From contig CAYNMD010000001.1 in NCBI GenBank assembly GCA_964398485.1, positions 5,072 through 69,071 of the forward strand: a stretch of 64,000 nt of DNA, written 5' to 3'. Positions 1 to 64,000 of the stretch are shown here, piece after piece. The stretch comes from an uncultured Bdellovibrionales bacterium (GTDB lineage: Bacteria; Patescibacteriota; Minisyncoccia; Moranbacterales; UBA1568). The position numbers and the translations under genes were made by a program. The notes beneath the pieces are model-generated. The model did not search any database. It had not been told where the DNA came from and saw nothing but the letters and a program-made list of their open reading frames with translations. The first letter of the stretch is position 1. Each line of letters opens with the position of its first letter.

Positions 1-103
1 ATTTGACTATCTTGAATACTTTGGTGAGGTGAACAAACTCAAGGATTGAAAACGGCGGGGAGCGCAGAGCGCACCTCGCCGTAGATAATTTTTTAAGAGA
101 GAG

Positions 104-2314
104 TTACTTACCGAGTTTGTGCGGATTATGATTGGGACAGGTTTTATCGCTGCACCGTTCTGGAATCGTTTTGGTACCTTCCATCATAAGCGCACCGCAC
201 TGCTTTCCATCTTTATCATCGCGCTTATAAGTACAGAGGCTGCCCGTCGGCTTGGCTTTAATGGCGTGCTTACAGTCAGGGTAATTGGAGCAGCTGTAGA
301 AGATTCCAAAGCGGCCACGACGTTCCGCCATTTCACCTTTATTGCAGACGGGACACTTTACACCAGTCGTTACCTGCGGAGCATTTTCATCCTTTTTGAT
401 AAATTTGCATTTTGGATAATTGTTGCAGGCAACAAATGATCCGAATCGTCCGCTGCGCTCGACGAGTTCGCCCTTGCCACACTGAGGGCAGGTTTCACCA
501 GTTCCTTTTGGTCCCTCAACTACTGTTCCTTCGAGAGTGAGCGCTCCTGTGCAATCAGGAAATTTGGAACAGCTATAAAATTTACCACTGCGGCCAAGCT
601 TGATAATCATACTACTTCCGCACACTGGACACTTCATGGTGTCTGGTGCTGGACCGAGGTTGGACATTTTTTCGAGTTTTTCTTTACTCTTTACTTCTTT
701 CGTAAATGGCCCGTAGAAGTTTTTGAGTGTTTTTTCGTATTCTCGTTTGCCCTCGGCGATTTCATCGAGCTCATCTTCCATTTCAGCAGTAAATGTATCC
801 GAAACAAAACGCTCGAAATGAGCAGAAAGAAAATCATCTACTACCTCACCGGTTTCAGTAGGAATAAGGGTACGGCCATCTTTGACGACATAATCACGGG
901 CTTGGATAGTCTGGATAATCGCTGCGTAGGTTGATGGGCGACCGATCCCACGCTTCTCCAGTTCCTTGACGAGCCCTGCTTCGGTATAACGTTTGGGTGG
1001 CTCAGTCCATTTTTCTTCACTGGTCATATCGAGGAGCGTCAGCGCCTCACCAACGGTTACCTTGGGAAGTTCGGTATCTTCACCACGGGCAGTGATATCT
1101 TCGGTGAGCCAACCAGGGAAAACGACGATTGAACCAGTAACAGCGAAAGATGGCACTGTTGTATCTTCAGCTTCGGCAACAATTTTGGTACGGATGAGTT
1201 CGGCATCGGCCATTTGCGAACTTATGGCACGAGTGCGAATCAGGGCGTAGAGGCGCTTCTCTTCATCGGTCCGACCATAGATTTTGGTATCAATATGAGT
1301 TGGTCTGATAGCCTCATGAGCCTCCTGGGCATTTTTACTTTTGGTCTTGAACGTGCGAGGCACAGCATATTTCTCGCCATATTGTTTTGAAATGAGAGCA
1401 AGAATACTGCTGGCAGCATCTTTACTCAAATTGGTTGAGTCGGTACGCATGTAGGTGATGTAACCAGCCTCGTAGAGTTTCTGGGCGATTTTCATGGTAC
1501 GACTGGGCGCAAAGCCAAGACGTGAACTGGCTGCCTGCTGGAGGGTAGAAGTAGTAAAGGGTGGATAGGGACTGCGTTTTCCGGGAGTCTCTTTGACATC
1601 AGCTACTTTCCAATGAGTTTTTTTGGATCGTTCTATGAGTGCTGCTGCCTCTTGTTGAACGGTGGCCTCATCCTTTTTTGGGCGAGGTTCAGTAGTATGG
1701 GTAAGGGTCAACTGAGCTTTGTGATCATTTTGAAATTGTCCAGTGAAGAGGAAGAAAATTTCAGGAATGAAAGCGCGAATCTCTTTTTCTCGCTCTACCA
1801 AAATATGGAGAGCGGGTGACTGGACGCGGCCAGCCGAAAGTCCATAGCGGAGTTTTTTCCAGATGAGACCGGAGAGATCGTAGCCGACAAGACGATCAAG
1901 TACGCGCCTCGCTTCTTGAGCCTTACGGAGATTGATATCGAGCGGTCTCGGATGCTGGATGGCTTCTTTGATGGCCGCTGGAGTGATCTCATAAAAGAGT
2001 ACTCGCGAAGGCTTCTTTAGCTTGGCCGTCTCTGCCACGTGCCAAGCAATCGCTTCTCCCTCACGGTCGGGGTCAGTAGCCAGGAGAACCTCTTTACTTT
2101 TTTTGGCGAGTCGACTAATTTCTTCAACGATGTGTTCTTTGCCGGGTGAAATCACGTAGTTTGGTTTGAAGCCGTTTTTGATGTCGATAGCTGATTTATT
2201 GCTTTTGGGAAGGTCTCGAACATGACCAACCGAAGCCACAACTTTGTATTCGCCATCCAAGTATTTTTCAATGGTCTTGGCTTTGGAGGGGGATTCGACA
2301 ATGAGAAGTTTCAT
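104..2314 (-). CDS. topA: DNA topoisomerase I (type IA) with C-terminal C4 zinc-ribbon repeats
   Basis: 736 aa; Toprim N-terminus (LIVESPSKAKTI..., DPDREGEAIAW); several CxxC...CxxC zinc ribbons at C-terminus. Confidence 0.9.
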   Translation of the reverse strand: MKLLIVESPSKAKTIEKYLDGEYKVVASVGHVRDLPKSNKSAIDIKNGFKPNYVISPGKEHIVEEISRLAKKSKEVLLATDPDREGEAIAWHVAETAKLKKPSRVLFYEITPAAIKEAIQHPRPLDINLRKAQEARRVLDRLVGYDLSGLIWKKLRYGLSAGRVQSPALHILVEREKEIRAFIPEIFFLFTGQFQNDHKAQLTLTHTTEPRPKKDEATVQQEAAALIERSKKTHWKVADVKETPGKRSPYPPFTTSTLQQAASSRLGFAPSRTMKIAQKLYEAGYITYMRTDSTNLSKDAASSILALISKQYGEKYAVPRTFKTKSKNAQEAHEAIRPTHIDTKIYGRTDEEKRLYALIRTRAISSQMADAELIRTKIVAEAEDTTVPSFAVTGSIVVFPGWLTEDITARGEDTELPKVTVGEALTLLDMTSEEKWTEPPKRYTEAGLVKELEKRGIGRPSTYAAIIQTIQARDYVVKDGRTLIPTETGEVVDDFLSAHFERFVSDTFTAEMEDELDEIAEGKREYEKTLKNFYGPFTKEVKSKEKLEKMSNLGPAPDTMKCPVCGSSMIIKLGRSGKFYSCSKFPDCTGALTLEGTVVEGPKGTGETCPQCGKGELVERSGRFGSFVACNNYPKCKFIKKDENAPQVTTGVKCPVCNKGEMAERRGRFGIFYSCSNYPDCKHAIKAKPTGSLCTYKRDDKDGKQCGALMMEGTKTIPERCSDKTCPNHNPHKLGK

Positions 2315-2355
2315 AATAGAGTCGGCAAAAACAGAAAACGATCAAAACGAAATTA

Positions 2356-3522
2356 TTATTTGATGCGGATGTATTGCATGTTACCAATATTTTTGATGAG
2401 TCCGCGCATTTCGAGTTTTGTGAGTAAGGCAGAACCCCTGGTCGTTTCTAGTCTAGAGACTTCTAACACCTTGTCAATGTGGAGCGGGTCACGTGAGAGG
2501 CAGTTAATAATTTTTTGCTCTTCTTCATTGAGATGAGTGAGTGGAGTGCTTGCTGTCTCAGCTTGAGATGGGAACGCTTCCAACTGTAGCTCATTCAAAA
2601 TATCTTGTACACCAGTGACGAGTTTGGCCCCTTGCTTCAGGAGATTGTTGGAACCAGTGGCGAGTGGTGAAAAAATTGATCCAGGGACGGCGAATACTTC
2701 CCGATTGAAATCGAGAGCGAGTCTGGCGGTGATGAGGCTGCCACTCTCTTCTTTGGCTTCGATAACCACGGTACCCAAAGTCATTCCGGCGATGATTCGA
2801 TTGCGGGCAGGAAAGGTGCCAGTCGTTGGTGGTGTTCCAGGAGCGTATTCGGAGATGAGGGTACCATGCTGCAAAATCGAATGAGCGAGACGGAGATGAC
2901 TTTGCGGAGCAAGAGAGGCATCATCAATACCACCACCGAGGATAGCGACAGTGGGCATTTCGGCCAGGAGTGCTCCTTCGTGAGCGAGAGAATCAATACC
3001 AAAAGCGAGACCCGAGATAATGGTGATGCCAGCACGTGAGAGCTCACGACTGAGTTCTTCGGCCACTTGTTTCCCATACGGCGAGTAGTCGCGTGAACCA
3101 ACGATAGCGATGCAGGGCTTTTCATTCCATTGTTTCCAGTGACCACGCAGGTAGAGGAGAGCCGGTGGACTCGGTATTTCTTGAAGGAGAATGGGGTAAT
3201 CGGGATCAGTAAAGGGGAGGAGGGTAATATCAGCTGCTGCTAGCTTTTGTTTTTCTTCCTCACAATCGATAGTGTGTCGCTTGGTGTCGATACCGGTAGG
3301 GTTAAAGCGACTGGCAAATTTTATGTCCTCCCACTCAGTTTCGCTGGCTTCCCAGGCGACTTTGGCCGATCCAAAGTGAGCCACTGCCTCTCGAAGAGTT
3401 TTGCTACCGCAGCCAGGGAGAGAATTGAGGAGATGAAAGTAAAAGGCTTCATTCATATAGAGAGAGGTCCGAAATGACCCCCATTCTAAGTGAAACAGGG
3501 TTTTCGTGCAAATGAGACACAT
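2356..3522 (-). CDS. dprA: DNA processing protein DprA (Smf)
   Basis: Rossmann-like core (IVGSRDYSPYG, GLAFGIDSLAHEGAL), N-terminal SAM-like segment (LLNSLPGCGSKTL). The true start may be the internal Met (MNEAFYF..., about 3456). Confidence 0.8.
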   Translation of the reverse strand: MCLICTKTLFHLEWGSFRTSLYMNEAFYFHLLNSLPGCGSKTLREAVAHFGSAKVAWEASETEWEDIKFASRFNPTGIDTKRHTIDCEEEKQKLAAADITLLPFTDPDYPILLQEIPSPPALLYLRGHWKQWNEKPCIAIVGSRDYSPYGKQVAEELSRELSRAGITIISGLAFGIDSLAHEGALLAEMPTVAILGGGIDDASLAPQSHLRLAHSILQHGTLISEYAPGTPPTTGTFPARNRIIAGMTLGTVVIEAKEESGSLITARLALDFNREVFAVPGSIFSPLATGSNNLLKQGAKLVTGVQDILNELQLEAFPSQAETASTPLTHLNEEEQKIINCLSRDPLHIDKVLEVSRLETTRGSALLTKLEMRGLIKNIGNMQYIRIK

Positions 3523-3590
3523 TTGACTCTTTCTCGCCTTCTCGCTAGGCTACCCTCAAGTTTGGCTGGAGTCCCTAGCTGAACAATGTT

Positions 3591-3980
3591 TTGAAACTGG
3601 AGCAAGTGATGCAATTAGTGACACCTGTTGCCTCTTTGTTTCAATTGAAGCAAGAAGACGATCGTTTTTACGCAGACAATGATGATAACTATCGGCGATA
3701 CGAAAGAGTTCTTCGTTCCTATTGCCGCATGGCATGGTTTTATCACCGCTGTGACTACTGTCGTGAGTCGATAAATCCAGGCGACTTCTATCAAGCTTGG
3801 GTGCATGTTTCCCACCCACCGAAAAAAGTGCCTGGTAAGAGAAGAAAAAGGCGTCTGTGGGTTGAGAAAAAGCATGATCCTGAGTGTCCTGATGAGCTCC
3901 GCAGAATGGAGGAAGAGATGTATCAGCAATGGGAGCGCGAAGATCAAGCTAGACGGGATGCAGAGCGGAAATCAGCGTAG
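3591..3980 (+). CDS. hypothetical small basic Cys-containing protein (possible Zn-binding)
   Basis: 129 aa; CRMAWFYHRCDYC and ECPDE motifs, KRRKRR basic patch; preferred over the overlapping minus-strand ORF because it is more protein-like. Confidence 0.35.
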   Translation: MKLEQVMQLVTPVASLFQLKQEDDRFYADNDDNYRRYERVLRSYCRMAWFYHRCDYCRESINPGDFYQAWVHVSHPPKKVPGKRRKRRLWVEKKHDPECPDELRRMEEEMYQQWEREDQARRDAERKSA

Positions 3981-4033
3981 TGCGCTGACACGGGCTCGGG
4001 GCTCTTCGCAAAGAGACTCGGGCCCAAAACATT

Positions 4034-4522
4034 TTGTATACTAAATTTATGAAACAAACCAAACAATACTGGCTCATGAAAAGTGAGCCAGATGAGTATT
4101 CGATTGATGATCTCGCACGTGATAAACAATCGCCTTGGTTTGGGGTACGCAATTATCAGGCGAGAAATTTTATGCGAGATACGATGCGAGTGGGGGATGA
4201 AGTACTCTTTTATCACTCGAGTTGTCCAGAGCCGGGAGTAGTGGGTCTCGCTCAAGTAGCGAGTGCACCCTATCCTGATGAGACTCAGTTTGACCAGAAA
4301 AGCCCGTACTATGATCCCAAAGCCACCAAAGAGAGTCCACGTTGGACGTTGGTAGAGGTAAAATTTGTCAGAAAATTCAAACGGACTGTCTCACTATTGG
4401 TACTTCGTCAAGAAAAATCTCTGAAAAATCTCGTCATCCTTCGACCAGGCAATCGTCTTTCGATTACCCCAGTCACGTTAGCCGAATATACGATGATTAC
4501 TCGCCTCGGCGAGAAGAACTAA
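4034..4522 (+). CDS. EVE (PUA-like) domain protein
   Basis: YWLMKSEPDEYSIDDL..., WFGVRNYQARNFMR, typical EVE domain signature. Confidence 0.7.
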   Translation: MYTKFMKQTKQYWLMKSEPDEYSIDDLARDKQSPWFGVRNYQARNFMRDTMRVGDEVLFYHSSCPEPGVVGLAQVASAPYPDETQFDQKSPYYDPKATKESPRWTLVEVKFVRKFKRTVSLLVLRQEKSLKNLVILRPGNRLSITPVTLAEYTMITRLGEKN

Positions 4523-4530
4523 ATGAATTT

Positions 4531-4764
4531 TTATAGGTGAGCTTCAGTAGAAGTATCAAGCCATTCATCACTTGCCCGGTGAAATTCTTTGGTGGCGGCA
4601 TCAATTTTTGATTGTAATTCTACAGGGATAGGTTGGCCAGACATGACTATTCGATCAGCTTGGTCTTGGAGCTCAGTGAGAGCCTGCTCAGCTTGGAGAT
4701 ATTCCTCTCTCGCGACGGAGACAATGCTGTGTTCATACTTCATTCCGGTTGGTTGTTCAATCAT
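4531..4764 (-). CDS. hypothetical protein
   Basis: 77-aa ORF only; no recognisable domain. Confidence 0.25.
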   Translation of the reverse strand: MIEQPTGMKYEHSIVSVAREEYLQAEQALTELQDQADRIVMSGQPIPVELQSKIDAATKEFHRASDEWLDTSTEAHL

Positions 4765-4797
4765 AGGCTTTTGTCTCAGAAATAAGGTATATCGAAA

Positions 4798-5808
4798 TTA
4801 CTTGGGTGTAACGACATTTTTACATTGGCCCAGGGCGTAGCATTCGATATTATCGATTGTGGTGGAGAGAATGCGTTCGAGTGCTTCTTTGGAATAGAAG
4901 GCAATGTGTGGAGTGTAGACGACATTATCTCGACCGAGAAGGGCGTGGTCCTTGGCGAGCATCTGCAGTTCTGGTGCGCCATCTTGTTTGTTGAGGAGCT
5001 CCTTCTCTTCTCGGACAAGTAGTTCGCCTTCGAGGACATCGATGCCTACTCCAGCGAGTATGCCTTGGTCGAGTCCCATCATGAGAGCATCGGTTTCGAC
5101 GAGTTCACCGCGGGCCGTATTGATGAGAATGGTGCCGGGCTTCATGAGATTGATATTGTGTTGATTGATGAGGTGGTGAGTCTCTTTGGTGTAGGGAGTG
5201 TGCAGAGAAATAATATCTGATGATTCGAGGAGTTTGTGCAGCGGCACATACTGGAAGTCGAGCACTTCGGAGAGAAATTGATTCGGAAAAGCATCGTAGG
5301 CGAGTACCTTCATACCAAAGCCTTTGGCAATTTTGATCACATGGAGGCCAATTTTGCCAGCGCCGACGACTCCGAGTGTCTTGCCTTTGAGATCAAATCC
5401 GCGCAGTCCTTCGATAGCAAAGTCACCGGCGAGTCTTCTCACGTGAGACTTGTGCACATTTCGGGAGAGTGCCAGGATGAGGGCAAAGGTGTGTTCGGCT
5501 ACCGTATTTTCTCCATACGAAGGAACATTGGAAACGAGGATAGCACGTTCTTTGGCAGCTTCGAGATCGATATGATCAAAGCCGGTAGAACGGGTGACGA
5601 TGAGTTTGAGTTTGGGGAGGGCGTGGATGACTTCCGCGGTAACCTTACTGTAAATAAAGACAGAGAGGACTTCGCACTCGGCGAGTGAGGCGAGGTCTTT
5701 TTCTTCGATCGTACGATCAAAGAAAAAAAGCTGATGTCCTGCAAACCGTTCTTTGAGGGTTTCTTCTTCCCACTTTTGGATTTCAAAAAAGGCGAGCTGC
5801 ATAAGCAA
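4798..5808 (-). CDS. D-isomer specific 2-hydroxyacid dehydrogenase (D-lactate/phosphoglycerate dehydrogenase family)
   Basis: NAD-binding GVVGAGKIGLHV, catalytic domain motifs of the D-2-hydroxyacid dehydrogenase family. Confidence 0.85.
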   Translation of the reverse strand: MLMQLAFFEIQKWEEETLKERFAGHQLFFFDRTIEEKDLASLAECEVLSVFIYSKVTAEVIHALPKLKLIVTRSTGFDHIDLEAAKERAILVSNVPSYGENTVAEHTFALILALSRNVHKSHVRRLAGDFAIEGLRGFDLKGKTLGVVGAGKIGLHVIKIAKGFGMKVLAYDAFPNQFLSEVLDFQYVPLHKLLESSDIISLHTPYTKETHHLINQHNINLMKPGTILINTARGELVETDALMMGLDQGILAGVGIDVLEGELLVREEKELLNKQDGAPELQMLAKDHALLGRDNVVYTPHIAFYSKEALERILSTTIDNIECYALGQCKNVVTPK

Positions 5809-5861
5809 ACTTTGAATCAGTTATCTCCTCCTAGTATACCCCGGAGAAGAGAGTGATTCAA

Positions 5862-6650
5862 TTATTTGTTTTTTGTCCCTGTAGTTTTTTGATTGCGGAG
5901 GCCGTGACGAATAATCCATTCGGTAGCTGGCGAAAGTCCTTCTTTTTTCCATGCTGCGATAATAGCCTGAGCAAATGATGGATCTTCTTTCATGAGGTCA
6001 TTGAGGTTGTTGCCGACTGACTTTTGGACAAACCGGTCTTCATCATGACGAAGGTTGGAGAGGATGTTTTGATAGAGTTCTGGATAGTGGAGTGCTACGA
6101 GTAATTTTTTGGCCCAAGGGAGTTTGGGTCTCAGTCCTTCGCTGGCAAGTCTTCGTACGTGGACGCTGTCATCTTGGCTCCAACGGAGCATGAGTCGCAT
6201 AGTTTTTTGTGGTTCATTTGCTAGAAGTGGACGAATAGCAAATTCGCCCGTGTAGCGTTGGGTAAGTTCATAAATAAATTGACTAGAGATACTCCAATGA
6301 TCAGCGCCATGCTGTTCCACGTATCGGCCGAGAGGAGCAAGCCACCAACCATAGAGAAACATACCGTTTGATTCGGCAAGCTTTGGTCCCAAAAGAGAGG
6401 TGAAGAGCTGGAGATGTTCATCATACGTACCGGGGAGATGATGATGGAAAGCAGCAGCGTAGGCGTCGAGTCTTTCGCTATAACTTTTCCCGCGTAGAGT
6501 CCGTCTCAGCTCGGTGAGAAATTCCTCGGACGCAAAATCAGGCGTGAGAGCTGTTAGTTTTTCGGCGATGAGTTTGGCACAGGTGAGACCATAGTAGTCT
6601 TTGATTTTCTTGGCCATAGAGTTTCTTGTTTTTCTTACTCTACCATACAA
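5862..6650 (-). CDS. DNA alkylation repair enzyme (AlkD-like HEAT-repeat glycosylase family)
   Basis: Family-typical N-terminus (AKKIKDYYG...TPDFASEEF) and all-alpha composition; probable start at the MAKKIKD Met (about 6617). Confidence 0.65.
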   Translation of the reverse strand: MYGRVRKTRNSMAKKIKDYYGLTCAKLIAEKLTALTPDFASEEFLTELRRTLRGKSYSERLDAYAAAFHHHLPGTYDEHLQLFTSLLGPKLAESNGMFLYGWWLAPLGRYVEQHGADHWSISSQFIYELTQRYTGEFAIRPLLANEPQKTMRLMLRWSQDDSVHVRRLASEGLRPKLPWAKKLLVALHYPELYQNILSNLRHDEDRFVQKSVGNNLNDLMKEDPSFAQAIIAAWKKEGLSPATEWIIRHGLRNQKTTGTKNK

Positions 6651-6686
6651 AAAACCGCTTCTCCCAGGGGAAGCGGTTTTTGAATT

Positions 6687-7328
6687 TTATCGCACTACCA
6701 AAGTTGCTTCCTCGAGTGGGCGTCGTACCTTTGGTCTTTTGGTCCATTCATCAGCTGGGCTGCGGTACCCAAGAGCGAGCAGGGTCGTAGCAGTAAGGTG
6801 CTGGTCACCGAGACCCAGGATGGTATCAACGGCCTGAGGATCAAATCCCTCCATGGCAGCATTATCAATTCCAAGGAGAGAAGCAGTTCCCATCATAATG
6901 CCGAGAGGGATGTAGGTTTGGCAAGCAATCCAGCGATCGAGTGAGGTATCATCTTTTGAAGCGATGACCCCGTCAAGCATTTGACGAAAACCAGTGAGTG
7001 ATTCTACTGGTTGTCCTTGAATTTTGGCCGTCCGGTCAATACGTTCAGCGGCTATCGATTGTCTTACATCGGTGCGACGAGCGATGACAATGAGATGAGA
7101 GGCTTCGGTCACTCGCGGTTGACCATAGCTTGCTTCCTGAATAGCTTGGCGGAGCGCTTGATTTTCGACCACAATAAATTTCCAGGCTTCGAGACCAAAA
7201 CTTGATGGAGCGAGTCGTCCGCTTTCGAGGATAGTTTCGAGATCAGTGGGGCTGATCTTTTTGGTTGGATCAAATGACTGCACGGCAGCACGCCAGTGTA
7301 GGGCGTCTAGGATATCCTTTGGTTGCAT
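6687..7328 (-). CDS. NAD(P)H nitroreductase family protein
   Basis: Nitroreductase fold motifs (RRAVQSFD, SSFGLEAWKFIVV). Confidence 0.8.
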   Translation of the reverse strand: MQPKDILDALHWRAAVQSFDPTKKISPTDLETILESGRLAPSSFGLEAWKFIVVENQALRQAIQEASYGQPRVTEASHLIVIARRTDVRQSIAAERIDRTAKIQGQPVESLTGFRQMLDGVIASKDDTSLDRWIACQTYIPLGIMMGTASLLGIDNAAMEGFDPQAVDTILGLGDQHLTATTLLALGYRSPADEWTKRPKVRRPLEEATLVVR

Positions 7329-7399
7329 AGGGGAGTATACTTATGATATAAATGGGGTCTATGCTTCGACATGCATAGTACTATATTTAGTATAGTGTT

Positions 7400-7741
7400 A
7401 TGAAAACGAGTCGTCAAGGAAAAGATGAGGAGGTAGTGATGACTTCTGGAGGGAGGTGTCCTAAGCGTGCCCTAAAAATTTTTGGTGACTTCCAGACACT
7501 CTCTATTGTTGAGGTACTTGGTCAGGGCGAACTCCGATACTGCGCTCTTCAAAGAGCACTTGGTGATATGAACCCAGTGACACTTACCAAGAGGCTCAAA
7601 ATGCTCGAAGGCGAAGGGATTATTGGACGACGGACGGAGGCAATGGATAAACTCTCAGTTTCTTATTACTTGGAGGAGAAGGGGAAGCGGATGCTCCCGA
7701 TACTCCGAAATATGAGGGATTTTGCGATGCAGTATCTCTAA
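7400..7741 (+). CDS. HxlR-family winged-helix transcriptional regulator
   Basis: CP...AL.I.GD.W...I...L..G..RY..L.R.L......LT.RLK.LE motif; divergent to the nitroreductase gene. Confidence 0.8.
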   Translation: MKTSRQGKDEEVVMTSGGRCPKRALKIFGDFQTLSIVEVLGQGELRYCALQRALGDMNPVTLTKRLKMLEGEGIIGRRTEAMDKLSVSYYLEEKGKRMLPILRNMRDFAMQYL

Positions 7742-7822
7742 AAAGGGGTGTTTGGGCGCTAGAGAGGTTGCTCCACTTGATTCTTTTTTGAGGATATTGT
7801 AGCATTCAGGGTGCTTTTTAAC

Positions 7823-7896
7823 GGGCGATTAGCTCAGGTGGTTAGAGCGCGTCACTGATAATGACGAGGTCCCAAGTTCGAGTCTTGGATCGCCCA
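7823..7896 (+). tRNA. tRNA-Ile (anticodon GAT)
   Basis: Cloverleaf folded by hand: acceptor GGGCGAT/ATCGCCC, anticodon stem CGTCA/TGACG, loop CTGATAA, T-arm CCAAG-TTCGAGT-CTTGG; no encoded CCA. Confidence 0.85.
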
Positions 7897-7928
7897 CATC
7901 TGGAAGGCAGCGTCCAGAAAGTATATAC

Positions 7929-8002
7929 AGCGGGGTAGAGCAGTCTGGCAGCTCGTCTGGCTCATAACCAGAAGGTCGGTGGTTCAAATCCACCCCCCGC
8001 AA
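7929..8002 (+). tRNA. initiator tRNA-fMet (anticodon CAT)
   Basis: Near-identical architecture to bacterial initiator tRNA (GCGGGG..GAGCAG..CTCATAA..GGTTCAAATCC..CCCCCGCAA); 1:72 mismatch (A x A), A11:U24 in the D-stem. Confidence 0.8.
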
Positions 8003-8072
8003 CAAACTTCGCATTCAGCAGGTGACAGATACTGAGGCATCTTCTCTTGCTTGGCTAAGTTGGGTATAATTT

Positions 8073-8146
8073 GCCAGGGTAGCTCAGTTGGTTAGAGCAC
8101 GGGACTCATAAGCCCGGGGTCGAGAGTTCGAATCTCTCCCCTGGTA
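8073..8146 (+). tRNA. tRNA with CAT anticodon (elongator Met or Ile-lysidine type), atypical
   Basis: Acceptor GCCAGGG/CCCTGGT with G1.U72 wobble, D-arm GCTC-AGTTGGTTA-GAGC, loop CTCATAA, anticodon stem CGGGA/GCCCG with an A31.G39 mismatch, T-arm GAGAG-TTCGAAT-CTCTC. Confidence 0.6.
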
Positions 8147-8162
8147 CTGGGCGAAAATTGAA

Positions 8163-8226
8163 TATCACGGGGGCGTACCCACCCGAACGACTGAGAGCCG
8201 TTCAGTCGGGCGGGGCTCAGCTGGCT
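8163..8226 (+). repeat. partial duplicate of the tRNA-Asp 5' region (ATATNACGGGGGCGTA...GCTCAGCTGG) interrupted by a 37-nt hairpin-forming insert
   Basis: Direct comparison with the start of the intact tRNA-Asp at 8457-8482: about 25 nt identical if the insert CCCACCCGAACGACTGAGAGCCGTTCAGTCGGGCGGG is removed. Confidence 0.6.
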
Positions 8227-8472
8227 ATGTACACTGTTTATGTTTTACAAGATAATCGGGGAAGGTTATACAAGGGCATGACCAATAACCTGGTTCGACG
8301 ACTTGCAGAACATAAAGGGGGTACAACAAAAACTACGCGTTCTATGAAGGATCTGCGTGTTGTATACTCCGAAGAGCATCCCGACAGAGTGTCAGCAAGA
8401 AAGCGAGAGATGTATTTAAAGTCTGCTGCTGGGAGGAGGTTTTTGAAGAAAATTTTATATACGGGGGCGTAG
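8227..8472 (+). CDS. GIY-YIG nuclease superfamily protein (UPF0213/YhbQ-like)
   Basis: YTVYVLQDNRGRLYKGMTNNLVRRLAEHK GIY-YIG motif; ATG at 8227 preferred over the tool's TTG at 8158; stop codon TAG overlaps the first 10 nt of tRNA-Asp. Confidence 0.7.
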   Translation: MYTVYVLQDNRGRLYKGMTNNLVRRLAEHKGGTTKTTRSMKDLRVVYSEEHPDRVSARKREMYLKSAAGRRFLKKILYTGA

Positions 8473-8539
8473 CTCAGCTGGTTAGAGCGACTGCCTGTCA
8501 CGCAGTAGGTCGCCGGTTCGAGTCCGGTCGTCCCCGCCA
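8463..8539 (+). tRNA. tRNA-Asp (anticodon GTC), CCA encoded
   Basis: Acceptor GGGGGCG/CGTCCCC (one G.U), D-arm GCTC-AGCTGGTTA-GAGC, anticodon stem ACTGC/GCAGT, loop CTGTCAC, T-arm GCCGG-TTCGAGT-CCGGT, discriminator G + CCA. Confidence 0.85.
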
Positions 8540-8690
8540 TTCGGGATAAGCAGGTACATTAGTATCTGTTTTTCCTTTTGTAGAAGCCTCAAACACCGGT
8601 TCGAGGGTACTCTTTTTCACCATGAGACTCTCCTCACTTTTACCAATCAGTAAAAAGATTCTATACTATTAAAAACTAATAATTTCAACT

Positions 8691-9341
8691 ATGGAACATA
8701 AACAAAGAGGTGCATTATATGTTGGCTTAGGTCTAGTTCTCATCTTTGGGCTAACCCTAGCTGTTACTTTTTATCTTGATCGGACGACTCCTTCTGAGAC
8801 ATCTACTAATAGCCAGAATCTTCCTCAATCAAAAGAAGGGCCTCGAGAGAGCAATCCTTGGATGAGTTTTGATAGCAAAAAAGACACGGGTCTAGCTTTA
8901 GGCGTGCAATTCAATTATCCAGCGGCTTGGCTTCAGAATGGGAGTCGCGATAGCGGTACCGTTTCAGTTGTCCCATTTTTTGATAAAGACAAATACTCAA
9001 AGAAATGTGAGACCGTAAGTAATGGATCTGTAAACTGTCCTGAGACGGGGTTAGTGGCACAAATTATTGTAAGCAACTCCTCTTACGCTGCTCCAAAGAC
9101 TACTTACAAAGATCAGAAAAATGAAAAAATTACTATCGGTGGACAAGTGGGTGTTAAAATTTCAGGCGTAGTAAAATCAGAAAGTCTCAGCCATGTTGCT
9201 TCGGTAGGGAAAAAAGAAACTCGAGTAATTGTCATGGGATTAGACAACCAGCAATATGAGTTTGTTATGATTACTGAAAACTCTGCACAAGATGAAATTT
9301 TCAATGAAATTATCAAAACTACAACGTTTGGAAATAAGTAA
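8691..9341 (+). CDS. hypothetical secreted/membrane-anchored protein
   Basis: N-terminal TM/signal (LYVGLGLVLIFGLTLAVTFYL); Ser/Thr-rich; AT-rich relative to neighbours. Confidence 0.5.
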   Translation: MEHKQRGALYVGLGLVLIFGLTLAVTFYLDRTTPSETSTNSQNLPQSKEGPRESNPWMSFDSKKDTGLALGVQFNYPAAWLQNGSRDSGTVSVVPFFDKDKYSKKCETVSNGSVNCPETGLVAQIIVSNSSYAAPKTTYKDQKNEKITIGGQVGVKISGVVKSESLSHVASVGKKETRVIVMGLDNQQYEFVMITENSAQDEIFNEIIKTTTFGNK

Positions 9342-9347
9342 AAGAAT

Positions 9348-9380
9348 GGGGGGCGCCTAAAAATATCTCAGGCACCCCCC
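9348..9380. terminator. hairpin between convergent genes (GGGGGGCGCC-loop-GGCACCCCCC)
   Basis: 10-bp near-perfect inverted repeat; no strong U-tract on either strand. Confidence 0.35.
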
Positions 9381-9406
9381 TGTCGTCACATCTCTGCTGC
9401 CGTGGT

Positions 9407-11008
9407 TTACTGCGTGTTGGTTGAGGCGTAGTACGCGTTGCAACCGACAGCGTACTCGTTCAGCGTGAGACCTTCCATGAGTACGAGGCCTAGCTCAGCA
9501 ACCGTACTGGCGCTGCTGCCGTTGTAGGACACCTGAAAATGAAGGTGTGTACCGGTTGAACTCCCTCCGGTACTACCAACCGTTCCCAGTTGATCCCCCT
9601 GGTTCACTGCCCCAGAAGTTATGAGGCTTTGAGCTGTCATGTGGCCATAAAGAGTCTTGTAGCCATTGCCATGGTTGACCCTTACCCAATGACCGTAGCC
9701 AGATGCGTCGTAACCGTAGTCACCGGTATCGACCGTACCACTTGCCGCAGCATAGATCGGCACATTGCTCTCCGAGCCATTCTGTTGGGAATAGTCGTCG
9801 AAGTCGAGCGAATAGTATCCGCTACCCGTATGGTAGGTATCGGTACCCCCGCCACAGAACACGGTACCGCCAGCTTGAACTGTCAACAGCCAGTTCTTTC
9901 CACCAGGCAGAGGAAGTTTCATAGCCAGAAGACTGCGGACCGGCCAGACATTCCTTGACACTGATTTGTTTTCGGCTGCCTTGTGACCAGCAGCAACACC
10001 AGAGGACCATGCCTTGGTGGGCGTACCCACCACTGTGGTCGATGACCACCGCGTACTTGTTGTATTGGTGAATGGGTGCCCAGTAGTCAGAGCTGGATTC
10101 AAGTTCTCGATATCCAACAAACTTCTCAGGTCAACGATGTTGGGAAGACGCCAGTCGGTGTAACCGAAGTTGGCATTACTGCCCGTATTCATGTTGGCCA
10201 CATAGTCCAAGGCCTGTTGCCAAGTGCCGCCGGAAAGACTGGAATTCTCCGTCCACATGAGACCAGTGAATCGATCAGTCACCGTGCCATTGCCATGGTT
10301 GATGAACCGAGATACAGGCGGGGTAACGCCAACTTCTAGGTCACCGTCATCTCGGGTGGCATAGCTCGTTGACTGACCAGTCTTTTGAAGGGTTATCTTC
10401 CCTCCACTTCCTGTCCTTACTGGCCACACATACCGTGTGCCCGCCTTACTGCCCGTTGCGAGACCTCCTGTTTCAAATTGGGCAAGCCATGCACCGCCAC
10501 CTGGACTACTTGCCCAGCCCGAGAAGGTGGTGGTGGAGGTGTAGTAATAGATAGTAGATCCGGACTGAACATTCGTAAATGGATGTCCACTAGTGATTGC
10601 GGGACCTGTACTTTCATGATTCACGAGACTTAGCAACTCAACCACATTCGGGAGTCGCCAGTCGGTGTAACCGAAGTTGGCATAGGTTCCTGCATTCATG
10701 CCCGCCACATAGTCAAGCGCCTGCTGCCAAGTTTTCGTGCCTGCAGGAAGGTTGGCACTCTGTGACCACATGAGGCCAGTCATGTTGTCCGTGACCGTGC
10801 CGTTCCCATGGCTCGTGAAGCGAGGGCTTACCAAGGGGACGCCAGCCAGGGTGGCGCCGTCGTGTCCGGTACCGGCGCAAGCAATGGATGACCCATATGC
10901 GTCGTAACAGGAAGTCTGGCCGGTTCTTGGCAGTTCCACTGCCCAAGATGAGATCATCAAGCAGGCAAGAAACCAGCCGATGACAAGGGTGCCGATACGA
11001 TTTCTCAT
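9407..11008 (-). CDS. secreted protein with two DUF1566 (Lcl C-terminal-like) repeats and a C-terminal M23 peptidase domain
   Basis: Signal peptide; two copies of ...HGNGTVTD..TGLMW...GYTDWRLPN(V/I)VEL..L; C-terminus HxxxD...GSTGGSSTGTHLHFQV typical of M23/LytM; GC about 56%, higher than the genome. Confidence 0.75.
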   Translation of the reverse strand: MRNRIGTLVIGWFLACLMISSWAVELPRTGQTSCYDAYGSSIACAGTGHDGATLAGVPLVSPRFTSHGNGTVTDNMTGLMWSQSANLPAGTKTWQQALDYVAGMNAGTYANFGYTDWRLPNVVELLSLVNHESTGPAITSGHPFTNVQSGSTIYYYTSTTTFSGWASSPGGGAWLAQFETGGLATGSKAGTRYVWPVRTGSGGKITLQKTGQSTSYATRDDGDLEVGVTPPVSRFINHGNGTVTDRFTGLMWTENSSLSGGTWQQALDYVANMNTGSNANFGYTDWRLPNIVDLRSLLDIENLNPALTTGHPFTNTTSTRWSSTTVVGTPTKAWSSGVAAGHKAAENKSVSRNVWPVRSLLAMKLPLPGGKNWLLTVQAGGTVFCGGGTDTYHTGSGYYSLDFDDYSQQNGSESNVPIYAAASGTVDTGDYGYDASGYGHWVRVNHGNGYKTLYGHMTAQSLITSGAVNQGDQLGTVGSTGGSSTGTHLHFQVSYNGSSASTVAELGLVLMEGLTLNEYAVGCNAYYASTNTQ

Positions 11009-11170
11009 CGATTACTCCAAAAGTTAACAAAACCATAAAACACTAAACTGGTTAAGGTAGCTGCTCTATAGGAGGTCTCCCAAGTTGTTAATGAGCATAA
11101 TTATCCTGGTGTCTTTTGATCGTTTTGTCAATAATACAACAAATAGTATCCTTGTTATTGTACAGACAAT

Positions 11171-11186
11171 ATGTTCTAACTTCGTC
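11171..11186 (+). repeat. 16-nt direct repeat ATGTTCTAACTTCGTC (copy 1)
   Basis: Exact repeat with 11828-11843, flanking the 11204-11800 gene. Confidence 0.7.
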
Positions 11187-11203
11187 CCAGCATCCCCGCC
11201 ATT

Positions 11204-11800
11204 ATGTTTACACTTCAAAAAAGAATACTATTCGTTATCCTTTTCTTGTTTTCTACCGGGATTTTTTTATACATTCTTAACAAGGAAAGAGTTCCTCAAA
11301 ATCCAGAAAGTATCAGCGAGGAATTGCCAATAACACAATCAACAACAGATCTAGGAGACCTCTATAAAGACTGGGTGACTTATCAGAATAGGCAGTTAGG
11401 ATTTCAAACTCTTATCCCAGATAAGAGCCCTCTCACGGAAGAACTGGATGAAAACTTTATATATTTCCCCTTCGATGATAAAGAAATCCCTAGCTTAGGT
11501 AATTTTAGAAGTTCAGTCACAATTGGGATTGCTCAAGGAAATTTTATCAATCGAGGTACACGATATAACCCAAACGAAACAGCCACTAGTAAATATCTAG
11601 GTGAAATAAATGGTTTAAAGGCTTATGAAATTATCCATGAAACAGATACTGGCGAAATCGAAGGGATGTTGACTATGTTTATTGGACCTACTTTTGACTA
11701 CTACATAGACATGTCTGGTGGGGAATTTCCAAAAACATATACACCAGAGGAACAAACAGCCTATCGCATAGTAGTTAAAAACTTTAGACTTATCCCTTGA
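11204..11800 (+). CDS. hypothetical membrane-anchored protein (AT-rich gene)
   Basis: N-terminal TM (ILFVILFLFSTGIFLYIL); no recognisable domain; about 35% GC. Confidence 0.5.
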   Translation: MFTLQKRILFVILFLFSTGIFLYILNKERVPQNPESISEELPITQSTTDLGDLYKDWVTYQNRQLGFQTLIPDKSPLTEELDENFIYFPFDDKEIPSLGNFRSSVTIGIAQGNFINRGTRYNPNETATSKYLGEINGLKAYEIIHETDTGEIEGMLTMFIGPTFDYYIDMSGGEFPKTYTPEEQTAYRIVVKNFRLIP

Positions 11801-11827
11801 ATTCAAAAGATTGGGAGTTAATAAACC

Positions 11828-11843
11828 ATGTTCTAACTTCGTC
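11828..11843 (+). repeat. 16-nt direct repeat ATGTTCTAACTTCGTC (copy 2)
   Basis: Exact repeat of 11171-11186; followed by an extended -10-like TGTATAAT. Confidence 0.7.
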
Positions 11844-11902
11844 TCAACATGTCTAAAAAACTTGTATAATATACAAAGTCCAATAGTTAAAAACTCATAC
11901 GT

Positions 11903-12328
11903 ATGCCAACAATAAACCCCTACATTAACTTCAATGGTAATGCCGAAGAGGCGTTCAAGTTTTATCAATCTGTTTTTGGTGGAGAGTTTGCCGAGGTTAT
12001 CCGCTTTAAAGATATCGCGAGTGCCGAGTTTCCCGTACCTGAAAAAGAGGCGGATAAAATAATGCGTATCGCTCTTCCTATTGGTGGTAATGTTTTGATT
12101 GCTAACGATGTACCCGAAGCGATGGGACGGGTCAACGAAAACGAAAACCGCTCAAAAATTGCTGTTGTGACAGAGAGCCAAGAAGAGGCTGATAGAATCT
12201 TTAGTGGTCTTTCGGTAGGGGGAACAGTAGAAATGCCTATGACGGCAAGTCCTTGGGGAACCTCTTTTGCTATGTTCCGGGACAAGTATGGGATCGAATG
12301 GACTGTAGAATTCGCTGCCAAAAAATAA
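11903..12328 (+). CDS. VOC/glyoxalase-like protein (PhnB/YjdN-type)
   Basis: 141 aa; family-typical N-terminus (INPYINFNGNAEEAFKFYQSVFGGEF) and C-terminal EMPM...WG..FAM..D.YGIEW. Confidence 0.7.
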   Translation: MPTINPYINFNGNAEEAFKFYQSVFGGEFAEVIRFKDIASAEFPVPEKEADKIMRIALPIGGNVLIANDVPEAMGRVNENENRSKIAVVTESQEEADRIFSGLSVGGTVEMPMTASPWGTSFAMFRDKYGIEWTVEFAAKK

Positions 12329-12376
12329 TTGATGGAGCAAATGTTTCATTTGATCCCGCTTGTTTATTGCTGAAGT

Positions 12377-13114
12377 ATGCTCAAAATTATTTCTCTCAAT
12401 CTCGAACGATCGAAACACCTCCATCTCAACCTCCCATTTTTTCAACGAGAAAATCCTGATGTGCTCTGTCTCCAAGAAGTATTGGAAGCCGATATCGACC
12501 GTATCGCCCAAGAAACAGGCCTGGGGCATCATCTTTGGCTGCGGGATATATTGACCGATGCGCCGGCTAATAGCGATGGCAAAACTGGATACTCTGGCCC
12601 AGCTCTATTTGCTCGTAGTCCCTTTATTGCTTCCGGGAGCGAGTATTACTATATGCCCCAAAACGGTATTCAGCTTGAGCGAGAGTCCGAGTTTTATTCG
12701 GAGACTAACGCTCATGGTATCGTCTGGGCTACGGTGGAGAAAGGGGATGAGCAGTACACCTTGGTAACCACTCATTTTACTTGGTCAGAAGATGGTAGAG
12801 CTACTGAGAAACAAAAATCTGATTTTGAACATTTGAAAAAAATTTTGGATACGCTCCCGCCGCATATTTTGACGGGCGATCTCAATGCTCCTCGTGGTTT
12901 TGGTATATGGGAAAAATTTGTTGCTTATTATGGTAGAGACTATATCCCACAAGGAATCACCTCTACTATCGACCCCAATCTTCATCGAGTGAAAAATCTC
13001 CAGTTGGTGGTGGATGGCATATTTGCTCACCCGATGTATCATGTCGATGAAGTAGCCATGGTTGAAGGAGTGAGTGATCACAAAGCGCTCGTCGCTTCTA
13101 TCACACAGCATTGA
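12377..13114 (+). CDS. endonuclease/exonuclease/phosphatase (EEP) family protein
   Basis: LCLQEV..., GDLNAPRG, SDHKAL motifs. Confidence 0.75.
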   Translation: MLKIISLNLERSKHLHLNLPFFQRENPDVLCLQEVLEADIDRIAQETGLGHHLWLRDILTDAPANSDGKTGYSGPALFARSPFIASGSEYYYMPQNGIQLERESEFYSETNAHGIVWATVEKGDEQYTLVTTHFTWSEDGRATEKQKSDFEHLKKILDTLPPHILTGDLNAPRGFGIWEKFVAYYGRDYIPQGITSTIDPNLHRVKNLQLVVDGIFAHPMYHVDEVAMVEGVSDHKALVASITQH

Positions 13115-13149
13115 GCAGCGTAGATAATTTTTTTTGGCGGGAATGTCTG

Positions 13150-13190
13150 TATAAAAAAGAAAACGGGCACTGTTCGTTGAACAGTGCCCG
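13150..13190 (-). terminator. rho-independent terminator for the minus-strand GC-rich gene
   Basis: Perfect 12-bp stem CGGGCACTGTTC/GAACAGTGCCCG with a 4-nt loop, followed on the minus strand by a U-rich tract (plus-strand A-run 13152-13163). Confidence 0.6.
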
Positions 13191-13209
13191 GGCGGGTCAG
13201 GTGTGACCC

Positions 13210-14016
13210 TTACTTGTTGGAGCGGCGTCCGCTGCGGCGAGCGGTACCGCCGAGAGCGAACAGGGCCAGTGCGGCGAGCGACAGCGAGGCTGGCGTCGGC
13301 ACGGACGAGGTCACCGTGTTGGACCAGTGGGCCGTGTAGTCCTGGCATTTCGCACCGGCGATGCTCGTGTCACCGCAGAAGTTGTACGCCTGCATGATGG
13401 TGGCCGAGAAGCCGGTGGAGCCGTTGATGGTGTTGTCCGTGTACTTCACCACGCCGTTCACCCGGTACTCGTAGGCTGAGCCAGTGAAGCTGATCGAGAG
13501 ATCGGTCCAGGCGTCGTAGTCGATGGCCACGCCGAGGTCCACCCACGCCAAGCCTTCCCAGATGCGGAGGCGCGCGCCGCCGTCACCGTAGTTGGTGAAG
13601 CCGATGATGGGGTAGTCAGTGACGGCTGAACCATTGGTCATGACGCCCCACATGTCGGTGCGGACGTGCCCGTTCTGGGTATTGGCCCACTCCTCGGGGA
13701 TCCAGAGCGCTGCCGAGAGCACCGATCCAGCACCGCCCGAGATGGCATGTTGCTGCCCCTGGGTGTTGTAGAAGGTGCTCTGGTAGGCGGCCGGGCGGTT
13801 GCTCAGCCCATCGGCTTCGGAGATGCCGATGGCGAGGACATCGTTGCGGCCCTGGTAGGTGCCGATGTCACCGAAGCTGTGCGGGTCGTAGCGGTCCGTC
13901 ACCCAGCCCACGGGGGCGTTGTCGAAACTCGGCATCACCAGCGCCGCCTGTGCGGGGAGAATCCCCAGCAAGAGACCAGTCAAGCCGGCCAGGAAAGTCA
14001 GAAACCTCTTCGTCAT
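13210..14016 (-). CDS. secreted protein with PEP-CTERM-like C-terminal sorting signal; very GC-rich
   Basis: ATG at 14014-16 with RBS ACAGGAG (the tool's start is an upstream TTG); signal peptide ...GILPAQA; C-terminus VPTPASLSLAALALFALGG-TARRSGRRSNK (PxP motif + TM + Arg-rich tail); GC about 65% with near-saturated GC3. Confidence 0.55.
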   Translation of the reverse strand: MTKRFLTFLAGLTGLLLGILPAQAALVMPSFDNAPVGWVTDRYDPHSFGDIGTYQGRNDVLAIGISEADGLSNRPAAYQSTFYNTQGQQHAISGGAGSVLSAALWIPEEWANTQNGHVRTDMWGVMTNGSAVTDYPIIGFTNYGDGGARLRIWEGLAWVDLGVAIDYDAWTDLSISFTGSAYEYRVNGVVKYTDNTINGSTGFSATIMQAYNFCGDTSIAGAKCQDYTAHWSNTVTSSVPTPASLSLAALALFALGGTARRSGRRSNK

Positions 14017-14069
14017 GTCGCGAACTCCTGTTGTCAACGAAACACACCCACCACGGGTGCGTTCTGAGG

Positions 14070-14098
14070 AGGATAGAATATTTTTGTACTTTTGTCAA
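14070..14098 (-). promoter_or_regulatory. sigma70-like promoter (TTGACA-N17-TATCCT) for the PEP-CTERM-like gene
   Basis: Read on the minus strand: TTGACAAAAGTACAAAAATATTCTATCCT, about 50 nt upstream of the ATG. Confidence 0.4.
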
Positions 14099-14143
14099 CC
14101 AATTCTTGCGAAGAATCCTTTTTGGAAAACGAATGAGTGATCT

Positions 14144-14806
14144 CTAGATTGAAAGAAGAAGGAACATAACGATTGAGTGGAGAGTGCTCCCCAGAAGGAC
14201 AAAGACATGGAAGATCTCATGCATCCAAAAGTATCGCTTGGGAGGGAAGTGATCCTCCAGAACGAAGAAGAGAACACCAAGGGTGTAAGCAATCCCACCA
14301 CTTGCGAGGAGGATAAGCATGAGAGAAGTGAGATTCTCTCGCAGGGGTTGGAAAGCGATGAGGATCAGCCATCCCATGGCGAGATAGAGTGTCACAGAGA
14401 GGAAAGAGGGGCGTCGGAGATCAAAAAGTTTGATGCCAAAACTTACGAGCGCCAATCCCCAGATAACGCCAAAGAGTGACCAGCGCCAGCCACCATCTAG
14501 CCCAATAAAAAGAACCGGGGTATAGGTCGCTGCAATGAGAATGGAAATGAGGGCATGATCGAGTCTTTGTGCCCAGGCTTTGGTGCGAGGCCACCGTGGC
14601 GATAGGAGGTGGTAGCTGGTACTGCCGAGATAGAGGAGTATCATCCCACTGCCAAAAAGAGTGTACCCAGTGATATGCCAACCATCGAGTGAAGAGGATT
14701 GGATCAAGAGAAGAACGAGAATAGTGATAGCGCCAGCTGTTCCAACGAGATGGAGGAGTCCGCTGACAATGTCGTTGGAGCGGTCGCGAAGCGAGGTGAA
14801 TTCCAT
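14144..14806 (-). CDS. hemolysin III family channel protein (HlyIII/PAQR/YqfA)
   Basis: 7-TM protein, 220 aa, with HlyIII-family conserved His residues (YHL..., MHEIFH). Confidence 0.85.
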   Translation of the reverse strand: MEFTSLRDRSNDIVSGLLHLVGTAGAITILVLLLIQSSSLDGWHITGYTLFGSGMILLYLGSTSYHLLSPRWPRTKAWAQRLDHALISILIAATYTPVLFIGLDGGWRWSLFGVIWGLALVSFGIKLFDLRRPSFLSVTLYLAMGWLILIAFQPLRENLTSLMLILLASGGIAYTLGVLFFVLEDHFPPKRYFWMHEIFHVFVLLGSTLHSIVMFLLLSI

Positions 14807-14823
14807 ACTATGATGGAGAAAGG

Positions 14824-14897
14824 TGGACCGTATCGGATTCGAACCGATGACCCCCGCTTTGCAAAAGCGGTGCTCTAGCCAACTGAGCTAACGGCCC
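14824..14897 (-). tRNA. tRNA-Ala (anticodon TGC)
   Basis: Reverse complement GGGCCGTTAGCTCAGTTGGCTAGAGCACCGCTTTTGCAAAGCGGGGGTCATCGGTTCGAATCCGATACGGTCCA; G3.U70 Ala identity pair; anticodon loop TTTGCAA. Confidence 0.85.
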
Positions 14898-14975
14898 TAG
14901 GACATTCGTGAGTATAGGGGATAATGCTTTGTCTGTCGAGAGTGCTATACTAGAGATACTTTTTATCTATACTGT

Positions 14976-15380
14976 ATGGGACTTTTTTCTCTCTATACCA
15001 ACAAAAAAGCTGCCGGAGATGCAGCGGGTATTTCTGGTGGTGGTAATCCTGATGATCGTCCGAGGCCAGTCGTGCGCCCTCGAGATGATGAGGGGAGCGA
15101 AAAGAAAAGGATTTGGCGTGATTCCGAGGGACACATATCCACTTGGGAGATTCCCAAGGTTTTGAGCCGATTGAGAGGTCGACACGGTTTTAGTCAGCGT
15201 AAGGCAGCTATTGTTGATGCGGTAACTCATAATGCTCTTGATGAGCGAGGAGGGCAAAAGGGTATGAATGCTGGTGAACTCAATGAAACCATGGAAGCAC
15301 TGGAACAAGATGCTCATAAACTTGGTCTTACAAAAGATGACCTTGCCGCTGTTCGCACGGAGCTGGAAGAGAAACTCTAA
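14976..15380 (+). CDS. hypothetical protein
   Basis: 134-aa ORF, Gly/Arg-rich N-terminus, acidic helical C-terminus; no domain recognised. Confidence 0.35.
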   Translation: MGLFSLYTNKKAAGDAAGISGGGNPDDRPRPVVRPRDDEGSEKKRIWRDSEGHISTWEIPKVLSRLRGRHGFSQRKAAIVDAVTHNALDERGGQKGMNAGELNETMEALEQDAHKLGLTKDDLAAVRTELEEKL

Positions 15381-15391
15381 TATTTTCTGAC

Positions 15392-16084
15392 ATGGAACTC
15401 TTTATTGATCGAGCACAGCAGTTTATTGTCTTTATTTCCGACAAAGTACCGTTGGAACTTTTTGTGTTTGTAGGGGCTTTGCTCGAAGAAATCATTGCCC
15501 CTATTCCATCTATGTTGGTAATGACCACCGCCGGGCTGCTTTCTCATGCCGAGGGGCACACGGTGTTTTTTCTCTTCTGGCTGGTGTTTATAGGAAATCT
15601 CGGCAAAATTCTTGGTTCACTTGGTTGGTACGTTGTAGGAGACAAAATAGAGGATGTGGTGGTGGGCCGATTCGGGAGATTTTTTGGACTAACACATGAA
15701 GATATCGAGCGGGTTGGTAAGAAGTTTACCGGGAAGGTATGGCAAGATGGAGCGCTTATTTTCTTGTTACGAGCGATTCCTTTCTTCCCTAGTCTCGCGG
15801 TTTCACTTGCCTGTGGTGTGATCAAAATCGAGCTGAAAACTTTTGTGCTTGCCTCCTACTTGGGGAACGTGGTCAAAGATACTCTCTATATCATGATGGG
15901 ATATTTTGGTGCTCAGGCTTTCCGGACACTCCTCCTTGAAATGGAGAGAGTTCGGTTTGGCCTTGGTTTCCTGATTATCATAGGAGTAGTAGGAGTACTC
16001 GTTCTCGGGTATCGTCAGCGTCACCAGGGCATTCATCTCCTGGTTCGCTTCTGGGGGTGGATACGAAAACTGCTTGCTCGCTAG
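15392..16084 (+). CDS. DedA/SNARE-associated (VTT domain) membrane protein
   Basis: EEIIAPIPS..., G..LG...G, F.LRAIPF.P motif pattern. Confidence 0.8.
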   Translation: MELFIDRAQQFIVFISDKVPLELFVFVGALLEEIIAPIPSMLVMTTAGLLSHAEGHTVFFLFWLVFIGNLGKILGSLGWYVVGDKIEDVVVGRFGRFFGLTHEDIERVGKKFTGKVWQDGALIFLLRAIPFFPSLAVSLACGVIKIELKTFVLASYLGNVVKDTLYIMMGYFGAQAFRTLLLEMERVRFGLGFLIIIGVVGVLVLGYRQRHQGIHLLVRFWGWIRKLLAR

Positions 16085-16141
16085 TTCTCTTTTGTGTTAC
16101 AACCGATGAGTATTTGTTGAGGTGTACTTGAATTTTATCTT

Positions 16142-18175
16142 ATGTCTTCTTTTGTTCTAAAGTCTTCGTGGCCACCAGCTGGGGATCAACCTCAAGCGAT
16201 CGCCTCTCTCATGCAGGGGCTCAATACAGGGCAACGTTTTCAGACACTTCTCGGAGTGACTGGATCAGGTAAGACATTTACCATGGCTAACTGTATAGCC
16301 AAGAGCCAGAAACCAGCCTTGGTCATTGCTCACAATAAAACCTTGGCAGCACAGCTTGCTCAAGAGTTTGAAGAATTTTTTCCTGATGCTGCGGTCCATT
16401 ACTTTGTTTCATACTATGATTTCTATCAGCCGGAGGCCTATGTACCAATTACGGATACCTACATAGAAAAAGATGCGTCGATCAATGAGGAGATTGATCG
16501 GTTGCGTCATGCCTCGACTCAGTCACTCCTTACGCGGCGTGATGTGATCATTGTCGCTTCAGTTTCTTGTATCTACGGTCTGGGGAGTCCTGAGGAGTAT
16601 CTCCGGGAAAATATGAAGCTAGCTGTCGGTGATTCAGTCACACGGCAGGACTTGATGCAGCGCCTCGTCTCTATTTTCTTCGAACGAACCAATGCTGATC
16701 TGACACCGGGCACCTTCCGTTCTATTGGCAATCGTCTAGAAATTATGCCGATCTCAGAAAAGATCCTGTACTCGATCGAGATCGGTGCCAATCGAATTGA
16801 GGCGATTACCAAAATTGATCCGGTTTCCCAAACTATTCTTGGCGAGGAGCAGTTCGTGTTCTTTTTTCCAGCCAAGCATTTTATTACAGACAAAGACAAA
16901 CAGGAGCGAGCGCTCGAAAATATCAGACTCGAACTCTCGGAACAGCTGAAGAAATTTGAACGTGAAGGAAAACTGCTGGAGGCAGAGCGGATCAAGCGAC
17001 GGACGCAGTATGATACTGCGATGATTGATGAGATTGGCTACTGTTCGGGAATCGAAAACTATTCTCGGCATCTTTCGGGGAAGGAGGCGGGTGAGCCGCC
17101 CGAAACACTTCTCTCCTATTTCCCTCATCTCCCAGATGGTACCCCAGATTTTCTCACGATTATCGATGAGTCTCATGTAACTTTGCCACAGCTTCGAGCG
17201 ATGTATAACGGTGACCAGGCGAGAAAGAAGACCTTGGTGGAATACGGATTCCGCCTGCCGAGCGCTTTGGACAATCGACCTCTTCGATACGAAGAGTTCC
17301 TCGAGCGAGTAGGGCCAGTGATGTTTACCTCGGCCACACCAGGTGAATATGAGCGTGAGGTGAGTGGCAATATTGTTGAACAGGTGATTCGCCCGACCGG
17401 ACTCATCGATCCAGAGCTCACTATTAAAGGAGTCAAGGCGACAGATGAATACCCTGGTCAAATCCAAGATTTTATTCACGAGGCTACACAAGAGATTGAG
17501 CGGGGTGGTCGCGTCATTGCCACGACACTGACCAAAAAGATGGCCGAAGACTTATCGCAGTACCTCAAGGATAAGGGAGTCAAGGCTGAATATCTTCATA
17601 GTGATGTGAAGACAATTGATCGAATCAAAATCCTCACCCAGTTTCGAAAAGGAGAATTTGACTGTCTGGTAGGGGTTAACCTCTTACGAGAGGGTCTTGA
17701 TCTTCCAGAGGTATCTTTCATTGGTGTCTTGGATGCTGACAAAGAGGGATTCCTCCGTTCAGAAACTTCTCTCATACAGATCATTGGACGAGCAGCGCGC
17801 AATGTTTTGGGAAGAGTGATCCTCTACGCTGATGTACTCACGGGATCAATCGATGCAGCGCTCAAGGAAACCAATCGTCGCCGAGAAAAACAGCTTGCCT
17901 ATAATAAGGAGCATGGTATTACGCCAAAGACGGTGCAGAAAAATATTCATGATATTACCGAGAGACTGCAGAGTGAACACGACAAAGCCGTGGCCATTTC
18001 ACTAGCGCTTGATGCCAAGGGTTTTGCCAAGAATCCCAATAAAATTATCAAAGCGAAAGAGCGAGAAATGAAGGCGGCTGTAAAGATTCTTGATTTTGAA
18101 ACAGCAGCAATTTTGCGCGATGAAATTCAGGCGCTTGAGGCCAAACTGGGTAAACGAAGAGAGAAAAAGTCATAG
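16142..18175 (+). CDS. uvrB: excinuclease ABC subunit B
   Basis: GVTGSGKTFTMAN Walker A, DESH box, beta-hairpin region, C-terminal UVR domain (ILRDEIQALE). Confidence 0.95.
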   Translation: MSSFVLKSSWPPAGDQPQAIASLMQGLNTGQRFQTLLGVTGSGKTFTMANCIAKSQKPALVIAHNKTLAAQLAQEFEEFFPDAAVHYFVSYYDFYQPEAYVPITDTYIEKDASINEEIDRLRHASTQSLLTRRDVIIVASVSCIYGLGSPEEYLRENMKLAVGDSVTRQDLMQRLVSIFFERTNADLTPGTFRSIGNRLEIMPISEKILYSIEIGANRIEAITKIDPVSQTILGEEQFVFFFPAKHFITDKDKQERALENIRLELSEQLKKFEREGKLLEAERIKRRTQYDTAMIDEIGYCSGIENYSRHLSGKEAGEPPETLLSYFPHLPDGTPDFLTIIDESHVTLPQLRAMYNGDQARKKTLVEYGFRLPSALDNRPLRYEEFLERVGPVMFTSATPGEYEREVSGNIVEQVIRPTGLIDPELTIKGVKATDEYPGQIQDFIHEATQEIERGGRVIATTLTKKMAEDLSQYLKDKGVKAEYLHSDVKTIDRIKILTQFRKGEFDCLVGVNLLREGLDLPEVSFIGVLDADKEGFLRSETSLIQIIGRAARNVLGRVILYADVLTGSIDAALKETNRRREKQLAYNKEHGITPKTVQKNIHDITERLQSEHDKAVAISLALDAKGFAKNPNKIIKAKEREMKAAVKILDFETAAILRDEIQALEAKLGKRREKKS

Positions 18176-18296
18176 AGGGATTTGCTGTGGTCAATTTTCT
18201 TGCAAAGCAGACCGAGAGTTTCTATACTAGAAAGGTATTTTTTCCTTTGGTCAAGAGAAAAATAATAACCAATAATTAAAATATATTTCAATTTAT

Positions 18297-18695
18297 ATGG
18301 ATACTACGCCAAATCCTTCCTCGGTACCATCAGGAGAGTCGGCTCCTGCCACGACGCTCGATACCAGTACTCATAAAATATTTGGTGTCCCGCGCCGAGC
18401 TATTGCGTTTGGGTTCGGACTTCTTTTGATGCTTATTGTTCTGGCAGTTCTATACGCTCAGTTCACTCGTCAGCCAATGCCAATGCCACAGGAGCCTATG
18501 GCTGGATCAAAAAATATGATGCCAAAAGAACAGCAGGTGATGGCGCCTCAGGGTCAATCTGCAGCAGCAACAGGAACCGTTACTCCTGATCAGGTTGCTG
18601 ACGATCTTATCGATGAGGCTTTATCAGATCGCGATGATCTTTCGGGATATGATGCTGATGAGATGGCTGATGTAGAGGATGGAAGTAATAATTAA
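18297..18695 (+). CDS. hypothetical membrane-anchored protein with Met/Pro-rich and acidic C-terminal segments
   Basis: TM helix AFGFGLLLMLIVLAVLYA; low complexity. Confidence 0.4.
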   Translation: MDTTPNPSSVPSGESAPATTLDTSTHKIFGVPRRAIAFGFGLLLMLIVLAVLYAQFTRQPMPMPQEPMAGSKNMMPKEQQVMAPQGQSAAATGTVTPDQVADDLIDEALSDRDDLSGYDADEMADVEDGSNN

Positions 18696-18708
18696 TTCAT
18701 GTACGCAT

Positions 18709-19587
18709 ATGACACTTCGATTTATCTCGATAGCGCTCCTGGCAATTGTGTTGGTGCTTCCAGTGGGAGCGTTGGCTGAATCCGGAGCCAATACCAATGC
18801 TACCAAGCGGGCAGAGGCAATGAAACAGAAAATGGAAGAACGCCAGGCTAAAACTGAGGCTCGTATTGAGGAGAGAACGGCTAAGATGGAAGAACGCCAG
18901 GCTGCTTGGGCTGAAAAAAAAGAAGAGATGCAAGAGAAACGGCAGGCTGCTTTTTGTGAGCGTTTTACAACGCGGATGGATGCTCGAGCGGATCGTATGG
19001 AGGAGCGAGCTAGTACTGTGAGTAGTAGGCTGAGTAATCGCTCTGAGCGACGCACTGATCGAAGGGATAACCGTGATGACCTTCTTGATGGAAAACGAGA
19101 TAGTCAGGATGAAAAGCGGACAGCGCTCTATGCTAAGTTAGAAGGCCAGGCTGATTCTGATGAGGAGAAAGCAGCAGTAGCAGACTTTAAAGAAGCTGTT
19201 GATAAGGCAGTAGCTACACGGCGAGCAGCGGTTGACGCAGCTATTAGTTCTTTTCGCTCGGGCGTGGATGCCCTGGTAGATGCTCGGAAGAATAGCGCTT
19301 CTGAAGTTTACGGTGATTTCAAAGAAGCAGCCGATGCGGCTGCTAGTCAGGCGAAATCTGATTGTGAAGCAGGAAAAAGTGTTGAAGAAGTACGCTCTGT
19401 CTATGAATCTGCCATGAAGACGGCTCGGGAAAAGCTCAAGGAAGACAAGAATGGTACGGATAAGATTCGTGATGATGTAGAGAAACTTGCCGAGGTCAAA
19501 AAGAGTGCTATTGAGAAGGCAATGAGTGATTTCAAGGCAGCTGTCGAGGCAGCTAGAGCTGATTTGAAAAAGGTTATGTCAGCCTAG
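18709..19587 (+). CDS. hypothetical secreted coiled-coil protein (Glu/Arg/Ala/Lys-rich)
   Basis: Signal peptide MTLRFISIALLAIVLVLPVGALA from the internal ATG; repetitive charged helical sequence. Confidence 0.45.
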   Translation: MTLRFISIALLAIVLVLPVGALAESGANTNATKRAEAMKQKMEERQAKTEARIEERTAKMEERQAAWAEKKEEMQEKRQAAFCERFTTRMDARADRMEERASTVSSRLSNRSERRTDRRDNRDDLLDGKRDSQDEKRTALYAKLEGQADSDEEKAAVADFKEAVDKAVATRRAAVDAAISSFRSGVDALVDARKNSASEVYGDFKEAADAAASQAKSDCEAGKSVEEVRSVYESAMKTAREKLKEDKNGTDKIRDDVEKLAEVKKSAIEKAMSDFKAAVEAARADLKKVMSA

Positions 19588-19613
19588 GTGTGATACTGAC
19601 CATTTCTGAGTAG

Positions 19614-19645
19614 AAAACCCCCTCGTTCGAGGGGTTTTTCTTTTT
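19614..19645 (+). terminator. rho-independent terminator
   Basis: AAAACCCCCTCG-TTC-CGAGGGGTTTTTCTTTTTC directly after the stop at 19587. Confidence 0.6.
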
Positions 19646-19675
19646 CTTTCTTTTCCAGATGATATACTGAGTTTT

Positions 19676-20635
19676 ATGGAGCATAGATACAAATGGATTA
19701 TAGTGGGAGTGGTTGGATGTGTCCTGGTGGGCAGTTTGACTTTTTGGTTTTCTGTATCGAAAAAGACAGTGGACACCCCAGATGTTTTTGGTGAAGGGGA
19801 CGCGGAGGAATTTGCCGAGATCCCACAAGGAGATTTCGGAGCAGCATTGGAAGCTATGCCGACGATTCTGAATTTTTCGGATCTGGCTCAGGGAGAGCTT
19901 CAGGCAGATGCTGAGGCCGAGCTTGCTCTGTTTGATGAGCGGATGATGCAGCCTCTTAAAGAGCTAATACTGTTTGCTGAGGCGGTTCAGGTTGGCCTGG
20001 AACAAAACAAATATCAATGGTGCTCAATATATCATTCACTGGAGGGTCGTTATGCATTACCAGCTGAATCGTCAGAGATGGTCTTGGCAGCCTATCGGGA
20101 GCAGATGGAGAGTGAACGATCAATACGAGCAGAGGAGCGACTCGCCAAGCGATATGCGGACTGGAATATGTGGCTGCTACGTTTGGCTGAAGCAAGTGTC
20201 GATAAGAAAAAGATTAAGAAATCAGTTGAAGAGCTGCAAGAAGATTTCAATGATATAACAGATGCCTATGATGCAGTGCTCCTCAGTGAACGAGAAAGAA
20301 TGTTTGAAGGAATTGATAAACAAATACTCAGTTATCCTGAGAGGCTGAGTTGGCCACGAATGCTTTATAGTAAACTCGACCTCTCTTTGCCAGAGAAGTC
20401 AGCGGTGTGTACTGAAAATTGGCCAATTGATGCTGGAGAAGTCCAACAGCTCAAAAGCCGAGTTATTTCCTGGCGAGCGCTCTTGAAGCGGGCTTTGGTA
20501 GATGCAGAAGAGATGCGTTTATCGATTGAACAATTTTCTAAAGGAGGGAATAGTGCTTTTCAGAAAGAGCTTGTTACTTTGAACGGAGAATTAGAGAAGA
20601 TAGTATCTCAGTTTCAATTACGGATGAAGGAGTAA
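19676..20635 (+). CDS. hypothetical membrane-anchored protein
   Basis: N-terminal TM (WIIVGVVGCVLVGSLTFWF), acidic helical remainder. Confidence 0.45.
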   Translation: MEHRYKWIIVGVVGCVLVGSLTFWFSVSKKTVDTPDVFGEGDAEEFAEIPQGDFGAALEAMPTILNFSDLAQGELQADAEAELALFDERMMQPLKELILFAEAVQVGLEQNKYQWCSIYHSLEGRYALPAESSEMVLAAYREQMESERSIRAEERLAKRYADWNMWLLRLAEASVDKKKIKKSVEELQEDFNDITDAYDAVLLSERERMFEGIDKQILSYPERLSWPRMLYSKLDLSLPEKSAVCTENWPIDAGEVQQLKSRVISWRALLKRALVDAEEMRLSIEQFSKGGNSAFQKELVTLNGELEKIVSQFQLRMKE

Positions 20636-20639
20636 ATTC

Positions 20640-20954
20640 ATGGCATCATCTTCACAGACAAAGCAAAGTTCTTTTCGTGAACGAGTATACGATATTGTCG
20701 CCCAGATCAGAAAAGGGAGCGTGCTTACGTATGGCGAAGTTGCAAAGCGGGCGGGAAGACCTGGAGCGGCCAGGGCAGTGGGTACGGCGATGAAAGAAAA
20801 TCCTTATCCAAAACGTGTACCGTGTCATCGGGTTGTCCGAGCTGATGGTAGTATTGGTGAATACGCCTTTGGTGGTCCCAAGGTTAAACTGAGGAAACTT
20901 CAATCCGAAGGGGTGCCTTTTTTGAATGCTGACCGAGTACAGATAGGTGTCTAA
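20640..20954 (+). CDS. MGMT-family protein (methylated-DNA-protein-cysteine methyltransferase, DNA-binding/active-site domain only)
   Basis: 104 aa; YGEVA...G...ARAVG.A...NP....VPCHRVV..DGS.GEY.FGG; active-site PCHRV retained; no N-terminal domain. Confidence 0.75.
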
Positions 20955-21004
20955 GCTTGAAAGCTGATGGTATTTGTGGTACTATCAGAACTTGTATATT
21001 TTTT

Positions 21005-23593
21005 ATGACAGAGAAGAAAAAAGGTACTAGAAAAAGCATTGAACCAATAGATGAAATTATCGTCAAAGGGGCTCGGACGCATAATCTCAAAAATATTACC
21101 GTTTCGATGCCACGTAATAAGATGGTGGTGTTTACGGGACTTTCCGGATCAGGGAAGTCATCGCTTGCTTTTGACACCATTTTTGCTGAGGGACAAAGGC
21201 GGTATGTCGAAAGTCTTTCGGCCTACGCTCGGCAATTTCTCAACACCATGCAGAAGCCAGATGTGGATGAAATTGTGGGGCTTTCGCCAGCTATTTCTAT
21301 TGATCAGAAATCAGCGAGTCGGAATCCTCGTTCTACCGTAGCTACCGTAACGGAAATATATGACTATCTGCGAGTCCTCTATGCTCGGCTCGGGCGGCCA
21401 CATTGTCTCGAATGTGGACGGGAAATTAGCAAACTCTCGAGCGAGGAGATGCTTGAGGTGGTCAAAGAAAAAGTCCATGCACTGCTTAAGGATCCCAAGA
21501 AACAAGATCTGCCGGTAATGGTCCTGGCGCCGGTGGTGCGAGGGCGTAAAGGGGAGTACTATCAAATGCTGTACCATGCGCTTGGTCGTGGGTTTACCTC
21601 TATCTATCTTGATGGAGCAAGGAAGAGTCTCCGTGAACAGGTGGTCCTCAAGAAAAATTTCAAACACAATATTGATCTCGTGGTCGACGAATTTTTGGCT
21701 CGTGATTTTAAGCAGTATCAGGCTGATACCGAAGTACGTCTCTCGGAATCAGTTCAGCGAGCACTTGAAGAGGCAGAGAATATCGTCAAAATTCGAATTG
21801 GGGAAGAAGAGTTTCTTCTCTCAGCCAAGTTTACTTGTCCGTATGATGGGTTCTCCTATCCCGAAGTAGAACCGAGACTGTTTTCTTTCAATTCTCCGTA
21901 TGGAGCCTGTCAGGCTTGTAATGGTCTTGGGACCAAGCATTTTTTTGGCGATGAGCCCTGTGAAGTATGTAATGGGACTAGACTAAGGGAAGAGGCCCAA
22001 CACATTCTTGTAGGTGGCAAGAACGTTATTGATCTTACTCGACTGACGACAGAGGCAGCCTATGACTTTTTTATTGAGCTCGATCTTACTGAACGGGAAA
22101 AACAGATTGCGGCGGTGGTCCTCCGTGAGATCGAGAGTAGACTGCAGTTCCTCCTCAATGTTGGTCTCAATTATCTCACTCTTGATCGACGTGCTAATAC
22201 GCTGTCTGGTGGTGAGGCCCAGCGCATTCGTCTCGCGAGTCAGCTTGGGTCACAACTGGTAGGAGCACTCTATGTGCTGGATGAACCAACTATTGGTCTT
22301 CATCAAAGAGATAATCAGCGACTTATCAAGACTCTCGAGGCTCTCAGGGATCTTGGTAATACGATTATTGTTGTTGAACATGATGAGGATACTATTTTTG
22401 CTTCCGACTATATCGTAGATATTGGTCCTGGGGCAGGAGTGCATGGAGGTGAGGTGGTAGTGGCGGGAGATTTGGAGACACTCCTCACTGCGAAAAAAAA
22501 TACTTCTGGTTCGCTGACACTGGCGTATCTCCGTGGTGAAGAAAAAATTCCTGTACCAGAACGGCGTACGAAGGATAAGGGGACAATTCGGATCCGGGGT
22601 GGCCGAGTTTTCAATATCAAGAATCTGAGTGTTGATGTCCCCCTGGGCCGATTTATAACCGTAACGGGAGTATCAGGATCAGGAAAATCTTCTTTCTTAT
22701 ACGAAATTCTCCATAAGAATTTACAGGCACGTTTTGATCGACGGTATAAATCCAATCGAGTGGAAAATTGCGACAGCATCACTGGGACGGAATACCTCTC
22801 ACGAGTAGTGATGATTGATCAGAGTCCGATTGGTCGCACCCCACGGTCCAATCCTGCTACTTATACCGGTGCCTTTGGCCACATTCGTGACCTGTTTGCG
22901 GCCACCGAAGAGGCAAGGGTCCGCGGCTGGAAACCAGGACGATTTTCCTTTAACCGCCCAGGGGGACGCTGTGAAACGTGTGAGGGCAATGGTTTTATAG
23001 CGGTCGAGATGCACTTTCTTCCAACGGTATATGTGCCATGTGATGTGTGTGATGGGAAGCGTTTTACCAAAGAGACACTGGAGGTGACTTACAAGGACAA
23101 GAATATTCACCAGGTGCTTGCTATGACGATCGAGGAAGCGTATCAATTTTTCTATGATATTCCAGCGATTGCCGATCGACTCAAGACACTCAATGAAGTT
23201 GGTCTCGGGTACCTTGAACTTGGTCAATCAGCGACGACACTTTCGGGTGGTGAAGCACAACGAGTAAAGATTGCGAGCGAACTCTATCGCCAGTCAACAG
23301 AACGAACGATCTATCTTTTGGATGAACCTACTATTGGTCTTCACTACGCTGATGTTCGAAAGCTCATTGAGATTCTCGATCGGTTGGTAGTTAAGGGCAA
23401 TACAGTGATGGTGATTGAGCACAATATGGATCTTATTAAGAGTGCTGATTATATTATTGATATTGGTCCAGAAGGAGGAGTGGGGGGTGGAAAGCTTGTC
23501 GCGAGTGGCACGCCTGAGGAAGTTGCTAAAGCACCTGGTTCACATACAGGGGAATATCTCAAAAAAGTGTTACGAGCGAGCCAGTCGAAATAG
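21005..23593 (+). CDS. uvrA: excinuclease ABC subunit A
   Basis: Two ABC modules ([18 protein letters not shown]; LSGGEAQR x2), zinc-finger Cys clusters, UvrB-binding-like segment ([14 protein letters not shown]); the tool ORF starts at an upstream TTG (20957), ATG at 21005 preferred. Confidence 0.9.
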
Positions 23594-23658
23594 CTGTTGC
23601 CTTCCTTTATAGGGAGACAGCCATGATACTATAGGAAAGGAAATCCTTTCTAGAGGGT

Positions 23659-24393
23659 TTGGTTACCAGAAGCGATATGTATATAAAAGTGGAAAATTTC
23701 TGGTCTCTTCTACTTCGGCCGGGACGTGCAGTCTCTGTTCCTGACGGAACTCTTGAAGCACTAAAATGGCTAGCTTTGGCCTCCATGTTTTATGATCATG
23801 GTGTGCGCTTGCTTGGGGCAGGAGGAACAGTTGGTAATGCAACTTCTTTTGGAAGACTTGCTTTCCCGCTGTTTGCGTTTATTATTGCCTATAATTTGTC
23901 ACGAGCTGGATCTGGGCGAGCGGTGTATGAGAGAACGATAAAACGACTGATCTCTTTTGGGCTATTATCTTTGCCAGTCACGTACTATTTTTTTGGGGCA
24001 GAATTTTTGAACATTCTTTTTACCTTCGCCTTGGCCATAGGGATTGTTTGGTTGTTGGAGGGATGGCGCTCTTGGTGGAGAGTATTACTCGCAGCAGGAA
24101 TTCTTGGATTCAGTCCTTGGGTGGAATATGGTTTCCCTGGCGTACTCCTTATTCTTAGTTTTTTTGCTTGGCAACGTTTCGGATTACGTATCCCCGTGAT
24201 CTTTTTTTTGGTTGGGGCGTTTTCACTACTGAATATGGCTAATGGAAGCTTCTGGGCTCTTGCCGTGTTACCAATTATTTGGTTGGCTTCGGTGATAAGT
24301 CTAGATATTAAACGATCAAAGTGGCTTTTTTATGTTGTTTACCCTTTGCATCTGTGGATACTGATGGGAATTCATTGGTTTTTTGCACGGTAG
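23659..24393 (+). CDS. polytopic membrane protein, TraX-family-like
   Basis: LKWLALASMFYDHGV near the N-terminus resembles the TraX LK.IA..M..DH motif; about 7 TM. Confidence 0.4.
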   Translation: MVTRSDMYIKVENFWSLLLRPGRAVSVPDGTLEALKWLALASMFYDHGVRLLGAGGTVGNATSFGRLAFPLFAFIIAYNLSRAGSGRAVYERTIKRLISFGLLSLPVTYYFFGAEFLNILFTFALAIGIVWLLEGWRSWWRVLLAAGILGFSPWVEYGFPGVLLILSFFAWQRFGLRIPVIFFLVGAFSLLNMANGSFWALAVLPIIWLASVISLDIKRSKWLFYVVYPLHLWILMGIHWFFAR

Positions 24394-24421
24394 ACTCAAT
24401 ATAAATGTTTGACTTGAAGAT

Positions 24422-24925
24422 ATGAAAACTATTCTGGTTCGTGATCGTATGCAGCAAGGCTACAGCTATACTTGTACCGAACCAGTAGGGAAAAATTTTC
24501 GGGATGATTTCAAGCCAGATCTCACACCACAGGAGATGCTCGCTCTCGGGGTATTTGGCGGGAAATATATGACTGACTGTCAGAAAGAATTTCCCAAAGA
24601 ATGGTTTTCCAAAGCCAAACTCTCACCAGAAAAATCTGATCCAAAAATCAATTATTTTGGGGTCGCTGCCTCACAGCCACTCTCGGTGTGGCAGACCAAA
24701 GGCTGGATTTACCAGGATGATCCACGTGGCTGGTTTCAGTGGTACTGCCGTTACTATATGGGGAGGCGTTTACCAGAGGAGGATGATCGGCAAATCAAGC
24801 GCTGGCAGGCTATCAGGCGGCATGTAGCACAAATAGTTCACCATTGTCGCCGTGGTGACCTACACTGTCGTCCACGCCAACGTCAGGCATTACTTCACTG
24901 GGCGTATGACAGTCGAAATCTTTAA
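24422..24925 (+). CDS. hypothetical protein (Trp/Tyr-rich, Cys/His-rich C-terminus)
   Basis: 167-aa ORF with good coding character; no domain assigned with confidence. Confidence 0.4.
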   Translation: MKTILVRDRMQQGYSYTCTEPVGKNFRDDFKPDLTPQEMLALGVFGGKYMTDCQKEFPKEWFSKAKLSPEKSDPKINYFGVAASQPLSVWQTKGWIYQDDPRGWFQWYCRYYMGRRLPEEDDRQIKRWQAIRRHVAQIVHHCRRGDLHCRPRQRQALLHWAYDSRNL

Positions 24926-24936
24926 AAGACTCTAGA

Positions 24937-25224
24937 CTAGTTATTATGAAAGCCTGGTCTGCGACGATCAGCATCGTCCTCTTCCCTTTCTTCAGCTAGA
25001 AGAGCATCTCGTTCTCGCTCCGAATTGAGGATAGCTTGAATGATGCTTTCACGGTCGTATTCCCCATTTTGTAATACGTATCTTCCTGGCTTGAGAGGCA
25101 CCCTTACCCTTTCAGTGTATGCAGCCAAAAGCTCGTTGTCCGGAAGTTGTCTATAAGTATCTTCCGGAGTGGCATCAAAATTGAGTGAGAGCTGTTCGTG
25201 TCTGGGGAGTTGTTCTAGATTCAT
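24937..25224 (-). CDS. hypothetical acidic protein
   Basis: 95-aa ORF convergent with the previous gene; weak RBS. Confidence 0.25.
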   Translation of the reverse strand: MNLEQLPRHEQLSLNFDATPEDTYRQLPDNELLAAYTERVRVPLKPGRYVLQNGEYDRESIIQAILNSERERDALLAEEREEDDADRRRPGFHNN

Positions 25225-25313
25225 AAAGGTAATAAAAATCAGTACTTACACTCTGAGTATATCATTTGAAAAACGGATAAAAAAGAAGCCCTGAGTACTA
25301 ATTATTCTGGTGG

Positions 25314-25766
25314 TTACTCTAGTAAATCTTCGGTTACCCTAACCTGGCAAGCTTTACGGAGGCTCTTGTCGGTGATGGCGTCACAGCCGGAGAGATTCCC
25401 TTCTTTGATAGCCGTATCTTTTTGCTCAATATCTTTTGATAGATTGGGATCGGTGAGTGTGGGAGCGGAGGTAGCGGGATCAGGTGAGAGTCCGCAGACA
25501 TTTTGACAGTATACATACTGATCAGGTGATGCCTCAAAAGCGGCGCACTCATTAGTACAGTCTATGGGGAGAATTTCGACAAAAGACGGAGAGGTCAAGG
25601 TTGGTGTGGTGGTCTCTTCTGAGGGATCTTCTTTGGTACTTTCCAGCTTATTCTCTTGGTTCTTTTGTTCAAAAACAGTCCTGCCTTCTTGTTGCAGGGT
25701 AAGGAAGATAATTCCCCCCAAAGTTAAACAGCTAATGAGAGTTAGCCAAAGAGCTGAGCGATGCAT
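25314..25766 (-). CDS. hypothetical membrane-anchored Cys-containing protein
   Basis: N-terminal TM (LWLTLISCLTLGGIIFL); immediately downstream of the SpoIID-like gene on the same strand. Confidence 0.4.
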   Translation of the reverse strand: MHRSALWLTLISCLTLGGIIFLTLQQEGRTVFEQKNQENKLESTKEDPSEETTTPTLTSPSFVEILPIDCTNECAAFEASPDQYVYCQNVCGLSPDPATSAPTLTDPNLSKDIEQKDTAIKEGNLSGCDAITDKSLRKACQVRVTEDLLE

Positions 25767-25771
25767 AGGTA

Positions 25772-27568
25772 TTAGTAGGCGCGGATGAGGTCGACGCCGG
25801 GGTAATAGTGCTGGAGCATGCTGTCCCAGGTAGCATTATCATATTTGGCCATACGAACCGCTCCATTGGCTGAAAGCCCTACCATATGGTTGCCTCGTGA
25901 GGCGAGAGAACAAGTTGATTCGCTCTCATGTTTGCCACGTGTATCACTAGCACTGGAGAGCCAAGGATAGAGCGTAGAAGTTTTTCCCGTTTCTGTTTTA
26001 CAGCTTCTTCCCCAGTGGCCATCTTCGAAGCGGCGGGTAGTACCATCTGTCCATGAGCTGTAAGGAGTCAGCGCTACCTCACGTTCATACATGACGAGCG
26101 TTCCTTTGGTAGCTTCTGCTCCTTTTCTGATATCTGGATGATTTACTTCCCAATCGTAACCAAGGTAGACTTGATTACCAGCTGTGGCGTCAACTTTGAA
26201 GCCTTGATCGGCGTATTTGGTGCTCCATTTGAGTTTCCAGTAGCCATAGGTACGGAAAATGGTAGTCATGAGTTTGTCGTATTCATCGGGACCGCTCCCA
26301 GTAATCTCACCCATGCCCCAGACATAGTGCTCGAGGGGGAGAGTATTGATCACCCAGATGCGGTCACCATCAGACTCGGGTGAATCATAGAAACGGAGTT
26401 TGATATTGCCACGATAGCGGTCAAACGAAGAATTGGGTCGGTTGACATTAAAAATAGTATTCACACTTTCGGCTTCAAAACGAACTTCTTTGGATGTTTC
26501 AGCCAGGGTAGTATCAGTGTCAGGCTCATAGACCCTGAAACGTTTATCACCAATATATTTGACGCGGATGCTTTTATTGGCAGCAATCTGAGCAAGCATC
26601 TCGCCATTACGATGAACGACCTTCCAATCGCCATCAGCTTTGATCTTGAAGGCTGACTCACGAAGATCACCAGGAACAAAATTGAAAATACCCACAGAAA
26701 TATTGGGACCGAGTTCACTCGTGTCAAGATCGGCATCGCCCGTGTCAGTTACCTTACCTTCCTCGAGGGCTTTTTTATATCGTTCATAGCCGAGTCTGTG
26801 AGTATCGCTCCCATAGTCTTTGTAGGCTTCATATTCTGGACGATTAAAACGAAGGAGGTGCCCATAACCAGCAAATGGTTTGTGGGAGAAGTAGGTGTTT
26901 TTGTCATCACCATAACTGGTGTACTCTCTTGCGATAGGCGCGAGCGAAGCATAGCGAGTGGGATTTTTAGCCCACTTTTTATATTTTTTTGCGAGCGACT
27001 TGAGGTATTTCTTCTCAGCTTTACGGTTCTCAAAATATTTAGCACGCCATGAAACACTCACGTAGCGTTCATATTTCTTGTAGAGCTGATACTGTTCGTA
27101 TTTTTGGAATAAGAGATACTGCTTATAGAGAGGGTAGTCAGCGCTATAGTCCTCGGTAGGGGGTACTTCTTCCACTGGTGGTTCATCTGCTTCTACAGCT
27201 TCAGGCGAGGGAGTATTTTCAAGAGTAGTGGTGTCGGGAGTGGCGGGCAAGGCCGTGTCAGGGACGACTGGTTGTTCGGATGGGGGAGTCACTGGCGTTT
27301 CTACTGGGATAGGGAGTGGCTGATCCGACGGGAGAGGGAGAGGTGTTTCTGTGGTGACTGGTTCGGTTGGTGGCCCAGTCGGTGTTTCCAAAGTTCCGCT
27401 AGGAGAAACAGTCTCGGAAGGGTTAGTAATTTCAGTGGTGGTGACAGGGGGAATAGTTTCGGGGGATGATTCCTCTGCTTGAGCCACCAAAAAAACAGCG
27501 AAAAAAGCGACGCTTAGTCCAAAGGCTATTGACGAATGTGAAAAAAAGGAAAAAACAGATCGTGACAC
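25772..27568 (-). CDS. SpoIID/LytB domain protein with signal peptide and Thr/Pro-rich linker
   Basis: C-terminus EHYVWGMGE...FRTYGY...KVDATAGNQVYLGYD matches the SpoIID amidase-enhancer domain; N-terminal signal peptide; PT-rich low-complexity linker. Confidence 0.75.
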   Translation of the reverse strand: MSRSVFSFFSHSSIAFGLSVAFFAVFLVAQAEESSPETIPPVTTTEITNPSETVSPSGTLETPTGPPTEPVTTETPLPLPSDQPLPIPVETPVTPPSEQPVVPDTALPATPDTTTLENTPSPEAVEADEPPVEEVPPTEDYSADYPLYKQYLLFQKYEQYQLYKKYERYVSVSWRAKYFENRKAEKKYLKSLAKKYKKWAKNPTRYASLAPIAREYTSYGDDKNTYFSHKPFAGYGHLLRFNRPEYEAYKDYGSDTHRLGYERYKKALEEGKVTDTGDADLDTSELGPNISVGIFNFVPGDLRESAFKIKADGDWKVVHRNGEMLAQIAANKSIRVKYIGDKRFRVYEPDTDTTLAETSKEVRFEAESVNTIFNVNRPNSSFDRYRGNIKLRFYDSPESDGDRIWVINTLPLEHYVWGMGEITGSGPDEYDKLMTTIFRTYGYWKLKWSTKYADQGFKVDATAGNQVYLGYDWEVNHPDIRKGAEATKGTLVMYEREVALTPYSSWTDGTTRRFEDGHWGRSCKTETGKTSTLYPWLSSASDTRGKHESESTCSLASRGNHMVGLSANGAVRMAKYDNATWDSMLQHYYPGVDLIRAY

Positions 27569-27644
27569 AGTGTTTGTTTCTTATCCTAGTATAGCATAAA
27601 ATAGCTGCTTGCCGAGATGATTCTCTGGTATACTGAGAGGGCTT

Positions 27645-28262
27645 ATGCCTTCTCCACTAAAAACTTTTTCTTGGTTAACTATTGGGTACCTTGTGCTTTG
27701 TTTGGTGCTCTCGGTCAATCCAGTTGATCGCACAACGTGGTTTGTTGAAAATCTTACGGTTTGGATTATTATTGGTGCCATGTGGGTACTTTGGCGTTTG
27801 GATATTCGTTTCTCCTCGCTGGCGTATGGACTCATGTTTGTCTTGGTATATCTCCATACCATTGGAGGACACTATACTTTTGCTCAGGTGCCGTTTGATT
27901 GGGTGACAAATTGGTTTGGATTTGAACGCAATCACTTTGATCGAGTAGCTCATTTTACGGTTGGCTTCTATGCTTTTGCTATTGCCGAATGGCTTTTCAT
28001 AAAACGTCTCGTAGCGAATCACTTCCTTCTTTTTACATATCCTGTATGTGTGATTGCTACTGTAGCGATGAGTTATGAGCTGATTGAGTGGGTATACGCC
28101 GCGCTCGCCAATCCTGAGGCGGGCATTGCTTATCTGGGGAGTCAGGGAGATATTTGGGACGCTCAGAAGGATATGTTGGCTGATACTTTGGGGGCAATTG
28201 TAGCAACAGCACTGTTTTTTGTCGTTCGCCGACCGAGAGTCTCTCGAGTGGAACAAGAGTAA
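27645..28262 (+). CDS. membrane protein (DUF2238/YjdF-like)
   Basis: 6-TM, 205 aa; weak recollection of the family; low certainty. Confidence 0.4.
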   Translation: MPSPLKTFSWLTIGYLVLCLVLSVNPVDRTTWFVENLTVWIIIGAMWVLWRLDIRFSSLAYGLMFVLVYLHTIGGHYTFAQVPFDWVTNWFGFERNHFDRVAHFTVGFYAFAIAEWLFIKRLVANHFLLFTYPVCVIATVAMSYELIEWVYAALANPEAGIAYLGSQGDIWDAQKDMLADTLGAIVATALFFVVRRPRVSRVEQE

Positions 28263-28267
28263 ACTCT

Positions 28268-28555
28268 ATGAAGTTTCAGTTTACTGCTAAGATGTTTCGA
28301 TATACCGTGGAGCCAGCTAGTTGGTACTTTGTGGAAACAGACAAGGAACTTGCTGCTACTCTGAAGCAGTCAGCTAAACGTACTAAGGGTTTTGGATTTA
28401 TCCCAGTTGAGGTAACGGTAGGGAAAACGATTTGGCGGACTACCTTCTTTCCTACGAAAAAGAAAACCTACCTTTTGGCGATCAAGGCGATTGTTCGGCG
28501 TAAGGAGGATATCCGTGAGGGGGATTATGTTTCGGCAGATGTCAAATTAATCTAG
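28268..28555 (+). CDS. DUF1905 domain protein
   Basis: 95 aa; W.FV..P......GFG.IPV.V.VG...W.TS.FP pattern typical of DUF1905. Confidence 0.55.
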   Translation: MKFQFTAKMFRYTVEPASWYFVETDKELAATLKQSAKRTKGFGFIPVEVTVGKTIWRTTFFPTKKKTYLLAIKAIVRRKEDIREGDYVSADVKLI

Positions 28556-28567
28556 TAATGCGGTATC

Positions 28568-29323
28568 ATGTTTTTTAAAAAGGAAAAAAAATTAAAGAAT
28601 CATTCTGAGGAAATCACTGATTTTCCTATGCGGCTCAATCGATTTATGGCGTTGCGAGGTTTGGCTACGCGGAGGGGGGCAGACGAGCTTATTGCCGCTG
28701 GCTTGGTTCGAGTTGATGGTCGAGTGGCTCGGGTGGGAGAGAGGATTGAGAGTCCTCAGGCGATAGTCGAACTTACTGAAGGGGCTGGTATGTTACAGAA
28801 AGACTATATTTACATTGCTTACTACAAGCCGAGAGGTATCATTACTCATTCTCCAAAGCGGAGCGAAAGGTCTATCCAGGATATTAGCAAGATTAAAGGG
28901 GTGTTTCCGGTAGGTCGACTTGATAAGGATTCTGAGGGACTTATTATATTGACCAATGATGGTCGAGTTACTGAACGACTTTTAAGTCCACGATTTGAAC
29001 ATGAGAAAGAGTACCTTGTTTCCATCAATGAACATTGGCCACGTACTATCCAGCAGGAATTGGAACGTGGTATTGAAGAAAATGGTGAAAAACTTCACGC
29101 AAAGAAATTTTTACCAATCAATAAAAATCAAGCCACCATTGTTCTTACCGAAGGAAAGAAGCATGAGATTCGTCGTATGCTTGCCTATTTTGATTTATCA
29201 GTAAATGAACTAAGGCGAGTTCGTATTATGAATGTCCATGTGGGTTCACTCAGACCGGGTGAGGGCCGGGAACTCAGCGGGAGAGCTCGCGCTGGATTTC
29301 TCAAGGATCTTGGATTGAATTAG
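28568..29323 (+). CDS. rRNA pseudouridine synthase (RsuA/RluB family; S4 + PseudoU_synth_2)
   Basis: S4 RNA-binding domain (RLNRFMALRGLATRR) and catalytic VGRLDKDSEGLIILTNDG; probable start at internal Met about 28628. Confidence 0.85.
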   Translation: MFFKKEKKLKNHSEEITDFPMRLNRFMALRGLATRRGADELIAAGLVRVDGRVARVGERIESPQAIVELTEGAGMLQKDYIYIAYYKPRGIITHSPKRSERSIQDISKIKGVFPVGRLDKDSEGLIILTNDGRVTERLLSPRFEHEKEYLVSINEHWPRTIQQELERGIEENGEKLHAKKFLPINKNQATIVLTEGKKHEIRRMLAYFDLSVNELRRVRIMNVHVGSLRPGEGRELSGRARAGFLKDLGLN

Positions 29324-29330
29324 TAGATCT

Positions 29331-30008
29331 ATGGCAAGTTTTCGAGCTCATGTTTCATTGGGGATGGCTACGGGCGTACTTGGAGTGATGGCACTTGGCT
29401 CGGTTCTCGTGACACATGATATGTTTTTGGCGCTCAGTCTTTTTTTGGCTGCGGCACTTGGTTCAGTATTGCCTGACATTGATAGTGACTCAGGAATTCC
29501 TTTTCATGTTGCTTTTGGTTCTTTTTCTTTGGTGGGTGCTGCACTCACCGGTTCTCGAGTATATCAAGACGATCCGACGAATGTGACCAATGTTCTTAGT
29601 TGGTCTCTTGGTGCCTTCTTCTTTATCTATGTCTTTATTGGTTGGTGTTTCAAACGTTTTACGCGACATCGTGGCATGGCTCATTCACTCCCGGCTGCAC
29701 TTTTGGCGGGACTCCTCTTGTTTTTTGTAGTGGTCAGATTTGCCTATAGTGATGAAGAAGCCTTCTTACTTGCTCTCGCTCTTGTTGCTGGGTATATTGG
29801 CCATCTGGTACTTGATGAACTCTATGCGGCTACAAATTTTCATGGGCGACCCTTTATTCCAAATAAAGCTCTGGGGAGCGCGCTAAAACTTACTTCAGAT
29901 AACACTATAATTAATCTGACCGTCTATGGTGCTCTTCTTTTTTTGCTAGCTGGGAACGTTGGTCGTTTCTCCCTTCTTTTCGAGAAATTTTGGGAGACAG
30001 TCCAGTAG
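29331..30008 (+). CDS. membrane-bound metal-dependent hydrolase-like protein (YdjM/DUF457 family)
   Basis: Polytopic membrane protein with LPDIDS motif. Confidence 0.5.
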   Translation: MASFRAHVSLGMATGVLGVMALGSVLVTHDMFLALSLFLAAALGSVLPDIDSDSGIPFHVAFGSFSLVGAALTGSRVYQDDPTNVTNVLSWSLGAFFFIYVFIGWCFKRFTRHRGMAHSLPAALLAGLLLFFVVVRFAYSDEEAFLLALALVAGYIGHLVLDELYAATNFHGRPFIPNKALGSALKLTSDNTIINLTVYGALLFLLAGNVGRFSLLFEKFWETVQ

Positions 30009-30036
30009 GAGTTTGCTAGTATATGGGGGATGATGC

Positions 30037-30636
30037 TTGAAAAATAATTCTATGCGAACATACGGAAAAATTATTCCCGATCTTATCATCGATGGTGTCC
30101 CGGCTCCCTACGGTGTTGTGAATGAGCGTGAAATTCGGGCGACAGCAGGAATTATGCTAGTTCTTGGTCTTTCTGCCTTTTACAGTGTTGTTTATGATAA
30201 AAATGTTGAGTTTGCTTTTTGGGTTGTTCTGGCTTTTTGGATAGACTTTGTTTTGAAAGTGGTAATTGACCCAGAGTGGTCATATATCGGTCGAATCGGT
30301 GCTTGGATCGTACGTCGTCAGAAACCAGAATATGTCGGAGCGATTCAGAAACGCTTTGCTTGGTCAATTGGCCTGATACTTTCGAGTATCGTCCTTGTCC
30401 TTATTGCTCGGATCAACTTTTTTTCCGGAGCGACCTGCAGTGCGACGGTATTGTCGCCTTGCTTTGTCCCGATGATTCTTTGCGGTATCTGCCTGTTTTT
30501 TATGTGGTTGGAATCAGCTGGTGGTATTTGTGTTGGGTGTCAGATATATTCTTGGCTGCTTAAAAAGGGATGGATACAGGAACCTATTTACAGACCAGCC
30601 TGTCCTGGAGGAGTCTGCTCGCTTGAAAAGCATTAA
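30037..30636 (+). CDS. membrane protein with C-terminal Cys cluster (possibly DUF4395-like)
   Basis: 4 TM; CGICLF...CVGC. Confidence 0.35.
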   Translation: MKNNSMRTYGKIIPDLIIDGVPAPYGVVNEREIRATAGIMLVLGLSAFYSVVYDKNVEFAFWVVLAFWIDFVLKVVIDPEWSYIGRIGAWIVRRQKPEYVGAIQKRFAWSIGLILSSIVLVLIARINFFSGATCSATVLSPCFVPMILCGICLFFMWLESAGGICVGCQIYSWLLKKGWIQEPIYRPACPGGVCSLEKH

Positions 30637-30655
30637 TTTTTTAGAGAATAAACAT

Positions 30656-31072
30656 ATGGATATTAACTATTGGGCTGTGTTTGTGTGCGCGATACTTTCA
30701 ATGGCGATCGGTTTTCTTTGGTATGGACCGCTCTTCGAAAAGAAGTGGATGGAAGTCAATGAGCTTTCTCCTAATGACCTCGCCAAACGAGAATCAATGC
30801 AAAAAAGTGCCGGACCGCTGTATGTTGTCCAGTTTATGCTTTCTCTCCTGCAGATTTATATTTTGGCACATTTTATTAAAGGGTGGGCAGAAGTTTCTGG
30901 AGTGGAAAGTGCTCTTTGGATTTGGCTTGGCTTTGTGATGCCGACCGTGGCTGGACTTTCGATGTGGAACGCAAAACCCGCCAAGGTTCGTTGGATGTTA
31001 TTTGGTCTCTCGACTGGCTATCAACTGGTGAGCTTTGTTGTTTTTGGTCTCGTTTTAAGTATCTGGAAGTAG
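30656..31072 (+). CDS. DUF1761 family membrane protein
   Basis: MDINYWAVFVCAILSMAIGFLWYGPLFEKKW... typical DUF1761 N-terminus; internal ATG of the tool ORF 30521..31072. Confidence 0.5.
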   Translation: MDINYWAVFVCAILSMAIGFLWYGPLFEKKWMEVNELSPNDLAKRESMQKSAGPLYVVQFMLSLLQIYILAHFIKGWAEVSGVESALWIWLGFVMPTVAGLSMWNAKPAKVRWMLFGLSTGYQLVSFVVFGLVLSIWK

Positions 31073-31084
31073 TATAGGAAGAAT

Positions 31085-31468
31085 ATGCGTTCACGTTCTC
31101 TCCGCCAGCTCAGGAAGCTTCTCGATGGGTGGTCAGTGCCACATTTTCTTTTTGGAGTAGTAGTAGCTACGGCGGCTATTGCTTTTGAGTGGTCTCTGGT
31201 AGTAGCTTTTGTCACGATGCTCGTCGTAGCAGTTGCTTGGGAGTATTTTGAGAGACGTATCAATATTAAGGAAGCATTCGGAAATCCGTGGATGGATATT
31301 GTTCTTCCTATCATGGCTTTTGGCCTCACACTTCTTTTGGTTGATCAGAAGCCACTTCACCAAGAGGAGCATATTGGCCTTTTTGTTTGTGCAACCGGCC
31401 TTTTTTTGTTTGTGAATGGAGCTGCTTGGAAGGCTCGTTTTGAACGTGATCGAGATTTTTTGAGCTAA
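31085..31468 (+). CDS. hypothetical membrane protein
   Basis: 3-4 TM helices; no domain. Confidence 0.35.
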   Translation: MRSRSLRQLRKLLDGWSVPHFLFGVVVATAAIAFEWSLVVAFVTMLVVAVAWEYFERRINIKEAFGNPWMDIVLPIMAFGLTLLLVDQKPLHQEEHIGLFVCATGLFLFVNGAAWKARFERDRDFLS

Positions 31469-31510
31469 GGCCGCGACCAGATCGCTTATTGAGGGTAGGG
31501 GATGATATTC

Positions 31511-31539
31511 TTGACATAAATTAGGTATTTGTGTACACT
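31511..31539 (+). promoter_or_regulatory. sigma70-like promoter TTGACA-N17-TACACT
   Basis: Sequence motif upstream of the GC-rich ORF. Confidence 0.35.
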
Positions 31540-31632
31540 TCGCAATTGTCTACGGTCAGGCATGACCAAAGAACGTGCAGAAGGGGTCCACCGGATCTCG
31601 CACGCGCCCCAACCCAATGAAGGAGGCACCCA

Positions 31633-31982
31633 TGCAACAACCTCAAGCCCAGATGACCGCCGGTGGCAAGCCCTCGCGCCGCAGCGGCCGTGGCAGCAAG
31701 CGCTTCACGATTGTCCGCAATGGCCAGAAGATCGAGGGCCTGAACGAGAGCCAGCTGCGCGGCCTGATCGACTGGGAGCACTGCGACGGCGAGCACAAGG
31801 GCGAGAAGGTCGCAAGCCTGTTCATCGGTCAGGCCGGTGACGACCAGATCGCCATCGCTCAGGGCGACGACAAGCGTGGCATCACGCTCTACAAGCCGGC
31901 CGAGGTGTTGGTCGCCATGAGCCGCCTGGACGCCCTGTGCCACAAGGTGTTCGACAAGCAGCGCGCCGCCGGCAAGATCTGA
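31633..31982 (+). CDS. hypothetical protein encoded by an extremely GC3-rich ORF (likely horizontally acquired)
   Basis: ATG at 31633 preceded by AAGGAGG; 116 aa; almost every codon ends in G/C, unlike all neighbouring genes. Confidence 0.5.
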
Positions 31983-32379
31983 TCGCTGGCGCGCCGCCGG
32001 CTACAACTGAAACTGCTCACCGCGGAACCCACGGTTGAGCCCAACCCACCCGAGCATCCAGAAAGGAGATGACTCGGGTGAATTATTTTTTAGAAAAATT
32101 TACAACAAAAAAACTGACCAAAAGCCAGTGATGATTTCTCTTATGCTGCTTGAAAAACCGAAAGCCCTCAATGCGGGAGGATGGGTCTGGATCCCCGTAA
32201 ATGAGCTTGTCGGAAAAATTCATTTTCCCGGTAAACCAGGTGGGTTCCAATTTTCGCCCTCCGTTCTGAAGGCTCTGGGGTCATTATAGCACGTTTTTAT
32301 TTCTGTCAATAGCCTGATCAAAAAATTTTGATAAATGAGGGGGCGCTCGATGCTATACTACAGTTACTCATGCTGCAAC

Positions 32380-33312
32380 ATGGCATTTTTCAAGAACAAA
32401 CATCACTCAGATCTTTCTATTGGCGTTCTTACCCTTGCTCTTTTGGCAGGTATTTCCTTGCCTGAGCTTCTCGCGCCTCTTCAGATATGGAGCACCATCT
32501 TGCTACAGATTATTTTTTTTCTCACGAGCCTTCGTATTGAGCTGCGTGGGTTGTGGCAAGAGTTTCGAGACGTACGCGCGATAGTAGTGGTGACATGCTT
32601 CATGTTGGTGATCCTTCCGCTCTTGGCCTATGTCAGTATGCGTCCTTTGGGGGAGGACTTGGCTCTGGCTCTCTTTCTGTTAGCGGCGATGCCAGTCGGT
32701 ATGACAACCCCACTTTTAGCGCAGCTTCTGGGGCTGAATGTGTCATTAGCGTTGGTGTTTACACTCTCAACCTCCCTACTGCTTCCTGTGACGCTCCCGC
32801 TCCTCTTTGGGGTAGCGCTTCCCCAATCAGTGGCAATTGATCTCTCACACCTTTTTGTAACCCTTGTTCAGGTAATTCTCTTCCCGTTTCTTTTGGCACA
32901 AATAGTACGACGATTTCTACCAAGTGCAATCGAGCGTGCTTCTGCAACTATCAAAAAACTTGGTCTATTCTCTATGTGTCTTCTGATGGCGGGGATTGCA
33001 GCACGATATCATGAAGAGCTTGTTGGTCGTTTTTCTCTCGAATATCTTTTTGGACTCTTGGTGTTGACTGGATTTTTTATTATTGTTCATGTACTGAGTT
33101 ACTGGCTCCTCTGGTGGCGTAATGTTTCGGATCGAATGACCGTGGTACTGTCAGTGGTGTATATGAATTTTACTCTGGCTATCTACATCGCCCAGCAGTT
33201 TTTCCCCGATCCGGAGATTCTCCTCTATACTATTCTTTCAATTATTCCTTGGAATATTGGTATGCTCCTGTTTCGCCAAATGCTTGGCAAACAAAAAAAT
33301 AGCTTTGTGTAA
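32380..33312 (+). CDS. sodium-dependent transporter, bile acid:sodium symporter (BASS/SBF)-like family
   Basis: About 9-10 TM, 310 aa, family-like segments (AAMPVGMTTPLLAQLLGLN); start at internal Met of the tool ORF. Confidence 0.45.
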   Translation: MAFFKNKHHSDLSIGVLTLALLAGISLPELLAPLQIWSTILLQIIFFLTSLRIELRGLWQEFRDVRAIVVVTCFMLVILPLLAYVSMRPLGEDLALALFLLAAMPVGMTTPLLAQLLGLNVSLALVFTLSTSLLLPVTLPLLFGVALPQSVAIDLSHLFVTLVQVILFPFLLAQIVRRFLPSAIERASATIKKLGLFSMCLLMAGIAARYHEELVGRFSLEYLFGLLVLTGFFIIVHVLSYWLLWWRNVSDRMTVVLSVVYMNFTLAIYIAQQFFPDPEILLYTILSIIPWNIGMLLFRQMLGKQKNSFV

Positions 33313-33317
33313 TCACT

Positions 33318-34364
33318 ATGACAAAAAAACGAGCACTCACAATTTGTTTCTTGATGATAATACTCAGTGGAAGAGTAGTACTGATTACTCGTCTCCAGCT
33401 GTCCCATTCAACCGATATCATCTTGGAAGAGTCGAGCGATAGAGAGGGTGATCAAGAGAGGCTTACAGCGGATCAAAAAATTGAGTCAGTACCACATTCG
33501 GTTTCACTCCCAGCATTGATGGAGAAGAATTTTACAGGTAGTGATCTCAAGCTTGTGTCGGTGCTTGATCGCGGCAGTGCTTATACTCGGTATCGCATGA
33601 GCTATACCAGTGGAGCTTTTACTATCTCGGGAATCGCCAATATTCCCCATGGAGAAGGGCCATTTCCAGTACTCCTCCTCAATCACGGCTATATTGATCC
33701 AAAAATTTATACCAACGGTCGGGGTCTAAAGCGAGAACAAGATTATCTCGCTCGGCGAGGGTACGCTGTTTTTCATTCTGATTATCGCAATCACGCAGAA
33801 TCGGATGATGATCCGGAGAATGAATTAAATTTTCGTTTGGGGTATACCGAAGATGTTATTAATTTGGTGTATGCTCTACAGTCGGCAAAATTACCTTTTC
33901 TTGATGCCGAGCGAGTGGGCATGTTGGGCCACTCTATGGGTGGTGGGGTGACGATCAACACACTGGTTGTGCAGCCAGATTTGGTTGATGCAGCAGTTTT
34001 GTTTGCTCCAGTTTCGGCAAACTATGAACGGAACTATGAACGTTGGACAAAACGTGAGAGTGAAACGGGCAAGAAAATTATTGAGCGCTATGGTACCCCG
34101 GAGACGAATCCAGATTTTTGGCACGGGGTCTCGGCAAAGAATTATTTTGATCGCATACAGTCTCCCATTCAAAACCATCATGGTACCAAGGATGATTCGG
34201 TTGAGATCAAATGGTCTGATGAGCTAGCTGTTTGGTTGAAAGAGGCAGGTAAGAGTTTGGATTATCATGTTTACCCAGGTGAGCCACACGAGTTTACCCT
34301 AGCATGGCCGACCGTGATGCAGCGGACAGTTGAATTTTTTGATCAACATCTGAAATCATCTTGA
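33318..34364 (+). CDS. alpha/beta hydrolase (S9 prolyl oligopeptidase/dienelactone hydrolase-like)
   Basis: GHSMGG nucleophile elbow; Asp and His in the C-terminal half; N-terminal signal/anchor. Confidence 0.7.
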   Translation: MTKKRALTICFLMIILSGRVVLITRLQLSHSTDIILEESSDREGDQERLTADQKIESVPHSVSLPALMEKNFTGSDLKLVSVLDRGSAYTRYRMSYTSGAFTISGIANIPHGEGPFPVLLLNHGYIDPKIYTNGRGLKREQDYLARRGYAVFHSDYRNHAESDDDPENELNFRLGYTEDVINLVYALQSAKLPFLDAERVGMLGHSMGGGVTINTLVVQPDLVDAAVLFAPVSANYERNYERWTKRESETGKKIIERYGTPETNPDFWHGVSAKNYFDRIQSPIQNHHGTKDDSVEIKWSDELAVWLKEAGKSLDYHVYPGEPHEFTLAWPTVMQRTVEFFDQHLKSS

Positions 34365-34368
34365 AATT

Positions 34369-35571
34369 ATGCAAAGAATTTGGTGGATAATTGGAATTGT
34401 ATTGACCCTTGTCCTTTTTTGGATTGGTGCTCAATGGTTGGCGCTTTTTGAAGGGGGTTGGGCGCCTGGTGAAGTTCGTCAAATCTCGCCCCAGTCTCCA
34501 AATCCCGTTCCACTTTTAGAAAAACAAACGGCAGTAGAGCGGCGTTTGGTCATTGAGGCAGTAGCTACTGGATTGGATACCCCATGGAGTCTCGTTTTTA
34601 CGGATAGTGACCGTATATTGGTTGCAGAACGTCCCGGGCGGATTCGAGTGGTGAGCAAAGGAGAACTTAGAGAGAAGCCGCTCTATACTTTTGCTGAGGT
34701 TTCTGAAACTGGCGAAGAGGGGCTTATGTCCATGGTGCTTGATCCAAACTACAGAGAGAATCGATGGCTCTATGTAGCACTGGCGTATCCAGGAAGCACT
34801 GGGCTTTTGGTTCGAGTAATGCGCTTTACTGATAAGGGGGATTCTTTCATTGAGCCGAAGATTATTCTCGATCAGATTCCAGCCGCCAAGTACCATGCTG
34901 GATCGGCTATGATCTTTGGACCAGACGGGAAACTCTATATTACCACTGGTGATGCGACAGAAAAAAAATTAGCTCAAGATCTTGGATCGCTAGCAGGTAA
35001 AGTGCTTCGGATAAATGCTGATGGGAGTATCCCGAGTGATAATCCGTTCTCGGGGAGTCTTGTTTGGTCATACGGTCATCGGAATTCACAGGGGATCGCT
35101 TGGCATCCGTTGATGGAGAAATTTTATGCAAGTGAACACGGCCCGTCAGTATTTGACGGCCCAGCTGGTGGGGATGAGATCAACTTGATAGAAAGGGGTA
35201 AGAATTATGGTTGGCCGCTCGTTTCACATGAGAATTCATATGAAGGAACAGAAGCTCCCCTTATTAGCTTTACACCCGCGGAAGCCCCGGCATCCATGAT
35301 GGTTTATTCAGGAAGGGGGAATCAAAAATGGCAGGGAAATCTTTTCTTCGGAGCGCTTCGTGGAGAGGGGATAGTACGTATAGAGCTCGACCAATCTGAT
35401 CCGAAAAAAATTATTCGTGTCGAGAAATTATCAGAGGTGCGGTTCGGGCGGATTCGTGCAATAGTAGAAGCACCTGATGGTTCGATCTATTTCACTACCT
35501 CCAATCGTGATGGGCGCGGTAAGCCAGTACATGATGATGATAGAATAATGCGGATACGATTTGTGGAGTAA
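34369..35571 (+). CDS. PQQ-dependent glucose/sorbosone dehydrogenase family (soluble aldose sugar dehydrogenase-like beta-propeller)
   Basis: GLDTPWSLVFTDSDRILVAERPGRIRVV and repeated propeller blades; signal peptide. Confidence 0.8.
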   Translation: MQRIWWIIGIVLTLVLFWIGAQWLALFEGGWAPGEVRQISPQSPNPVPLLEKQTAVERRLVIEAVATGLDTPWSLVFTDSDRILVAERPGRIRVVSKGELREKPLYTFAEVSETGEEGLMSMVLDPNYRENRWLYVALAYPGSTGLLVRVMRFTDKGDSFIEPKIILDQIPAAKYHAGSAMIFGPDGKLYITTGDATEKKLAQDLGSLAGKVLRINADGSIPSDNPFSGSLVWSYGHRNSQGIAWHPLMEKFYASEHGPSVFDGPAGGDEINLIERGKNYGWPLVSHENSYEGTEAPLISFTPAEAPASMMVYSGRGNQKWQGNLFFGALRGEGIVRIELDQSDPKKIIRVEKLSEVRFGRIRAIVEAPDGSIYFTTSNRDGRGKPVHDDDRIMRIRFVE

Positions 35572-35590
35572 TTTTTTGAAGAACACAACA

Positions 35591-35956
35591 ATGAATGTCA
35601 AAGAACTTTTTAAGGTTGCCTCACTACCAGTAATACTTGCTTCACTTTGTTGTCTCTCACCCCTCATCCTGGTCATGTTGGGACTTTCTACGGTCGGGTT
35701 TGCTGCCTCACTTGCAGACTCGTTTTATGGTGAATACAAATGGTATTTTCGATTGGTAGGACTCCTGGCTCTTGCGGGGGCGTATTTTGTCTATTTACGC
35801 AAACAAGGGGTGTGTACTCTCGATCAGGCCCGACGTGAACGCAACAAAATCATTAATCAATTTCTCCTCCTCGTTATCACGGGCATTGTTGGGTATCTTT
35901 TCTTTCTTTATGTGGTGGTTCATTATGTGGGGGTGTGGTTCAAAATTTGGGAGTAA
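35591..35956 (+). CDS. hypothetical membrane protein
   Basis: Hydrophobic segments, CC pair; no domain. Confidence 0.35.
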   Translation: MNVKELFKVASLPVILASLCCLSPLILVMLGLSTVGFAASLADSFYGEYKWYFRLVGLLALAGAYFVYLRKQGVCTLDQARRERNKIINQFLLLVITGIVGYLFFLYVVVHYVGVWFKIWE

Positions 35957-36025
35957 ATAACTAATTCTCTTGACAGATGAGTTAAAAATTGATAGTCTTC
36001 GTATTCAATCATTATCCTATCATTC

Positions 36026-37216
36026 ATGAATTTTCATACGCTTGGTATTCCACCGAGCCTTCTCAATATCCTTGATCAGTTCAAGCTTACTGAACCAACC
36101 CCGATTCAGGCTCAGGCTATTCCGGTTGCTCTTCAGGGCAAGGACGTGATGGGTATCGCCCAGACGGGGACAGGAAAGACACTGGCTTTTGGTGTCCCCC
36201 TTCTTGCTCAAGTTTTGGCTGATCGAACCAAACAAGGCCTGGTGCTGCTCCCGACCCGTGAGCTTGCGCTACAGGTTCATGAATCGCTCATGCGTTTTGG
36301 AAAACCACTTGGTTTCCGTGCCGCCGTTCTTATTGGTGGAGATAATATGGAGAAACAGAAGCGCCAACTGCGGGCCAATCCCCATATTCTCATTGCAACC
36401 CCAGGTCGTCTCAATGACCATCTGATGCAAAAGACGGTTTCACTCGATCGAGTAAAAATTCTTGTTCTCGATGAAGCTGACCATATGCTCGATATGGGGT
36501 TTGCACCGCAGATTGCTCAGATAGTGAAACATGTACCACGAGAGCGACAGACCATGCTTTTTTCGGCTACGATGCCCCAAGAGGTTATCGCACTGGCCAC
36601 TTCATATATGAAGCTTCCGCTTCGAGTAGAGGTGTCGCCGCCCGGGAAAACGGCTGATAAGATTGCTCAGGAAATTTTCTTTGTGCCTCACATGGAGAAG
36701 TTGGAACTCTTGGTAAAGCTCTTGAATGAAAATGTGGGGAGTACACTCGTCTTTACTCGGACCAAGTATATTGCTAAGCGGATAGCACTTTCTCTTCGTA
36801 ACAAAGGATTTACCTCGGCTGAGATTCACTCTAATCGCTCGCTCTCGCAGCGGCGCGAAGCTCTTGATGGTTTTAAGACTGGACGTTATCGCGTTTTGGT
36901 GGCAACCGATATCGCTGCGCGAGGAATTGATGTTTCCGGTATTGCTCTAGTTATTAATTATGACCTTCCAGAAAAGCCAGAAGACTATGTTCATCGTATC
37001 GGTCGTACCGCGAGAGCTGGTCGTGAAGGGAAGGCTATTTCACTCGCTACTCCTGATCAGCGCGGTCATGTGAAATCAATTGAGCGTCTGATTAGCATGT
37101 CACTCCCTGTTAGTGGAGGACATGATTTGGTGGCTGGTATGAGTGATGCAGCTGCTATTCGTCGTCCACGATCCAGTCGTCCTCGTGGCTCTCGTCATTT
37201 TGGTCGCCGGCGATAG
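36026..37216 (+). CDS. DEAD-box ATP-dependent RNA helicase
   Basis: Q-motif, AQTGTGKT, PTRELA, DEAD, SAT, HRIGRTARAG motifs. Confidence 0.9.
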   Translation: MNFHTLGIPPSLLNILDQFKLTEPTPIQAQAIPVALQGKDVMGIAQTGTGKTLAFGVPLLAQVLADRTKQGLVLLPTRELALQVHESLMRFGKPLGFRAAVLIGGDNMEKQKRQLRANPHILIATPGRLNDHLMQKTVSLDRVKILVLDEADHMLDMGFAPQIAQIVKHVPRERQTMLFSATMPQEVIALATSYMKLPLRVEVSPPGKTADKIAQEIFFVPHMEKLELLVKLLNENVGSTLVFTRTKYIAKRIALSLRNKGFTSAEIHSNRSLSQRREALDGFKTGRYRVLVATDIAARGIDVSGIALVINYDLPEKPEDYVHRIGRTARAGREGKAISLATPDQRGHVKSIERLISMSLPVSGGHDLVAGMSDAAAIRRPRSSRPRGSRHFGRRR

Positions 37217-37239
37217 AGTGATCGCTTGGTGTAAGGTGT

Positions 37240-38022
37240 ATGTGGAAATATTTCTTTGGAACTCTTTTTTTGGTGGGGTTTTTGGGAGCCTGGTTTTGGT
37301 TTGATCAAAAAAGTGACCATGTTCAACCGACGACTTTTGAAAACACCTATTCTCGTACTACGCCGGAAGAGACTTCGAAAAATGTAGAACCGATACCAGT
37401 GTCCCCCGTAGAGCCTCCGAAGCCAATCATCCAAGACATTGCGTATCCCGTTCCCTTTACCTCACAGGCTCCGACTGGGGAATGGAATTTGAGTGCGTTC
37501 CAAGACGGCTGCGAAGAAGCGTCGACCCTTATGGTGTGGATGGCCCGAGAGAAGAAAACGCTGACATCGGTAGAAGTAAAGGCCGAGCTCTTGGATATGG
37601 CTTCATTTCAGACGAAGATCATTGGCCATGGTGTGGATACAGATGTGAGTGATACCAATGCGTATCTCTTGAAGGAGTATTTTGGAATTACAGACGGAGA
37701 GGTGGTGTATGACTTCATGCTCGATGAGCTCAAAGAAGCAGTGATGAAGGGCATAGTAATCGTTCCTACTAATGGTCGGGCTTTACATAATCCCAATTTT
37801 ACGGCGCCCGGACCACTCCAGCACATGCTCGTCATCACGGGTTATGATGTGACAACCAAAGAATTTATTACCAATGATCCGGGAACAAGAAAAGGGGACG
37901 GATACCGATATCCAGAGCAAGTTTTGTTTGATGCTATTCGTGAATATCCAACTGGAAAGCACCTCCCTATCACCACCGAACGTAAAGCAATGATACTGAT
38001 TCCGTTCACAACGAAGGATTGA
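37240..38022 (+). CDS. secreted/anchored papain-like cysteine peptidase domain protein (Peptidase_C39_2-like)
   Basis: N-terminal TM; VPFTSQ...WNLSAFQDGCEEASTLMVW (Cys) and later HMLVITGYD (His) fit the C39-like fold. Confidence 0.45.
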   Translation: MWKYFFGTLFLVGFLGAWFWFDQKSDHVQPTTFENTYSRTTPEETSKNVEPIPVSPVEPPKPIIQDIAYPVPFTSQAPTGEWNLSAFQDGCEEASTLMVWMAREKKTLTSVEVKAELLDMASFQTKIIGHGVDTDVSDTNAYLLKEYFGITDGEVVYDFMLDELKEAVMKGIVIVPTNGRALHNPNFTAPGPLQHMLVITGYDVTTKEFITNDPGTRKGDGYRYPEQVLFDAIREYPTGKHLPITTERKAMILIPFTTKD

Positions 38023-38084
38023 TTTTTTGAGTATTTATGGTAGGGTAAGCCTATCGTTTTCCTGCTTACCATTGGAGGTTTCAC

Positions 38085-38447
38085 ATGGCTACTGAACGGA
38101 AGACTTTGTTTTTTGCTGAACCGATTACGACGGAAGCAGCTGAACGAATTGGTTCCTATCTTGCAGAGCGTCAGATCGCCTGCAACTGGCGTGAAGGTGT
38201 TGAAGATACCGAGGGAAAACCTCATCAAGGCTGGGACGGGCTTGATCTCAGGACAATGCGACTCATCCGGTCGATGCAGCGACAGGACACCCGAGTCCTT
38301 GTCGGTTACTGGGAACATGAGGATTCGGGTGGGGCCAGGCTGAAGTCAGCGAATTTCATCGTGATTACGGCACCTGGTCTCAAACTGCGTCGCTCAGCCA
38401 AATACAAGCAGGCTGCTGGGCAGATTCCGAAGCGAACCACTACCTGA
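38085..38447 (+). CDS. hypothetical protein
   Basis: 120-aa ORF; no domain. Confidence 0.35.
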   Translation: MATERKTLFFAEPITTEAAERIGSYLAERQIACNWREGVEDTEGKPHQGWDGLDLRTMRLIRSMQRQDTRVLVGYWEHEDSGGARLKSANFIVITAPGLKLRRSAKYKQAAGQIPKRTTT

Positions 38448-38518
38448 ATCTATGCCGGCCCTTAGGAAACCCTCGGGCCGGCACGATCATTTTTTGAGGA
38501 GTATATAATAGAAAGACT

Positions 38519-39262
38519 ATGGCAATAGTTCGATCGAGAAATATTTTTGACCCAGCGAGCGAGACAGCGTTTAAGTTGTCACGCTCCAAACTGGAACTCT
38601 TCCTCGAGTGTCCGCGGTGTTTTTATATTGATCGCAGGCTGGGCATTGGTCGGCCGACAGGGCCACCGTTTAATCTCAATAAAGCTGTGGATACACTCCT
38701 CAAGAAGGAATTTGATATTCATCGATCAGCGGGGACGCAGCATCCTCTCTTAGAAAAGTATGACGTTGATGTGCGGCCAGTGTCTCATGAAGAGCTCGAT
38801 ATTTGGCGGGAGAATTTTCAGGGTGTGCAATATCACCACCAGCCAACACATTTAATCATTACCGGTGCAATCGATGACCTCTGGATCAATTCTCGTGAGG
38901 AATATATCGTCGTAGATTACAAAGCAACCAGTAAGGATGAAGTAATTGATAAGCTCAATGATACTTGGCACCATCAGTATCGTCGTCAGATGGAAATCTA
39001 TCAGTGGCTCCTCCGAGCAAATGGCTATCGTGTTTCGCCAACTGGGTATTTTGTCTACTGTAATGCAGGCACAGATAAAACGGCTTTTGATGGGAAACTT
39101 GAATTCGATGTTCGTCTTATTGCTTATGAAGGGAATGATGATTGGGTGGAAGGGGTTATTTATCGAGCCAAAGAGTGTCTGATGGGAAGTGCTTTGCCTC
39201 AAGCCTCGCCTAATTGTGACTACTGTACTTTTGCTGAAGCGAGGGCAAGAGTTGAAAGGTGA
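38519..39262 (+). CDS. PD-(D/E)XK nuclease, Cas4/RecB-like with Cys cluster (standalone)
   Basis: IDDLW...EEYIVVDYK (D...E.K core), QxxxY-type C-terminus, Cys residues CPRC near the N-terminus and C...CDYC at the C-terminus as in Cas4 Fe-S nucleases. Confidence 0.6.
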   Translation: MAIVRSRNIFDPASETAFKLSRSKLELFLECPRCFYIDRRLGIGRPTGPPFNLNKAVDTLLKKEFDIHRSAGTQHPLLEKYDVDVRPVSHEELDIWRENFQGVQYHHQPTHLIITGAIDDLWINSREEYIVVDYKATSKDEVIDKLNDTWHHQYRRQMEIYQWLLRANGYRVSPTGYFVYCNAGTDKTAFDGKLEFDVRLIAYEGNDDWVEGVIYRAKECLMGSALPQASPNCDYCTFAEARARVER

Positions 39263-39330
39263 TAAAAAAAGCGCCGCGAGCCTGTTGGCTCTTGGTGCTT
39301 GAGGTGGTCTGAATGATGGTTTCCAACAGA

Positions 39331-39711
39331 TCAGATAAGTGCTGGTTGTTTCTGCTTCAGGCTTTTTCGTCTAGGACGTTGGGTAGGTGGAGTAGTTGCT
39401 TTTAGCAGCTGAGCGAGTGCGGGGGTTATCGGCCAACCGGAGCTGTTGTTAACTGAATCTATCTGGAGGTGTTCTCTGGCTGCTTCCAGCAGAAGGCCAG
39501 GCTTCACACTTGGATGTTGCCGGAGTCTACCACATTCTGCTTTCACTGTACGGAAGTTCGTACTCAAGCTTCCATCGTAATTTGCGATCAGTATTGAAAT
39601 TGCTCCGCCTAAAGCAAAACCTTTTCGGCGTTCCAGGATAGTTTTCTGCTGGAACAAAATGAGGGCTTGCAGTGCGATCACACGAACAGCATTAGCGCTG
39701 AGATGGGCCAT
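39331..39711 (-). CDS. hypothetical protein
   Basis: 126 aa; perfect SD AGGAGGT 6 nt upstream of the ATG; no family recognised. Confidence 0.5.
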   Translation of the reverse strand: MAHLSANAVRVIALQALILFQQKTILERRKGFALGGAISILIANYDGSLSTNFRTVKAECGRLRQHPSVKPGLLLEAAREHLQIDSVNNSSGWPITPALAQLLKATTPPTQRPRRKSLKQKQPALI

Positions 39712-39797
39712 TGCCTACCTCCTGTAGTTTGGAAATTTACTGATTGATATTATATACACTTTACATTTATTAGTCAAGATGTTAGAATGGAGCGCGT

Positions 39798-41069
39798 ATG
39801 ACTCATCCTTGGATCAAAAAAGTAAGTATTGCGAATTTTCTCAAAGAAAACCCGTTGCCGGAAATGCCGGGGGTGTATTTTTTCTTGGATCAAAAGGACA
39901 CAATCCTCTATATAGGGAAGGCGACAGTACTCGCTGATCGAGTGAAGAGTTATTTTGGTGATGACCTCGATGCTGCGCGCGGACCAAAGCTTGTCCTCAT
40001 GCGAGAGCGAGCGACACAGATTGCTTGGTGGCCACTCGACTCAGTTCTCGAAGCGCTTCTTCTTGAGGGTCAACTTATCAAAAAGTACCAGCCAGTTTTT
40101 AATACCGATGCCAAAGACGATAAAAGTTATAACTATCTCGTGATTACTGATGAGGCCTTTCCGAGGATCTTGGTGGCGCGTGAGCGAGATATTATCGCTG
40201 GAAAGATTTCTTACAAAATAAAAGAACAGTTTGGACCGTATCCACGAGGAGGAGCACTTCAGACAGCTCTCAAAATTGTGCGGCACATTTTTCCCTATCG
40301 GGATAAATGTATTCCCTACACCGAAATCAGTGAAGGAGAACGCTCTCGGATAAAGCCTTGTTTTCATGCACAGATCGGCCTTTGTCCGGGGGTATGTATC
40401 GGAACTATGACCAAAACTGATTATCGGAAACAGGTGCGACGTATTAGTCTGTTTTTTTCAGGCAAGAAAGCAGACCTGGTGAAACGACTGGAGAAGGAAA
40501 TGCATATGGCGGCTAAGGCACTTCAGTTTGAAAAGGCGAGTGAAATCAAAAAACTTTTGTTTGATCTTGGTCATATTCGTGATGTAGCGTTGATGAAAGC
40601 TGATCGAGATGAAAGTTCAGCAGCTCGAATCGAAGCTTATGATGCCGCTCATTTTCAGGGGGGAGCAAGTGTGGGAGTGATGACGGTAGTGCAGCATGCT
40701 ATTGTCAAAAAAAGTGAGTATCGACTCTTTAAGCTCCGCGGCGAACACAATGGGAATGATCTCTCGGCTCTGGAAGAAATTTTGACGAGACGTTTTGCTC
40801 ATAAGGAATGGACACTTCCTGAGCTGGTGGTAGTGGATGGAGCACTCCTTCAGTCGGAAGTAGCAGCCAAGGTTTTAAAACGGAATAAGTTAACTATCCC
40901 GATTGTGGGGGTGGTCAAAGATGAGAGGCATCGACCCAAGAAGGTGATTGGTCCACGCTCACTGGTGAAGCGATTTGAACAGGATATTCTCTTGGCGAAT
41001 GCTGAGGCTCATCGCTTTGCTATTGGCTTTCATCGTAAGAAAAAGCGTGAAGCATTTCTTTTGGGGTAA
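39798..41069 (+). CDS. uvrC: excinuclease ABC subunit C, short form (GIY-YIG + UVR + RNase H-like endonuclease domains; no C-terminal HhH)
   Basis: GVYFFLDQKDTILYIGKA GIY-YIG, UVR motif (LEKEMHMAAKALQFEKASEIKKLL), C-terminal EAYDAAHFQG...VVDGA endonuclease domain; 423 aa versus about 600 for canonical UvrC. Confidence 0.85.
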   Translation: MTHPWIKKVSIANFLKENPLPEMPGVYFFLDQKDTILYIGKATVLADRVKSYFGDDLDAARGPKLVLMRERATQIAWWPLDSVLEALLLEGQLIKKYQPVFNTDAKDDKSYNYLVITDEAFPRILVARERDIIAGKISYKIKEQFGPYPRGGALQTALKIVRHIFPYRDKCIPYTEISEGERSRIKPCFHAQIGLCPGVCIGTMTKTDYRKQVRRISLFFSGKKADLVKRLEKEMHMAAKALQFEKASEIKKLLFDLGHIRDVALMKADRDESSAARIEAYDAAHFQGGASVGVMTVVQHAIVKKSEYRLFKLRGEHNGNDLSALEEILTRRFAHKEWTLPELVVVDGALLQSEVAAKVLKRNKLTIPIVGVVKDERHRPKKVIGPRSLVKRFEQDILLANAEAHRFAIGFHRKKKREAFLLG

Positions 41070-41132
41070 AGTACGGACTGCCTTGAGTAGGTCTTTACCT
41101 CACGTGGGAAACCTGGTACACTGGAAAACAAC

Positions 41133-43976
41133 TTGTCTTTTTTCTTAGCGCTTCCAGTCCTGCTTATGCCTACGAGTCACGGCAAAAAGAATGTCATTGA
41201 AATTCGGGGAGCTCGGGTCAATAATCTCAAAAATATCGATATCGATATCCCGCGTGATGCCTTTGTCGTCGTGACGGGACTGTCGGGATCAGGGAAATCA
41301 TCACTCGCTTTTGATACGTTGTATGCGGAGGCAAACCGACGTTACGTCGAGAGTCTCTCTTCGTATGCTCGGAATTTTATGGAGGGATACGACAAACCCG
41401 ATGTCGATTCCATCAAGAATCTCTCCCCAGCCATTTCGATCGATCAAAAAAGTGTATCGAGGAGCCCACGATCAACAGTGGGTACTATGACTGAGGTGTA
41501 TGATTACCTCCGGATTCTCTTTGCTAAAGTCGGAACCCCGTGTTGCCCAAGTTGTCACCAGATTTTGTCACGCACCTCGCCGTTAGTTATCTTGGAGCGC
41601 CTGCTTCTTTTGCCAGCAGAGTCCAATGTAGCGGTGCTGGCCGAAAACAAGCAGTGTGAAGGAAAGACACTTGGTGATATGCTCGATCTTATTTCTGATT
41701 GGGGATACGTACGAGTGTTGTGGAAGGATGAGATGTTTCTTATTAGTGAATTGAGATTGCGAGCAAATCTCAGTGAACGAGGTCCTATTGCTATTGTGGT
41801 TGATCGCTTTAATCTTGATCCAGCTCGGCCTGATAAGGAGCGCATACTGGATTCTCTTCACTCAGCTTTTCATAGCGGCGAAGGGATTTTGAAAATCCGA
41901 GTAGACGGGGAATATTGGCATACCTTTTATGAAAAGTTTCGTTGCGAAAAATGTCAGATAGAATTGCCAGAATTTACCCCGGCTCATTTTTCTTTTAATA
42001 ATCCAGAAGGCGCCTGTGGGCATTGTGGTGGCCTCGGGGTGACACTTAAGTTTGATCCGAAGCTAGTGATCCCCAACGAAAATCTTTCATTGGCCGAAGG
42101 TGCTATACGTCCCTGGAGTAAAATGAATGGCGGTCGTGGAGGCAATCATGGCCCCTATCTTATTTTGGAAGCAGTAGCTAAGCGTGAGAAGATTCCGCTC
42201 AATGTTCCAATCAAAAAACTATCAGCCAAGCAGAAACAGTTTCTACTCTATGGTGAAACAAATACCACAAAGGATGGGGTATTTACTGGAGTTATTGGGA
42301 TGCTGGAAGAAAAGTATCAAGATACCAAATCTGATCACTTACGAGGAGAAATTGAGACTTATATGTACACGGAGACTTGTCCTGATTGTCGAGGGAAACG
42401 TCTCAAACCGGCATCGTTATCAGTCTTGGTAGCTGATCAATCGATAGACCAGATTGTTGATCAAAGTGTGGAACTCCTTCTTGAGTGTTTTGATAAGCTC
42501 AAAACAAAATTGTTGACTGATGGTCACCCTCAGAATTTGGTGGATACTTTATTTCAGGAAATGGATACAAGGCTCTCGGCGGTTGATAAAGTTGGTCTGG
42601 GGTACCTGACTCTTTCTCGAGGAGCGGATACTCTTTCGGGTGGCGAGGCTCAACGAATTCGACTTTCGGTACAAATCAAGTCAGGACTTTCCGGTATCAT
42701 CTATGTTTTGGATGAGCCATCAGTAGGTCTTCATAGTCGAGATACAGATCGTCTCATTAGGGCTCTCGATGAACTTCGAGGTGCTGATAACTCGCTGGTG
42801 GTTGTTGAGCATGATGTAGCTATTATGCGTAAGGCTGACTGGATTATTGATCTAGGTCCCGGTGCTGGTAAGGAGGGTGGCGAAATAATTTTTTCTGGCC
42901 CCCCAGAGAAGCTTTTCAAATCAAAAATTCTTACCGGCGAGTACCTTTGTGGGAAGCGTTCGGTTGTTGAGCCTGCCAAACCTCGTAGTGGTAATGGAAA
43001 CAATCTTGTTATAGTAGGGGCTACTGAACATAATTTGCAGGGGGTAACAGTAGAAATTCCTCTAGCAAAATTTATTGCTGTAGCTGGTGTCTCTGGTTCT
43101 GGGAAATCAACCTTGGTCCATGATATTCTGGCTCGCGCTCTGGCAAAGCGCTTTTATCAAGCTAAAACTCCCCCGGGTGCCCATCAAGAGATTTGTGGTC
43201 TAGAACATATAGATAAGGTGATTACGGTGAATCAGGATCCGATTGGTCGTACCCCCAGATCGAATGCTGCTACGTACACAGGAGTATTCGGCCATATTCG
43301 TGAGGTGTTTGCTGATACGCCAGAGGCCAAAAAAGAACGTTATACTGCGAGTTCCTTTAGTTTTAATATGCGAGGTGGACGATGTGAGATCTGTCAGGGA
43401 GGAGGATTGAAGAAGATTGAGATGTATCTTTTGCCTGATGTCTATATTCCTTGTGAGGCATGCAGCGGAACGCGCTATAACCAAAAAACTCTCTCACTAC
43501 AGTATCGAGGAAAAAATATTGCAGAAGTTTTGAGCATGACCGTAACCGAGGCAAGGGGATTCTTTCTCGACCAACCAATGATTGAGGAAAAACTCAGAGT
43601 GCTTGAGGAGGTTGGATTAGGTTATTTGGTGCTGGGACAGAGTGCCCCAAATCTTTCTGGTGGCGAGGCTCAACGTATCAAGCTCGCTACTGAACTTGCT
43701 CGAAAATCAACTGGCAATACACTGTATATCCTTGATGAGCCTACGATCGGTCTTCACTTTGAAGATGTGCGGAGATTGCTTGAGGTCTTGAATGCATTGG
43801 TTGATCGAGGCAATACAGTCTTGGTTGTGGAGCATAATATAGATGTTATTCGAGCGGCTGACTGGGTGATTGAGATGGGTCCAGATGGCGGGTCGCGTGG
43901 TGGACAAGTCTTGTTCTCTGGTACGCCAGATAAATTGAAGAAAATAAAAAATAGCCCTACCGCCAAGTATCTCTAA
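41133..43976 (+). CDS. UvrA paralog (second full-length excinuclease ABC subunit A-like protein)
   Basis: Two ABC modules, zinc-finger cysteines, long insertion domain; divergent from the uvrA at 21005. Confidence 0.85.
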
Positions 43977-43984
43977 AAAATAGT

Positions 43985-44902
43985 ATGCTCTCAAAATTTG
44001 TCTTAGCAACGATTGTTTACTACGACACGCTCGAGTATCCGATGACAGCATTTGAGATGTGGAAGCATTTGCTTATCCCTGATGGGGTTACCAATATTCC
44101 CAAGGCGTCCCTCCGAGCTATTGAACAAACACTAGAGTCGCTCCAGTCCCGCGGTTCGGTGGAACAACATCATGGTTTTTGGGTATTGCCTCGCCGTGGG
44201 AAGCTCGTTTTGGATCGGATTCAGCGAGAAAAACGAGCAGTAGAAAAAATAAAACGAGCAGTAAAACTTATCCGGCGGTGTAGCTGGATTCCTTTTATCA
44301 GGATGATTGCCCTCACAGGGAGTCTCTCTATGAAACAAGGTGATCGATTAAGCGATTGGGATCTTTTGGTGGTCATGAAGAGTGGGGCTATTTGGACTGG
44401 TCGTTTCTTGCTTACATTTTGGTTAACGATACTGGGTCAACGGCGGCATGGACAGCACATTACTGATAGGGCTTGTCTGAATTGCTATCTAGCTGATTCA
44501 GCGCTGGAAGTTCCTCTAAAAGACGTTTTTTCTTCTCATGAGTATCGATTTATGTATCCTGTTACGGGCGAAGACACCTTTCGATCTTTTGAATTAGCTA
44601 ATCGTTGGATGGCACGTTACCGTCCCCATTTTCTGCCAACGACAGTTCCATCGCTTTTTCTCACTTCACCACAAAGATGGGTAGGGATATCTCAGTCTGT
44701 CCTGGAGCAGTTGTTTACCCATCGATGGCTCGAAAAATATCTTGGGCAGTATCAAAGGCAGCGCATCGAACAAAATCCAAAAACCCAGATTTCTGGTGGG
44801 TTTATCTTGGCTAACGATGAAGCACTTGTTTTTCTTCCCGAACCAAAAGGCCCAAAAGTGTTTGACCGTTTTAAAGAGAGTCTTTCTCAGAATTCTTTGT
44901 AG
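43985..44902 (+). CDS. nucleotidyltransferase-fold protein (Pol beta-like GS...DxD motif)
   Basis: ALTGSLSMKQGDRLSDWDLLVV. Confidence 0.5.
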   Translation: MLSKFVLATIVYYDTLEYPMTAFEMWKHLLIPDGVTNIPKASLRAIEQTLESLQSRGSVEQHHGFWVLPRRGKLVLDRIQREKRAVEKIKRAVKLIRRCSWIPFIRMIALTGSLSMKQGDRLSDWDLLVVMKSGAIWTGRFLLTFWLTILGQRRHGQHITDRACLNCYLADSALEVPLKDVFSSHEYRFMYPVTGEDTFRSFELANRWMARYRPHFLPTTVPSLFLTSPQRWVGISQSVLEQLFTHRWLEKYLGQYQRQRIEQNPKTQISGGFILANDEALVFLPEPKGPKVFDRFKESLSQNSL

Positions 44903-45002
44903 AATCAGCACGGATTATTTCTAGTAATGAAGACCTGTTTTTTAGCGACTGAAAAGTTGGTGTATACTGAGAGTAAACCAATATCAATATTCAAACGGCG
45001 TT

Positions 45003-46226
45003 ATGCCAAAGTTTTTGTATACAGCCAAACATGTTACCACGGGTGAAACCAGAGGCGGTGAAGTGATAGCTAAGGATGAGAAAGAGCTTGCTCAAGGGTT
45101 ACGATCTGAAGGGTATCTGGTGACATCAGTGGAGCAGACAGAAAAAGAAGCCGGCACTGTCCAGGTTCGTTTCATGGACCGGTTTCTTTCGGTGCCACTC
45201 AAAGAGAAAATGATTTTTGCAAGAAATCTGGCGGTTATGGTTTCGTCTGGTCTTACGGTCTCGAAATCTATTTATAATTTGAGCATCCAAACCCCGAATG
45301 CTCGTTTTAAGAAAATTCTTCAGAGTATTCACGAAGATGTTCAATCTGGGAAGCAGCTTTCTGAAGGGTTAGCTAAGTATCCTGGAGTGTTCAATGAACT
45401 GTTTGTAAACATGGTTTCTGTTGGTGAAATTTCCGGAAATCTGGAAGAAGTACTCGATATCTTGGCGCTTCAGCTTGAAAAAGAGCATGATCTTCTCTCC
45501 AAGGTGCGAGGGGCAATGACATATCCGGCAGTTATAGTAGTGGCTATGATTGGTATTGGAATTCTGATGCTTACCTATATCCTCCCAAAGATTACTCAAG
45601 TATTCGTTGATATGGATGTGGAGCTTCCCAAGACAACGCTCTTTATTATTGCAATGAGTAATTTTGTACGAGATCACTGGCTGATTACTATCGGTATCGT
45701 AGTTGGATCTGTCCTCTCAATTCGTTTTTTTGGAAAGACTGATACGGGGCGTCATTTTTTTCACTGGCTTTTCTTGAAATTGCCAGTGGTGGGTAATATC
45801 ATCATCAAGGTAAATTCAGCCCGTTTTGCCCGTATCTATAGTTCTCTTCTCAAGAGTGGTGTCTCAGTTGTGAATGCTTTGGCTATTGTGGCCAGGACGC
45901 TGGGGAATATTTATTACAAGGAGGCACTTACCGCTGGGATTGACGAAGTACAAAAGGGGACTGAACTCTCAAAGATAATTGAGAAGTACCCAAAAATTTT
46001 TCCAGTGATGGTAGCGCAAATCATTCAAGTAGGTGAGGAGACAGGGAAAACAGAAGACGTGCTCCAACGATTGGCAGAATTTTATGAAGAAGAGGTTTCT
46101 CAGATTACCAAGAATATGTCATCTATCGTGGAACCGATACTAATGCTCTTGATCGGTGGATCAGTTGGTTTTTTTGCTGTAGCGATGCTTCAGCCAATGT
46201 ATAGTGTTTTGGAAAATATCAAATAA
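45003..46226 (+). CDS. pilC: type IV pilus assembly platform protein PilC (GspF family)
   Basis: Two GspF repeats, 3 TM; family-typical motifs. Confidence 0.9.
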   Translation: MPKFLYTAKHVTTGETRGGEVIAKDEKELAQGLRSEGYLVTSVEQTEKEAGTVQVRFMDRFLSVPLKEKMIFARNLAVMVSSGLTVSKSIYNLSIQTPNARFKKILQSIHEDVQSGKQLSEGLAKYPGVFNELFVNMVSVGEISGNLEEVLDILALQLEKEHDLLSKVRGAMTYPAVIVVAMIGIGILMLTYILPKITQVFVDMDVELPKTTLFIIAMSNFVRDHWLITIGIVVGSVLSIRFFGKTDTGRHFFHWLFLKLPVVGNIIIKVNSARFARIYSSLLKSGVSVVNALAIVARTLGNIYYKEALTAGIDEVQKGTELSKIIEKYPKIFPVMVAQIIQVGEETGKTEDVLQRLAEFYEEEVSQITKNMSSIVEPILMLLIGGSVGFFAVAMLQPMYSVLENIK

Positions 46227-47640
46227 TTCTTTTTGCTTTGTGAAGCAATCAGATATCTTTCTTAAGAAGAATAAAAGAGAAGCGTCTCGAGGTTTTACCC
46301 TCATCGAGGCCCTGATGTTTCTTTTTCTTTTTTCTGTTATCACCCTTTCTTTTTATCAGACATGGATTTTGGCAACCGGACATATTGTAAATGTCAAGAG
46401 TCGATTGGGGGCAATTGCTGTAGCAAATCAGCAGATGGAGATAATTCGGAGTATTATTTTTGACGACATTGGTACCACTACGGGTATTCCGGTAGGGACG
46501 TTAGCTGAAAATCAAACTCTTTCTGTGAATAATGCTGTTTTTAACGTGCACACACTTGTACAATTTGTAGATAATCCGACAGATGGCACTCTTGGGGCGG
46601 GTACAGACATTGCTCCAAATGATTACAAACAAGTCACGATTACGGTATCTTGGGGAGGTGGCACTGATGCGGAGAAGATATCTACCACATCAATTTTTTC
46701 TCTTGATGGTGTTGAATCGGTAGCAGCAGGTACAGGAATTCTCTCCGTTAATGTACTCGATGGTACTGGTGCCGGGGTGTCGGGGGCATCTGTTCATATT
46801 GTAAACAGTAGTGTCGCGCCCGCTGTTAATATTACTGCTTCTACTGATACCAATGGTAATCTGACATTTCCTGGAGCTCCAGCTTCAGTTCAGGGATATC
46901 AGATTAGTGTAAGTAAGTCTGGTTATTATCCTAATACTACCTATCCACCGTATCCAACCTCTACCTTTAACCCAGTAAATATTCATACCACGGTAGTAGC
47001 TGGTAGTCTCACTGCTACTACTTTAGTGAGCGATGCTGATTCGGATATTAGTTTTCGAACACAGGATCCTTTTGGTACTGATGTTGCTGATGTTGATTTC
47101 GAGATTACCGGTGGATTAGTTATTGGTAACGAAATTTCCGATGCCTCACCAGTTTATGACTATACACAGTCACTCACCACTAATGGAAGTGGAGAAGAAA
47201 ATATCACCAATAGAAGTGCTGGAGTGTATACAGTAGTGCTTGATGCTAGTGAAACTACTTATAGGTTTCTTCGACTTTCTCCGGAGGAAGTCGATTTTGG
47301 GACTATTAACCTATCGGCAGGTACCAATAAATCAGTGACAATGGTCTTGGCTGACAAATCTTTCAGCTCTGCTTTGATCACAGCTGTAAATTCAGCTGAT
47401 AATCAACCTATTGCTGGGGCTAGTATCCGACTTACCAATGTTGGAATTGGTTATGATACAACCGTTACCACGGATACATATGGACAGGCTTTCTTTCATA
47501 CTGCGAACACCCCTTTAGTAGCAGGGACATATGATGTAGAAATTACTGCAGCAAGTTATGTCACTAAGACAGGAACGATAGATATTGCTGGGGACAAACT
47601 TGAGGAAAAACAGTTTGCGCTTGTGTTTATTCCAGGCTAG
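46204..47640 (+). CDS. large type IV pilin/pseudopilin with prepilin-type N-terminus and two CarboxypepD_reg-like beta-sandwich domains
   Basis: Class III signal ...RG/FTLIEALMFLFLF; probable real start at GTG about 46240; repeats SGASVHIVNSS...TDTNGNLTF / AGASIRLTNVG...TDTYGQAFF. Confidence 0.65.
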   Translation: MFWKISNNSFCFVKQSDIFLKKNKREASRGFTLIEALMFLFLFSVITLSFYQTWILATGHIVNVKSRLGAIAVANQQMEIIRSIIFDDIGTTTGIPVGTLAENQTLSVNNAVFNVHTLVQFVDNPTDGTLGAGTDIAPNDYKQVTITVSWGGGTDAEKISTTSIFSLDGVESVAAGTGILSVNVLDGTGAGVSGASVHIVNSSVAPAVNITASTDTNGNLTFPGAPASVQGYQISVSKSGYYPNTTYPPYPTSTFNPVNIHTTVVAGSLTATTLVSDADSDISFRTQDPFGTDVADVDFEITGGLVIGNEISDASPVYDYTQSLTTNGSGEENITNRSAGVYTVVLDASETTYRFLRLSPEEVDFGTINLSAGTNKSVTMVLADKSFSSALITAVNSADNQPIAGASIRLTNVGIGYDTTVTTDTYGQAFFHTANTPLVAGTYDVEITAASYVTKTGTIDIAGDKLEEKQFALVFIPG

Positions 47641-47653
47641 TCAAAAAATACCT

Positions 47654-48265
47654 ATGAGAATTGTTCGAGGGATGTCTTTTATAGAAATGATTGTAGCTAT
47701 TCTTATCATGCTACTCGGGATGAGCGGATTTACGTATCTTTTTGTGGATAGTTGGAGATCGAATAAGTTTATCATTGAGATGGGTAATGCTTCACTTCTT
47801 GCATCACGATCCGTAAACAATTTGGTTGCAGATTTACGAAAAGTTCGTCAGGCAGATAATGGTGACTATCCCATTGAGTCCGGCGATGATTTTGACATCA
47901 AAGTATATATTGATATTGATAATGATGGTGTTACTGAGAGAGTACATTATTACCTGCAGAGCGGATCTCTCTATCGGGGAGTAAGAGAGCCAGTCGGCAA
48001 TCTTCCGGTTAACTATCCCAATGGTGACGGTACCACTACTTTGCTGGCTAACTCCATCATCAATTCAAATACACAGCCTGTTTTTTCTTATTATAATGAT
48101 GAATATCCTTCTGACACAACGAATAACCCATTAGCGACCCCAGTAAATGTAGCTGAAGTAAAGATGGTGAAAGTACATCTTATGGTCAATATTGATCCAC
48201 TCAATGTTCCTGAGCATATCAATGTTGAATCATTTGCTGAGCTCAGGAATCTTAATGGTTACTAA
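47654..48265 (+). CDS. minor pilin/pseudopilin (prepilin-type N-terminal domain)
   Basis: MRIVRG/MSFIEMIVAILIMLL. Confidence 0.6.
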   Translation: MRIVRGMSFIEMIVAILIMLLGMSGFTYLFVDSWRSNKFIIEMGNASLLASRSVNNLVADLRKVRQADNGDYPIESGDDFDIKVYIDIDNDGVTERVHYYLQSGSLYRGVREPVGNLPVNYPNGDGTTTLLANSIINSNTQPVFSYYNDEYPSDTTNNPLATPVNVAEVKMVKVHLMVNIDPLNVPEHINVESFAELRNLNGY

Positions 48266-48274
48266 TGTATTTGT

Positions 48275-49696
48275 ATGAGAGTGGTACGTGGATCAGCTTT
48301 AGCCTATGGCCTTGTGATCATGACAGTAGTCATGATACTTCTGACGTCTATTGTGACTTTTGTAAGTTCGTATCTTCAATATAGCTTGAAACAGCGTGAT
48401 CGAGAACAGGCGTTACATATTGCCGAGGCCGGTATACACTTTTATCGCTGGTATCTTGCTCATCAACTCGACGGGCGGACAGCGAGTCAGATTCAGACTT
48501 TTTGGGATGCCGGGACGGCTTTGGGCCAATCAACGCCCTACGTCAGTTCCTTTGGCGGGGGTGAGTACTCAATCACAGTCACTCCTCCAAGCTCTGGACA
48601 AACAATTGTATACATAACCTCAACTGGTCAGACAAATCGCTATCCAGACCAGTCTCGAACCATTCGGGTGAGGTTGCGAAGGCCTTCTTGGAGTGAGTAT
48701 GCTGCACTTACTGATGAAGCAGTACGCTTTGGTACTGGGACAGAAGTTTTTGGGAAGCTTCATTCTAATAATGGGATTCGTTTTGATGGCCTTGCTCACA
48801 ATGTGGTCTCAAGTGCAGTTGATGAGTATAATGACCCCGATCATACTGGCGCCAATGAATTTGGTGTCCATACTCACGTTAATACTCCGCCATCATCAGG
48901 GATTAATAATGCTTTTCGTGCAGCCGAGGCTCCGCCGAGTACTGTTGCTACCAGGACAGATGTTTTTGAGGCAGGGCGCGTATTTCCTGTGGTCCCACTT
49001 GATTTCAGTGGCCTTCTCGGTGATTTGAGTTTGATGAAGAGTGAAGCTCAATCGGGAACGAATGGAAGCAGATATTTTGATAACACGAGACAGGGGAGGC
49101 ATATTATTCTGAAATCAAATGATACTTTTGATATTCGAACAGTGCAGAGTTTTAATGCGTCTACCAATGAAATCATCAATTATAATGGTGGTTGGTCAAA
49201 TTATCCGATTCCAAATGGGGGGGTTATTTTTGTAGAAAACAATGTGTGGCTTGAAGGAACGGTTAATGGTCGTAGAGTCACGGTAGTGGCAGCCAACCTT
49301 ATTTCTGCCTCACAAAAAACTGTATATTTAGGAAAAGATCTTCGATATACCAACTATGATTGCACTGATATGATTGGAGTTATTGGACAGAATGATGTTG
49401 AAGTTTATCGACAGAGTAATGACATCTTGCGCCTAGATGCTGCTCTTTTAGCGCAATCTGGTAGGGTGGGCAGGGCAAATTATACCGGAGCATATGCTAT
49501 TCGGGATACGATTACTGTCTATGGGTCGATTGTGAGTAATCAGCGGTATGGATTTGCTTGGGCAGATACGATGGGGAACCATGTTTCAGGATATCAGACT
49601 CGTAATTTATATTACGATAACAATCTTTTGTATTGTCCGCCGCCATATTTTCCTACAGGGACACAGTATGAACTTGATCTCTGGGAAGAGCTCTAG
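48275..49696 (+). CDS. PilX-like minor pilin/pilus-associated protein
   Basis: N-terminal hydrophobic helix plus ALHIAEAG motif of the PilX N-terminal domain; 473 aa. Confidence 0.5.
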   Translation: MRVVRGSALAYGLVIMTVVMILLTSIVTFVSSYLQYSLKQRDREQALHIAEAGIHFYRWYLAHQLDGRTASQIQTFWDAGTALGQSTPYVSSFGGGEYSITVTPPSSGQTIVYITSTGQTNRYPDQSRTIRVRLRRPSWSEYAALTDEAVRFGTGTEVFGKLHSNNGIRFDGLAHNVVSSAVDEYNDPDHTGANEFGVHTHVNTPPSSGINNAFRAAEAPPSTVATRTDVFEAGRVFPVVPLDFSGLLGDLSLMKSEAQSGTNGSRYFDNTRQGRHIILKSNDTFDIRTVQSFNASTNEIINYNGGWSNYPIPNGGVIFVENNVWLEGTVNGRRVTVVAANLISASQKTVYLGKDLRYTNYDCTDMIGVIGQNDVEVYRQSNDILRLDAALLAQSGRVGRANYTGAYAIRDTITVYGSIVSNQRYGFAWADTMGNHVSGYQTRNLYYDNNLLYCPPPYFPTGTQYELDLWEEL

Positions 49697-49776
49697 TGTT
49701 GTTTGATAAATGTTTGTAGCCAGGTGTGTTATTATAGTAAAGAAGAAAAAATAGAAAGCAAAAACAAACGCTCGGT

Positions 49777-50871
49777 ATGAGCTTGCTTTATAAGAAAATT
49801 TTTAATCTTTTCCCGCAGTCTTTTGGACTGGATCTCTCGGACCTTTCTTTAAAGGCTCTTTGGCTTGAACGTGAGGGAAAAGAAGAAATTGTGACAAGCT
49901 TTGGATCAGTACCCCTTTCTTTGGGGAGTGTTGTTGACGGTGAGATTATCAAAGAGGAAGTGGTGGTACAGGCTATACATGACATCATGGCAAAGACGGA
50001 GCCGTCGCCGATCCGTACGAAAAAGGTTATTTGTTCGCTTCCAGAAACAAAGGCTTTCTTACGTATCATTGGTTTACCTGAGATGGCTCCAGACGAGGTA
50101 AAAGAAGCCATTAAATGGGAGATCGAGGCAAATATCCCACTTACTCTTGATCAGGTTTATTACGATTATCAAATTCTTGAAAAGAAACTGATACCAGAAA
50201 AAGGGAAAATGAGTATTCTGGTGGTGGCGGTAGCTCGTAACATGGTGGATCAGTTTCAGGGGGTGCTTGAAAAAGCTGGTTTGGAAGTGGCTGGTTTTGA
50301 GACAGAATCAATTGCACAAGCTCGGAGTCTTCTTTCGGAGAAGGATGAGGATAAGACAAGGCTCATCATCGATATTGGCGATCGAAGAACAAGTTTTTTG
50401 GTAGCGATAGGTAATACTCCCTGTTTTACATCTAGTGTCCCGCTGTCTTCTCAAATGATTACAGATGCTATTTCCAAGGAAATGAAGATATCTTTTGATG
50501 AAGCAGAGGCAATGAAGATAAAATACGGTCTAGGATCCCTTGCTCTCAAAAGTCCTCTGTTTAAGGCTGCTCAACCGGTTTTGGAAAATATCGCTGTTGA
50601 AGTTGAGCGATCAATAAACTTCTATCTTTCGAATCTACGATATTCAAAGTCAATTGATAGTATTGTCCTCTGTGGTGGTGGGTCAAACATGAAAGGTCTA
50701 TTGCCGTATCTTACAAAACGTCTCAACCAGTCAATTGAATTTGGTAATCCTTGGGTTAATGTCCACCTGGGACGGATGCTCCCGCCGATTGATAGAGGAC
50801 ACTCAGTTCAGTATTCAACAGTGATCGGCCTCGCTCTGCGTGGTCTTGATGAGTATGCGGATTTTGCTTAA
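49777..50871 (+). CDS. pilM: type IV pilus assembly protein PilM (actin-like ATPase fold)
   Basis: GLDLSDLSLKAL..., IDIGDRRTSF, actin-fold motifs. Confidence 0.8.
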   Translation: MSLLYKKIFNLFPQSFGLDLSDLSLKALWLEREGKEEIVTSFGSVPLSLGSVVDGEIIKEEVVVQAIHDIMAKTEPSPIRTKKVICSLPETKAFLRIIGLPEMAPDEVKEAIKWEIEANIPLTLDQVYYDYQILEKKLIPEKGKMSILVVAVARNMVDQFQGVLEKAGLEVAGFETESIAQARSLLSEKDEDKTRLIIDIGDRRTSFLVAIGNTPCFTSSVPLSSQMITDAISKEMKISFDEAEAMKIKYGLGSLALKSPLFKAAQPVLENIAVEVERSINFYLSNLRYSKSIDSIVLCGGGSNMKGLLPYLTKRLNQSIEFGNPWVNVHLGRMLPPIDRGHSVQYSTVIGLALRGLDEYADFA

Positions 50872-51415
50872 TCTTCTTCCTAAAGAAAAACAACAAGAGC
50901 TTTCGCGGAAATTTTATTCTCGGTTTTTTCTTTGGCAAACTTGTCTCATATTAGTCCTGGTTATTTTTTATGCGACTGTTCTTGGGGGTATTTATTTCTT
51001 ACTCAATTATCAAGTGAAGGGAGCTCAATTGGCTCTGGATAGTTTCAATCAATACAATCAGGAGTCAAGGAAACTCACTGAATACCAAGAGGCTTTTCGA
51101 CAAGCCAATAACCTGAGTGCGGACATAAACCGATATTTGGATCAACATCATCAATGGGGAAAATTATTCTCCCTGCTAGAGAAACTAACCCCAGTAGGGG
51201 TATCTCTGACTGGTTTGAGTACTAAGGACTATACGGTTTCTGTCGCTGGGCGAGCTGATACTCGTGATCAGTTTTTGGCTTTTGAAGCAGCTCTTAAAGC
51301 GGCTGAGTGTACCAGTGATGTCAAAGTCCCGCTCTCTAATCTCTTTGCTCAGACCGAACTAGATTTTCAGATTGACTTTAATATCAAGAAGGAGTGTCTT
51401 TTGAATCGTAATTAG
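50855..51415 (+). CDS. PilN-like inner-membrane pilus assembly protein
   Basis: Short cytoplasmic N-terminus, one TM, periplasmic domain; position after pilM. Confidence 0.55.
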   Translation: MRILLNLLPKEKQQELSRKFYSRFFLWQTCLILVLVIFYATVLGGIYFLLNYQVKGAQLALDSFNQYNQESRKLTEYQEAFRQANNLSADINRYLDQHHQWGKLFSLLEKLTPVGVSLTGLSTKDYTVSVAGRADTRDQFLAFEAALKAAECTSDVKVPLSNLFAQTELDFQIDFNIKKECLLNRN

Positions 51416-51420
51416 GATGT

Positions 51421-52197
51421 ATGGCGAACAACACTCAATGGAACAAGGTAAAACCATGGCTCATTCAAGGAGGGCTTTTGCTTGGAATGGGTATGCTTTT
51501 TTGGTTTGGGATAAAGCCACTTCATACGATGATTTCTGCGCGGATGGATACGATACAGCAGCTTGATGTGATGCGGGAATTTCGATCTAGTGAAATCAAA
51601 AAACTTCCTGATCTCGAGAAACAGAATGAACTCATTCAATCATACAAGAAGGATCTCATGATTGTGCTTGCTAAAGATGATTTAGTTGGATTTATCCAGA
51701 AATTGGAGGAACTAGCAGTAAGTGAAGGAGTAAAAATAGAAATTGTCTCGAGAGATAACACTCTTTTGGAGAGTAAAATAACAAAGTCGGAAAATACCAA
51801 GGAAAAAAAAGTAAGTAGTGAGACGGGTTCTTCTAGTGAGGCAGCTCCACCGGTGTCAGCTGATAAACGTAAGGCCAAGAATTCGACGGAAATATTGGAC
51901 AAGCTTCCGCTGAAGCATTATATTCGATTGACGTTGATTGTTGATGCTCCCTATGAGTCGTTGGTACGGTATCTAGCAAAAGTTGAAACGATGCCATATG
52001 CTCTAGAAATACTTGGCCTTGTTATTAAAGAATCTGAAAAGAAATCTGACGAATCAGGACCATCATTTAGTGGGGATTTTGTTCAGAGTGATATTTCTCA
52101 AGTGGACAATGGGGGAGGGGAAGCGTTGGCACCTATCCCACTATCGCCACTGATTCTTTCTGGGGAGTTTGATTTAGTGGTCTATACCAAGGAGTAG
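51421..52197 (+). CDS. PilO-like pilus assembly protein
   Basis: One TM then coiled-coil then C-terminal domain; position after pilN. Confidence 0.5.
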   Translation: MANNTQWNKVKPWLIQGGLLLGMGMLFWFGIKPLHTMISARMDTIQQLDVMREFRSSEIKKLPDLEKQNELIQSYKKDLMIVLAKDDLVGFIQKLEELAVSEGVKIEIVSRDNTLLESKITKSENTKEKKVSSETGSSSEAAPPVSADKRKAKNSTEILDKLPLKHYIRLTLIVDAPYESLVRYLAKVETMPYALEILGLVIKESEKKSDESGPSFSGDFVQSDISQVDNGGGEALAPIPLSPLILSGEFDLVVYTKE

Positions 52198-52209
52198 CTT
52201 CATTGCAGT

Positions 52210-52533
52210 ATGAAAATGAAAATAAAAAAAATAAATTGGGTGAATATAGTGAAGTACGGTTTCTCCGTGTGGCTGCGTCATTATAAGCTACTCTTTTTTA
52301 TCTCATTTCTTGTGGTAGCAGGATTGGGTGGATACGAGTGGAGGAGAAGCCTTTTTACTTACAGTTGGACTCCGGAGCAGCGAAAGGCATATCTTGATGC
52401 CACTATTAAAGAAACGGTTTTTCAGGAACAGCAGTTTCTTGGGTCTCTCAAGAAAATTGATGTTCTTCGCAGTGAACACGCAAAGAGGGTTAGTCCTAGT
52501 GAAGAACTCTTCATTTCAGGAAAAGAGGACTAG
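52210..52533 (+). CDS. hypothetical membrane-anchored protein (possible PilP-like)
   Basis: One TM; position only. Confidence 0.3.
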   Translation: MKMKIKKINWVNIVKYGFSVWLRHYKLLFFISFLVVAGLGGYEWRRSLFTYSWTPEQRKAYLDATIKETVFQEQQFLGSLKKIDVLRSEHAKRVSPSEELFISGKED

Positions 52534-52583
52534 TCAGGCAATAATTATTGACAAAATACTACAAGTCTGGTATTTTGACATTT

Positions 52584-53624
52584 ATGCCTGCACTACTTTC
52601 AATGTATCTCAAGAATCTCGGAGATTCTCTCCCTCGTTATCGTCAGGAGCAGATTTGGCAAGCGCTGTTTTCTCCAAGGTATCATTCCTGGGAGGAAGTT
52701 TCATCGTTACCAAAAATGCTACGCGATGAATTAATGCGAGAGGTGTCATGGATTAGTTTGAAAGAAAAATATGTTTTGTCGAGTAAGCAACAAGATACTT
52801 ATAAGGCCCTCCTTGAGACGAATGATCATAAAATGGTGGAGACAGTGCTTATGAAGAATGCTCGGGGGCATTTTAGTATTTGTGTATCGTCTCAGGTTGG
52901 ATGTGCTATGGCTTGCACCTTTTGCGCTACTGGAAAAATGGGTTTTACGAGGAATTTAACTGCCCATGAAATTGTAGATCAATACCGTTTCTGGATGTAT
53001 TTTTTGAGGGAGCATCCCGCGTTAGATCAGCAGATCACCAATGTTGTTTACATGGGCATGGGTGAGCCCCTGGCTAATTACGATAACGTAAAAAGTTCTT
53101 TACAGACTCTTTTGAAATATACAGAGATGGGACCCACTCGCCTTACTGTTTCGACAGTTGGCCTAATTCCAATGCTCAGAAAAATTTTGTCTGATACTGA
53201 TTGGCCGCCAGTAAAAATCGCAGTGTCGCTCCACAGTGCTGATGGTGAGACTCGGCGGAATATTATGCCATCTTCCTATCAAGGATTTCTGGAGGATCTG
53301 GCTCAGTGGACAAAAGAGTATTTTGCTCAATTTGATTCTCGTCGACGGCACCTAACTTTTGAGTATGTGATGTTAGCTGGAATAAATGATACCTCATCTC
53401 ATGCAGAGAAATTAATTAAGTTTGCTCGGCGGGTGGGTAAGGTAAAAGTAAATCTTATTCCTTACAACGATACGAAAAGCAAGTATGAAACGAGCGAAAG
53501 TGAAGCGCTTATATATTTTGAAGAAAAATTGCGTCAGGCTGGCGTTGATGTTACTCGTCGTCGAACTATGGGAGCCGATATTGCTGCTGCCTGCGGTCAG
53601 TTGATAGTTGAAAATAAATCATGA
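52584..53624 (+). CDS. rlmN: 23S rRNA (adenine2503-C2)-methyltransferase RlmN (radical SAM, RlmN/Cfr family)
   Basis: CVSSQVGCAMACTFCATG, GMGEPL, downstream Cys; -35/-10-like TTGACA...TATTTT just upstream. Confidence 0.85.
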   Translation: MPALLSMYLKNLGDSLPRYRQEQIWQALFSPRYHSWEEVSSLPKMLRDELMREVSWISLKEKYVLSSKQQDTYKALLETNDHKMVETVLMKNARGHFSICVSSQVGCAMACTFCATGKMGFTRNLTAHEIVDQYRFWMYFLREHPALDQQITNVVYMGMGEPLANYDNVKSSLQTLLKYTEMGPTRLTVSTVGLIPMLRKILSDTDWPPVKIAVSLHSADGETRRNIMPSSYQGFLEDLAQWTKEYFAQFDSRRRHLTFEYVMLAGINDTSSHAEKLIKFARRVGKVKVNLIPYNDTKSKYETSESEALIYFEEKLRQAGVDVTRRRTMGADIAAACGQLIVENKS

Positions 53625-54616
53625 TGAAAGAAAAGCTTCTTTGGATATCTTTCTGTAGTGTAGCAATTGTCAGTTTGATTATTTGGCTTTTTTTCGATCT
53701 AACCAATAGATCAACTATCTCTCTTGATTATTTCCATCAAAACGAATCTAGAAAGACAGAAGTAGCCCATCAAGAGTTGCCTGAAGTGAAGGTGCTATTT
53801 GGTGGAGATGTCATGCTGGATCGTTATATTCGGACGGTCATGAATCGCAGAGGAGAAGATTATCCCCTGGTTCCTCTCCAGACAGTGCTTGCTGAAAACG
53901 ATAGAGTTGTAGCGAATCTCGAGGGGCCAATTACTGAACATACGTCAGTAAGTGAGGGAAGCGCTATAGGAGAGAAAAAAAATTATGTATTCACTTTTGC
54001 ACCAGGAAGTGCTAGTTTTTTGAAACGTAATCATATCAATATTGTAAATATTGGTAACAATCATATATTAAATTTTGGCAAGGGGGGAGTGCAATCGACG
54101 AAAAATTTTTTGGATACAGCAGGGGTAAGATATTTCGGTGATCCACTATCCGAAAAAAGAACGCTCATAGAAACTATACATAATACAAAGATTGGTTTTG
54201 TAAACTATAATGAGTTTATTGCTGAAGGAAAAGAGAAGGTAATGCAGGATATTCAGAAAGTAAGAGGAGTGGTTGATATTCTCGTAGTCTACGCTCATTG
54301 GGGAAAAGAATATGTTGGAGTGCCTTCGTCAGTGAGAGACTTGGCCCATGAATTTATTGAGGGTGGCGCTGATGTGATCATCGGGTCGCATCCACACATT
54401 ATCCAGGAGAAAGAAGTATATCAGGGGAAGGTGATATATTATTCTCTAGGAAATTTTATTTTTGACCAGTATCAAGATTGGTCGACCCGACAGGGACTCC
54501 TTGTGAAGATGAAAATACATCCAACAACTCACGAACTTCGGTTTGAAGAAATTCCAATTATACTCAATCGTAGTGGTCAAACTGAAGTAAAATCAAAGAC
54601 TATTGTGGAAGAATAG
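53621..54616 (+). CDS. CapA-family metallophosphatase (poly-gamma-glutamate synthesis CapA/YwtB-like)
   Basis: FGGDVMLDR, NLEGPIT, GNNH, HWGKEY, GSHPH motifs. Confidence 0.7.
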   Translation: MMKEKLLWISFCSVAIVSLIIWLFFDLTNRSTISLDYFHQNESRKTEVAHQELPEVKVLFGGDVMLDRYIRTVMNRRGEDYPLVPLQTVLAENDRVVANLEGPITEHTSVSEGSAIGEKKNYVFTFAPGSASFLKRNHINIVNIGNNHILNFGKGGVQSTKNFLDTAGVRYFGDPLSEKRTLIETIHNTKIGFVNYNEFIAEGKEKVMQDIQKVRGVVDILVVYAHWGKEYVGVPSSVRDLAHEFIEGGADVIIGSHPHIIQEKEVYQGKVIYYSLGNFIFDQYQDWSTRQGLLVKMKIHPTTHELRFEEIPIILNRSGQTEVKSKTIVEE

Positions 54617-54659
54617 TGGTTGATTTTTCTTTTCTTTCTTAGTACACTAGCAGGACTTT

Positions 54660-55850
54660 ATGTCTAATACTTACTTTATTCAAACATTTGGCTGTCAGCA
54701 GAACACAGCTGATTCCGAACGATTGGCGAGCTATTATGAGGCTCGCGGTTTTATGCCGGCTGAAAATCTTGAGACTGCTTCAACTCTTATTATCAATACT
54801 TGTATCGTCCGAGATCGAGCCGAAGAAAAAGTCTACGGATTAGTACAGAATCTTCGCGAAAAATCAAAACGACATAAAGATGATCTGCATATTGTTGTGA
54901 CAGGATGCTTGGTGGGAGCAGCTACCCGAGAGCCGTCGGGAAAACTCATTAAACGGATGCAGGCAAGGCTTCCGGATGCAGAGTTTCTTCCTCTGGAAGA
55001 AGTTGGTTTTGAGCATGCCCCAAAACGTCAGCAAGGAAAATTAGCTTCTATAGTTATTTCTAATGGGTGCAATAATTATTGTGCCTTTTGCATTGTGCCA
55101 TTTTCTCGTGGCAAAGAGCGTTCACGACCATTCCAGGATATTCTTGCTGAAGTGAGGCAGGCAGTATCAGCTGGGAAGACGGAGATTATGCTTCTGGGGC
55201 AGAATGTGAACTCTTATGGGGCAGATATTCTCTTTGAGGCTATGAAGAACAAGGGGAAATATGAACTTCCGAGTGGTGATCTGGTAGAGCCAGTGATGGT
55301 AAAGCATCTTGGTCGCCATCGTATCCCTACCATTTTCCCAAAGCTTCTCGAAGCGGTAGCTATCATTCCTGGAGTCGAAAAAGTTTCATTTCTGTCTTCA
55401 AATCCTTGGGATTTTTCTGATGCCCTTATCGAAACCATTGCTAAACATAAAAATATTGATCGCTTGCTCCATCTGCCGATACAGGCGGGGAGCAATAAAA
55501 TAATCAAGGCTATGAATCGTTGGTACACACGTGAGGAATACCTTGACCTTATTGAGCGTATTCGATCCAAGGTCCCTGAAGTAAAATTTACGACTGACAT
55601 TATCGTCGGCTTCCCCGGGGAAACAAGAGAGGATTTTGAGGAGACGCTTGATATCGCAAAGAGGGTAAAGTTTGATCGGGCGTACATTGCCTGGTACTCA
55701 CCGCGTCATGGCACGGCGGCGCTCAAAATGAAAGAAGAAATAGATATTCATGAAAAAAAGCGCCGCTATACTGAGTTAGATCATCTTGTTTTGCGTCTTG
55801 CTGGCCGAGAGCATTTGATTGGGAAAACATCGCTCACACCGAAAGAGTAA
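54660..55850 (+). CDS. MiaB/RimO-family radical SAM methylthiotransferase
   Basis: MTTase N-domain (FGCQQN...INTCIVR), radical SAM CNNYCAFC; short/absent TRAM domain. Confidence 0.8.
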   Translation: MSNTYFIQTFGCQQNTADSERLASYYEARGFMPAENLETASTLIINTCIVRDRAEEKVYGLVQNLREKSKRHKDDLHIVVTGCLVGAATREPSGKLIKRMQARLPDAEFLPLEEVGFEHAPKRQQGKLASIVISNGCNNYCAFCIVPFSRGKERSRPFQDILAEVRQAVSAGKTEIMLLGQNVNSYGADILFEAMKNKGKYELPSGDLVEPVMVKHLGRHRIPTIFPKLLEAVAIIPGVEKVSFLSSNPWDFSDALIETIAKHKNIDRLLHLPIQAGSNKIIKAMNRWYTREEYLDLIERIRSKVPEVKFTTDIIVGFPGETREDFEETLDIAKRVKFDRAYIAWYSPRHGTAALKMKEEIDIHEKKRRYTELDHLVLRLAGREHLIGKTSLTPKE

Positions 55851-55964
55851 GGAAAAATGCCTTAAGAGAGGCAAAATTATACCCTCTGCGGGAGATATTT
55901 TTTGTGGTATAGTCGAGATAAGTAATCGCCATAGGTGCGGTTATGATTCCTCAAGGAGGATGTC

Positions 55965-56207
55965 ATGGATCGCTTTATTTCCGAGTTCATCCTGATGGGT
56001 CTGGTACTTTTCGCTCTCAAGCAACTTGAACCAGTCGCCCTGCGTCTCTTTGGTGTCTTCTGCAGCTGGGTGGCTAGCTGGCCATGGGTGCAGCACCTCG
56101 AGACACGATGGAAGGCGCGCCAGTTGCGGAAACGAGCAGAGGAAGCTTGGGGTACTCGACAGGCGGCTGATGCCTGGGAAAGACGCTTCGGGAAAGACGC
56201 CTCCTAG
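55965..56207 (+). CDS. hypothetical small membrane protein
   Basis: AAGGAGG 5 nt upstream of the ATG; one TM; preferred over the overlapping minus-strand ORF. Confidence 0.3.
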   Translation: MDRFISEFILMGLVLFALKQLEPVALRLFGVFCSWVASWPWVQHLETRWKARQLRKRAEEAWGTRQAADAWERRFGKDAS

Positions 56208-56317
56208 TCGTCCTCGGAGGACTCTCTCTATACCGTCTTTGGTTTCGATAAACCCGAGGCGGTGTTCTTTTTTGAAAAAGGAAAAAGTGCTAGGATGGGG
56301 GCAATTATTGAAATGGT

Positions 56318-57112
56318 ATGCAAAACACGTATACACTTATCTCTTGGAATGTAAATGGACTCAGGGCAGCTGGGCGAAAAGGATTTATTGATTGGATGCA
56401 GGCAGGAAAATATCCGGTGGTGGGAGTTCAGGAGACTAAGGTGTCTCATCCTGATCAGCTCGACGAAACATTGAGGCATCCCGATGGTTATACGAGTTAC
56501 TTTCATTCAGCTACCGAAAAAAAAGGGTATAGCGGCGTTGGGATCTATACCAAGATTAAGCCTATAAGTGTTAAGACGTTTTTTGGAAATAATTTACTGT
56601 CGCGAGAGGGTCGGGTGATTGAGATGGAATTTCGTGAATTCATTCTCCTGAATATTTATTTTCCTAATGGTGGATCTGGTGATTTGCGTCTCCAATACAA
56701 GCTTGAGTTCTATGAGGAGTTCTTGCACTACATTGAACATTTGAAAGGGCAGGGGAAGCCAGTGATATTTTGTGGTGATGTAAATACGGCACATCAAGAA
56801 ATTGATCTGGCCAGGCCAAAGGAGAATGAAAACACCTCTGGTTTCATGCCCAAAGAACGTGTTTGGATTGATCAGTTCATCAAGGCAGGTTTTATTGATA
56901 GTTTTCGATATCTAAACCCGTCTCTAACACAGTACAGCTGGTGGGATATGAAAACAAAAGCTCGTGAACGAAATGTTGGTTGGCGGATTGATTATTTTTT
57001 TGTCGATGATCGACTCAAAAACAATATTAAGGATGCCTTTATACTCGATACGGTTCCAGGATCAGACCATGCCCCAACAGGACTCTCTTTGGTTTTTTCG
57101 GATGCTCTGTAA
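56318..57112 (+). CDS. xth: exodeoxyribonuclease III (AP endonuclease, Xth family)
   Basis: SWNVNGLRA, QETK, GDVN, SDHAP motifs. Confidence 0.85.
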   Translation: MQNTYTLISWNVNGLRAAGRKGFIDWMQAGKYPVVGVQETKVSHPDQLDETLRHPDGYTSYFHSATEKKGYSGVGIYTKIKPISVKTFFGNNLLSREGRVIEMEFREFILLNIYFPNGGSGDLRLQYKLEFYEEFLHYIEHLKGQGKPVIFCGDVNTAHQEIDLARPKENENTSGFMPKERVWIDQFIKAGFIDSFRYLNPSLTQYSWWDMKTKARERNVGWRIDYFFVDDRLKNNIKDAFILDTVPGSDHAPTGLSLVFSDAL

Positions 57113-57135
57113 CGATCTTCATCTTTGCATTTTAT

Positions 57136-58350
57136 ATGATAAGTACCCCACGAGAGCCTCTGGCAGAGCGGCGGCGTCCTAAGGCGCTCGAGCAGTTTCT
57201 TGGGCAGGAAAAACTTCTGGGCAAAGGGGCCTATTTACGCCAGATGATAGAACGCGATACGGTTCCCTCGCTTATTTTCTGGGGTCCTCCCGGCTCTGGC
57301 AAAACAACTCTAGCGAGGCTAATAGCTTCTGAGACATCAGCTCATTTTGTTTCGTTGTCGGCGGTTACCAGTGGGAAAAAAGATTTACAACAAGTTCTCG
57401 AACAGGCTGACGTGGCAAGGCGTCTTGGAGAACGGACGATTCTTTTTGTAGATGAAATTCATCGTTGGAATAAGGCTCAGCAGGATGCTTTACTCCCTCA
57501 GGTTGAGAACGGTGTCGTTACTCTGATCGGAGCTACGACCGAAAATCCAAGCTTTGAGGTAAATGCTGCTTTACTTTCACGGGCTCGGGTGGTGGTCTTT
57601 ACCAGACATACTGAAGCGACGACAGTAAAACTTCTTCATGACGCTCTCAGAGAGGATATATATCTCAGTAAAAAGGGCATTGTTTGTACTGAAGAGGGAA
57701 TTGGTTTTATCGCCGCTTTATCAGGTGGGGATGCTCGTGCGGCTTATTCTCTCCTTGAGGCAGTAAGCGAAACAGGTAAGGAAATTACACCAGAGCTAGT
57801 GGGCGAAATCGCTGAAAGGTCACATCTTCTTTACGATAAAGGAGGGGAGGAGCACTACAATTTGATTTCGGCACTTCATAAAGCTATGCGAGGGAGTGAT
57901 GCTGATGCGAGTCTCTACTACCTGGCTCGTATGCTCGAGGCTGGTGAGGATCCGCTTTATATAGCTCGGCGCATTGTACGGTTTGCTTCCGAAGATATTG
58001 GCGTGGCCAATTCTTTGGCTCTCCCGCAGGCAGTGGCAGCCTTGCAAGCCTGCCAAATGCTTGGAATGCCGGAGTGTGAGGTACATTTAGCGCAAGCAGT
58101 AGTCTATATGGCTCTTTCCAAGAAATCAAATGCTCTTTATACCGCTTACGGTAAGGCTAAACAGGATGTCAGGGATTATCCTAATGAGCCAGTACCTCTT
58201 CATCTTCGTAATGCTCCCACCAAGCTTATGAAGACTCTCGAGTATGGTAAAGGATACAAGTATACGCCTGACTACAAAAACAAAAAAGAGGCCGAACAAG
58301 AGTATTTTCCTCAGAAGCTAAAAGGGAGAAAGTATTTGTCTCAGGTTTGA
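57136..58350 (+). CDS. rarA: replication-associated recombination protein A (RarA/MgsA AAA+ ATPase)
   Basis: [32 protein letters not shown]-terminal MgsA helical domain. Confidence 0.9.
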
Positions 58351-58365
58351 TTTTTTCGAAAAAAC

Positions 58366-58484
58366 TTTTTTCTCCCTGAAAGAGGATATGTTTGCGGGCG
58401 TGAAAACAACAGGTCTTTTTATGAGTAATGTAACAAGAGAATTTTCTCTTCCTGAAGCAGGATAGCTTTGCGGTCGAGAGAAAT
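58366..58484 (+). repeat. two tandem copies of an approx. 45-nt motif (TTTTCTCYCCTGAARSAGGATAKSTTTGCGGKCGWGARAA)
   Basis: Hand alignment gives about 75% identity between 58366-58411 and 58442-58484; each contains a short CCTG...CAGG hairpin. Confidence 0.5.
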
Positions 58485-58822
58485 TCACTTGTTAAAGTTT
58501 AATTTTGGTTAAAAAAGAATCAAGGCGCTGCGAGTGATATCGCAAGCGCCGAGATAGGAAGGGGTGATCTTGGTCGCGTTGGACCTTAATCGCCATCAGG
58601 ATTCCAAAGACAGTGCCAGACCAGCCTTTCTACAGGCTTTTGTGGTGGTTGTGGAGCGTTTGGTTTATCAGCTTTCACAACTGATGCTTGTCCCTGGAGG
58701 GGTAATGTAGCGACGTGACTCGCGCTACTCACCAGGTGCCGGTATCCCGGATTTTCCATGGCGAGGCGTTCTCGTAAGTTTGCTCCGTTGAGCATCACAT
58801 TCTCCCAATTGTTGCACAAATG

Positions 58823-58864
58823 AAGAAGCCGGTTCCTTAAGGGGGGAGACCGGCTTCTTTTTGC
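58823..58864 (+). terminator. rho-independent terminator with no upstream ORF >= 60 aa
   Basis: AGAAGCCGGT-loop-ACCGGCTTCTTTTTGCTTT. Confidence 0.6.
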
Positions 58865-59057
58865 TTTCGAAAGTGGAATTCTAGCGTCTACATTCAAGGG
58901 CAAAAACAAAACGGTCTCCTTCGCTCCAGAGGAGGAAGGTGCACATAAGACCCATAAAGATGCGACCGTTTTGTTGCATATGGGAAAAGTATAAAAACTC
59001 TCAAAGAGGATGTCAAATAGGTTTTTGGTCATATGAGTATTGTTTTGGAGTAATTAT

Positions 59058-59086
59058 TTGACATACCAAAAAAAGTGTGTTACCAT
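59058..59086 (+). promoter_or_regulatory. sigma70-like promoter TTGACA-N17-TACCAT
   Basis: Motif about 110 nt upstream of the 59195 ORF. Confidence 0.3.
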
Positions 59087-59194
59087 CCTCAAGCGGTTCT
59101 CGGCCAAGCTAGAGGCGAGAGCTTGAGGTGATGGAGCTGATGGAAATCAGTTTTGTCTATACAACGAACCCGTCAATTTAGGAGATGTGCAAAC

Positions 59195-59458
59195 ATGACG
59201 GATCAACGATTGGGCGGATTCTGCCCGCGAGTACTTGGGGCTTTTCTGCTCAAGGCGGAGGCTTTTCTTCGGAGTTCGGAGAGTGTCTATAGCGGCCTCC
59301 TCAAGATCGCCGAAGAGGTGGCGGCATACAACTTGGCCTATGCGACTGTCCTCATCAAGATGGCCCGGGGTTCCCCCCTCTGCCAAAGCTGGTTCTTCTA
59401 TGCTTTCGAGAAGATGGTCTACACGGCGATGGCTTCTCCGAGTCGGTTGAAATCATGA
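59195..59458 (+). CDS. hypothetical small protein (first of two translationally coupled ORFs)
   Basis: TAGGAGA 8 nt upstream of the ATG; 87 aa; stop overlaps the next start (ATGA). Confidence 0.35.
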   Translation: MTDQRLGGFCPRVLGAFLLKAEAFLRSSESVYSGLLKIAEEVAAYNLAYATVLIKMARGSPLCQSWFFYAFEKMVYTAMASPSRLKS

Positions 59459-59640
59459 AGTCGAAGCTCACAGAGGATGAGGCTTGGCGACTCGCTCGAT
59501 TGATCGCTGGTCTGAAGCGTGCCGGAAGAGGTGCCAAGGCCACAAGGCTTTCCGCGATGCTTCAACCGCTAGCCTGTAGGCGTTTCAAGCCTTCCAATAG
59601 CCATGGCGTCAAGACCCGTCTGAGGACCCGCCCTCGCTAA
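59455..59640 (+). CDS. hypothetical small basic protein (second coupled ORF)
   Basis: ATGA overlap with the upstream ORF; 61 aa, Arg/Lys-rich. Confidence 0.3.
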   Translation: MKSKLTEDEAWRLARLIAGLKRAGRGAKATRLSAMLQPLACRRFKPSNSHGVKTRLRTRPR

Positions 59641-59745
59641 CCTGTACGTTCTCGGCAAGGCCCGAGATCAAGAGACCCTGCTGCGCATTGTCGTGGTAGG
59701 GTCTCAAAATTTTTTATGCTACACTAAGGTCTGAACTTTTTATTT

Positions 59746-60219
59746 ATGCCATATCCAGCCCTGAGAAAAATAGCTCCAGATTTTTGCCTCTTAGATCAGG
59801 AGGGGAAAGAACATACTTTGAAGCAATATCGCGACCGATGGGTTATTCTCTATTTTTACCCAAAAGATGATACGCCAGGCTGTACGGTCGAAGCTTGTAG
59901 TTTTCGGGATAACTTCGCAGCACTCAGGCGATCCGGCGTTGTTGTGTTGGGTGTTTCGGTGGACCCGGTGAAAAAACATGCCAAGTTTGTCGAGAAATAT
60001 GATCTCCCGTTTACGCTACTCGCTGATGAAGAGAAAACAGTGGTCAATCTCTACGGTGTGTGGGGGAAGAAAAAATTTATGGGCCGTGAGTATATGGGGA
60101 CCAATCGAGTATCATTTCTTATTGATCCCAAGGGGAAGCTCGTCAAAATTTATGATTCAGTGAAGCCAGCCGAACACGTAGAAGAAGTTCTCTCTGATAT
60201 GAAATCACTCAATAAATAG
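59746..60219 (+). CDS. bcp: peroxiredoxin Bcp (thiol peroxidase)
   Basis: FYPKDDTPGCTVEACSFRD peroxidatic Cys motif. Confidence 0.85.
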   Translation: MPYPALRKIAPDFCLLDQEGKEHTLKQYRDRWVILYFYPKDDTPGCTVEACSFRDNFAALRRSGVVVLGVSVDPVKKHAKFVEKYDLPFTLLADEEKTVVNLYGVWGKKKFMGREYMGTNRVSFLIDPKGKLVKIYDSVKPAEHVEEVLSDMKSLNK

Positions 60220-60223
60220 AGCT

Positions 60224-61597
60224 ATGAGATTTTTTGTTACTGATACCAAACCTGTTGATGTTGTGGTACAACTCGTCTCCGGTTCAGCCGAGTACTTTAT
60301 CCGGGAAGGCAAACAACTTACGCTCGTGCTTGGTTTTGGGGAAAAAGACAAGCTTACTTTGAGAGTCCTGCGCTTGTTGGTTCGTAAGGCGGTACAGAGT
60401 ATCAAGCAGAAACAGTGTCGAGAGGTAGGATTTGTTCTCCCTGAGTGGCAGATCGGTCCATTTTCAATGAATGAAGAAGAGTTGGGGGAGATGTTGGTAG
60501 TCAACGTACTTTTGGCAAACTACGCATTTCATTCTTATAAAACTCCTCCAAAAGAAGGATTCCCTTCTCTCGAGAAGGTGTATTTTTTCGGTGCTCAGAA
60601 CAAGAAAGTTTTTATTGACGTAATCAAAAAAGCCCAGATTATTGGTGAGGAGGTTAATAGGGCCCGATCGATCGCCAATGAGCCAGCAGGCAACATGACA
60701 CCCGAACACTTGGTGCACCATGCCAAGCGTTGTCTTGAAAAACTCCCTATCAGAGTAACGGTATTTGATGAGAAACGACTGATCAAGGAAAATATGGCGG
60801 GAATACTTGCTGTGGGTAAGGGATCAGAGGCCAAGCCTCGTTTTATTGTTGCCGAATATCGCCAGGGTAAAAAAACAGAGGCGCCTATCGTACTTATCGG
60901 TAAGGGGGTAACGTTTGATTCTGGTGGTATCAATCTCAAGCCTTCCGATGCTATTTTGGGGATGAACATGGATATGTCTGGGGCTGCCACTGCTCTCCAT
61001 GTTCTCTCTGCAGTTGCTCGACTCAAAATAAAGAAGAATATTATCGTTCTTATTCCAGCAGTAGAGAATATGATCTCTGGGCGCAGTTATCGTCCTGGAG
61101 ATATTATTCGCACGGCGTCTGGCAAGACTATCGAAGTGCAGAATACTGATGCTGAGGGACGAATTATTCTTGCTGATGCTCTTCATTATGCAAAGCGTTA
61201 TAAGCCGGGCTTAGTTATTGATGTAGCTACACTGACTGGTGCAGCTATGGTTGCATTGGGGGAGCGAGCTGCAGCACTTTTTACTGAGGATGAAAAACTT
61301 GAGAGTACCTTGCGTCATATTGGTATGTGGGTGGGCGACCCAGTTTGGCCGATGCCACTTTGGGATGAATACCTCGAAGATATTCGGGGGATTTATGCTG
61401 ATATTGGTAATGTAGGAACCACTCGATATGGTGGGGCGGTTACGGCAGCCATTTTTTTGAAACAGTTTGTTGATTATCCCTGGGTTCATCTCGATATCGC
61501 ACCGAGAATGACAGCGACCGCCAGTGAACAACTTGCAAAGGGATCTCTTGGTGCAGGCGTCCAACTTATAGTACGATTCTTGTCGGCTAAACAATAA
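60224..61597 (+). CDS. pepA: leucyl aminopeptidase (M17 family)
   Basis: VGKGVTFDSGGINLKP, NTDAEGRIILADAL motifs. Confidence 0.85.
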   Translation: MRFFVTDTKPVDVVVQLVSGSAEYFIREGKQLTLVLGFGEKDKLTLRVLRLLVRKAVQSIKQKQCREVGFVLPEWQIGPFSMNEEELGEMLVVNVLLANYAFHSYKTPPKEGFPSLEKVYFFGAQNKKVFIDVIKKAQIIGEEVNRARSIANEPAGNMTPEHLVHHAKRCLEKLPIRVTVFDEKRLIKENMAGILAVGKGSEAKPRFIVAEYRQGKKTEAPIVLIGKGVTFDSGGINLKPSDAILGMNMDMSGAATALHVLSAVARLKIKKNIIVLIPAVENMISGRSYRPGDIIRTASGKTIEVQNTDAEGRIILADALHYAKRYKPGLVIDVATLTGAAMVALGERAAALFTEDEKLESTLRHIGMWVGDPVWPMPLWDEYLEDIRGIYADIGNVGTTRYGGAVTAAIFLKQFVDYPWVHLDIAPRMTATASEQLAKGSLGAGVQLIVRFLSAKQ

Positions 61598-61610
61598 ACC
61601 TGTAGGAGAT

Positions 61611-61790
61611 ATGTCTTCTCGATACTTGGATACTAAGGCTATTGAACGAGAGCTCGAATCTGCTTTGGAGGAATTTCAGATTGCTATACAGGAAATTGAG
61701 CAAAGAACGGGTGATTTAGAGCGAGACTTTATTCAAGCTCTTGAGGCAGAAAAAATTAAAACGGTAAAAAAGAAACTTGGAACGGTATGA
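61611..61790 (+). CDS. hypothetical small coiled-coil protein (59 aa), translationally coupled to the next gene
   Basis: TAGGAGAT then ATG; TGA overlaps the ATG of 61787; below the 60-aa ORF-track threshold. Confidence 0.4.
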   Translation: MSSRYLDTKAIERELESALEEFQIAIQEIEQRTGDLERDFIQALEAEKIKTVKKKLGTV

Positions 61791-63118
61791 GTCGCCTTGA
61801 AGATTTTTCTGAAGTAGCTTGTGATGAGGAAATAGAAAAGAATTTTTCATTGGAGCAAAGTCGATCCCTGAGTGTTTTGCAGAAGATTCTAGAAGAAATT
61901 GAGATTCTCCAGCAGGAAGGTAAGTCTCCTATAAAAAAAAGATTGGAAACAATAATAAGGGGGTTAGTATCTGACGAAGAAGTACAGAGAATTAAAGAAA
62001 AGATAGGCTATTTTGATCGATTGGCAGCAATAGAAAAACAAAGGGAAGGAGCTCAAATAAAACTCCGAGAGCGGATGCGTCGAGTGCTCCTTTCAGTGGT
62101 GACAGCTGCTACGCTTCAGGGTGTTCCGAGCAAGGCTGAGGTTACCCCGGCCACTGCCAAAGTGGTCGTGGCTAGTCAAAATTCTACAGAGGCGAGTGAG
62201 TCAGTCAGTCTTTCTGAAAAATTGCGTTCCCCAGAACTTACTCATCAAGATATTTTTGATACCCAGTCACCTCTTAATGTCACATCAAAAAAACTGAATA
62301 AAGAGTCTCTTTCTCCCGGAGAGTTGGTAATAGTGCATGAACTAGCTAAAAAAGTACGAATGAGTAAGGAGGAATGGGCGGTAGTTTTAGGTAAAAATAC
62401 GACTGGTCGTCTGACCTTTGAGTTATTTCGAGGTACCGAAGATGGTATATTTTTTTCTCTCGAGTCTATGAGGAAAATGGGTGTGACACGTTTTGATGTT
62501 GCGCACACACATCCTCTTTCAGCTGAAGATCTAGAGAGCCATGATCATGAGCTAGGTACCCACAAGCGTTTCCTTTATCCTCCGAGTGCAACTGATATCA
62601 GAACCTGTCTGGTGAATCAAAACCCCTTTAAAGTACACCGAGTAATTGATGCTAGTGGAATGTGGGAATATCAGTGTGATAGACAGAGTCCTCTTGTGGT
62701 TGAAACTGTAACCTCTTTGCAACGTTTAGGAGAAACCTTCGATCAGTTGAGTCAAGAACATAAGCTGACAACTAAAGAGAAACAACAGTTATTGAGAATA
62801 GTAGAAACTTTGTATACTAACTCATTTGCGGTAGTTGCTTTGGCCCAATACTTTACTGCTCTTGAGGAACGTTATCCTGGAATAGATGCGGCAGGGACAC
62901 GAGCTCTCAATGAGCATGCTGAACGAGTCAAAAAACTGTCTGTTGTCTTGATGTCCAATGACTTATACGTCGAGTGGATTAGGAGAAATATGAATAAGTG
63001 GACAGACAGTGAGTTAGCTACACGTCTGCAGTTCTTTGTGCAAGAGGTTGAAAAAAATGGAATATTTATGTCGTATACTCCTTTTAAAGAACTGCCAAAA
63101 CGAGAGGGGGAGAAATAA
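61787..63118 (+). CDS. hypothetical 443-aa protein with HTHP...PSATD (JAMM-like?) motif
   Basis: Long ORF with good coding character; N-terminal coiled-coil region, Ser/Thr linker, C-terminal globular part. Confidence 0.55.
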   Translation: MSRLEDFSEVACDEEIEKNFSLEQSRSLSVLQKILEEIEILQQEGKSPIKKRLETIIRGLVSDEEVQRIKEKIGYFDRLAAIEKQREGAQIKLRERMRRVLLSVVTAATLQGVPSKAEVTPATAKVVVASQNSTEASESVSLSEKLRSPELTHQDIFDTQSPLNVTSKKLNKESLSPGELVIVHELAKKVRMSKEEWAVVLGKNTTGRLTFELFRGTEDGIFFSLESMRKMGVTRFDVAHTHPLSAEDLESHDHELGTHKRFLYPPSATDIRTCLVNQNPFKVHRVIDASGMWEYQCDRQSPLVVETVTSLQRLGETFDQLSQEHKLTTKEKQQLLRIVETLYTNSFAVVALAQYFTALEERYPGIDAAGTRALNEHAERVKKLSVVLMSNDLYVEWIRRNMNKWTDSELATRLQFFVQEVEKNGIFMSYTPFKELPKREGEK

Positions 63119-63462
63119 GACGTAGATTAACTACTCTGCCTGGTTCTTGTCAGGATGGGTAGTTATGGTAGAATTAGTATGTCATCCTTCCACGTAAGTA
63201 TCCATCATCTTTGGTTTGACGCCCCTAGATTTTGGTCCATATCTTGTGGAAGGACCGACACTCGCGAGCAGGCCACGCAACGACGCGGCCGCTTTTTTAT
63301 TTACCGAAAGAACAAGTTTGTATTTTTTCTCTGGAGCACTCTTTTTATGGAAGGTGTTTTTTATTTTTTCTAGGAAGTTGTCTTGGAATTGGATGATAGA
63401 CGATCTCCATTCTTTCGGGAAAGAAACCCTTTGTTCAAGCCAATGTTGCGTTCTGTACGAGA

Positions 63463-63512
63463 GTGGTATAAAATGGTGATTAAGGACAGAAAAGTGGTGA
63501 AAAGTGGTGATT
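63463..63512 (+). promoter_or_regulatory. mraZ promoter/operator region with three direct (A/G)TGGTGA repeats
   Basis: GTGGTATAAAATGGTGA ... AGTGGTGAAAAGTGGTGA; the last two repeats are 10 bp apart; TATAAAAT -10-like element overlaps the first. Confidence 0.4.
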
Positions 63513-63567
63513 TTCACGTAAAAACTTTATCTGCCCGGCTTTCACTTCTCATTTCTCGAGGACGCTT

Positions 63568-64000
63568 ATGTTCATCGGTGAGTACCAACATTCCATCGAT
63601 CCCAAGAAGCGTCTCGCTCTTCCATCGAAGTTTCGAGGAGAGCTTGGGAGTCGAGTCATTGTTACTCGAGGCCTCGACGGTGCCCTTATTATTTATCCGA
63701 TGAAAGTGTGGGAAGAACTAGCTGCAAAACTTGGCAGTCTTCCTATCGGAGAAAATGGGAAACGTAGTTTTACGAGACTGATGCTTGCAGGGGCGAGTGA
63801 TGTCGAACTTGACGGACAAGGAAGAGTGCTTCTTCCTGAATACCTCAAGGAATCTGCGGGTCTCAAAAAAGAGGTGACGGTAGTTGGTCTCTATAACCGA
63901 TTGGAAATTTGGGACAGTGCTCAGTGGAAGCGATACAAACACCAAGCTGAAAAAAATACCGAAAAAATTGCCAACGAACTTGGGGCACTCGGTATTTATT
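63568..64000 (+). CDS. mraZ: division/cell wall cluster transcriptional regulator MraZ (partial, runs off the window end)
   Basis: MFIGEYQHSIDPKKRLALPSKFR...VVTRGLDGALIIYP...LDGQGRVLLPEYL; not in the ORF track because there is no stop in the window. Confidence 0.85.
   Translation, partial: MFIGEYQHSIDPKKRLALPSKFRGELGSRVIVTRGLDGALIIYPMKVWEELAAKLGSLPIGENGKRSFTRLMLAGASDVELDGQGRVLLPEYLKESAGLKKEVTVVGLYNRLEIWDSAQWKRYKHQAEKNTEKIANELGALGIY

Follow-up and report, generated by a model that had tools for sequence, protein, structure and literature searches.

UvrA without an insertion domain, UvrC without (HhH)2 and a second, complete UvrA in what is probably one rearranged repair cluster of Candidatus Moranbacteria

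Which parts of the UvrABC machinery are really needed for nucleotide excision repair (NER), and why should one genome carry two different UvrA proteins? A 64,000-nucleotide stretch of DNA (here termed 'the window') from Candidatus Moranbacteria (Parcubacteria, CPR) offers a natural test of the first question and raises the second. An earlier note on this DNA described two full-length UvrA paralogues, a short UvrC and a 'second UvrC-UvrA locus', and interpreted the second UvrA as a possible alternative NER sensor paired with the short UvrC. The genes concerned are listed below.

16142..18175, + strand: uvrB, canonical, 677 aa, with helicase core, UvrA-interaction domain 2 and C-terminal UVR domain
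20640..20954, + strand: O6-alkylguanine-DNA alkyltransferase, minimal and single-domain, 104 aa, matching PF01035 only
21005..23593, + strand: uvrA-1 (ΔID, lacking the insertion domain), 862 aa, no PF17755 match
23594..39797, strand not assigned: unrelated genes, about 16 kb, lying between the separated parts of the cluster in this genome
39798..41069, + strand: uvrC-short, 423 aa, with Pfam GIY-YIG, UVR and UvrC_RNaseH_dom
41166..43976, + strand: uvrA-2 (complete), 936 aa, with PF17760 and PF17755 matches
43985..44902, + strand: protein of the '306-aa class' (305 aa here), resembling a Polβ-type nucleotidyltransferase

The domain content, conservation, synteny and phylogeny of these genes can be read off directly, and the reading that we consider probable is that the window holds one rearranged NER cluster, in which a streamlined core and a complete, retained UvrA share the same UvrB and UvrC. 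No description of such a trimmed UvrABC variant (a ΔID UvrA, an HhH-less UvrC and a second UvrA) was found in the searchable literature.

Layout of the repair genes

All four NER genes are real, as the earlier note had it. The uvrB gene, which it placed at 16142, scores 954 bits against an NCBIfam UvrB equivalog cut-off of 743 and carries Pfam matches to UvrB_inter, Helicase_C, UvrB and UVR, while both UvrA proteins exceed the UvrA equivalog cut-off of 1147 (1249.7 for UvrA-1 and 1192.4 for UvrA-2). The uvrA-2 reading frame opens at a TTG at 41133, and gene callers start it at the ATG at 41166. A single uvrB and a single uvrC were found, with no second uvrC anywhere in the 64-kb window.

The description of a 'second locus', however, proved misleading. 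The order uvrB-uvrA1-uvrC-uvrA2 is contiguous in related loci (L005, L006 and L090), and because the four genes adjoin in these relatives, the 'two loci' seen here are best understood as the split halves of one ancestral cluster. The distance from uvrA-1 to uvrC is 0.5-1.4 kb in relatives L005, L006, L016 and L019; in the window the intervening stretch holds traX-like, spoIID-like, rluA-type, transporter, hydrolase and GSDH genes, together with a DEAD-box helicase, a C39-like peptidase and a PD-(D/E)XK nuclease. A genome scan covering more than 591 relatives was reduced to 80 Patescibacteria species loci, with neighbours counted within ±10 kb of uvrA and only where the flank sufficed (63 or 43 loci). 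The usual Patescibacteria arrangement is uvrB-uvrA(ΔID)-uvrC with no second uvrA nearby: uvrB lies upstream of the ΔID uvrA in 51/63 loci and uvrC downstream in 53/63, and a second uvrA is found in only 2/43, both of them Moranbacteria.

The neighbours outside the core are tied to it by position only. The alkyltransferase (PF01035, E = 6.5e-31; motif 'VPCHRVV', with the active-site PCHR kept) ends 50 nt upstream of uvrA-1, and occupies the equivalent position in 11/80 related loci, all Moranbacteria-like. A 306-aa-class gene lies directly downstream of uvrA-2 in 26/27 orthologous loci, including those where uvrC is absent, and is followed by type IV pilus genes, so that the order of uvrA-2, 306-aa gene and pilC is kept in 26/27 and 17/19 loci, with gaps down to 9-16 nt. 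The protein has an invariant GS...SDWD motif and weak profile matches (MNT antitoxin, E = 0.0033; Pfam Polbeta/NTP_transf_2; range E = 0.003-0.2), and its place in the repair system is suggested by its location only.

Two UvrA proteins and a short UvrC

Contrary to the earlier note, the two UvrA proteins are not both full length. UvrA-2 aligns end to end, in a single alignment, with B. stearothermophilus UvrA (2r6f). UvrA-1 aligns in two blocks (query 15-311 to 21-303, and 312-859 to 417-959) and has no Pfam match to UvrA_DNA-bind (PF17755); the DNA-binding insertion domain (ID) of about 113 residues, equivalent to E. coli UvrA ~291-401, is therefore absent. In its place, between the two knuckles of Zn module 1 (the second of which reads CxxD, not CxxC), stands the linker TKHFFGDEP. 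Both ABC ATPase modules and Zn modules 2 and 3 are retained, and an AlphaFold model of UvrA-1 resembles class I UvrA (TM 0.75 to 3uwx). The UvrB-binding domain (PF17760) is kept in both copies, as had been claimed (E = 1e-18 in UvrA-1, 1e-11 in UvrA-2), with the residue equivalent to E. coli R216 invariant in each.

A reduced length is the sole pointer to UvrA-1 being a decaying pseudogene, a mis-assembly or a gene-calling artefact, and that explanation, to which we give practically no credence, is refuted on several grounds. The reading frame and all ATPase motifs are intact, the identical protein is present on independent assemblies, and the ID is missing in 120/120 of the best homologue clusters, at 77-100% identity. 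Across 80 species identity is 67-88%, the deletion and its linker, fixed at nine residues and conserved in sequence, recur in 78 of about 80 (79-80) Patescibacteria species loci, and UvrA-1 is the slowest-evolving gene in the cluster.

UvrA-2 retains the ID, Zn modules 1, 2 and 3 and all ATPase motifs. The best 120 homologue clusters (915-952 aa, 64-97% identity) contain both the UvrB-binding domain and the ID in 120/120. For 118 of these 120 sequences (length filter 920-960 aa), purifying selection was found on the UvrB-binding domain, the ID, the ATPase motifs and Zn2/Zn3, which makes an NER role plausible. The domain set excludes assignment to class II (UvrA2/DrrC-type), the possibility that the earlier note had tied to absence of the UvrB-binding domain. 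That domain is nonetheless the least conserved part of UvrA-2 (0.52), and lacks the 'RKGE' stretch of E. coli UvrA and UvrA-1. Many pairs of UvrA-1 and UvrA-2 homologues sit on contigs of the same length.

In a distance-based tree, the ΔID clade has bootstrap support of 99-100, and UvrA-2, a divergent, long-branch copy that evolves faster than UvrA-1, joins the ID+ UvrAs of Wildermuth- and Yanofskybacteria type with support of 100. Grouping of UvrA-1 with UvrA-2 receives 0, and a common Parcubacteria node for both lineages 7%; UvrA-2 belongs to a separate, old UvrA lineage. In the Wildermuth/Yanofsky-type loci the ID+ protein is the only UvrA beside uvrC (itself HhH-less), with no ΔID gene within ±10 kb.

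The 423-aa UvrC was described accurately. GIY-YIG, UVR (UvrB-binding) and four-Cys motifs are all present, as is an RNase H-like domain whose D/D/H triad is intact, so that both predicted nuclease centres are kept, and Pfam and structure alignment find no C-terminal, DNA-binding (HhH)2 domain. The match to UvrC C-terminal structures (that of T. maritima among them) stops 5 residues before the stop codon, and the 96 nt between that codon and the uvrA-2 start leave no room for a separate HhH reading frame. Its best 120 homologue clusters are all short (401-456 aa, save one 306-aa sequence) with 0 HhH Pfam matches, and every UvrC scored in the genome scan ends 6-21 residues past the nuclease motif. 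Both ΔID UvrA and HhH-less UvrC are lineage-wide in Patescibacteria. The short UvrC scores 277.8 bits, under the TIGR00194 cut-off of 285.45; NCBI records for such proteins are often labelled 'hypothetical' or 'GIY-YIG nuclease family'.

Possible roles of the second UvrA

The activities of UvrA-1, UvrA-2 and UvrC, their division of labour and the composition of the UvrA dimers can be proposed from sequence. A ΔID UvrA dimer would sense distorted DNA through its ATPase and signature-II/Zn3-hairpin core and load UvrB, which would recruit the short UvrC via a UVR-UVR contact; the latter would make the 3' cut with GIY-YIG and the 5' cut with the DDH site, in the absence of HhH docking. Damage sensing and incision would probably be less specific or efficient than in E. 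coli, a cost that a genome of about 1 Mb may be able to bear. In E. coli, UvrA Δ290-400 remains competent for incision and for Mfd-dependent repair, but is poor at discriminating damage on long DNA (PMC3025350); D. radiodurans UvrC-Δ(HhH)2 keeps dual incision, only the 5' cut being partly impaired, and has a Kd of 40 nM vs 28 nM (PMC10085695). Cryo-EM of the ATP-bound, damage-testing state shows a mobile or poorly resolved ID (PMC12796330). The ID has also been given an 'essential role in DNA coordination', with coupling to the UvrB-binding domain (PMC11985968), and on that account a homodimer of ΔID proteins may sense damage poorly when acting alone. UvrA-2 most likely serves as an additional damage sensor upstream of the same UvrB and UvrC, and would supply the ID-dependent clamping and discrimination that UvrA-1 lacks. 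Against this proposal stand the divergence of its UvrB-binding domain and its linkage, which is tightest to the nucleotidyltransferase-like and pilus genes rather than to uvrB and uvrC.

A rather unlikely alternative, suggested by the many tandem-fused UvrAs in which one half has the ID and the other does not, is that the two proteins form an asymmetric heterodimer with a single ID, a two-gene counterpart of such fusions, as the working damage sensor of Moranbacteria. Among the best 150 representatives, 37 fusions are [UBD+ID+]/[UBD+ID-], 5 have the reverse order and 1 is ID-/ID-; both Walker A motifs survive in 42/42 of their ID-less halves and both signature motifs in 40/42. The co-conservation of uvrA-1 and uvrA-2 across Moranbacteria, within one cluster, fits such a partnership, as does the faster evolution of UvrA-2, a pattern one might expect if it were the specialised partner. 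However, an ID+ gene is missing within 10 kb of most Patescibacteria ΔID loci, and the Wildermuth/Yanofsky type shows the ID+ form with no ΔID gene nearby, so that either form seems capable of functioning by itself; one related locus (L089) has uvrA-2 away from uvrA-1; and the fusions' ΔID halves have no phylogenetic relationship to UvrA-1, the ID therefore having been lost independently.

Less probable still is a role for UvrA-2 outside canonical NER, with the co-transcribed 306-aa protein and possibly the type IV pilus/DNA-uptake genes (for example, in surveillance or processing of incoming DNA, or in protection from DNA-binding toxins in the manner of class II UvrAs). Its long branch, its weakly conserved UvrB-binding domain and the persistence of the uvrA-2/306-aa/pilC order where uvrC and uvrA-1 are not adjacent would all agree with this, and the extra paralogues DrUvrA2, Ecm16 and DrrC do act outside UvrBC-dependent repair (PMC9328131). 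Yet UvrA-2, unlike class II proteins, keeps the UvrB-binding domain with its R216 contact, Zn module 1, the ID and the ATPase motifs; uvrC is directly upstream in 16/16 orthologous loci with flank; its closest relatives are the sole UvrA beside uvrC in the Wildermuth/Yanofsky-type loci (±10 kb); and the nucleotidyltransferase assignment is weak. That same adjacency to uvrC, and the full class I architecture of UvrA-2, are what speak for the model of the earlier note, in which two NER loci run in parallel and UvrA-2 is dedicated to the short UvrC, independent of uvrB-uvrA. This model, largely refuted by synteny, we regard as very improbable: UvrB and UvrC are each encoded once in the window, a ΔID UvrA is the partner of the short UvrC in dozens of species that show no further uvrA in the vicinity, the 306-aa gene and pilC, rather than uvrC, are the neighbours most constantly found beside UvrA-2, and it is UvrB, not UvrA, that recruits UvrC (PMC7835731). 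Of the original interpretation, the exclusion of class II and the plausible NER role survive, and the exclusive pairing does not.

Comparison with known systems

Class I references include the UvrAs of E. coli, B. stearothermophilus (2R6F/3UWX), T. maritima (3PIH) and M. tuberculosis (3ZQJ). Both window proteins share with them two ABC ATPase modules, the UvrB-binding domain with its R216 contact and Zn modules 2/3, at 48-55% identity to E. coli UvrA. UvrA-2 matches the full domain set, but with a divergent UvrB-binding domain, whereas UvrA-1 lacks the entire ID, a domain treated in the literature as a UvrA hallmark (PMC3167621), and has the short linker and CxxD knuckle instead. Class II UvrAs (D. 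radiodurans UvrA2, DrrC and Ecm16) are likewise second paralogues in their genomes with an ABC ATPase core and, as in UvrA-2, an ID; they have, however, dispensed with the UvrB-binding domain and Zn module 1 and operate independently of UvrB/UvrC. UvrA-1 shows the converse loss.

The tandem double-UvrA fusions (NCBIfam PRK00635-type, ~1800 aa; Planctomycetota, Fibrobacterales and others) in many cases combine the same ID+ and ID- unit types as the Moranbacteria pair, both with UvrB-binding domains, but in a single polypeptide rather than in two genes with uvrC between them. ID deletions have reportedly also been engineered, in E. coli UvrA (Δ290-400; Manelyte 2010, Wagner 2011) and in Bst UvrA (ΔID; Pakotiprapha 2008). 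Their boundaries are nearly those of the natural deletion, and the UvrB-binding domain and ATPase modules are kept; but these proteins were made in the laboratory and discriminate damage less well, whereas UvrA-1 is natural, occurs in hundreds of Patescibacteria species and is strongly conserved, and is therefore presumably adapted to work without an ID.

Like canonical UvrC, the short protein combines a GIY-YIG 3' nuclease, the four-Cys and UVR motifs and an RNase H-like 5' nuclease with a DDH triad. Its truncation point is that of the engineered UvrC-Δ(HhH)2 proteins, said to include E. coli UvrC554 and a D. radiodurans construct (Seck 2023), except that here the truncation is natural and lineage-wide. 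Cho is also a shortened nuclease of this family with GIY-YIG and a Cys-rich motif, but in the E. coli type the RNase H-like 5' nuclease half is missing (the NF007833 alignment covers residues 18-214 only); since that half and its catalytic triad are retained in the window protein, the short UvrC is not a Cho, but a UvrC minus its HhH.

A UvrA without its insertion domain

UvrABC is a textbook repair machine, and early deletion studies found the insertion domain (ID) of UvrA to be dispensable or stabilising; the role of that domain is still debated, and the need for the UvrC (HhH)2 domain in 5' incision is only partly settled. In this Moranbacterial window the four Uvr reading frames named by an earlier note are present and unambiguous (NCBIfam, Pfam), and are listed here with the alkyltransferase-type frame that precedes the first uvrA:

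16142-18175 (+): uvrB, 677 aa; NF003673 UvrB equivalog, 954 bits (cut-off 743)
20640-20954 (+): alkyltransferase ORF, 104 aa, PF01035; 50 nt upstream of uvrA-1
21005-23593 (+): uvrA-1 (uvrA-ΔID), 862 aa; NCBIfam UvrA, 1249.7 bits (cut-off 1147)
39798-41069 (+): short uvrC, 423 aa; GIY-YIG, UVR and RNase H-like domains
41166-43976 (+): uvrA-2 (uvrA-full), 936 aa; NCBIfam UvrA, 1192.4 bits (cut-off 1147)

The uvrB product has the helicase core, domain 2 and C-terminal UVR motif expected of a UvrB (PF17757, PF12344, PF02151). UvrA-1, the product of the uvrB-linked gene, has complete ATPase modules in a motif scan (Walker A, signature, Walker B and H-loop, with DEPT twice and VEHD/IEHN). As the earlier note had held, the UvrB-binding domain (UBD, PF17760) is retained in both UvrA proteins, with the E. 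coli contact residue R216 kept; in UvrA-1 (E = 1.2e-18) 129 residues align in the region of E. coli residues 131-248, and R216 is invariant. The same note's description of two full-length UvrAs fails for UvrA-1. Between the two knuckles of Zn module 2, where a class I UvrA carries its ID, PF17755 finds no match, only three residues align with the E. coli 292-400 region in the profile alignment, and the alignment to B. stearothermophilus UvrA breaks into two blocks that skip ~113 residues. The gap relative to E. coli UvrA spans approximately residues 291-401, and its site is occupied by a 9-residue linker. The Zn2 and Zn3 CxxC pairs are present and Zn1 reads as CxxC plus CxxD (CPYD), an assignment from sequence only; the AlphaFold model has low pLDDT in its Zn regions, and as a whole (pLDDT 71.6) superposes on class I UvrA (TM 0.75 to 3uwx).

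Among the best 120 clusters of UvrA-1 homologues (77-100% identity) the proteins are ~820-910 aa long and lack PF17755, and the named members are Candidatus Moranbacteria/Moraniibacteriota. UvrA-1 is the slowest-evolving gene of the Uvr set, and proteins identical to those of the window also occur on a 146-kb metagenome contig (ENA ERZ27283041). UvrA-1, UvrA-2 and the short UvrC are neither artefacts nor products of gene decay. A more distant stand-alone ID-less UvrA (P0471, 59% identity to UvrA-1) likewise adjoins uvrB; that uvrB (L008:7798-9627) encodes only 609 aa with no UVR-domain match recorded, and may be devoid of the C-terminal UvrC-binding motif.

The 104-aa frame upstream of uvrA-1 corresponds to the C-terminal DNA-binding/active-site domain of O6-alkylguanine alkyltransferase only, with no N-terminal domain, and the same pairing with uvrA-ΔID is repeated in 11 Moranbacteria-like loci. 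The hallmark of ATL proteins is replacement of the PCHR active-site cysteine (PWHR or PAHR). Here the cysteine is kept (VPCHRVV), so the frame encodes a minimal alkyltransferase, and its candidacy as an ATL factor coupled to nucleotide excision repair (NER) was rejected.

A short UvrC and the spread of the cluster

The short UvrC was correctly described by the earlier note as GIY-YIG (PF01541, E = 1.2e-5; alignable to 1yd6 and 1ycz), UVR (PF02151, E = 7.9e-5) and RNase H-like (PF08459, E = 1.6e-28) domains without (HhH)2: its stop codon lies 5 residues past the last RNase H-aligned residue, at a point where the T. maritima structure runs on into (HhH)2. The triad D (YDAAH), D (VVVDG) and H (EAHRF) matches the T. 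maritima catalytic positions in the alignment, and four cysteines (C171, C188, C196 and C200; C-x16-C-x7-C-x3-C) form a putative cluster motif. Among the best 120 clusters of relatives, all proteins are 401-456 aa except one of 306 aa, and none (0 of 120) has an HhH Pfam match; every UvrC scored in related loci is likewise HhH-less. Identification of the protein as Cho was rejected, as the RNase H-like domain is present and its NF007833 score is 65 bits (cut-off 367). The gap between uvrC and uvrA-2 is only 96 nt, which leaves no separate HhH gene between them; supply of the domain in trans was ruled out both for the 305-aa ORF after uvrA-2, which is nucleotidyltransferase-like, and for small minus-strand ORFs upstream of uvrC, which are unconserved (12-23% identity).

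With TIGR00194 the short UvrC scores 277.8 bits, below the NCBI UvrC cut-off of 285.45, and the NCBI names of its orthologues (P0252, P0263, P0264, P0269, P0289, P0334, P0360) vary between 'hypothetical protein' (often), 'UvrB/UvrC motif-containing protein' and 'GIY-YIG nuclease family protein'. Given such scores and names, automated surveys would report these genomes as having no uvrC, which amounts to an annotation gap.

A scan for short UvrAs, using one genome per species, returned more than 591 relatives, and the best 80 (67-88% identity) were scored, with gene content taken from ±10 kb around each locus. These belong to Moraniibacteriota, Paceibacterota/Parcubacteria, Taylor-, Zambryski-, Nomura- and Lloydbacteria, and Minisyncoccia. 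In 78 loci (of 79 that could be scored and 80 in all) a 9-residue linker with the consensus T-[KR]-[HY]-F-F-G-x-[ED]-x stands in place of the ID. Where enough flank was available, uvrB lies upstream of uvrA-ΔID in 51/63 loci and uvrC downstream in 53/63, and every UvrC scored ends 6-21 residues past its last nuclease motif. By these counts, uvrB-uvrA(ΔID)-uvrC(ΔHhH) is the usual cluster in much of the Patescibacteria. A second, ID-bearing uvrA was found in 2 of the 43 loci with at least 6 kb downstream, both from Moranbacteria.

In three related loci (L005 and L006, with 78-79% UvrA-1 identity, and L090) the order is uvrB, (ydjC/ogt-like), uvrA-ΔID, short uvrC, uvrA-full, the ~306-aa gene and pilC. 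The separate second UvrC-UvrA locus proposed by the earlier note is thus, in these relatives, part of one four-gene cluster; in the window uvrA-1 and uvrC are parted by ~16 kb of unrelated genes (17.6 kb from uvrA-1 to uvrA-2), and in a complete genome (CP064975.1) five genes lie between uvrC and uvrA-2. The window contains no mfd, photolyase, uvrD or second uvrC; an Rfam scan returned tRNAs only, with no regulatory RNA near the Uvr genes, and a promoter/terminator scan of 15.3-24.5 kb gave the same counts as shuffled sequences.

Several further features of the window and of the database records were observed along the way. A PD-(D/E)XK (Cas4/RecB-like, PF12705) nuclease gene at 38519-39262 (+) lies just upstream of uvrC, and homologues (57-67% identity) recur near the uvrA-uvrC cluster, no more than 10 kb away, in loci of three other Patescibacteria species (L039, L045 and L079); CPR genomes are known for an excess of solo Cas4-like genes (PMC5704561). 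The window has an unusually large number of other genes for DNA metabolism (topA, dprA, an AlkD-like gene, two Xth-like exo/endonucleases and mgsA/rarA; positions 104-3522 (-), 5862-6650 (-), 12377-13114 (+) and 56318-58350 (+)), and also encodes an EVE-domain protein (4034-4522), four tRNAs within 0.7 kb (7823-8536, +) and a fifth on the opposite strand (14824-14897, -), ~1.2 kb upstream of uvrB. TPA MAG records that hold the Parcubacteria-type cluster are often titled 'uncultured Bdellovibrionales' or 'uncultured Candidatus Saccharibacteria' (L010, L011, L017, L020, L021, L026 and many of L034-L088), and 'Undibacterium sp.' is the name of one protein cluster; with 70-88% identity to Moranbacteria/Paceibacteria proteins, all of these labels look like automated mis-assignments.

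UvrA-2, its neighbours and the tandem fusions

UvrA-2 is complete, as the earlier note stated. Its ATPase motifs are intact in the motif scan, UBD (PF17760, E = 1e-11) and ID (PF17755, E = 3.5e-22) are both matched, so that its architecture is that of class I, and it aligns end to end with 2r6f in one continuous block (residues 23-952). Its homologues in the best 120 clusters (915-952 aa, 64-97% identity) all have both domains, and many homologue pairs lie on equally long contigs, from which UvrA-1 and UvrA-2 are taken to be co-resident in relatives.

The two proteins share a core identity of 0.51, and each is ~0.60 identical to one set of ID-bearing UvrAs, identified by exact look-up as Candidatus Wildermuthbacteria and Yanofskybacteria. 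For the phylogeny called for by the earlier note, 40 taxa and 670 core columns were used to build a distance tree with 100 bootstrap replicates. This tree recovers a ΔID clade with 99-100% support and joins UvrA-2 to the Wildermuth/Yanofsky-type proteins in all replicates (100%); no replicate unites the two window copies, and the deeper branches have low support. Recent duplication was therefore rejected (51% core identity, bootstrap 0 for a joint grouping), and UvrA-2 is better described as a fast-evolving Moranbacterial member of a separate ID-bearing lineage of Parcubacteria. At Wildermuth/Yanofsky-type metagenome loci (L114-L165, for example L116, L133 and L153) the ID-bearing UvrA adjoins an oppositely oriented UvrC in 21/28, and HhH is absent from all 17 scorable UvrCs (tails of 9-19 residues). 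HhH-less UvrCs beside ID-bearing UvrAs indicate that HhH loss is broader in Parcubacteria than ID loss.

Downstream of uvrA-2 lie the following genes:

43985-44902 (+): 306-aa gene (305 aa in the window), 9 nt downstream of uvrA-2
45003-46226 (+): pilC/T2SSF, directly downstream of the 306-aa gene; first of the type IV pilus set (45003-51415)
48275-49696 (+): PilX_N-like, type IV pilus set
49777-50871 (+): pilM, type IV pilus set
~50855-51415 (+): pilN-like, type IV pilus set

Of 27 orthologous loci, 26 have the 306-aa gene after uvrA-2, with a gap of 9-16 nt in the tightest (orthologues of the gene include L004:18744-19667, L005:17453-18376, L006:17794-18705, L089:12815-13741 and L090:12856-13776), and pilC is a neighbour in 17/19. 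These two are the most constant neighbours of uvrA-2, and the order uvrA-2, 306-aa gene, pilus genes is kept in all Moranbacteria loci inspected, including those with uvrC elsewhere (L089). The 306-aa protein matches no Pfam family above threshold; its N-terminal region of ~100 residues is followed by a part that weakly resembles Polβ-type nucleotidyltransferases (MNT antitoxin) and in which the motif GS...SDWD is invariant.

An exhaustive search of representative proteins with UvrA-1 returned mostly tandem double-UvrA fusions, which dominate that ranking because their bit scores are summed, so that stand-alone ΔID proteins cannot be counted from it. Among UvrA relatives such fusions (~1600-1960 aa) abound; those with names come from Planctomycetota and Fibrobacterales. 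When 265 UvrA units were dissected by profile, 152 had UBD and ID, 57 UBD without ID and 55 ID without UBD, and the fusions were of the types [ID+]/[ID-] (37), [ID-]/[ID+] (5), [ID-]/[ID-] (1) and [ID+]/[ID+] (37). About a third of those examined combine a complete unit with an ID-less one, with UBD and ATPase motifs in both (P0362, P0363, P0378, P0380 and P0382, ID+/ID-; P0391 and P0422, ID-/ID+; P0407 is ID-/ID-). In the ID-less halves both Walker A motifs (42/42) and both signature motifs (40/42) are preserved, and these halves are nearly always partnered by an ID-bearing unit. A shared origin with UvrA-1 was rejected by the unit tree; as these halves are unrelated to it, the ID has been lost several times.

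Proposed roles for two UvrAs and comparison with known systems

Both deletions have been made by nature and are stable across a large bacterial radiation, and Moranbacteria hold an ID-less and a complete UvrA side by side with one UvrB and one UvrC. The arrangement probably represents a streamlined NER core alongside a retained, complete UvrA-2. A ΔID UvrA dimer would sense damage through its ATPase/signature-II core and then load UvrB, which would recruit the short UvrC to cut on both sides; the resulting NER would be of lower specificity, affordable for a genome of ~1 Mb. Moranbacteria would also have kept the complete UvrA for ID-dependent clamping, with UvrB and UvrC in common.

The main rival, which we regard as unlikely, is an obligate UvrA-1/UvrA-2 heterodimer, in which two genes would do what the ID+/ID- fusions do in one; against it speak lineages that seemingly have only one UvrA form near uvrB or uvrC (±10 kb). 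It is similarly doubtful that Moranbacteria possess a two-gene asymmetric sensor, with ΔID UvrA-1 and ID-bearing UvrA-2 as protomers of a heterodimer that has a single DNA clamp; the covalent ID+/ID- fusions of Planctomycetota, Fibrobacterales and others seem to be an independent arrival at the same asymmetric arrangement. If true, damage recognition in bacterial NER can be, and repeatedly became, intrinsically asymmetric, one protomer clamping and reading the DNA while the other mainly loads UvrB. The constant downstream neighbours of uvrA-2 would accord with a role outside NER, together with the nucleotidyltransferase-like gene and the pilus cluster, but the retained UBD and constant adjacency to uvrC make this improbable. 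The two parallel NER systems of the earlier note are very improbable: they clash with the synteny and with there being only one uvrB and one uvrC in the window. The four small genes offer a directly testable system for the contribution of the ID in vivo, the asymmetric UvrA dimer and 5' incision without HhH.

Accessible published schemes define class I by UBD and ID and class II by absence of the UBD, and count the ID among the hallmarks of UvrA (PMC3167621, PMC9328131); an architecture with UBD and without ID was not found in that scheme. The searchable literature, the fullest UvrA/Cho class schemes aside, yielded no description of a natural UBD+/ID- UvrA; searches of it likewise returned none of an HhH-less UvrC as a CPR trait or of the asymmetry of ID+/ID- fusions. 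Class II proteins (UvrA2/DrrC/Ecm16) lack both UBD and Zn module 1, whereas both window UvrAs have a UBD and match DrUvrA2 (2vf7) and Ecm16 (7sh1) much more weakly than class I structures; the class II identity that the earlier note had allowed for UvrA-2, should its UBD be missing, therefore falls away. In the PRK00635-type double UvrA, two units form one polypeptide, whereas the window UvrAs are separate genes (862 and 936 aa), parted by uvrC in relatives, that score 646 and 608 bits against the NF001885 cut-off of 3054.

Engineered proteins provide a parallel. With short damaged duplexes, E. coli UvrA Δ290-400 gives normal incision; on plasmid DNA its damage discrimination is poor, and it stays comparatively proficient in Mfd-dependent repair (PMC3025350). 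D. radiodurans UvrC-Δ(HhH)2 retains near-normal DNA binding and makes both incisions, with a partial defect confined to the 5' cut (PMC10085695). By cryo-EM the ID is mobile in the ATP-bound, damage-testing state (PMC12796330), while another cryo-EM study, from 2025, gives the ID an essential part in coordinating DNA and in the coupling to UvrB binding, and stresses its interplay with the UBD (PMC11985968). The natural losses of ID and HhH mirror these engineered deletions, which leave working proteins, and it is on them and on the mobility of the ID that the proposed ΔID/short-UvrC pathway is based.

Follow-up and report, generated by a model that had tools for sequence, protein, structure and literature searches.

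Near the middle of the 64-kb stretch of DNA analysed here (64,000 nucleotides, called the window below) lies a short segment whose base composition departs sharply from its surroundings, and this raises the question of what the segment encodes, how it came to its place and why its composition differs. A reading made from the sequence of the window (the sequence-only reading) had proposed a single short gene of foreign-looking composition, a description that GC content and codon usage support, and had taken the gene to be recently captured and derived from a phage or plasmid, neither of which held up. The overall explanation that we consider probable is a self-contained, moron-like accessory gene cassette of ~610 bp carried in Moranbacteria chromosomes.

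A GC-rich islet holds one complete gene

In 200-bp segments, the GC content rose from ~0.44-0.46 to 0.64-0.67 across window positions 31545-32060, whose edges are approximate, and fell back afterward, which confirmed a compositional islet at the place where the sequence-only reading had put it. Over 450 bp, the top GC value of the window (0.658) was found at the islet, exceeding the window mean (0.457, sd 0.043) by about 4.6 sd. The islet contains an ORF on the plus strand at 31632-31982, which encodes 116 aa in 351 nt including the stop codon; the end and the length had been called correctly, whereas the start lies one base before the proposed 31633. GC1, GC2 and GC3 of this ORF were 0.655, 0.42 and 0.888, so that GC3 is indeed very high but falls short of the ~95% that had been claimed, and the string of G/C-ending codons quoted in support was correct on reading the sequence. 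Among the other ATG-initiated ORFs of at least 100 aa in the window, GC3 ranged from 0.28 to 0.65 with the sole exception of an ORF at 13210-14016 on the minus strand (GC3 0.87); a composition unlike that of all neighbours therefore stands for ORFs of this size, apart from that of this second islet. The elevation was not confined to the ORF, as the UTRs were likewise GC-raised. The genes on both sides encode membrane proteins, as had been stated, namely, a 127-aa transmembrane (TM) protein upstream and an SBF-like transporter downstream. The islet is a genuine gene unit of ~610 bases with its own promoter and terminator.

The cassette has the layout of a single transcription unit

By analogy with an exact 616-bp indel between two relatives, L022 and L023, the whole cassette from promoter to terminator was placed at approximately 31494-32101 on the plus strand, the strand of all its parts described below. 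A consensus scan and conservation located a sigma-70-type promoter at 31511-31539, composed of TTGACA (31511-31516), a 17-nt spacer and TACACT (31534-31539), just as the sequence-only reading had seen it. Such a match by itself is at chance level (one found versus 1.1 expected from shuffles); both hexamers and the 17-nt spacing were kept in eight of eight alleles of the family, with a variable spacer sequence and the common form TTGACA-N17-TA(C/A)(A/T)(C/G)T. Around the predicted transcription start, unchanged columns of the eight-allele alignment defined an invariant 11-mer, CAATTGTCTAC (31543-31553); CAATTG, a palindrome, lies within it, and the 11-mer may act as an operator or as a 5'-end motif. 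Only one exact copy of it occurs within the 64-kb window. A regulon with a common CAATTGTCTAC was considered and rejected, the motif not being enriched (three matches with at most one mismatch versus 0.93 expected).

The leader, ~90 nt long, carries two hairpins. Hairpin 1 (31554-31567; GGTCA-GGCA-TGACC) folds separately in each allele, and its arms vary compensatorily among alleles (GGTCA/TGACC, AGCTA/TAGCT and CGGTCC/GGACCG). Hairpin 2 (31574-31604), borne out by a formal pair count, has a closing stem CGTGC/GCACG and an inner 7-bp stem GGGGTCC/GGATCTC; its 12 pairs were paired in all 96 of 96 cells (100%), with two-sided changes in 7 of the 12. In the controls, slid alignments paired 17-55% of cells and 0 of 500 shuffles reached the observed covariation score. 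Furthermore, the G-U pairs of hairpin 2 are compatible with the plus strand only. At the gathering score, no Rfam family matched the leader, the 3'UTR or the element downstream of the cassette, hits at E <= 5 being at chance level only, and no known riboswitch or cis-regulatory RNA family in Rfam matched the 5'UTR.

The leader is followed by a Shine-Dalgarno (SD) sequence, AAGGAGG (31620-31626), read directly in the sequence with the ATG 5 nt further on, in agreement with the earlier proposal; every allele has AGGAGG or GAGGAG with an equal spacing to the ATG. The CDS (31632-31982) was assigned from codon-position GC, the eight-member alignment and AF2 modelling. Per-allele folds revealed two hairpins in the 3'UTR. 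Hairpin a (31985-32001) immediately follows the stop codon and overlaps a direct repeat, D1, while hairpin b (32016-32039), formed by CTCACCGCGG...CCACGGTTGAG, occupies the same place in every allele with different arms (GGCGTG/CACGCC, CCGCGG/CCGCGG and CCGTGG/CCACGG). The unit ends in an intrinsic terminator (32047-32091), read in the sequence and folding in each allele, in which a CCCGAG/CTCGGG hairpin at 32047-32080 precedes a U-run; the stem CCCGAG/CTCGGG is identical in seven alleles.

Two further observations concern the ORF. Its last codons (31961-31982; GCGCGCCGCCGGCAAGATCTGA) recur in the 3'UTR at 31989-32010, 28 nt downstream and with 86% identity, and the copy overlaps hairpin a; the repeat may have been left by a duplication of the C-terminus or by a shift of the stop codon. 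ORF-wide mRNA structure beyond that given by composition was also sought and rejected, the native minimum free energy (MFE) lying at z -1.5 to +1.7 relative to synonymous-codon permutations in the eight alleles. Since the MFE was no stronger than that of the codon permutations, selection for a specific mRNA fold does not explain the high GC content.

The cassette occupies one site in Moranbacteria chromosomes

A word-indexed search of 5.8 billion protein clusters returned the protein itself only, phmmer over 1.84 billion representatives added two true relatives, and a profile search enlarged the family to eight clusters. All eight lie at one site, in the order DUF1761 gene, 127-aa gene, cassette and a conserved RNA-like element, with the SBF gene usually next. 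The cassette is positioned past the stop codon of the 127-aa membrane-protein gene and before the original terminator of that gene; farther upstream are DUF1761 and DUF4395 proteins, and a pseudouridine synthase, membrane proteins, a transporter and a hydrolase are neighbours in the locus. One member was found in the NCBI MAG GCA_008012185.1 (Candidatus Moraniibacteriota/Moranbacteria), and the relatives of the flanking gene in GTDB are likewise named Moranbacteria, a phylum within Patescibacteria/CPR. No family member outside the Moranbacteria locus was present among ~15 billion proteins, and protein or leader scans of 185,579 species genomes, IMG/VR, GenBank phages and PLSDB plasmids yielded none. 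On the sequences searched, the cassette is known only from one chromosomal site of the Candidatus Moranbacteria group (CPR). Four MAGs that share this Moranbacteria locus (L023, L024, L026 and L028) have GTDB records that read "uncultured Bdellovibrionales bacterium"; given the synteny with Moranbacteria MAGs, that name looks like a mislabel.

Empty sites were identified in L010, L023 and L028, where the 127-aa gene is separated from the conserved element by ~100 bp or less. The filled L022 and the empty L023 differ by a single 616-bp indel, which may be a gain or a loss, and align at 98.8% identity in the flanks (173 bp to the left and 640 bp to the right). The edges of this indel lie 17 nt upstream of the -35 box and ~15 nt past the U-run of the terminator; therefore, the unit that is present or absent is exactly one transcription unit. 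The junction shows 1 nt of microhomology and no terminal repeats, and neither target-site duplications nor inverted repeats were found flanking the cassette. The cassette is accessory, being missing from near-identical as well as from more distant relatives.

Two other elements were observed downstream of the cassette. At 32113-32129, a hairpin (ACTGGC-TTTT-GGTCAGT) with A/T runs on both sides stands directly after the 127-aa gene in the empty-site relatives, and it looks like a bidirectional terminator common to the 127-aa gene and an RNA on the minus strand. The latter, a candidate conserved rod-like RNA of ~125 nt at ~32153-32276 (minus strand), has an extended -10 promoter (TGnTATAAT/TATACT) and a U-run and was found in nine relatives, cassette-free ones included. 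Compensatory changes occur in 4 of its 35 predicted pairs, several G-U pairs fit the minus strand only, and no Rfam family, SRP and 6S included, matched it.

Alleles are mosaics of segments with different relatives

Pairwise identities along the cassette were highly uneven. L011 and L014, whose 127-aa proteins are 89% identical, share 94% identity in the promoter, 62% from leader hairpin 2 to the ATG, 63% in the ORF, 68% in the 3'UTR and 79% in the terminator. For L014 and L008, the corresponding values are 66%, 91%, 75%, 64% and 88%, and for L008 and L022 they are 88%, 60%, 65%, 89% and 100%. Similarly, L009 and the window are 91% identical in the leader and 98% in the terminator, and the ORF proteins only 42-47% (depending on the alignment). 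Because the promoter, the leader plus ORF, and the 3'UTR plus terminator have different nearest relatives, the alleles are recombinant mosaics. From the mosaic alleles and the filled/empty polymorphism together, we infer exchange by homologous recombination through the conserved flanks and internal segments. The genome encodes DprA, consistent with DNA uptake. The cassette has no recombinase of its own, and no integrase was found among the Pfam annotations of neighbouring genes. The idea that the cassette protein evolves faster than its neighbours was rejected, as it applied to some pairs only and the window versus L011 was ordinary (about 70% identity versus 50-78% for flanking proteins); the striking discordances in divergence are better explained by allele exchange.

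Divergence is saturated but the GC content is maintained

All alleles have a GC3 of 0.83-0.93 and a GC content of 0.64-0.65, against 0.44-0.52 in their flanks. Synonymous differences among the eight alleles (pS) were 0.33-0.64, and the saturation expectation was 0.44 +/- 0.06 when synonymous codons were resampled under the codon usage of the family itself. Between the window and L011, four flanking genes had 50-78% amino acid identity and a pS of 0.73-0.79, which is saturated, and the cassette protein had about 70% identity and a pS of about 0.405. As the latter is near the expectation of 0.44, the cassette is saturated too, within an alphabet confined to G and C. Polarised third-position changes comprised 14 S>W, 2 W>S, 14 S>S and 0 W>W; with such heavy turnover between G and C and few changes to A or T, GC3 has stayed high despite much change. 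Saturated synonymous sites that nonetheless retain a GC3 of 0.83-0.93 indicate that the GC-richness is old and maintained, and the GC content of the cassette is thus held by some force. The mild excess of S>W over W>S could reflect slow amelioration instead of a true equilibrium. Since no high-GC donor was found, composition is the only pointer to a foreign origin. The literature on GC content and horizontal transfer in Patescibacteria and on PEP-CTERM in CPR yielded nothing specific.

Under the accessory-cassette explanation, the unit would be transcribed as one structured monocistronic mRNA and would be gained, lost and reshuffled by homologous recombination in the conserved flanks, probably following DNA uptake. 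Its GC-richness was probably foreign initially and would now be held by a force on composition, whether selection acting on the mRNA or on codon content or a bias of another kind.

Alternatively, the cassette could be imported repeatedly, or converted, from an unsampled high-GC reservoir, so that the copy in each genome is young and the divergence resides inside the reservoir. Candidates for this reservoir are Moranbacteria with a high GC content, a mobile element carried by Moranbacteria and the bacterium that hosts them; taken jointly, we consider them unlikely. Such a source would account for a cassette GC content of 0.64-0.65 whatever the host GC (0.44-0.52), as well as for the mosaicism and the presence/absence pattern, and Moranbacteria of higher GC do exist, such as L027 at 0.56. 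However, L027 has no copy near the homologous site, all the members that were found share one lower-GC syntenic context, and nothing was detected in the 185,579 species genomes, IMG/VR or the ~15 billion proteins.

GC-biased gene conversion (gBGC) at a recombination hot spot could, in principle, have raised the GC content in place with no foreign origin, and recombination is evident at the locus; the joint elevation of UTRs and ORF, the lowered synonymous change and the heavy G<->C turnover also fit such a process. We nevertheless regard it as quite unlikely, because exchange through the flanks puts heteroduplex in the flanks, which are not GC-rich, and because the compositional edges are sharp and coincide with the transcript ends. 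In bacteria, the effects of gBGC on GC3 are expected to be far smaller than a shift from 0.4 to 0.9, and the second islet of the window has GC-rich foreign homologues.

What the sequence-only reading had suggested was essentially one recent transfer event, with a high-GC phage, plasmid or bacterium as the donor and too little time elapsed for amelioration. Foreign-looking composition and codon usage, presence or absence between near-identical genomes, and the proteobacterial PEP-CTERM homologues of the second islet all speak for it. If it held, all carriers should have near-identical alleles and the donor should be detectable, and both predictions fail: the eight alleles at one site are 42-69% identical in amino acid sequence and synonymously saturated, and still have a GC3 of 0.83-0.93, and no homologue was found outside the locus. 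The promoter and UTRs, moreover, are conserved inside the lineage. A recent capture is accordingly very unlikely, and a phage or plasmid derivation finds no support in IMG/VR, GenBank phages, PLSDB, PHROGs, PADLOC or the ~15 billion proteins, where no relative was found.

The product defines an uncharacterised protein family

The ORFs of the family encode 108-122 aa, and the eight clusters have 42-69% amino acid identity to the window protein. Gaps within the ORF of the eight-member alignment are whole codons, and the SD sequence, the ATG and the stop codon are conserved, so that the coding status proposed earlier is borne out in the homologues. Between closer alleles, pN/pS was ~0.5-0.6 (window versus L011, 0.223/0.404; L021 versus L022, 0.052/0.086). 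AF2 modelling with the 8-sequence alignment gave a pLDDT of 79, with 85-94 over most of residues 22-116, compared with a pLDDT of 45 from the single sequence. In this model, residues 1-22 form a disordered basic tail rich in Arg and Gly (SRRGRGG), which is followed by a domain of the predicted order b1-b2-a1-b3-b4-b5-b6-a2. Residues W48, H50, C51, G53 and H55 are invariant and make up a W-x-H-C-x-G-x-H motif. Neither a signal peptide nor a TM segment was read from the 116-aa sequence.

By these sequence features, the locus is most probably protein-coding. The opposite reading, that it specifies a structured non-coding RNA and that the ORF is a mere by-product of high GC content, draws on the covarying UTR hairpins and on the fact that long ORFs occur in several frames of high-GC DNA; it is barely plausible in view of the classic coding pattern of codon-position GC (0.66/0.42/0.89), the whole-codon gaps with conserved start, stop and SD sequence, the confident AF2 model obtained from eight sequences, and folding of the ORF that does not exceed what composition gives.

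The 116-aa protein had no significant match in Pfam, PHROGs, PADLOC, NCBIfam or a PDB sequence profile search, the best profile match being the papillomavirus E2 DNA-binding domain at a nonsignificant E of 0.28. Known anti-phage defence and anti-defence families (PADLOC and PHROGs) gave no match at E <= 1 above noise. Foldseek against PDB and BFVD returned no significant fold match, and in an hhalign comparison with human PC4 the probability was 0.09%. The predicted fold of the cassette protein bears a weak resemblance to the b4-a single-stranded nucleic-acid-binding fold of PC4, Sub1, Pur-alpha and YdbC. Tentatively, and from just two features, the basic tail and the weak fold resemblance, the protein would most likely be a small nucleic-acid binder whose target may be its own structured leader. 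Under the accessory-cassette explanation, the product would be a predicted cytoplasmic protein in which a disordered basic tail is joined to a compact domain of beta-sheet and helices; it would most likely bind nucleic acid or its own leader and may serve as a small regulator or a conflict-related factor. The roles named in the sequence-only reading, an anti-defence factor, a toxin or a regulator, may also apply. With its confident predicted fold, the invariant W-x-H-C-x-G-x-H and the conserved structured leader, the cassette defines an uncharacterised family.

The cassette is recovered from independent assemblies

The islet sequence was recovered in four contigs from four independent samples and assemblies (100% identity in L001, L003 and L004, and 99.9% in L002), with both islet junctions spanned by L003 and L004. 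An assembly chimera or contamination, as might be suspected from the sharp change in composition and from the low-coverage contig L001, which departs from the window left of 31442, is already refuted by these four independent assemblies agreeing at 99.9-100% and by the two that cross both junctions, and with the same site filled by diverged alleles in seven other genomes, its probability is negligible.

In L001, positions 1-432 to the left of the cassette are unrelated DNA of 52-60% GC, joined at window position 31442. This left part codes for an 86-aa lipoprotein-like ORF, and the join falls 27 nt before the stop codon of the 127-aa gene. The left part is either a chimera or a second genomic context of the cassette.

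Comparison with known systems

The concept of phage "morons" reportedly goes back to Hendrix and colleagues. Like a moron, the cassette is one gene between its own promoter and terminator, both inside the indel unit; it separates features that lie side by side in a close relative (L022 versus L023, with L010 and L028 also empty); and it differs in base composition from its surroundings and has no recombinase of its own. Unlike a phage moron, it resides in a CPR chromosome among housekeeping and membrane-protein genes, with no match in IMG/VR, PHROGs or GenBank phages, its site holds deeply diverged mosaic alleles, and its atypical composition persists and does not mark a recent arrival. By analogy, the phage moron is the closest known concept to the cassette.

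Classical horizontally acquired islets and ORFans undergo amelioration (Lawrence and Ochman 1997, cited in PMC12455944). The cassette resembles them in its atypical GC content and codon usage, its patchy distribution and the lack of detected homologues, but it has not ameliorated despite saturating synonymous divergence, and its unit is exactly one transcript. In contrast to a classical genomic island, its borders lack an integrase and direct repeats, the microhomology there amounts to a single nucleotide, and no tRNA gene lies within 16 kb. Integron gene cassettes are promoterless ORFs with attC sites, arranged in arrays next to an integrase, whereas this cassette has a promoter, is solitary and lacks flanking repeats. 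Diversity-generating retroelement (DGR) targets, finally, have template and variable repeats, adenine-specific changes and a reverse transcriptase, whereas the differences among cassette alleles extend over the whole ORF and affect all bases. A DGR-like repeat was sought and rejected, as a second copy of any part of the cassette is absent from the 64-kb window.

As a gene of foreign composition that has not ameliorated, the cassette provides a clean natural case that challenges the equation of atypical GC content with recent transfer, and, for bacteria that have not been cultivated, it offers a measure of how selection or biased conversion acts on synonymous sites. It also suggests how accessory genes may turn over in genome-reduced CPR bacteria without mobile-element machinery, whole transcription units and sub-modules being swapped through conserved flanks.

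A second islet shows similar behaviour

The second GC-rich islet of the window (~13116-14110, minus strand; ORF 13210-14016, GC3 0.87) encodes a secreted protein of 268 aa that carries a signal peptide and ends in a degenerate PEP-CTERM-like tail; the gene is preceded by a TTGACA-N17 promoter of its own and followed by a GC-rich terminator. Hundreds of homologues were found, proteobacterial PEP-CTERM proteins among them, which makes its foreign origin evident. Compared with L019, whose UvrB is 98.5% identical, the second islet showed 82% identity, a pN/pS of 0.52 versus 0.02-0.07 in the flanks, and a lower dS. Homologues also occur as GC-rich single-gene islets elsewhere, in L020 (GC3 0.77) and in L029, a Paceibacterota MAG (GC3 0.80). 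Hence, like the cassette, this family consists of single genes with a GC3 of 0.77-0.87 in genomes of 44-49% GC; unlike the cassette, it is large, includes proteobacterial PEP-CTERM members and appears in varied contexts across CPR lineages. The second islet thus shows that what was observed at 31.5-32.1 kb is shared by more than one gene. An AGAAC motif common to the leaders of both islets was rejected, as it is not retained in L019, a close relative.

Two such GC-rich units are thus present in the 64-kb window, and the PEP-CTERM one recurs as an islet in other CPR phyla. It is conceivable, although speculative and unlikely, that CPR genomes carry a class of "GC-locked" single-gene cassettes that are exchanged, and reshuffled module by module, by transformation and homologous recombination, have an actively maintained GC content and encode lineage-specific proteins for dealings with hosts or phages. 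If so, the class would consist of promoter-to-terminator units of ~0.6-1 kb that keep a high GC content over the long term inside genomes of 44-50% GC, and their products would serve the dealings of an episymbiont with its high-GC host or with phages. Compositional amelioration would then be useless for dating transfers in these genomes, and the cassettes would offer a handle on symbiosis or conflict effectors.

Other features were observed in the same part of the window. A tRNA-Ala gene at 14822-14897 lies ~700 bp from the second islet, and a tRNA cluster at 7823-8539 comprises Ile-GAT, two Met-CAT and Asp-GTC. At 9407-11008 on the minus strand, a gene for a 533-aa protein with Lcl_C and Peptidase_M23 domains has a raised GC content (GC2 0.54, GC3 0.57); an ~85-bp repeat lies within it, its copies located near 10142-10225 and 10650-10732.

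Follow-up and report, generated by a model that had tools for sequence, protein, structure and literature searches.

A stand-alone Cas4-like nuclease gene and a divergent gene for a protein of 126 residues, orf126, lie next to uvrC and uvrA in the 64-kb stretch of DNA that was analysed (the window). The question raised by this locus is whether these genes form a repair or defence unit, as an earlier note had proposed, or are neighbours with separate roles. The explanation that we favour, with moderate confidence, is that of two independent, separately transcribed genes: a nuclease of the RecB/AddB/Cas4/EXO5 branch, predicted to be active and to serve as a generic end processor, and the clade-specific orf126.

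Genes and transcription signals of the locus

The features of the locus are as follows, in window coordinates.

38085..38447, plus strand: orf120, the upstream neighbour, a protein-coding gene of no library family (codon-position substitutions)
38453..38495, plus strand: terminator-like hairpin and U-run between orf120 and the nuclease gene, with a 9-bp perfect GC-rich stem (38453-38483)
38504..38509, plus strand: TATAAT, a -10-like box, 9 nt 5' of the nuclease ATG with no Shine-Dalgarno (SD) sequence between
38519..39262, plus strand: stand-alone Cas4-like RecB-family PD-(D/E)XK nuclease, 247 aa (PF12705, motifs, AF2 model and Foldseek)
39264..39298, minus strand: intrinsic terminator of orf126, a hairpin (39271-39298) followed by UUUUUUU (39264-39270), directly after the nuclease stop codon
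39331..39711, minus strand: orf126, 126 aa, lineage-restricted and fast-evolving, comprising five helices and a basic, disordered tail at the C-terminus
39717..39723, minus strand: AGGAGGT, the SD sequence of orf126, 5 nt before its ATG
39749..39777, minus strand: orf126 promoter, TTGACT-17-TATAAT, 11/12 matches
39760..39788, plus strand: uvrC promoter, TTTACA-17-TAGAAT with a TG element, overlapping the orf126 promoter
39798..41069, plus strand: short uvrC, 423 aa, with GIY-YIG, UVR and RNase-H-like domains and no HhH domain; a neighbour, not a partner
41133..43976, plus strand: full-length uvrA, 947 aa, scoring 1192 bits with PRK00349 against an equivalog cut-off of 1147; a neighbour, not a partner

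The nuclease gene is flanked by two hairpins, the downstream one shared with the convergent orf126, and is thus apparently transcribed as a separate unit. The upstream hairpin has a fold energy of -24.1 kcal/mol (z -4.4), and an equivalent hairpin and T-run precede the nuclease gene in L001-L003 and L084, which belong to the closest clade. The orf126 terminator has a fold energy of -16.7 kcal/mol (z -5.2), and none of 200 shuffled sequences was equally stable. TATAAT or TATACT is likewise found 8-9 nt before the nuclease ATG in L003, L004, L005 and L084, and the position of this box, 9 nt from the start codon without an SD sequence, suggests that the mRNA is leaderless. The same may hold for uvrC, since 9 nt separate its -10 box from the start codon; TTTACA and TAgaAT of its promoter are conserved, and five lineages retain the spacing of 8-9 nt. 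On the opposite strand, an alignment of five intergenic regions revealed that the GTCAA and TATA elements of the orf126 promoter are kept, and an SD-like sequence (AGGAGA, AAGGAG or GGGGG) occupies the SD site in L001-L003 and L084.

Codon-position statistics were obtained for both small genes. Three orf126 orthologs have exactly 126 codons and differ by 26/22/45, 17/21/46 and 23/27/48 substitutions at the three codon positions, a third-position bias that identifies orf126 as a genuine coding gene. For orf120 the corresponding counts from three orthologs were 14/11/52, 16/12/66 and 20/20/74. No family was found for orf120 in the Pfam, NCBIfam, PHROG or PADLOC libraries, and a different small gene occupies its position in other relatives. 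An RNA gene at orf126 or in the GC-richer stretch at 38022-38519 was considered and rejected: Rfam was empty at gathering thresholds and, at E values up to 5, gave only two chance-level matches (an MS2 hairpin and a Brucella sRNA), and both orf126 and orf120 are coding by the statistics above.

The earlier note had described orf126 as a divergent gene with a perfect SD sequence and no recognisable family. Both statements hold: AGGAGGT is present and the three orthologs establish coding, while Pfam, NCBIfam and PHROG gave no match and the lone PADLOC match was insignificant (E 0.061). The searches run here detected neither sequence nor fold relatives of orf126 beyond the clade of the window. 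As a guess, orf126 could be a small DNA- or protein-binding regulatory factor. After the disordered basic tail, the C-termini of the orf126 family read QPALI, QSVLI, QPTLI, QAVLI, QLALV, QQLQF, EALF and QAAFKF, and these bear a resemblance, and only that, to the beta-clamp-binding (DnaN) motif QL[SD]LF.

The nuclease and its relatives

The 247-aa protein matched PF12705 (PDDEXK_1) with 61.2 bits against a gathering threshold of 22 (E 1.9e-16), and it contains a RecB-type motif set consisting of GAIDDLW (D119/D120), VVDYK (D133, K135) and RQMEIYQ (Q157, Y161). Alignment of 26 diverse sequences with 63-86% identity to the query showed these catalytic motifs to be invariant, together with C31/C34, C233/C236 and the core residue C181, a conservation that holds at phylum-level distances; C220 is conserved in about 90%, and no cysteine follows C236. 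The RecB/Cas4-type core, for which IDDLW and VVDYK had been quoted, and the N- and C-terminal cysteine clusters claimed earlier are therefore confirmed. In Cas4 and AddB, as known from SSO0001 and the AddB literature, the cluster cysteines comprise one N-terminal residue and a C-terminal CX2CX5C. The nuclease departs from this canonical 1+3 arrangement with a 2+2 arrangement, CX2C...CX2C, which is equally typical of zinc sites; the putative metal site may hold either an Fe-S cluster or Zn.

Sequence searches for relatives of solved structure, using phmmer and a profile search against PDB chains, returned spurious matches only. An AF2 model (pLDDT 87.6) was compared with known structures using Foldseek, giving probabilities of 1.00 to AdnA, Cas4 Pcal_0546, SSO0001, EXO5 and MGME1 and 0.98 to AddB, with E values of 1.5e-5 for AdnA, 3.8e-5 for EXO5, 9.3e-5 for MGME1 and 5.7e-4 for AddB, and with TM-scores of just 0.4-0.5 for the fold matches. 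The model thus resembles Fe-S-stapled DNA-end nucleases with a PD-(D/E)XK fold of the AddB/Cas4/EXO5 kind. The nuclease domains of AddB, AdnA/AdnB and RecB are the best structural matches and are themselves iron-staple nucleases of DNA-end resection; unlike AddAB, AdnAB and RecBCD, the window nuclease is a single 247-aa domain with no fused or adjacent SF1 helicase. EXO5 and MGME1, eukaryotic 5' ssDNA/flap exonucleases, share its single-domain build, similar size and helical arch over the active site, but are only 12-15% identical in sequence and act in other organisms and other pathways. MGME1 has no metal cluster.

CRISPR-associated Cas4 proteins (SSO0001, 4ic1; Pcal_0546, 4r5q; type I-C Cas4, 8d3l) have the same fold, RecB motifs and cysteines at both termini, whereas the nuclease is longer, has 2+2 rather than 1+3 cysteines, lies below the Cas4 cut-offs and is not accompanied by cas1, cas2 or a CRISPR array. 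The Cas4 profiles cover residues 20-240 at sub-threshold scores (TIGR00372, 33.1 bits vs a cut-off of 65; PF01930, 15.9 vs 22.7), and the nuclease differs from them by an insert of about 80 residues and by its CX2C...CX2C cysteines.

The window nuclease is an ordinary member of a very large known family of stand-alone Cas4-like nucleases. The family comprises at least 8000 protein clusters, with at least 567 matches in species-representative genomes, and PF12705 was found in 120 of 120 homologs among the matches listed. Identity within the family is 64-70% across Patescibacteria, and members are also present in Nitrospirota and other phyla, among them complete Nitrospiraceae and Chromatiales chromosomes of 3.2 and 3.5 Mb. 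Local block identities were 86.5% for the nuclease, 82.7% for a DEAD helicase, 77.5% for UvrC and 59.7% for a C39 peptidase, the nuclease being the best-conserved gene of the block; such strong conservation is more in keeping with a core function than with an arms race. A full-length PHROG match of unknown function was also obtained (E 1e-22). A phage origin was considered and rejected, as 2.9 million viral contigs yielded just 9 loci.

The class of solo-Cas4 and Cas4-like proteins was described by Hudaiberdiev et al. 2017 (PMC5704561), who reported that it is over-represented in CPR and DPANN, sometimes beside restriction-modification (R-M) genes, and that PF12705 members are not CRISPR-associated. 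The Solo-Cas4 of Methanosarcina mazei is a [4Fe-4S] metal-dependent DNase (PMC12501428). Like members of this class, which is over-represented in small-genome CPR, the window nuclease is a stand-alone Cas4-like protein of the RecB family outside CRISPR loci. The R-M links described for the class involve DPANN archaeal solo-Cas4 and UvrD-Cas4 fusions (PMC5704561), whereas the present subfamily consists of free-standing bacterial proteins of about 250 aa whose genes stand last in defence clusters of type I, II, III and other kinds. The UvrD-Cas4-like fusions belong to the same Pfam family and have type III Mod/Res and Dcm-Vsr as partners (PMC5704561); the nuclease differs in having no helicase domain, and the partners of its subfamily also include type I and DISARM-like clusters.

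Gene neighbourhoods across the family

Neighbourhoods were surveyed at the 80 best-scoring loci, with neighbour genes called by a simple longest-ORF heuristic. The nuclease homolog forms the 3' end of an R-M or other defence cluster in at least 22 of 76 distant loci, and defence genes lie downstream in 1. HsdR is upstream and on the same strand in all nine loci that contain it, HsdM is upstream in 9/9, and Dcm is upstream in 5 and downstream in 1; further upstream partners are type III Mod/Res, R.HinP1I, Vsr and a PLD-SNF2 protein with an Eco57I-type methylase. The Pfam families of the -1/-2 genes are headed by ResIII, SWI2_SNF2, DUF87 and type I R-M domains, while the +1/+2 genes, taken as a control, gave housekeeping families only. 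This polarity favours a generic role in DNA-end processing that is often recruited by defence. There is no conserved operon partner, as even the commonest neighbour cluster is shared by no more than 9 of 82 loci, and a PIF1/RecD-like helicase is near the nuclease in just 7/76. About 70% of the distant loci have no defence genes beside the nuclease. The same is true of the window, where a profile scan for HsdR, HsdM, Dcm, serine recombinase and PIF1 helicase came back empty. The defence link may thus reflect a housekeeping enzyme that was recruited, or a hotspot of insertion, and not the main role of the nuclease.

A purely housekeeping nuclease, acting in 5'-end resection or 5'-flap removal in small genomes without RecBCD or AddAB, with R-M cassettes inserting upstream, is a possibility that we take seriously while judging it rather unlikely. 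The extreme conservation and wide distribution of the protein speak for it, as do its structural neighbours EXO5, MGME1 and AddB, which are repair or replication enzymes. The same neighbours surround the nuclease in the Nitrospirota loci L058 and L062, a stable synteny, and two pairs of loci (L027 and L070; L033 and L050) have identical downstream synteny with different R-M types upstream, which looks like cassette turnover at one site. Against such a role, defence genes are strictly upstream and on the same strand, and the gap to the upstream gene, 2-30 nt in several loci, points to a shared transcript and not to insertion at random. Moreover, one MAG carries two nuclease paralogs, 84% identical, each behind a different type I system (the HsdRs are 26% identical), and duplication along with R-M cassettes would not be expected of a housekeeping gene.

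A more far-reaching proposal, which we regard as speculative and doubtful, is that the subfamily of about 250 aa, built around an unusual CX2C...CX2C metal staple, is a common, interchangeable end-processing subunit serving many unrelated R-M and defence systems (types I, II and III, and DISARM-like) in Patescibacteria and other phyla. Where RecBCD and AddAB are lacking, it would then stand in for RecBCD in the role known from E. coli after restriction. On the same proposal, orf126, which has a clamp-binding-like C-terminus and a promoter overlapping that of uvrC, would in the clade of the window be a new small regulator linking the nuclease or UvrC to the replication clamp.

The nuclease could also degrade competence-imported DNA for nucleotide salvage in an organism unable to make nucleotides. 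Patescibacteria generally depend on scavenged nucleotides, and the window contains DprA and type IV pilus genes (T2SSF, PilM, PilX-like). However, adjacency to competence genes is not conserved, the few loci with T2SSF having it some way off; members of the family are also found in large genomes of free-living organisms, and the link to R-M genes is left unexplained. We consider salvage improbable.

The unit proposed in the earlier note, in which the nuclease, orf126, a short UvrC, a UvrA and a 305-aa protein act together in repair or defence, appears very improbable. The gene order of the closest clade (C39 peptidase, small ORF, nuclease, orf126, uvrC and, in most, uvrA) argues in its favour, as the place of orf126 between the nuclease and uvrC is fixed even where orf126 identity is 33%. 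It is opposed by the terminator-like hairpins, by the separate promoters, including that of uvrC, and by the opposite-strand orf126 standing between the nuclease and uvrC. Adjacency of the nuclease and uvrC is confined to the closest clade (at least 81% identity; L001-L005, L084-L086). Among 77 more distant species, uvrC lies within 10 kb of the nuclease in only one (L039, at 3 kb), and the sole further distant species with a uvr gene has a UvrA fragment at the edge of its 10-kb locus (L054). No uvr gene is among the recurrent neighbours of nuclease homologs, and in L001 a radical-SAM gene stands in place of uvrA. This is the outcome that the earlier note had itself named as marking an incidental adjacency. 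In the window, uvrB and a second, shorter uvrA (20957-23593) are located 17-22 kb from the nuclease, and the locus is therefore no organising centre of excision repair. That the nuclease lies close to uvrC and uvrA is a matter of gene order passed on by descent, a local synteny and not a functional module.

Individual annotations within the proposed unit fared differently. The short uvrC is indeed short and without an HhH domain. The UvrA was correctly called a paralog, given the second copy, but its assignment as a class II 'UvrA2' is contradicted by its UvrB-interaction and insertion domains (PF17760 UvrA_inter at residues 153-257; PF17755 UvrA_DNA-bind at 308-408) and its PRK00349 score. 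The supposed nucleotidyltransferase at 43985-44902 matched no model in any library. An end-processing or defence role, as suggested earlier, is supported for the nuclease by the fold matches and family neighbourhoods; its extension to uvrC, uvrA and the 305-aa gene is not.

A genuine CRISPR adaptation Cas4 serving an array and cas1-cas2 elsewhere in the genome is suggested by the Cas4 profiles, which rank first among the named families matched in the defence library (E about 1e-9), and by the JGI label of the homologs (COG1468 Cas4), but is extremely improbable, since all curated Cas4 cut-offs are missed, the cysteine pattern is unlike Cas4, none of the 25 commonest families around 76 homologs is a Cas family, and the 64-kb window, as stated earlier, holds neither a CRISPR array (TRF and direct-repeat scan) nor cas genes among the ORFs scanned with profiles.

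Proposed roles of the nuclease and orf126

In the explanation that we favour, the nuclease would act as a generic DNA-end processor and not as a CRISPR component. By analogy with its structural relatives, C31/C34 and C233/C236 would hold a metal cluster and so tie the N- and C-terminal helices together around a channel, through which a free ssDNA end, most likely the 5' end, would be threaded and cut with Mg2+ or Mn2+. In the window genome the nuclease appears to be solitary among housekeeping genes, and across the family it is very often the last, tightly spaced gene of a defence cluster. Its last-gene position in type I, II and III R-M and other defence clusters suggests that it probably degrades or resects the double-strand ends that those systems make; equally possibly, it resects chromosomal breaks where RecBCD and AddAB are absent. 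The clade-specific orf126 encodes a small helical protein whose disordered tail is basic, and it has a strong promoter, an SD sequence and a terminator of its own; it is transcribed divergently from uvrC, and the two promoters overlap.

For the window, nothing about function can be read from the uvrC/uvrA neighbourhood, and annotating the locus as a repair or defence module would be unwarranted. The nuclease-last polarity in many different defence clusters offers an experimentally approachable lead. CPR/Patescibacteria are mostly without CRISPR and, reportedly, without RecBCD, and the finding bears on the handling of DNA ends in these bacteria once restriction or a break has produced them.

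A stand-alone Cas4-like nuclease

The locus comprises the following features.

38453-38495: stable hairpin and U-run, 5' of the nuclease gene
38519-39262, + strand: nuclease ORF, 247 aa
39331-39711, - strand: orf126, 126 aa
39798-41069: uvrC
41133-43976: uvrA, directly after uvrC in gene order
43985-44902: gene for a 305-aa protein, after uvrA
20957-23593: second uvrA, 878 aa, near uvrB (16142-18175)

The nuclease passed the PF12705 PDDEXK_1 model (61.2 bits, cut-off 22) and fell below every curated Cas4 model (PF01930, 15.9 vs 22.7 bits; TIGR00372, 33.1 vs 65 bits). PADLOC Cas4 profiles cover its residues 20-240 with an E-value of about 1e-9, the nuclease having about 80 residues in addition. 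Across 26 aligned homologs, drawn from many candidate phyla and sharing 63-86% identity with the query, about 110 columns are invariant, among them the RecB motifs GAIDDLW, VDYK and RQMxxYQW, confirming the RecB/Cas4-type core that the earlier note had read at 38519-39262. The N- and C-terminal cysteine clusters described there also hold: C31, C34, C181, C233 and C236 are invariant and C220 is about 90% conserved, giving a CX2C...CX2C pattern with an optional fifth cysteine. This differs from Cas4, AddB and EXO5, which carry a single N-terminal cysteine plus CX2CX5C.

A sequence-only search detected no related solved structures. The AlphaFold model is confident (pLDDT 87.6), and the solved structures that Foldseek ranks highest for it are without exception nucleases of DNA ends: AdnA, Cas4 (Pcal_0546, SSO0001), EXO5, MGME1, a DinG-associated nuclease domain, AddB, type I-C Cas4 and lambda exonuclease. 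These results show the fold and motifs of the protein, which is most likely an active metal-dependent nuclease acting on DNA ends. As in AddB, Cas4 and EXO5, a 5' single strand would be threaded through the nuclease, which may hold a metal cluster of the same nature as theirs.

At least 8000 protein clusters (90% identity clustering) match the nuclease, the best 120 of them all at least 63% identical to the query, and species-representative genomes yielded at least 567 stretches with a gene for a relative. Genomes listed with such a gene include complete Nitrospiraceae and Chromatiales chromosomes of 3.2-3.5 Mb, and Planctomycetota, Omnitrophota and Ignavibacteria bins. By the names of the homologs, the window itself belongs to a Patescibacteria (CPR) genome near Moraniibacteriota. 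Synteny around the gene is common to the Nitrospirota loci, suggesting vertical inheritance there, and occurrence on viral contigs is rare (9 loci). Comparison of the window with L084, a locus of the closest clade, identified the nuclease as the most conserved gene of the local block, with 86.5% identity against 82.7% for the DEAD helicase, 77.5% for UvrC, 59.7% for the C39 peptidase and 33% for orf126. Five MAG records of close homologs (L003-L005, L050 and L081) have Bdellovibrionales, Gammaproteobacteria or Saccharibacteria in their titles; in some the chromosome is just 0.74-0.89 Mb long and the gene content CPR-like, so the titled taxonomy looks unreliable.

Transcription units and the adjacency to uvrC and uvrA

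The nuclease gene and orf126 are tail-to-tail convergent, and orf126 and uvrC are divergent. A TATAAT box lies 9 nt ahead of the nuclease ATG. A second hairpin immediately 3' of the nuclease stop codon is followed by seven U on the minus strand, and is thus the terminator of orf126, which also has its own near-consensus promoter. In the orf126-uvrC spacer two divergent promoters overlap: orf126 has TTGACT-17-TATAAT and uvrC has TTTACA-17-TAGAAT, with hexamers kept in five lineages.

In the nuclease gene and uvrC, -10-like boxes (TATAAT, TATACT, TAGAAT) end 8-9 nt 5' of the ATG (38504-38518, 39783-39797), leaving no room for an SD, and this spacing is conserved among relatives (L001-L005, L084). 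The arrangement suggests that both mRNAs are leaderless; orf126 differs in that its leader measures 30 nt and includes a strong SD. Ahead of the nuclease gene, orf120 (38085-38447) belongs to no family and is under strong purifying selection (third-position substitutions 52-74 vs 11-20). Other close relatives have unrelated small genes (116-143 aa) in this slot, indicating rapid gene turnover.

Three orthologs of exactly 126 codons, a third-position substitution excess and a conserved SD mark orf126 as a real gene. Only 5 clusters were found among 1.84 billion representatives, and only 9 in a 5.8-billion set; all members with available context lie between the nuclease gene and uvrC, making orf126 a clade-specific orphan. 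Its model shows five helices and a disordered basic tail (pLDDT 79.6), and a search for structural neighbours returned no meaningful match. Beyond the basic tail, family members terminate in motifs of the type Q-x-x-[LF]-[IFV], and their resemblance to a beta-clamp-binding motif is a lead rather than a result.

The earlier note had proposed that the nuclease, orf126, uvrC, uvrA and the 305-aa gene could form a repair or defence module. The window's proteins were searched by tblastn against 82 nuclease-homolog loci. Of these, L001-L005 alone have UvrC next to the nuclease, which is at least 81% identical in them, and 1 of 77 more distant species has it at 3 kb. L084-L086, a further branch of the closest clade, have the same gene order, and L001 has a radical-SAM gene in place of uvrA. 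De novo clustering of all neighbours found no partner in more than 9 of the 82 loci. The adjacency was correctly observed, but it is gene order inherited within one clade: its restriction to that clade refutes the module by the neighbourhood comparison that the note itself suggested, and the separate transcription signals and lack of a recurrent partner agree.

The short uvrC is as described: the 423-aa product has GIY-YIG, UVR and RNase-H-like domains, a shortened linker and no C-terminal HhH domain, and is similarly short in all close relatives (423-442 aa). The label UvrA2 for 41133-43976 is right in that the window has two uvrA genes, but this 947-aa protein is full-length. Both products exceed the UvrA equivalog cut-off, with an identity between them of 47% in the C-terminal 542 residues and 43% in the N-terminal part; the shorter one (878 aa) is without the insertion (DNA-binding) domain at about profile positions 330-400, and the 947-aa copy is complete. 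The putative nucleotidyltransferase at 43985-44902 has a G-S...D-x-D nucleotidyltransferase-like motif, LTGSLSMKQGDRLSDWDLLVV, but matched no Pfam, NCBIfam, PADLOC or PHROG model. In relatives, too, its gene is found behind uvrA (48-87% identity).

Directly after the short uvrA copy, a 244-aa protein (23659-24393) scored below cut-off against the TrbP conjugal-transfer subfamily model (120.7 vs 206 bits). The window has topA and dprA at its left end (104-3522) and, past the 305-aa gene, type IV pilus genes in a cluster (T2SSF, PilM, PilX-like; 45003-51415), a competence and pilus context typical of CPR genomes.

Defence genes around distant homologs

Profiles for HsdR, HsdM, Dcm, serine recombinase and PIF1 helicase matched nothing in the window. 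Among 76 distant loci, HsdR occurs in 9, in each case 1-5 genes upstream and encoded on the strand of the nuclease, HsdM in 9, upstream each time, and Dcm upstream in 5 and downstream in 1. Other upstream clusters were as follows.

Type III Mod and Res
PLD-SNF2 protein, Eco57I/MmeI-type methylase and HARE-HTH endonuclease
Dcm, R.HinP1I, Ymh protein and AAA_23 ATPase
SNF2 helicase and NOV_C protein
Vsr

Defence genes lie within five genes upstream in at least 22 of the 76 loci, and downstream in 1 (binomial estimate about 3e-6), with similar numbers of flanking genes available per side (519 upstream, 591 downstream). In a Pfam scan, the commonest matches of the -1/-2 genes were ResIII (9), DEAD (6), SWI2_SNF2 (5), Helicase_C (4), DUF87 (4) and type I R-M domains; at +1/+2 there were only housekeeping families (e.g. 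TspO, P-type ATPases, GSDH, GNAT, PBPs). Often just 2-30 nt separate the nuclease gene from the gene upstream. One MAG has two nuclease copies, 84% identical (L007, CAZVMH010000006; L008, CAZVMH010000002), each directly behind its own type I system, with HsdR 26% and HsdM 27% identical between the systems. Loci L027 and L070, and likewise L033 and L050, share downstream synteny and differ in their upstream systems.

Six loci (L022, L033, L050, L069, L072, L076) have a large serine recombinase 5-8 genes downstream and defence genes upstream, hinting that some copies lie inside integrative islands.

Predicted role of the nuclease

The neighbourhood polarity is an argument for frequent co-expression of the nuclease with restriction and defence systems of many kinds, to which it would be an accessory. 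Strong conservation, together with a solitary position in about 70% of loci, speaks for a general role in end processing, of which such systems make use. CPR and DPANN are enriched in the solo-Cas4 / pfam12705 Cas4-like class, with adjacency to R-M reported in DPANN and UvrD-Cas4 fusions found with type III R-M and Dcm-Vsr (PMC5704561); [4Fe-4S] DNase activity was demonstrated for an archaeal solo-Cas4 (PMC12501428). Our findings agree with and extend this picture, and place the nuclease in a known class of proteins.

Follow-up and report, generated by a model that had tools for sequence, protein, structure and literature searches.

A predicted lineage-specific RNA stem-loop beside xth and rarA in a subclade of Moranbacteria

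Genes and small features around rarA

The window, a 64-kb stretch of DNA, carries rarA in the gene order miaB-xth-rarA-gap-bcp-pepA, which is conserved in relatives. RarA (Pfam RuvB_N, AAA, AAA_assoc_2, and MgsA_C, as assigned to an identical protein) is closest to proteins named Candidatus Moraniibacteriota or Moranbacteria, a lineage of the candidate phyla radiation (CPR), and its homologs are named RarA of Candidatus Moraniibacteriota. The relatives used for comparison are contigs, designated by L numbers, with RarA proteins 72 to 92% identical to that of the window. Across these loci, the gap between rarA and bcp measures 0.46 to 1.8 kb. A Shine-Dalgarno sequence is absent ahead of rarA (57113 to 57135 in the window) in every relative, and a conserved TTTTGATATTTGATTT block precedes the ATG wherever the xth-rarA spacer is long (L086 to L094). 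The 470-nt gap between miaB and xth (55851 to 56317) contains a conserved 80-amino-acid (aa) open reading frame (ORF; 55965 to 56207) with a weak LapA_dom match, which is called in several relatives. At gathering score, Rfam matched five tRNAs over the window and nothing else. A four-tRNA cluster (Ile-GAT, two Met-CAT, and Asp-GTC) is located at 7823 to 8539, and tRNA-Ala lies on the opposite strand at 14822 to 14897.

The rarA-bcp stretch of the window, 1.4 kb without annotated function, contains four conserved small genes, the products of which had no matches in Pfam, NCBIfam, or PADLOC (Table 1). Two of them form a minus-strand operon convergent to rarA, and both hexamers of its strong promoter are conserved in relatives. 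The first gene, sORF1, is apparently leaderless, as judged from the spacing of its start codon to the promoter, and has orthologs of 32 to 34 aa with synonymous changes in 10 loci; it is unannotated and matches no family. The second, ORF2, has a conserved N terminus (ML.GAN.RE.LAME) and C terminus (L[IV]WH[CS][LI]W[ND]..D) around a variable, Pro-rich middle, a layout that resembles that of a precursor peptide. Its homologs span 189 to 210 nt, all multiples of three (L085, L087, L088, L091, and L101), and are predicted by gene callers in L085 and L087; in the window strain, the callers merge ORF2 into a spurious 148-aa ORF (58586 to 59032). Two database homologs of ORF2 were found, and no family. 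A type I toxin-antitoxin reading of the minus-strand operon was considered and is not established. For the 270-nt conserved stretch at 58556 to 58822, RNase P, 6S, SRP, and tmRNA were rejected, as neither Rfam nor ARAGORN gave a match and the stretch holds the minus-strand ORF instead. The first-pass annotation had proposed a 48-codon, GTG-initiated ORF on the plus strand (58564 to 58710), preceded by AGGAAGGGG. This ORF exists but is not conserved: stop codons occur in all three plus frames in L086, L087, L088, and L091, and the ORF is antisense to the 3' part of ORF2.

The other two small genes are the overlapping 87-aa and 61-aa ORFs on the plus strand, which the divergent promoter drives and which end at a canonical terminator. 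Homologs are present in L091, L097, L087, and L102, and they are fast evolving and GC richer than their surroundings. Two natural deletion variants indicate that the small-gene module is dispensable: in L099 (4207 to 4663), the deletion extends from the rarA stop codon as far as the -10 box of the plus-strand promoter, and in L097 (4210 to 5048), sORF1 and most of ORF2 are missing.

Two further hairpins frame ORF2. The one at 58524 to 58550, previously listed as a strong hairpin, is indeed strong (folding energy between -21 and -19 kcal/mol; minus strand, -19 kcal/mol with z = -5.9; plus strand, z = -3.7), but its assignment changes, since it belongs to what appears to be the intrinsic terminator of the two-gene minus-strand operon. 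Nine loci retain its stem and T-tract, and the stem varies in a compensatory way, from GCGA/TCGC to GCGG/CCGC (L088 and L094) or to GTGA/TCAC (L097). Read on the plus strand, the stem-loop leads into GAGAUAGG, which contains no U-tract. The hairpin at 58823 to 58859 folds on both strands (-25.7 kcal/mol on plus and -23.9 kcal/mol on minus), and the block GAGACCGGCTTCTTTTTGCTTTCGAAAGT is near invariant in eight loci. An invariant U-tract, CTTCTTTTTGCTTTCGAAAGT, stands on the plus strand (58823 to 58876). Transcripts of rarA may thus continue past the motif described below and past the minus-strand terminator, run antisense to ORF2, and end at this U-tract. The hairpin is probably the terminator of such plus-strand transcripts and, on the minus strand, a hairpin between the two cistrons.

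Table 1. Positions of rarA, the hairpin element, and neighboring features in the window
Feature	Position	Strand	Remarks
rarA (replication-associated recombination protein A)	57136..58350	+	Stop TGA, 58348-58350
Hairpin element copy 1	58351..58422	+	Degenerate, "type B-like"; conserved part 58359-58406
Hairpin element copy 2	58431..58494	+	Intact, "type A"
Copy 2 basal stem	58431-58448 with 58476-58494	+	
Copy 2 CC/GG pairs	58451-58452 with 58472-58473	+	C58471 bulged
Copy 2 apical stem	58453-58458 with 58465-58470	+	UGAAGC with GCUUUG
Copy 2 loop	58459-58464	+	AGGAUA
Convergent operon terminator (predicted)	58510..58550	-	Stem-loop 58550-58524, then UUGAUUCUUUUUU
ORF2, unannotated 69-aa gene	58586..58795	-	Shine-Dalgarno GGGAG, 58806-58802
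Hairpin between sORF1 and ORF2	58823..58859		11-nt perfect arms; plus-strand UUUUUGCUUUCG after
sORF1, conserved 32-aa protein	58881..58979	-	MQxIGxxFMGFMxxFxxWxxGDRFVFALERxR; ATG 8 nt past -10 box
Minus-operon promoter	58988..59016	-	TTGACA, 17-nt spacer, TATACT; 11/12 consensus
Divergent promoter	59058..59086	+	TTGACA, 17-nt spacer, TGTTACCAT
Two small overlapping ORFs, 87 aa and 61 aa (basic)	59195-59458 and 59455-59640	+	Conserved structured leader
Canonical terminator	59672-59705	+	3' of the 87-aa and 61-aa ORFs

The repeated stem-loop downstream of rarA

Immediately downstream of rarA, a direct repeat of 48 nt (58359 to 58406 and 58435 to 58482) shows 75% identity between its units, with a start-to-start distance of 76 nt. 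The shared pattern CCTGAANNAGGATANNTTTGCGGNCG matches exactly twice in the 64-kb window. Among 100 shuffled sequences it has no match, even with up to three mismatches allowed, so the repeat is real and nonrandom. The first-pass annotation had reported a tandem, structured-RNA-like motif here, together with the strong hairpin and the ORF treated above; all are present at roughly the coordinates given there, and the motif recurs in related genomes with compensatory changes. The motif has no match in Rfam, either at gathering score or at E ≤ 10: between 58200 and 59250, Rfam 15 returned only chance eukaryotic models at the latter threshold. The stem-loop near xth and rarA is previously undescribed and belongs to no known family.

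The conserved fold is one long, irregular, unbranched hairpin with an apical and a basal stem. The apical helix of 8 bp, interrupted by one bulged C, stands above a small asymmetric internal loop; as given by RNAalifold on 11 distinct copies, it consists of the CC/GG pairs and of UGAA(GC or CG) with (GC or CG)UUYG, closing a loop A-N-G-A-U-A. This hexaloop, the bulged C, and a UC bulge are the unpaired conserved residues. The basal helix is AU rich and 15 to 20 bp long, and its sequence varies among the copies while complementarity is kept. Two apical pairs swap jointly between GC and CG; copies are called "type A" or "type B" accordingly, and the two types occur together in most genomes. The covariation between the types may stem from no more than a few evolutionary events in some eight genomes.

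Several measures bear on this fold. With the apical fold and five extra pairs, 88% of the alignment cells are standard paired, compared to 37 to 58% when the 3' partners are slid, and none of 500 shuffles matched the observed apical pairing or covariation score. With the basal stem added, to a total of 25 pairs, the model has 78.5% of the cells paired versus 42 to 55% when slid, with changes on both sides at 14 pairs, figures that come from an alignment fitted to the model and hence biased toward the structure. The arms were also checked independently, by duplexing the 30-nt flanks of each copy with its own partner and with those of other copies. Own arms form duplexes at -13.7 kcal/mol on average and others at -8.0 kcal/mol, and the own arm ranks first in 8 of 14 copies, the failing ones being those that look decayed. 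The two window copies illustrate both outcomes. Copy 2 (covariance model [CM] score, 78.7 to 83.3 bits) folds at a minimum free energy (MFE) of -23.9 kcal/mol (z = -3.9), contains a bulge, an internal loop, and approximately 27 pairs within its 64 nt, has 14-nt arms that are 93% complementary, and ranks first with its own arms; the hairpins L087_dn1 and L094_dn1 are longer still. Copy 1 (67.5 bits) retains a recognizable core, with damaged apical pairs (AG/TG replacing CG/CG) and a poor basal stem. It has lost two apical pairs and folds no better than its shuffles (MFE, -11.2 kcal/mol; z = +0.4), and its own arms rank 11th of 14.

The motif is accordingly best described as a predicted lineage-specific RNA stem-loop of approximately 65 nt, conserved in sequence and structure. 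This longer predicted hairpin, and not the short CCTG/CAGG hairpin originally drawn within each unit, is the fold backed by compensatory changes in relatives. The mini-hairpin can be drawn, but covariation does not support it, and several intact copies cannot form it fully: of 11 copies, 5 have the fourth pair disrupted and 2 have the second.

Conservation and covariation also bear on the strand and on selection. The 37-nt core is 76 to 89% identical between genomes in which rarA four-fold sites are only 27 to 41% identical, that is, essentially saturated, which places the core under purifying selection. One U.G pair is invariant in all 11 copies, and additional G.U pairs are present. In the RNAalifold pair table, nonstandard apical cells number 5 of 88 on the plus strand versus 25 of 88 if the minus strand is assumed. 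Both the invariant U.G pair and the smaller number of broken cells favor an RNA of the plus strand, in the same sense as xth and rarA. All CM matches likewise fall on the plus strand, at 56 to 83 bits, with the reverse strand at 20 to 26 bits. Single-sequence folding does not discriminate between the strands, as the MFEs and z-scores of the minus strand are as good as those of the plus strand.

This similarity of folding energy is one of two features expected of an element acting as DNA, in which a single-stranded hairpin or cruciform would mark a recombination or cassette boundary around rarA; the other is that direct hairpin repeats flank rarA in L086, L087, L094, and L102. We regard such a role as very improbable. 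The invariant U.G and G.U pairs become A.C mismatches on the complementary strand, and duplex DNA would have no reason to keep them. Moreover, no recombinase was found nearby by Pfam on the called genes, and rarA occupies the same syntenic place in all relatives.

Occurrence and decay among relatives

A fuzzy search and two CMs located the motif only on the plus strand and only adjoining rarA. It lies downstream of rarA in the window (two copies), L085 (two copies), L086, L087, L091, L094, and L102 and within the xth-rarA spacer in L086, L087, L094, L099, L102, and L104; the same searches did not find it in L088, L097, L098, and L101. Relatives thus have zero, one, or two copies downstream of rarA, and loci with the motif have one to three in total. 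The copies are positioned 0 to 8 nt past the stop codon of xth or rarA, always on the sense strand, and the element of the window starts 8 nt past the rarA stop. A SECIS or read-through signal was rejected, given that the rarA stop codon differs among relatives (TGA, TAA, and TAG). Window copy 1, L085_c1, L091, L087_dn2, and L094_dn2 are degenerate. The tandem arrangement of the window is therefore not conserved: the number downstream of rarA varies, and some copies lie upstream of it.

Beyond these loci, the motif was absent from rarA loci of other species among the best 80 RarA matches listed, which in genome contigs derive mostly from distant phyla and reach 70% identity at best. A degenerate-core search of viral contigs gave no matches, and a metagenome match to the conserved 22-nt block (L090) proved to be an unrelated chance match. 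The element is restricted to one subclade of Moranbacteria and tied to the xth and rarA junctions; it is dispensable and patchy in occurrence.

The order of the hairpin types differs between the window (degenerate B and then A, 58351 to 58498) and L085 (A and then B, 5209 to 5360). These are the two closest genomes, and their orthologous flanks suggest gene conversion or parallel compensatory change between copies.

Copy number changes, positional shuffling, and decayed copies make a small palindromic repeat of the REP or MITE type the main rival to a functional RNA. Such a repeat would spread or duplicate locally and then decay, its pairing following from its own palindrome and serving no host function. 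The one to three copies per locus, several of them degenerate or truncated, fit this explanation, as do the swapped A/B order between the window and L085 and the absence of the element from sister genomes. Type B copies lie upstream of rarA in L086, L087, L094, L099, and L102 and downstream in L085, and those at different positions can share the same arms (L085_c2, L087_up, and L087_dn2). However, CM searches with filters off found no further copy in the remainder of the 64-kb window, nor did CM searches in approximately 0.8 Mb of other loci; all copies have a single orientation, and no transposase or RAYT Pfam family is present among the called genes within 10 kb on either side. In addition, orthologous type A cores at the same site are near identical while their arms have diverged with compensation and neutral sites are saturated, which argues for vertical inheritance under selection. 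On balance, we consider a selfish repeat unlikely, though it deserves serious weight.

A possible role at mRNA 3' ends and comparison with known systems

The position of the copies bears on the proposed tandem riboswitch aptamers or any other ligand-sensing cis-regulator. Sequence conservation that extends to unpaired positions would suit a riboswitch, and in some relatives one copy lies 22 to 25 nt upstream of the rarA start codon. However, the hairpin is unbranched, with no junction or pocket-like core, and lacks an Rfam match even at E ≤ 10. Both window copies stand 3' of rarA and face the convergent terminator, so they have no downstream gene on the same strand to control; moreover, the copies differ in number and position among relatives, one of the two in the window has decayed, and there is no expression platform. 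The riboswitch reading is thus largely refuted by position, and we give it almost no credence. The alternative suggestion, a repeated regulator-binding site, may hold, since the loop, the bulge, and a U.G pair are conserved in sequence.

We tentatively favor, at somewhat less than even odds, a hairpin recognized by a protein or an RNase that defines or stabilizes mRNA 3' ends. The proposal builds on the repeat, its conservation, fold, and strand preference, its position, and its neighbors, from which we infer transcription, recognition by a protein or RNase, and a stabilizing or processing role. The element would act at the RNA level, as punctuation in the 3' untranslated region (UTR) or between cistrons, on the sense strand right after the rarA stop codon and, in relatives, after the xth stop codon within the xth-rarA spacer. 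A specific protein or double-strand RNase would recognize the long hairpin, which would set and protect the 3' ends of both mRNAs, xth and rarA. On the plus strand, the convergent terminator is the next feature after the hairpin, and the conserved plus-strand terminator follows 300 nt further. The coding part of rarA would be kept intact, and the remaining 3' UTR would run antisense into the convergent small-gene operon, to end at the terminator at 58823 to 58865.

The conserved loop, bulged C, UC bulge, and U.G pair argue for a trans-acting recognition partner. Copy 2 offers at least about two turns of double-stranded RNA and the internal loop that characterize RNase III substrates, and its shape makes it a possible candidate for RNase III cleavage. 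Against a 3'-end role, conservation of the loop sequence would be superfluous in a mere barrier to exonucleases, the element is patchy and dispensable with several degenerate copies, and single-sequence folding leaves the strands inseparable.

The same position could suit a weak or conditional terminator or attenuator for xth and rarA that limits read-through into the convergent operon and would tune antisense RNA against ORF2. The hairpins lie directly past stop codons, there is otherwise no plus-strand terminator before 58823 to 58865, and U-rich sequence follows some copies (window copy 2, AAGUUUAAUUUUGG; L086_dn, AUUUUUAAU; L094_dn1, CAUUUUGUUUG). However, the stems are AU rich (GC content, 0.31 to 0.44), the U-tract is inconsistent and missing in L087_dn1 and L085_c2, and a consensus terminator scan made no call; on these grounds, a canonical intrinsic (rho-independent) terminator was rejected. 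Canonical terminators with GC-rich stems occur nearby in this organism, and attenuation would leave the conserved loop and bulges unexplained. We therefore judge a conditional terminator improbable. Somewhat more doubtful still is a broader proposal, in which the element would coordinate xth and rarA in this CPR lineage, either as the site of an RNA-binding regulator or by switching termination or processing conditionally, and would also gate rarA read-through antisense to the leaderless microprotein operon.

Some of these features would also be expected if the hairpin were the body of one or two independently transcribed small RNA genes, which we consider quite unlikely. The hairpin and its loop are stable and conserved, some copies have U-rich tails, and the conservation stands out from the surrounding spacer. 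Yet a promoter scan found no promoter-like site upstream, and with hairpins 0 to 8 nt past the stop codons, any promoter would be expected within the xth or rarA gene itself. The region showed no target complementarity.

If the hairpin is a processing or protein-binding site, as in the reading we favor, it would open a way to study how mRNA 3' ends form and how sense and antisense transcripts overlap in these reduced genomes. A coordinating role would, if true, make it a new posttranscriptional regulon element, in organisms for which hardly any RNA regulation has been described; to our knowledge, almost nothing is known of RNA-level gene control in CPR bacteria, and a literature search on Patescibacteria or rarA-associated RNA motifs found nothing specific. 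In either case, a small noncoding element stands under purifying and compensatory selection beside two DNA repair genes. Its general importance is probably limited by its narrow range and dispensability.

Among known systems, the hairpin resembles the RNase III sites of phage T7 early mRNA (R1.1 to R5) and similar processing or stabilizing stem-loops between cistrons: it is long and irregular, of approximately 27 bp in total with an asymmetric internal loop, and lies between or after cistrons on the sense strand, with related copies at several junctions. If it remained at the 3' end, such a hairpin would protect the upstream message. The element is only a candidate for such cleavage. Conservation of the apical loop does not define the T7 sites, and the element belongs to a CPR bacterium and not to a phage.

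Like REP/BIME, ERIC, BOX, and Correia elements, the motif is an imperfect palindrome in transcribed spacers just 3' of stop codons, and it shares with them the multiple copies, some decayed, and a possible stabilization of upstream mRNA. It differs from these elements in having only one to three copies, all beside rarA and in one orientation, in lacking a 5' GTAG and any RAYT gene seen, and in orthologous copies that change compensatorily under selection.

The hexaloop with a conserved A1, the AGGA in most loops, and the tandem hairpins in the window recall ANTAR targets and CsrA/RsmA sites, both of which were rejected on loop sequence. An ANTAR target combines two short neighboring hairpins, each with a hexaloop that has A1 and G4; here, the conserved G is at loop position 3 and not 4, the stems are long, the copies lie 76 nt apart, and in some genomes there is only one. 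A CsrA/RsmA site presents GGA in the loop of a short hairpin, whereas several intact copies have the loops AAGAUA (L086_up and L099_up) and AUGAUA (L094_up, L102_up, and L104_up). The string CCCUGAAGCAGG, which forms the mini-hairpin discussed above, resembles boxB of the lambda nut site (GCCCUGAAGAAGGGC). Unlike boxB, the mini-hairpin does not covary and is broken in intact copies, and neither a boxA nor a phage context accompanies it. The element is thus a narrowly distributed addition to the general class of conserved extragenic stem-loops.
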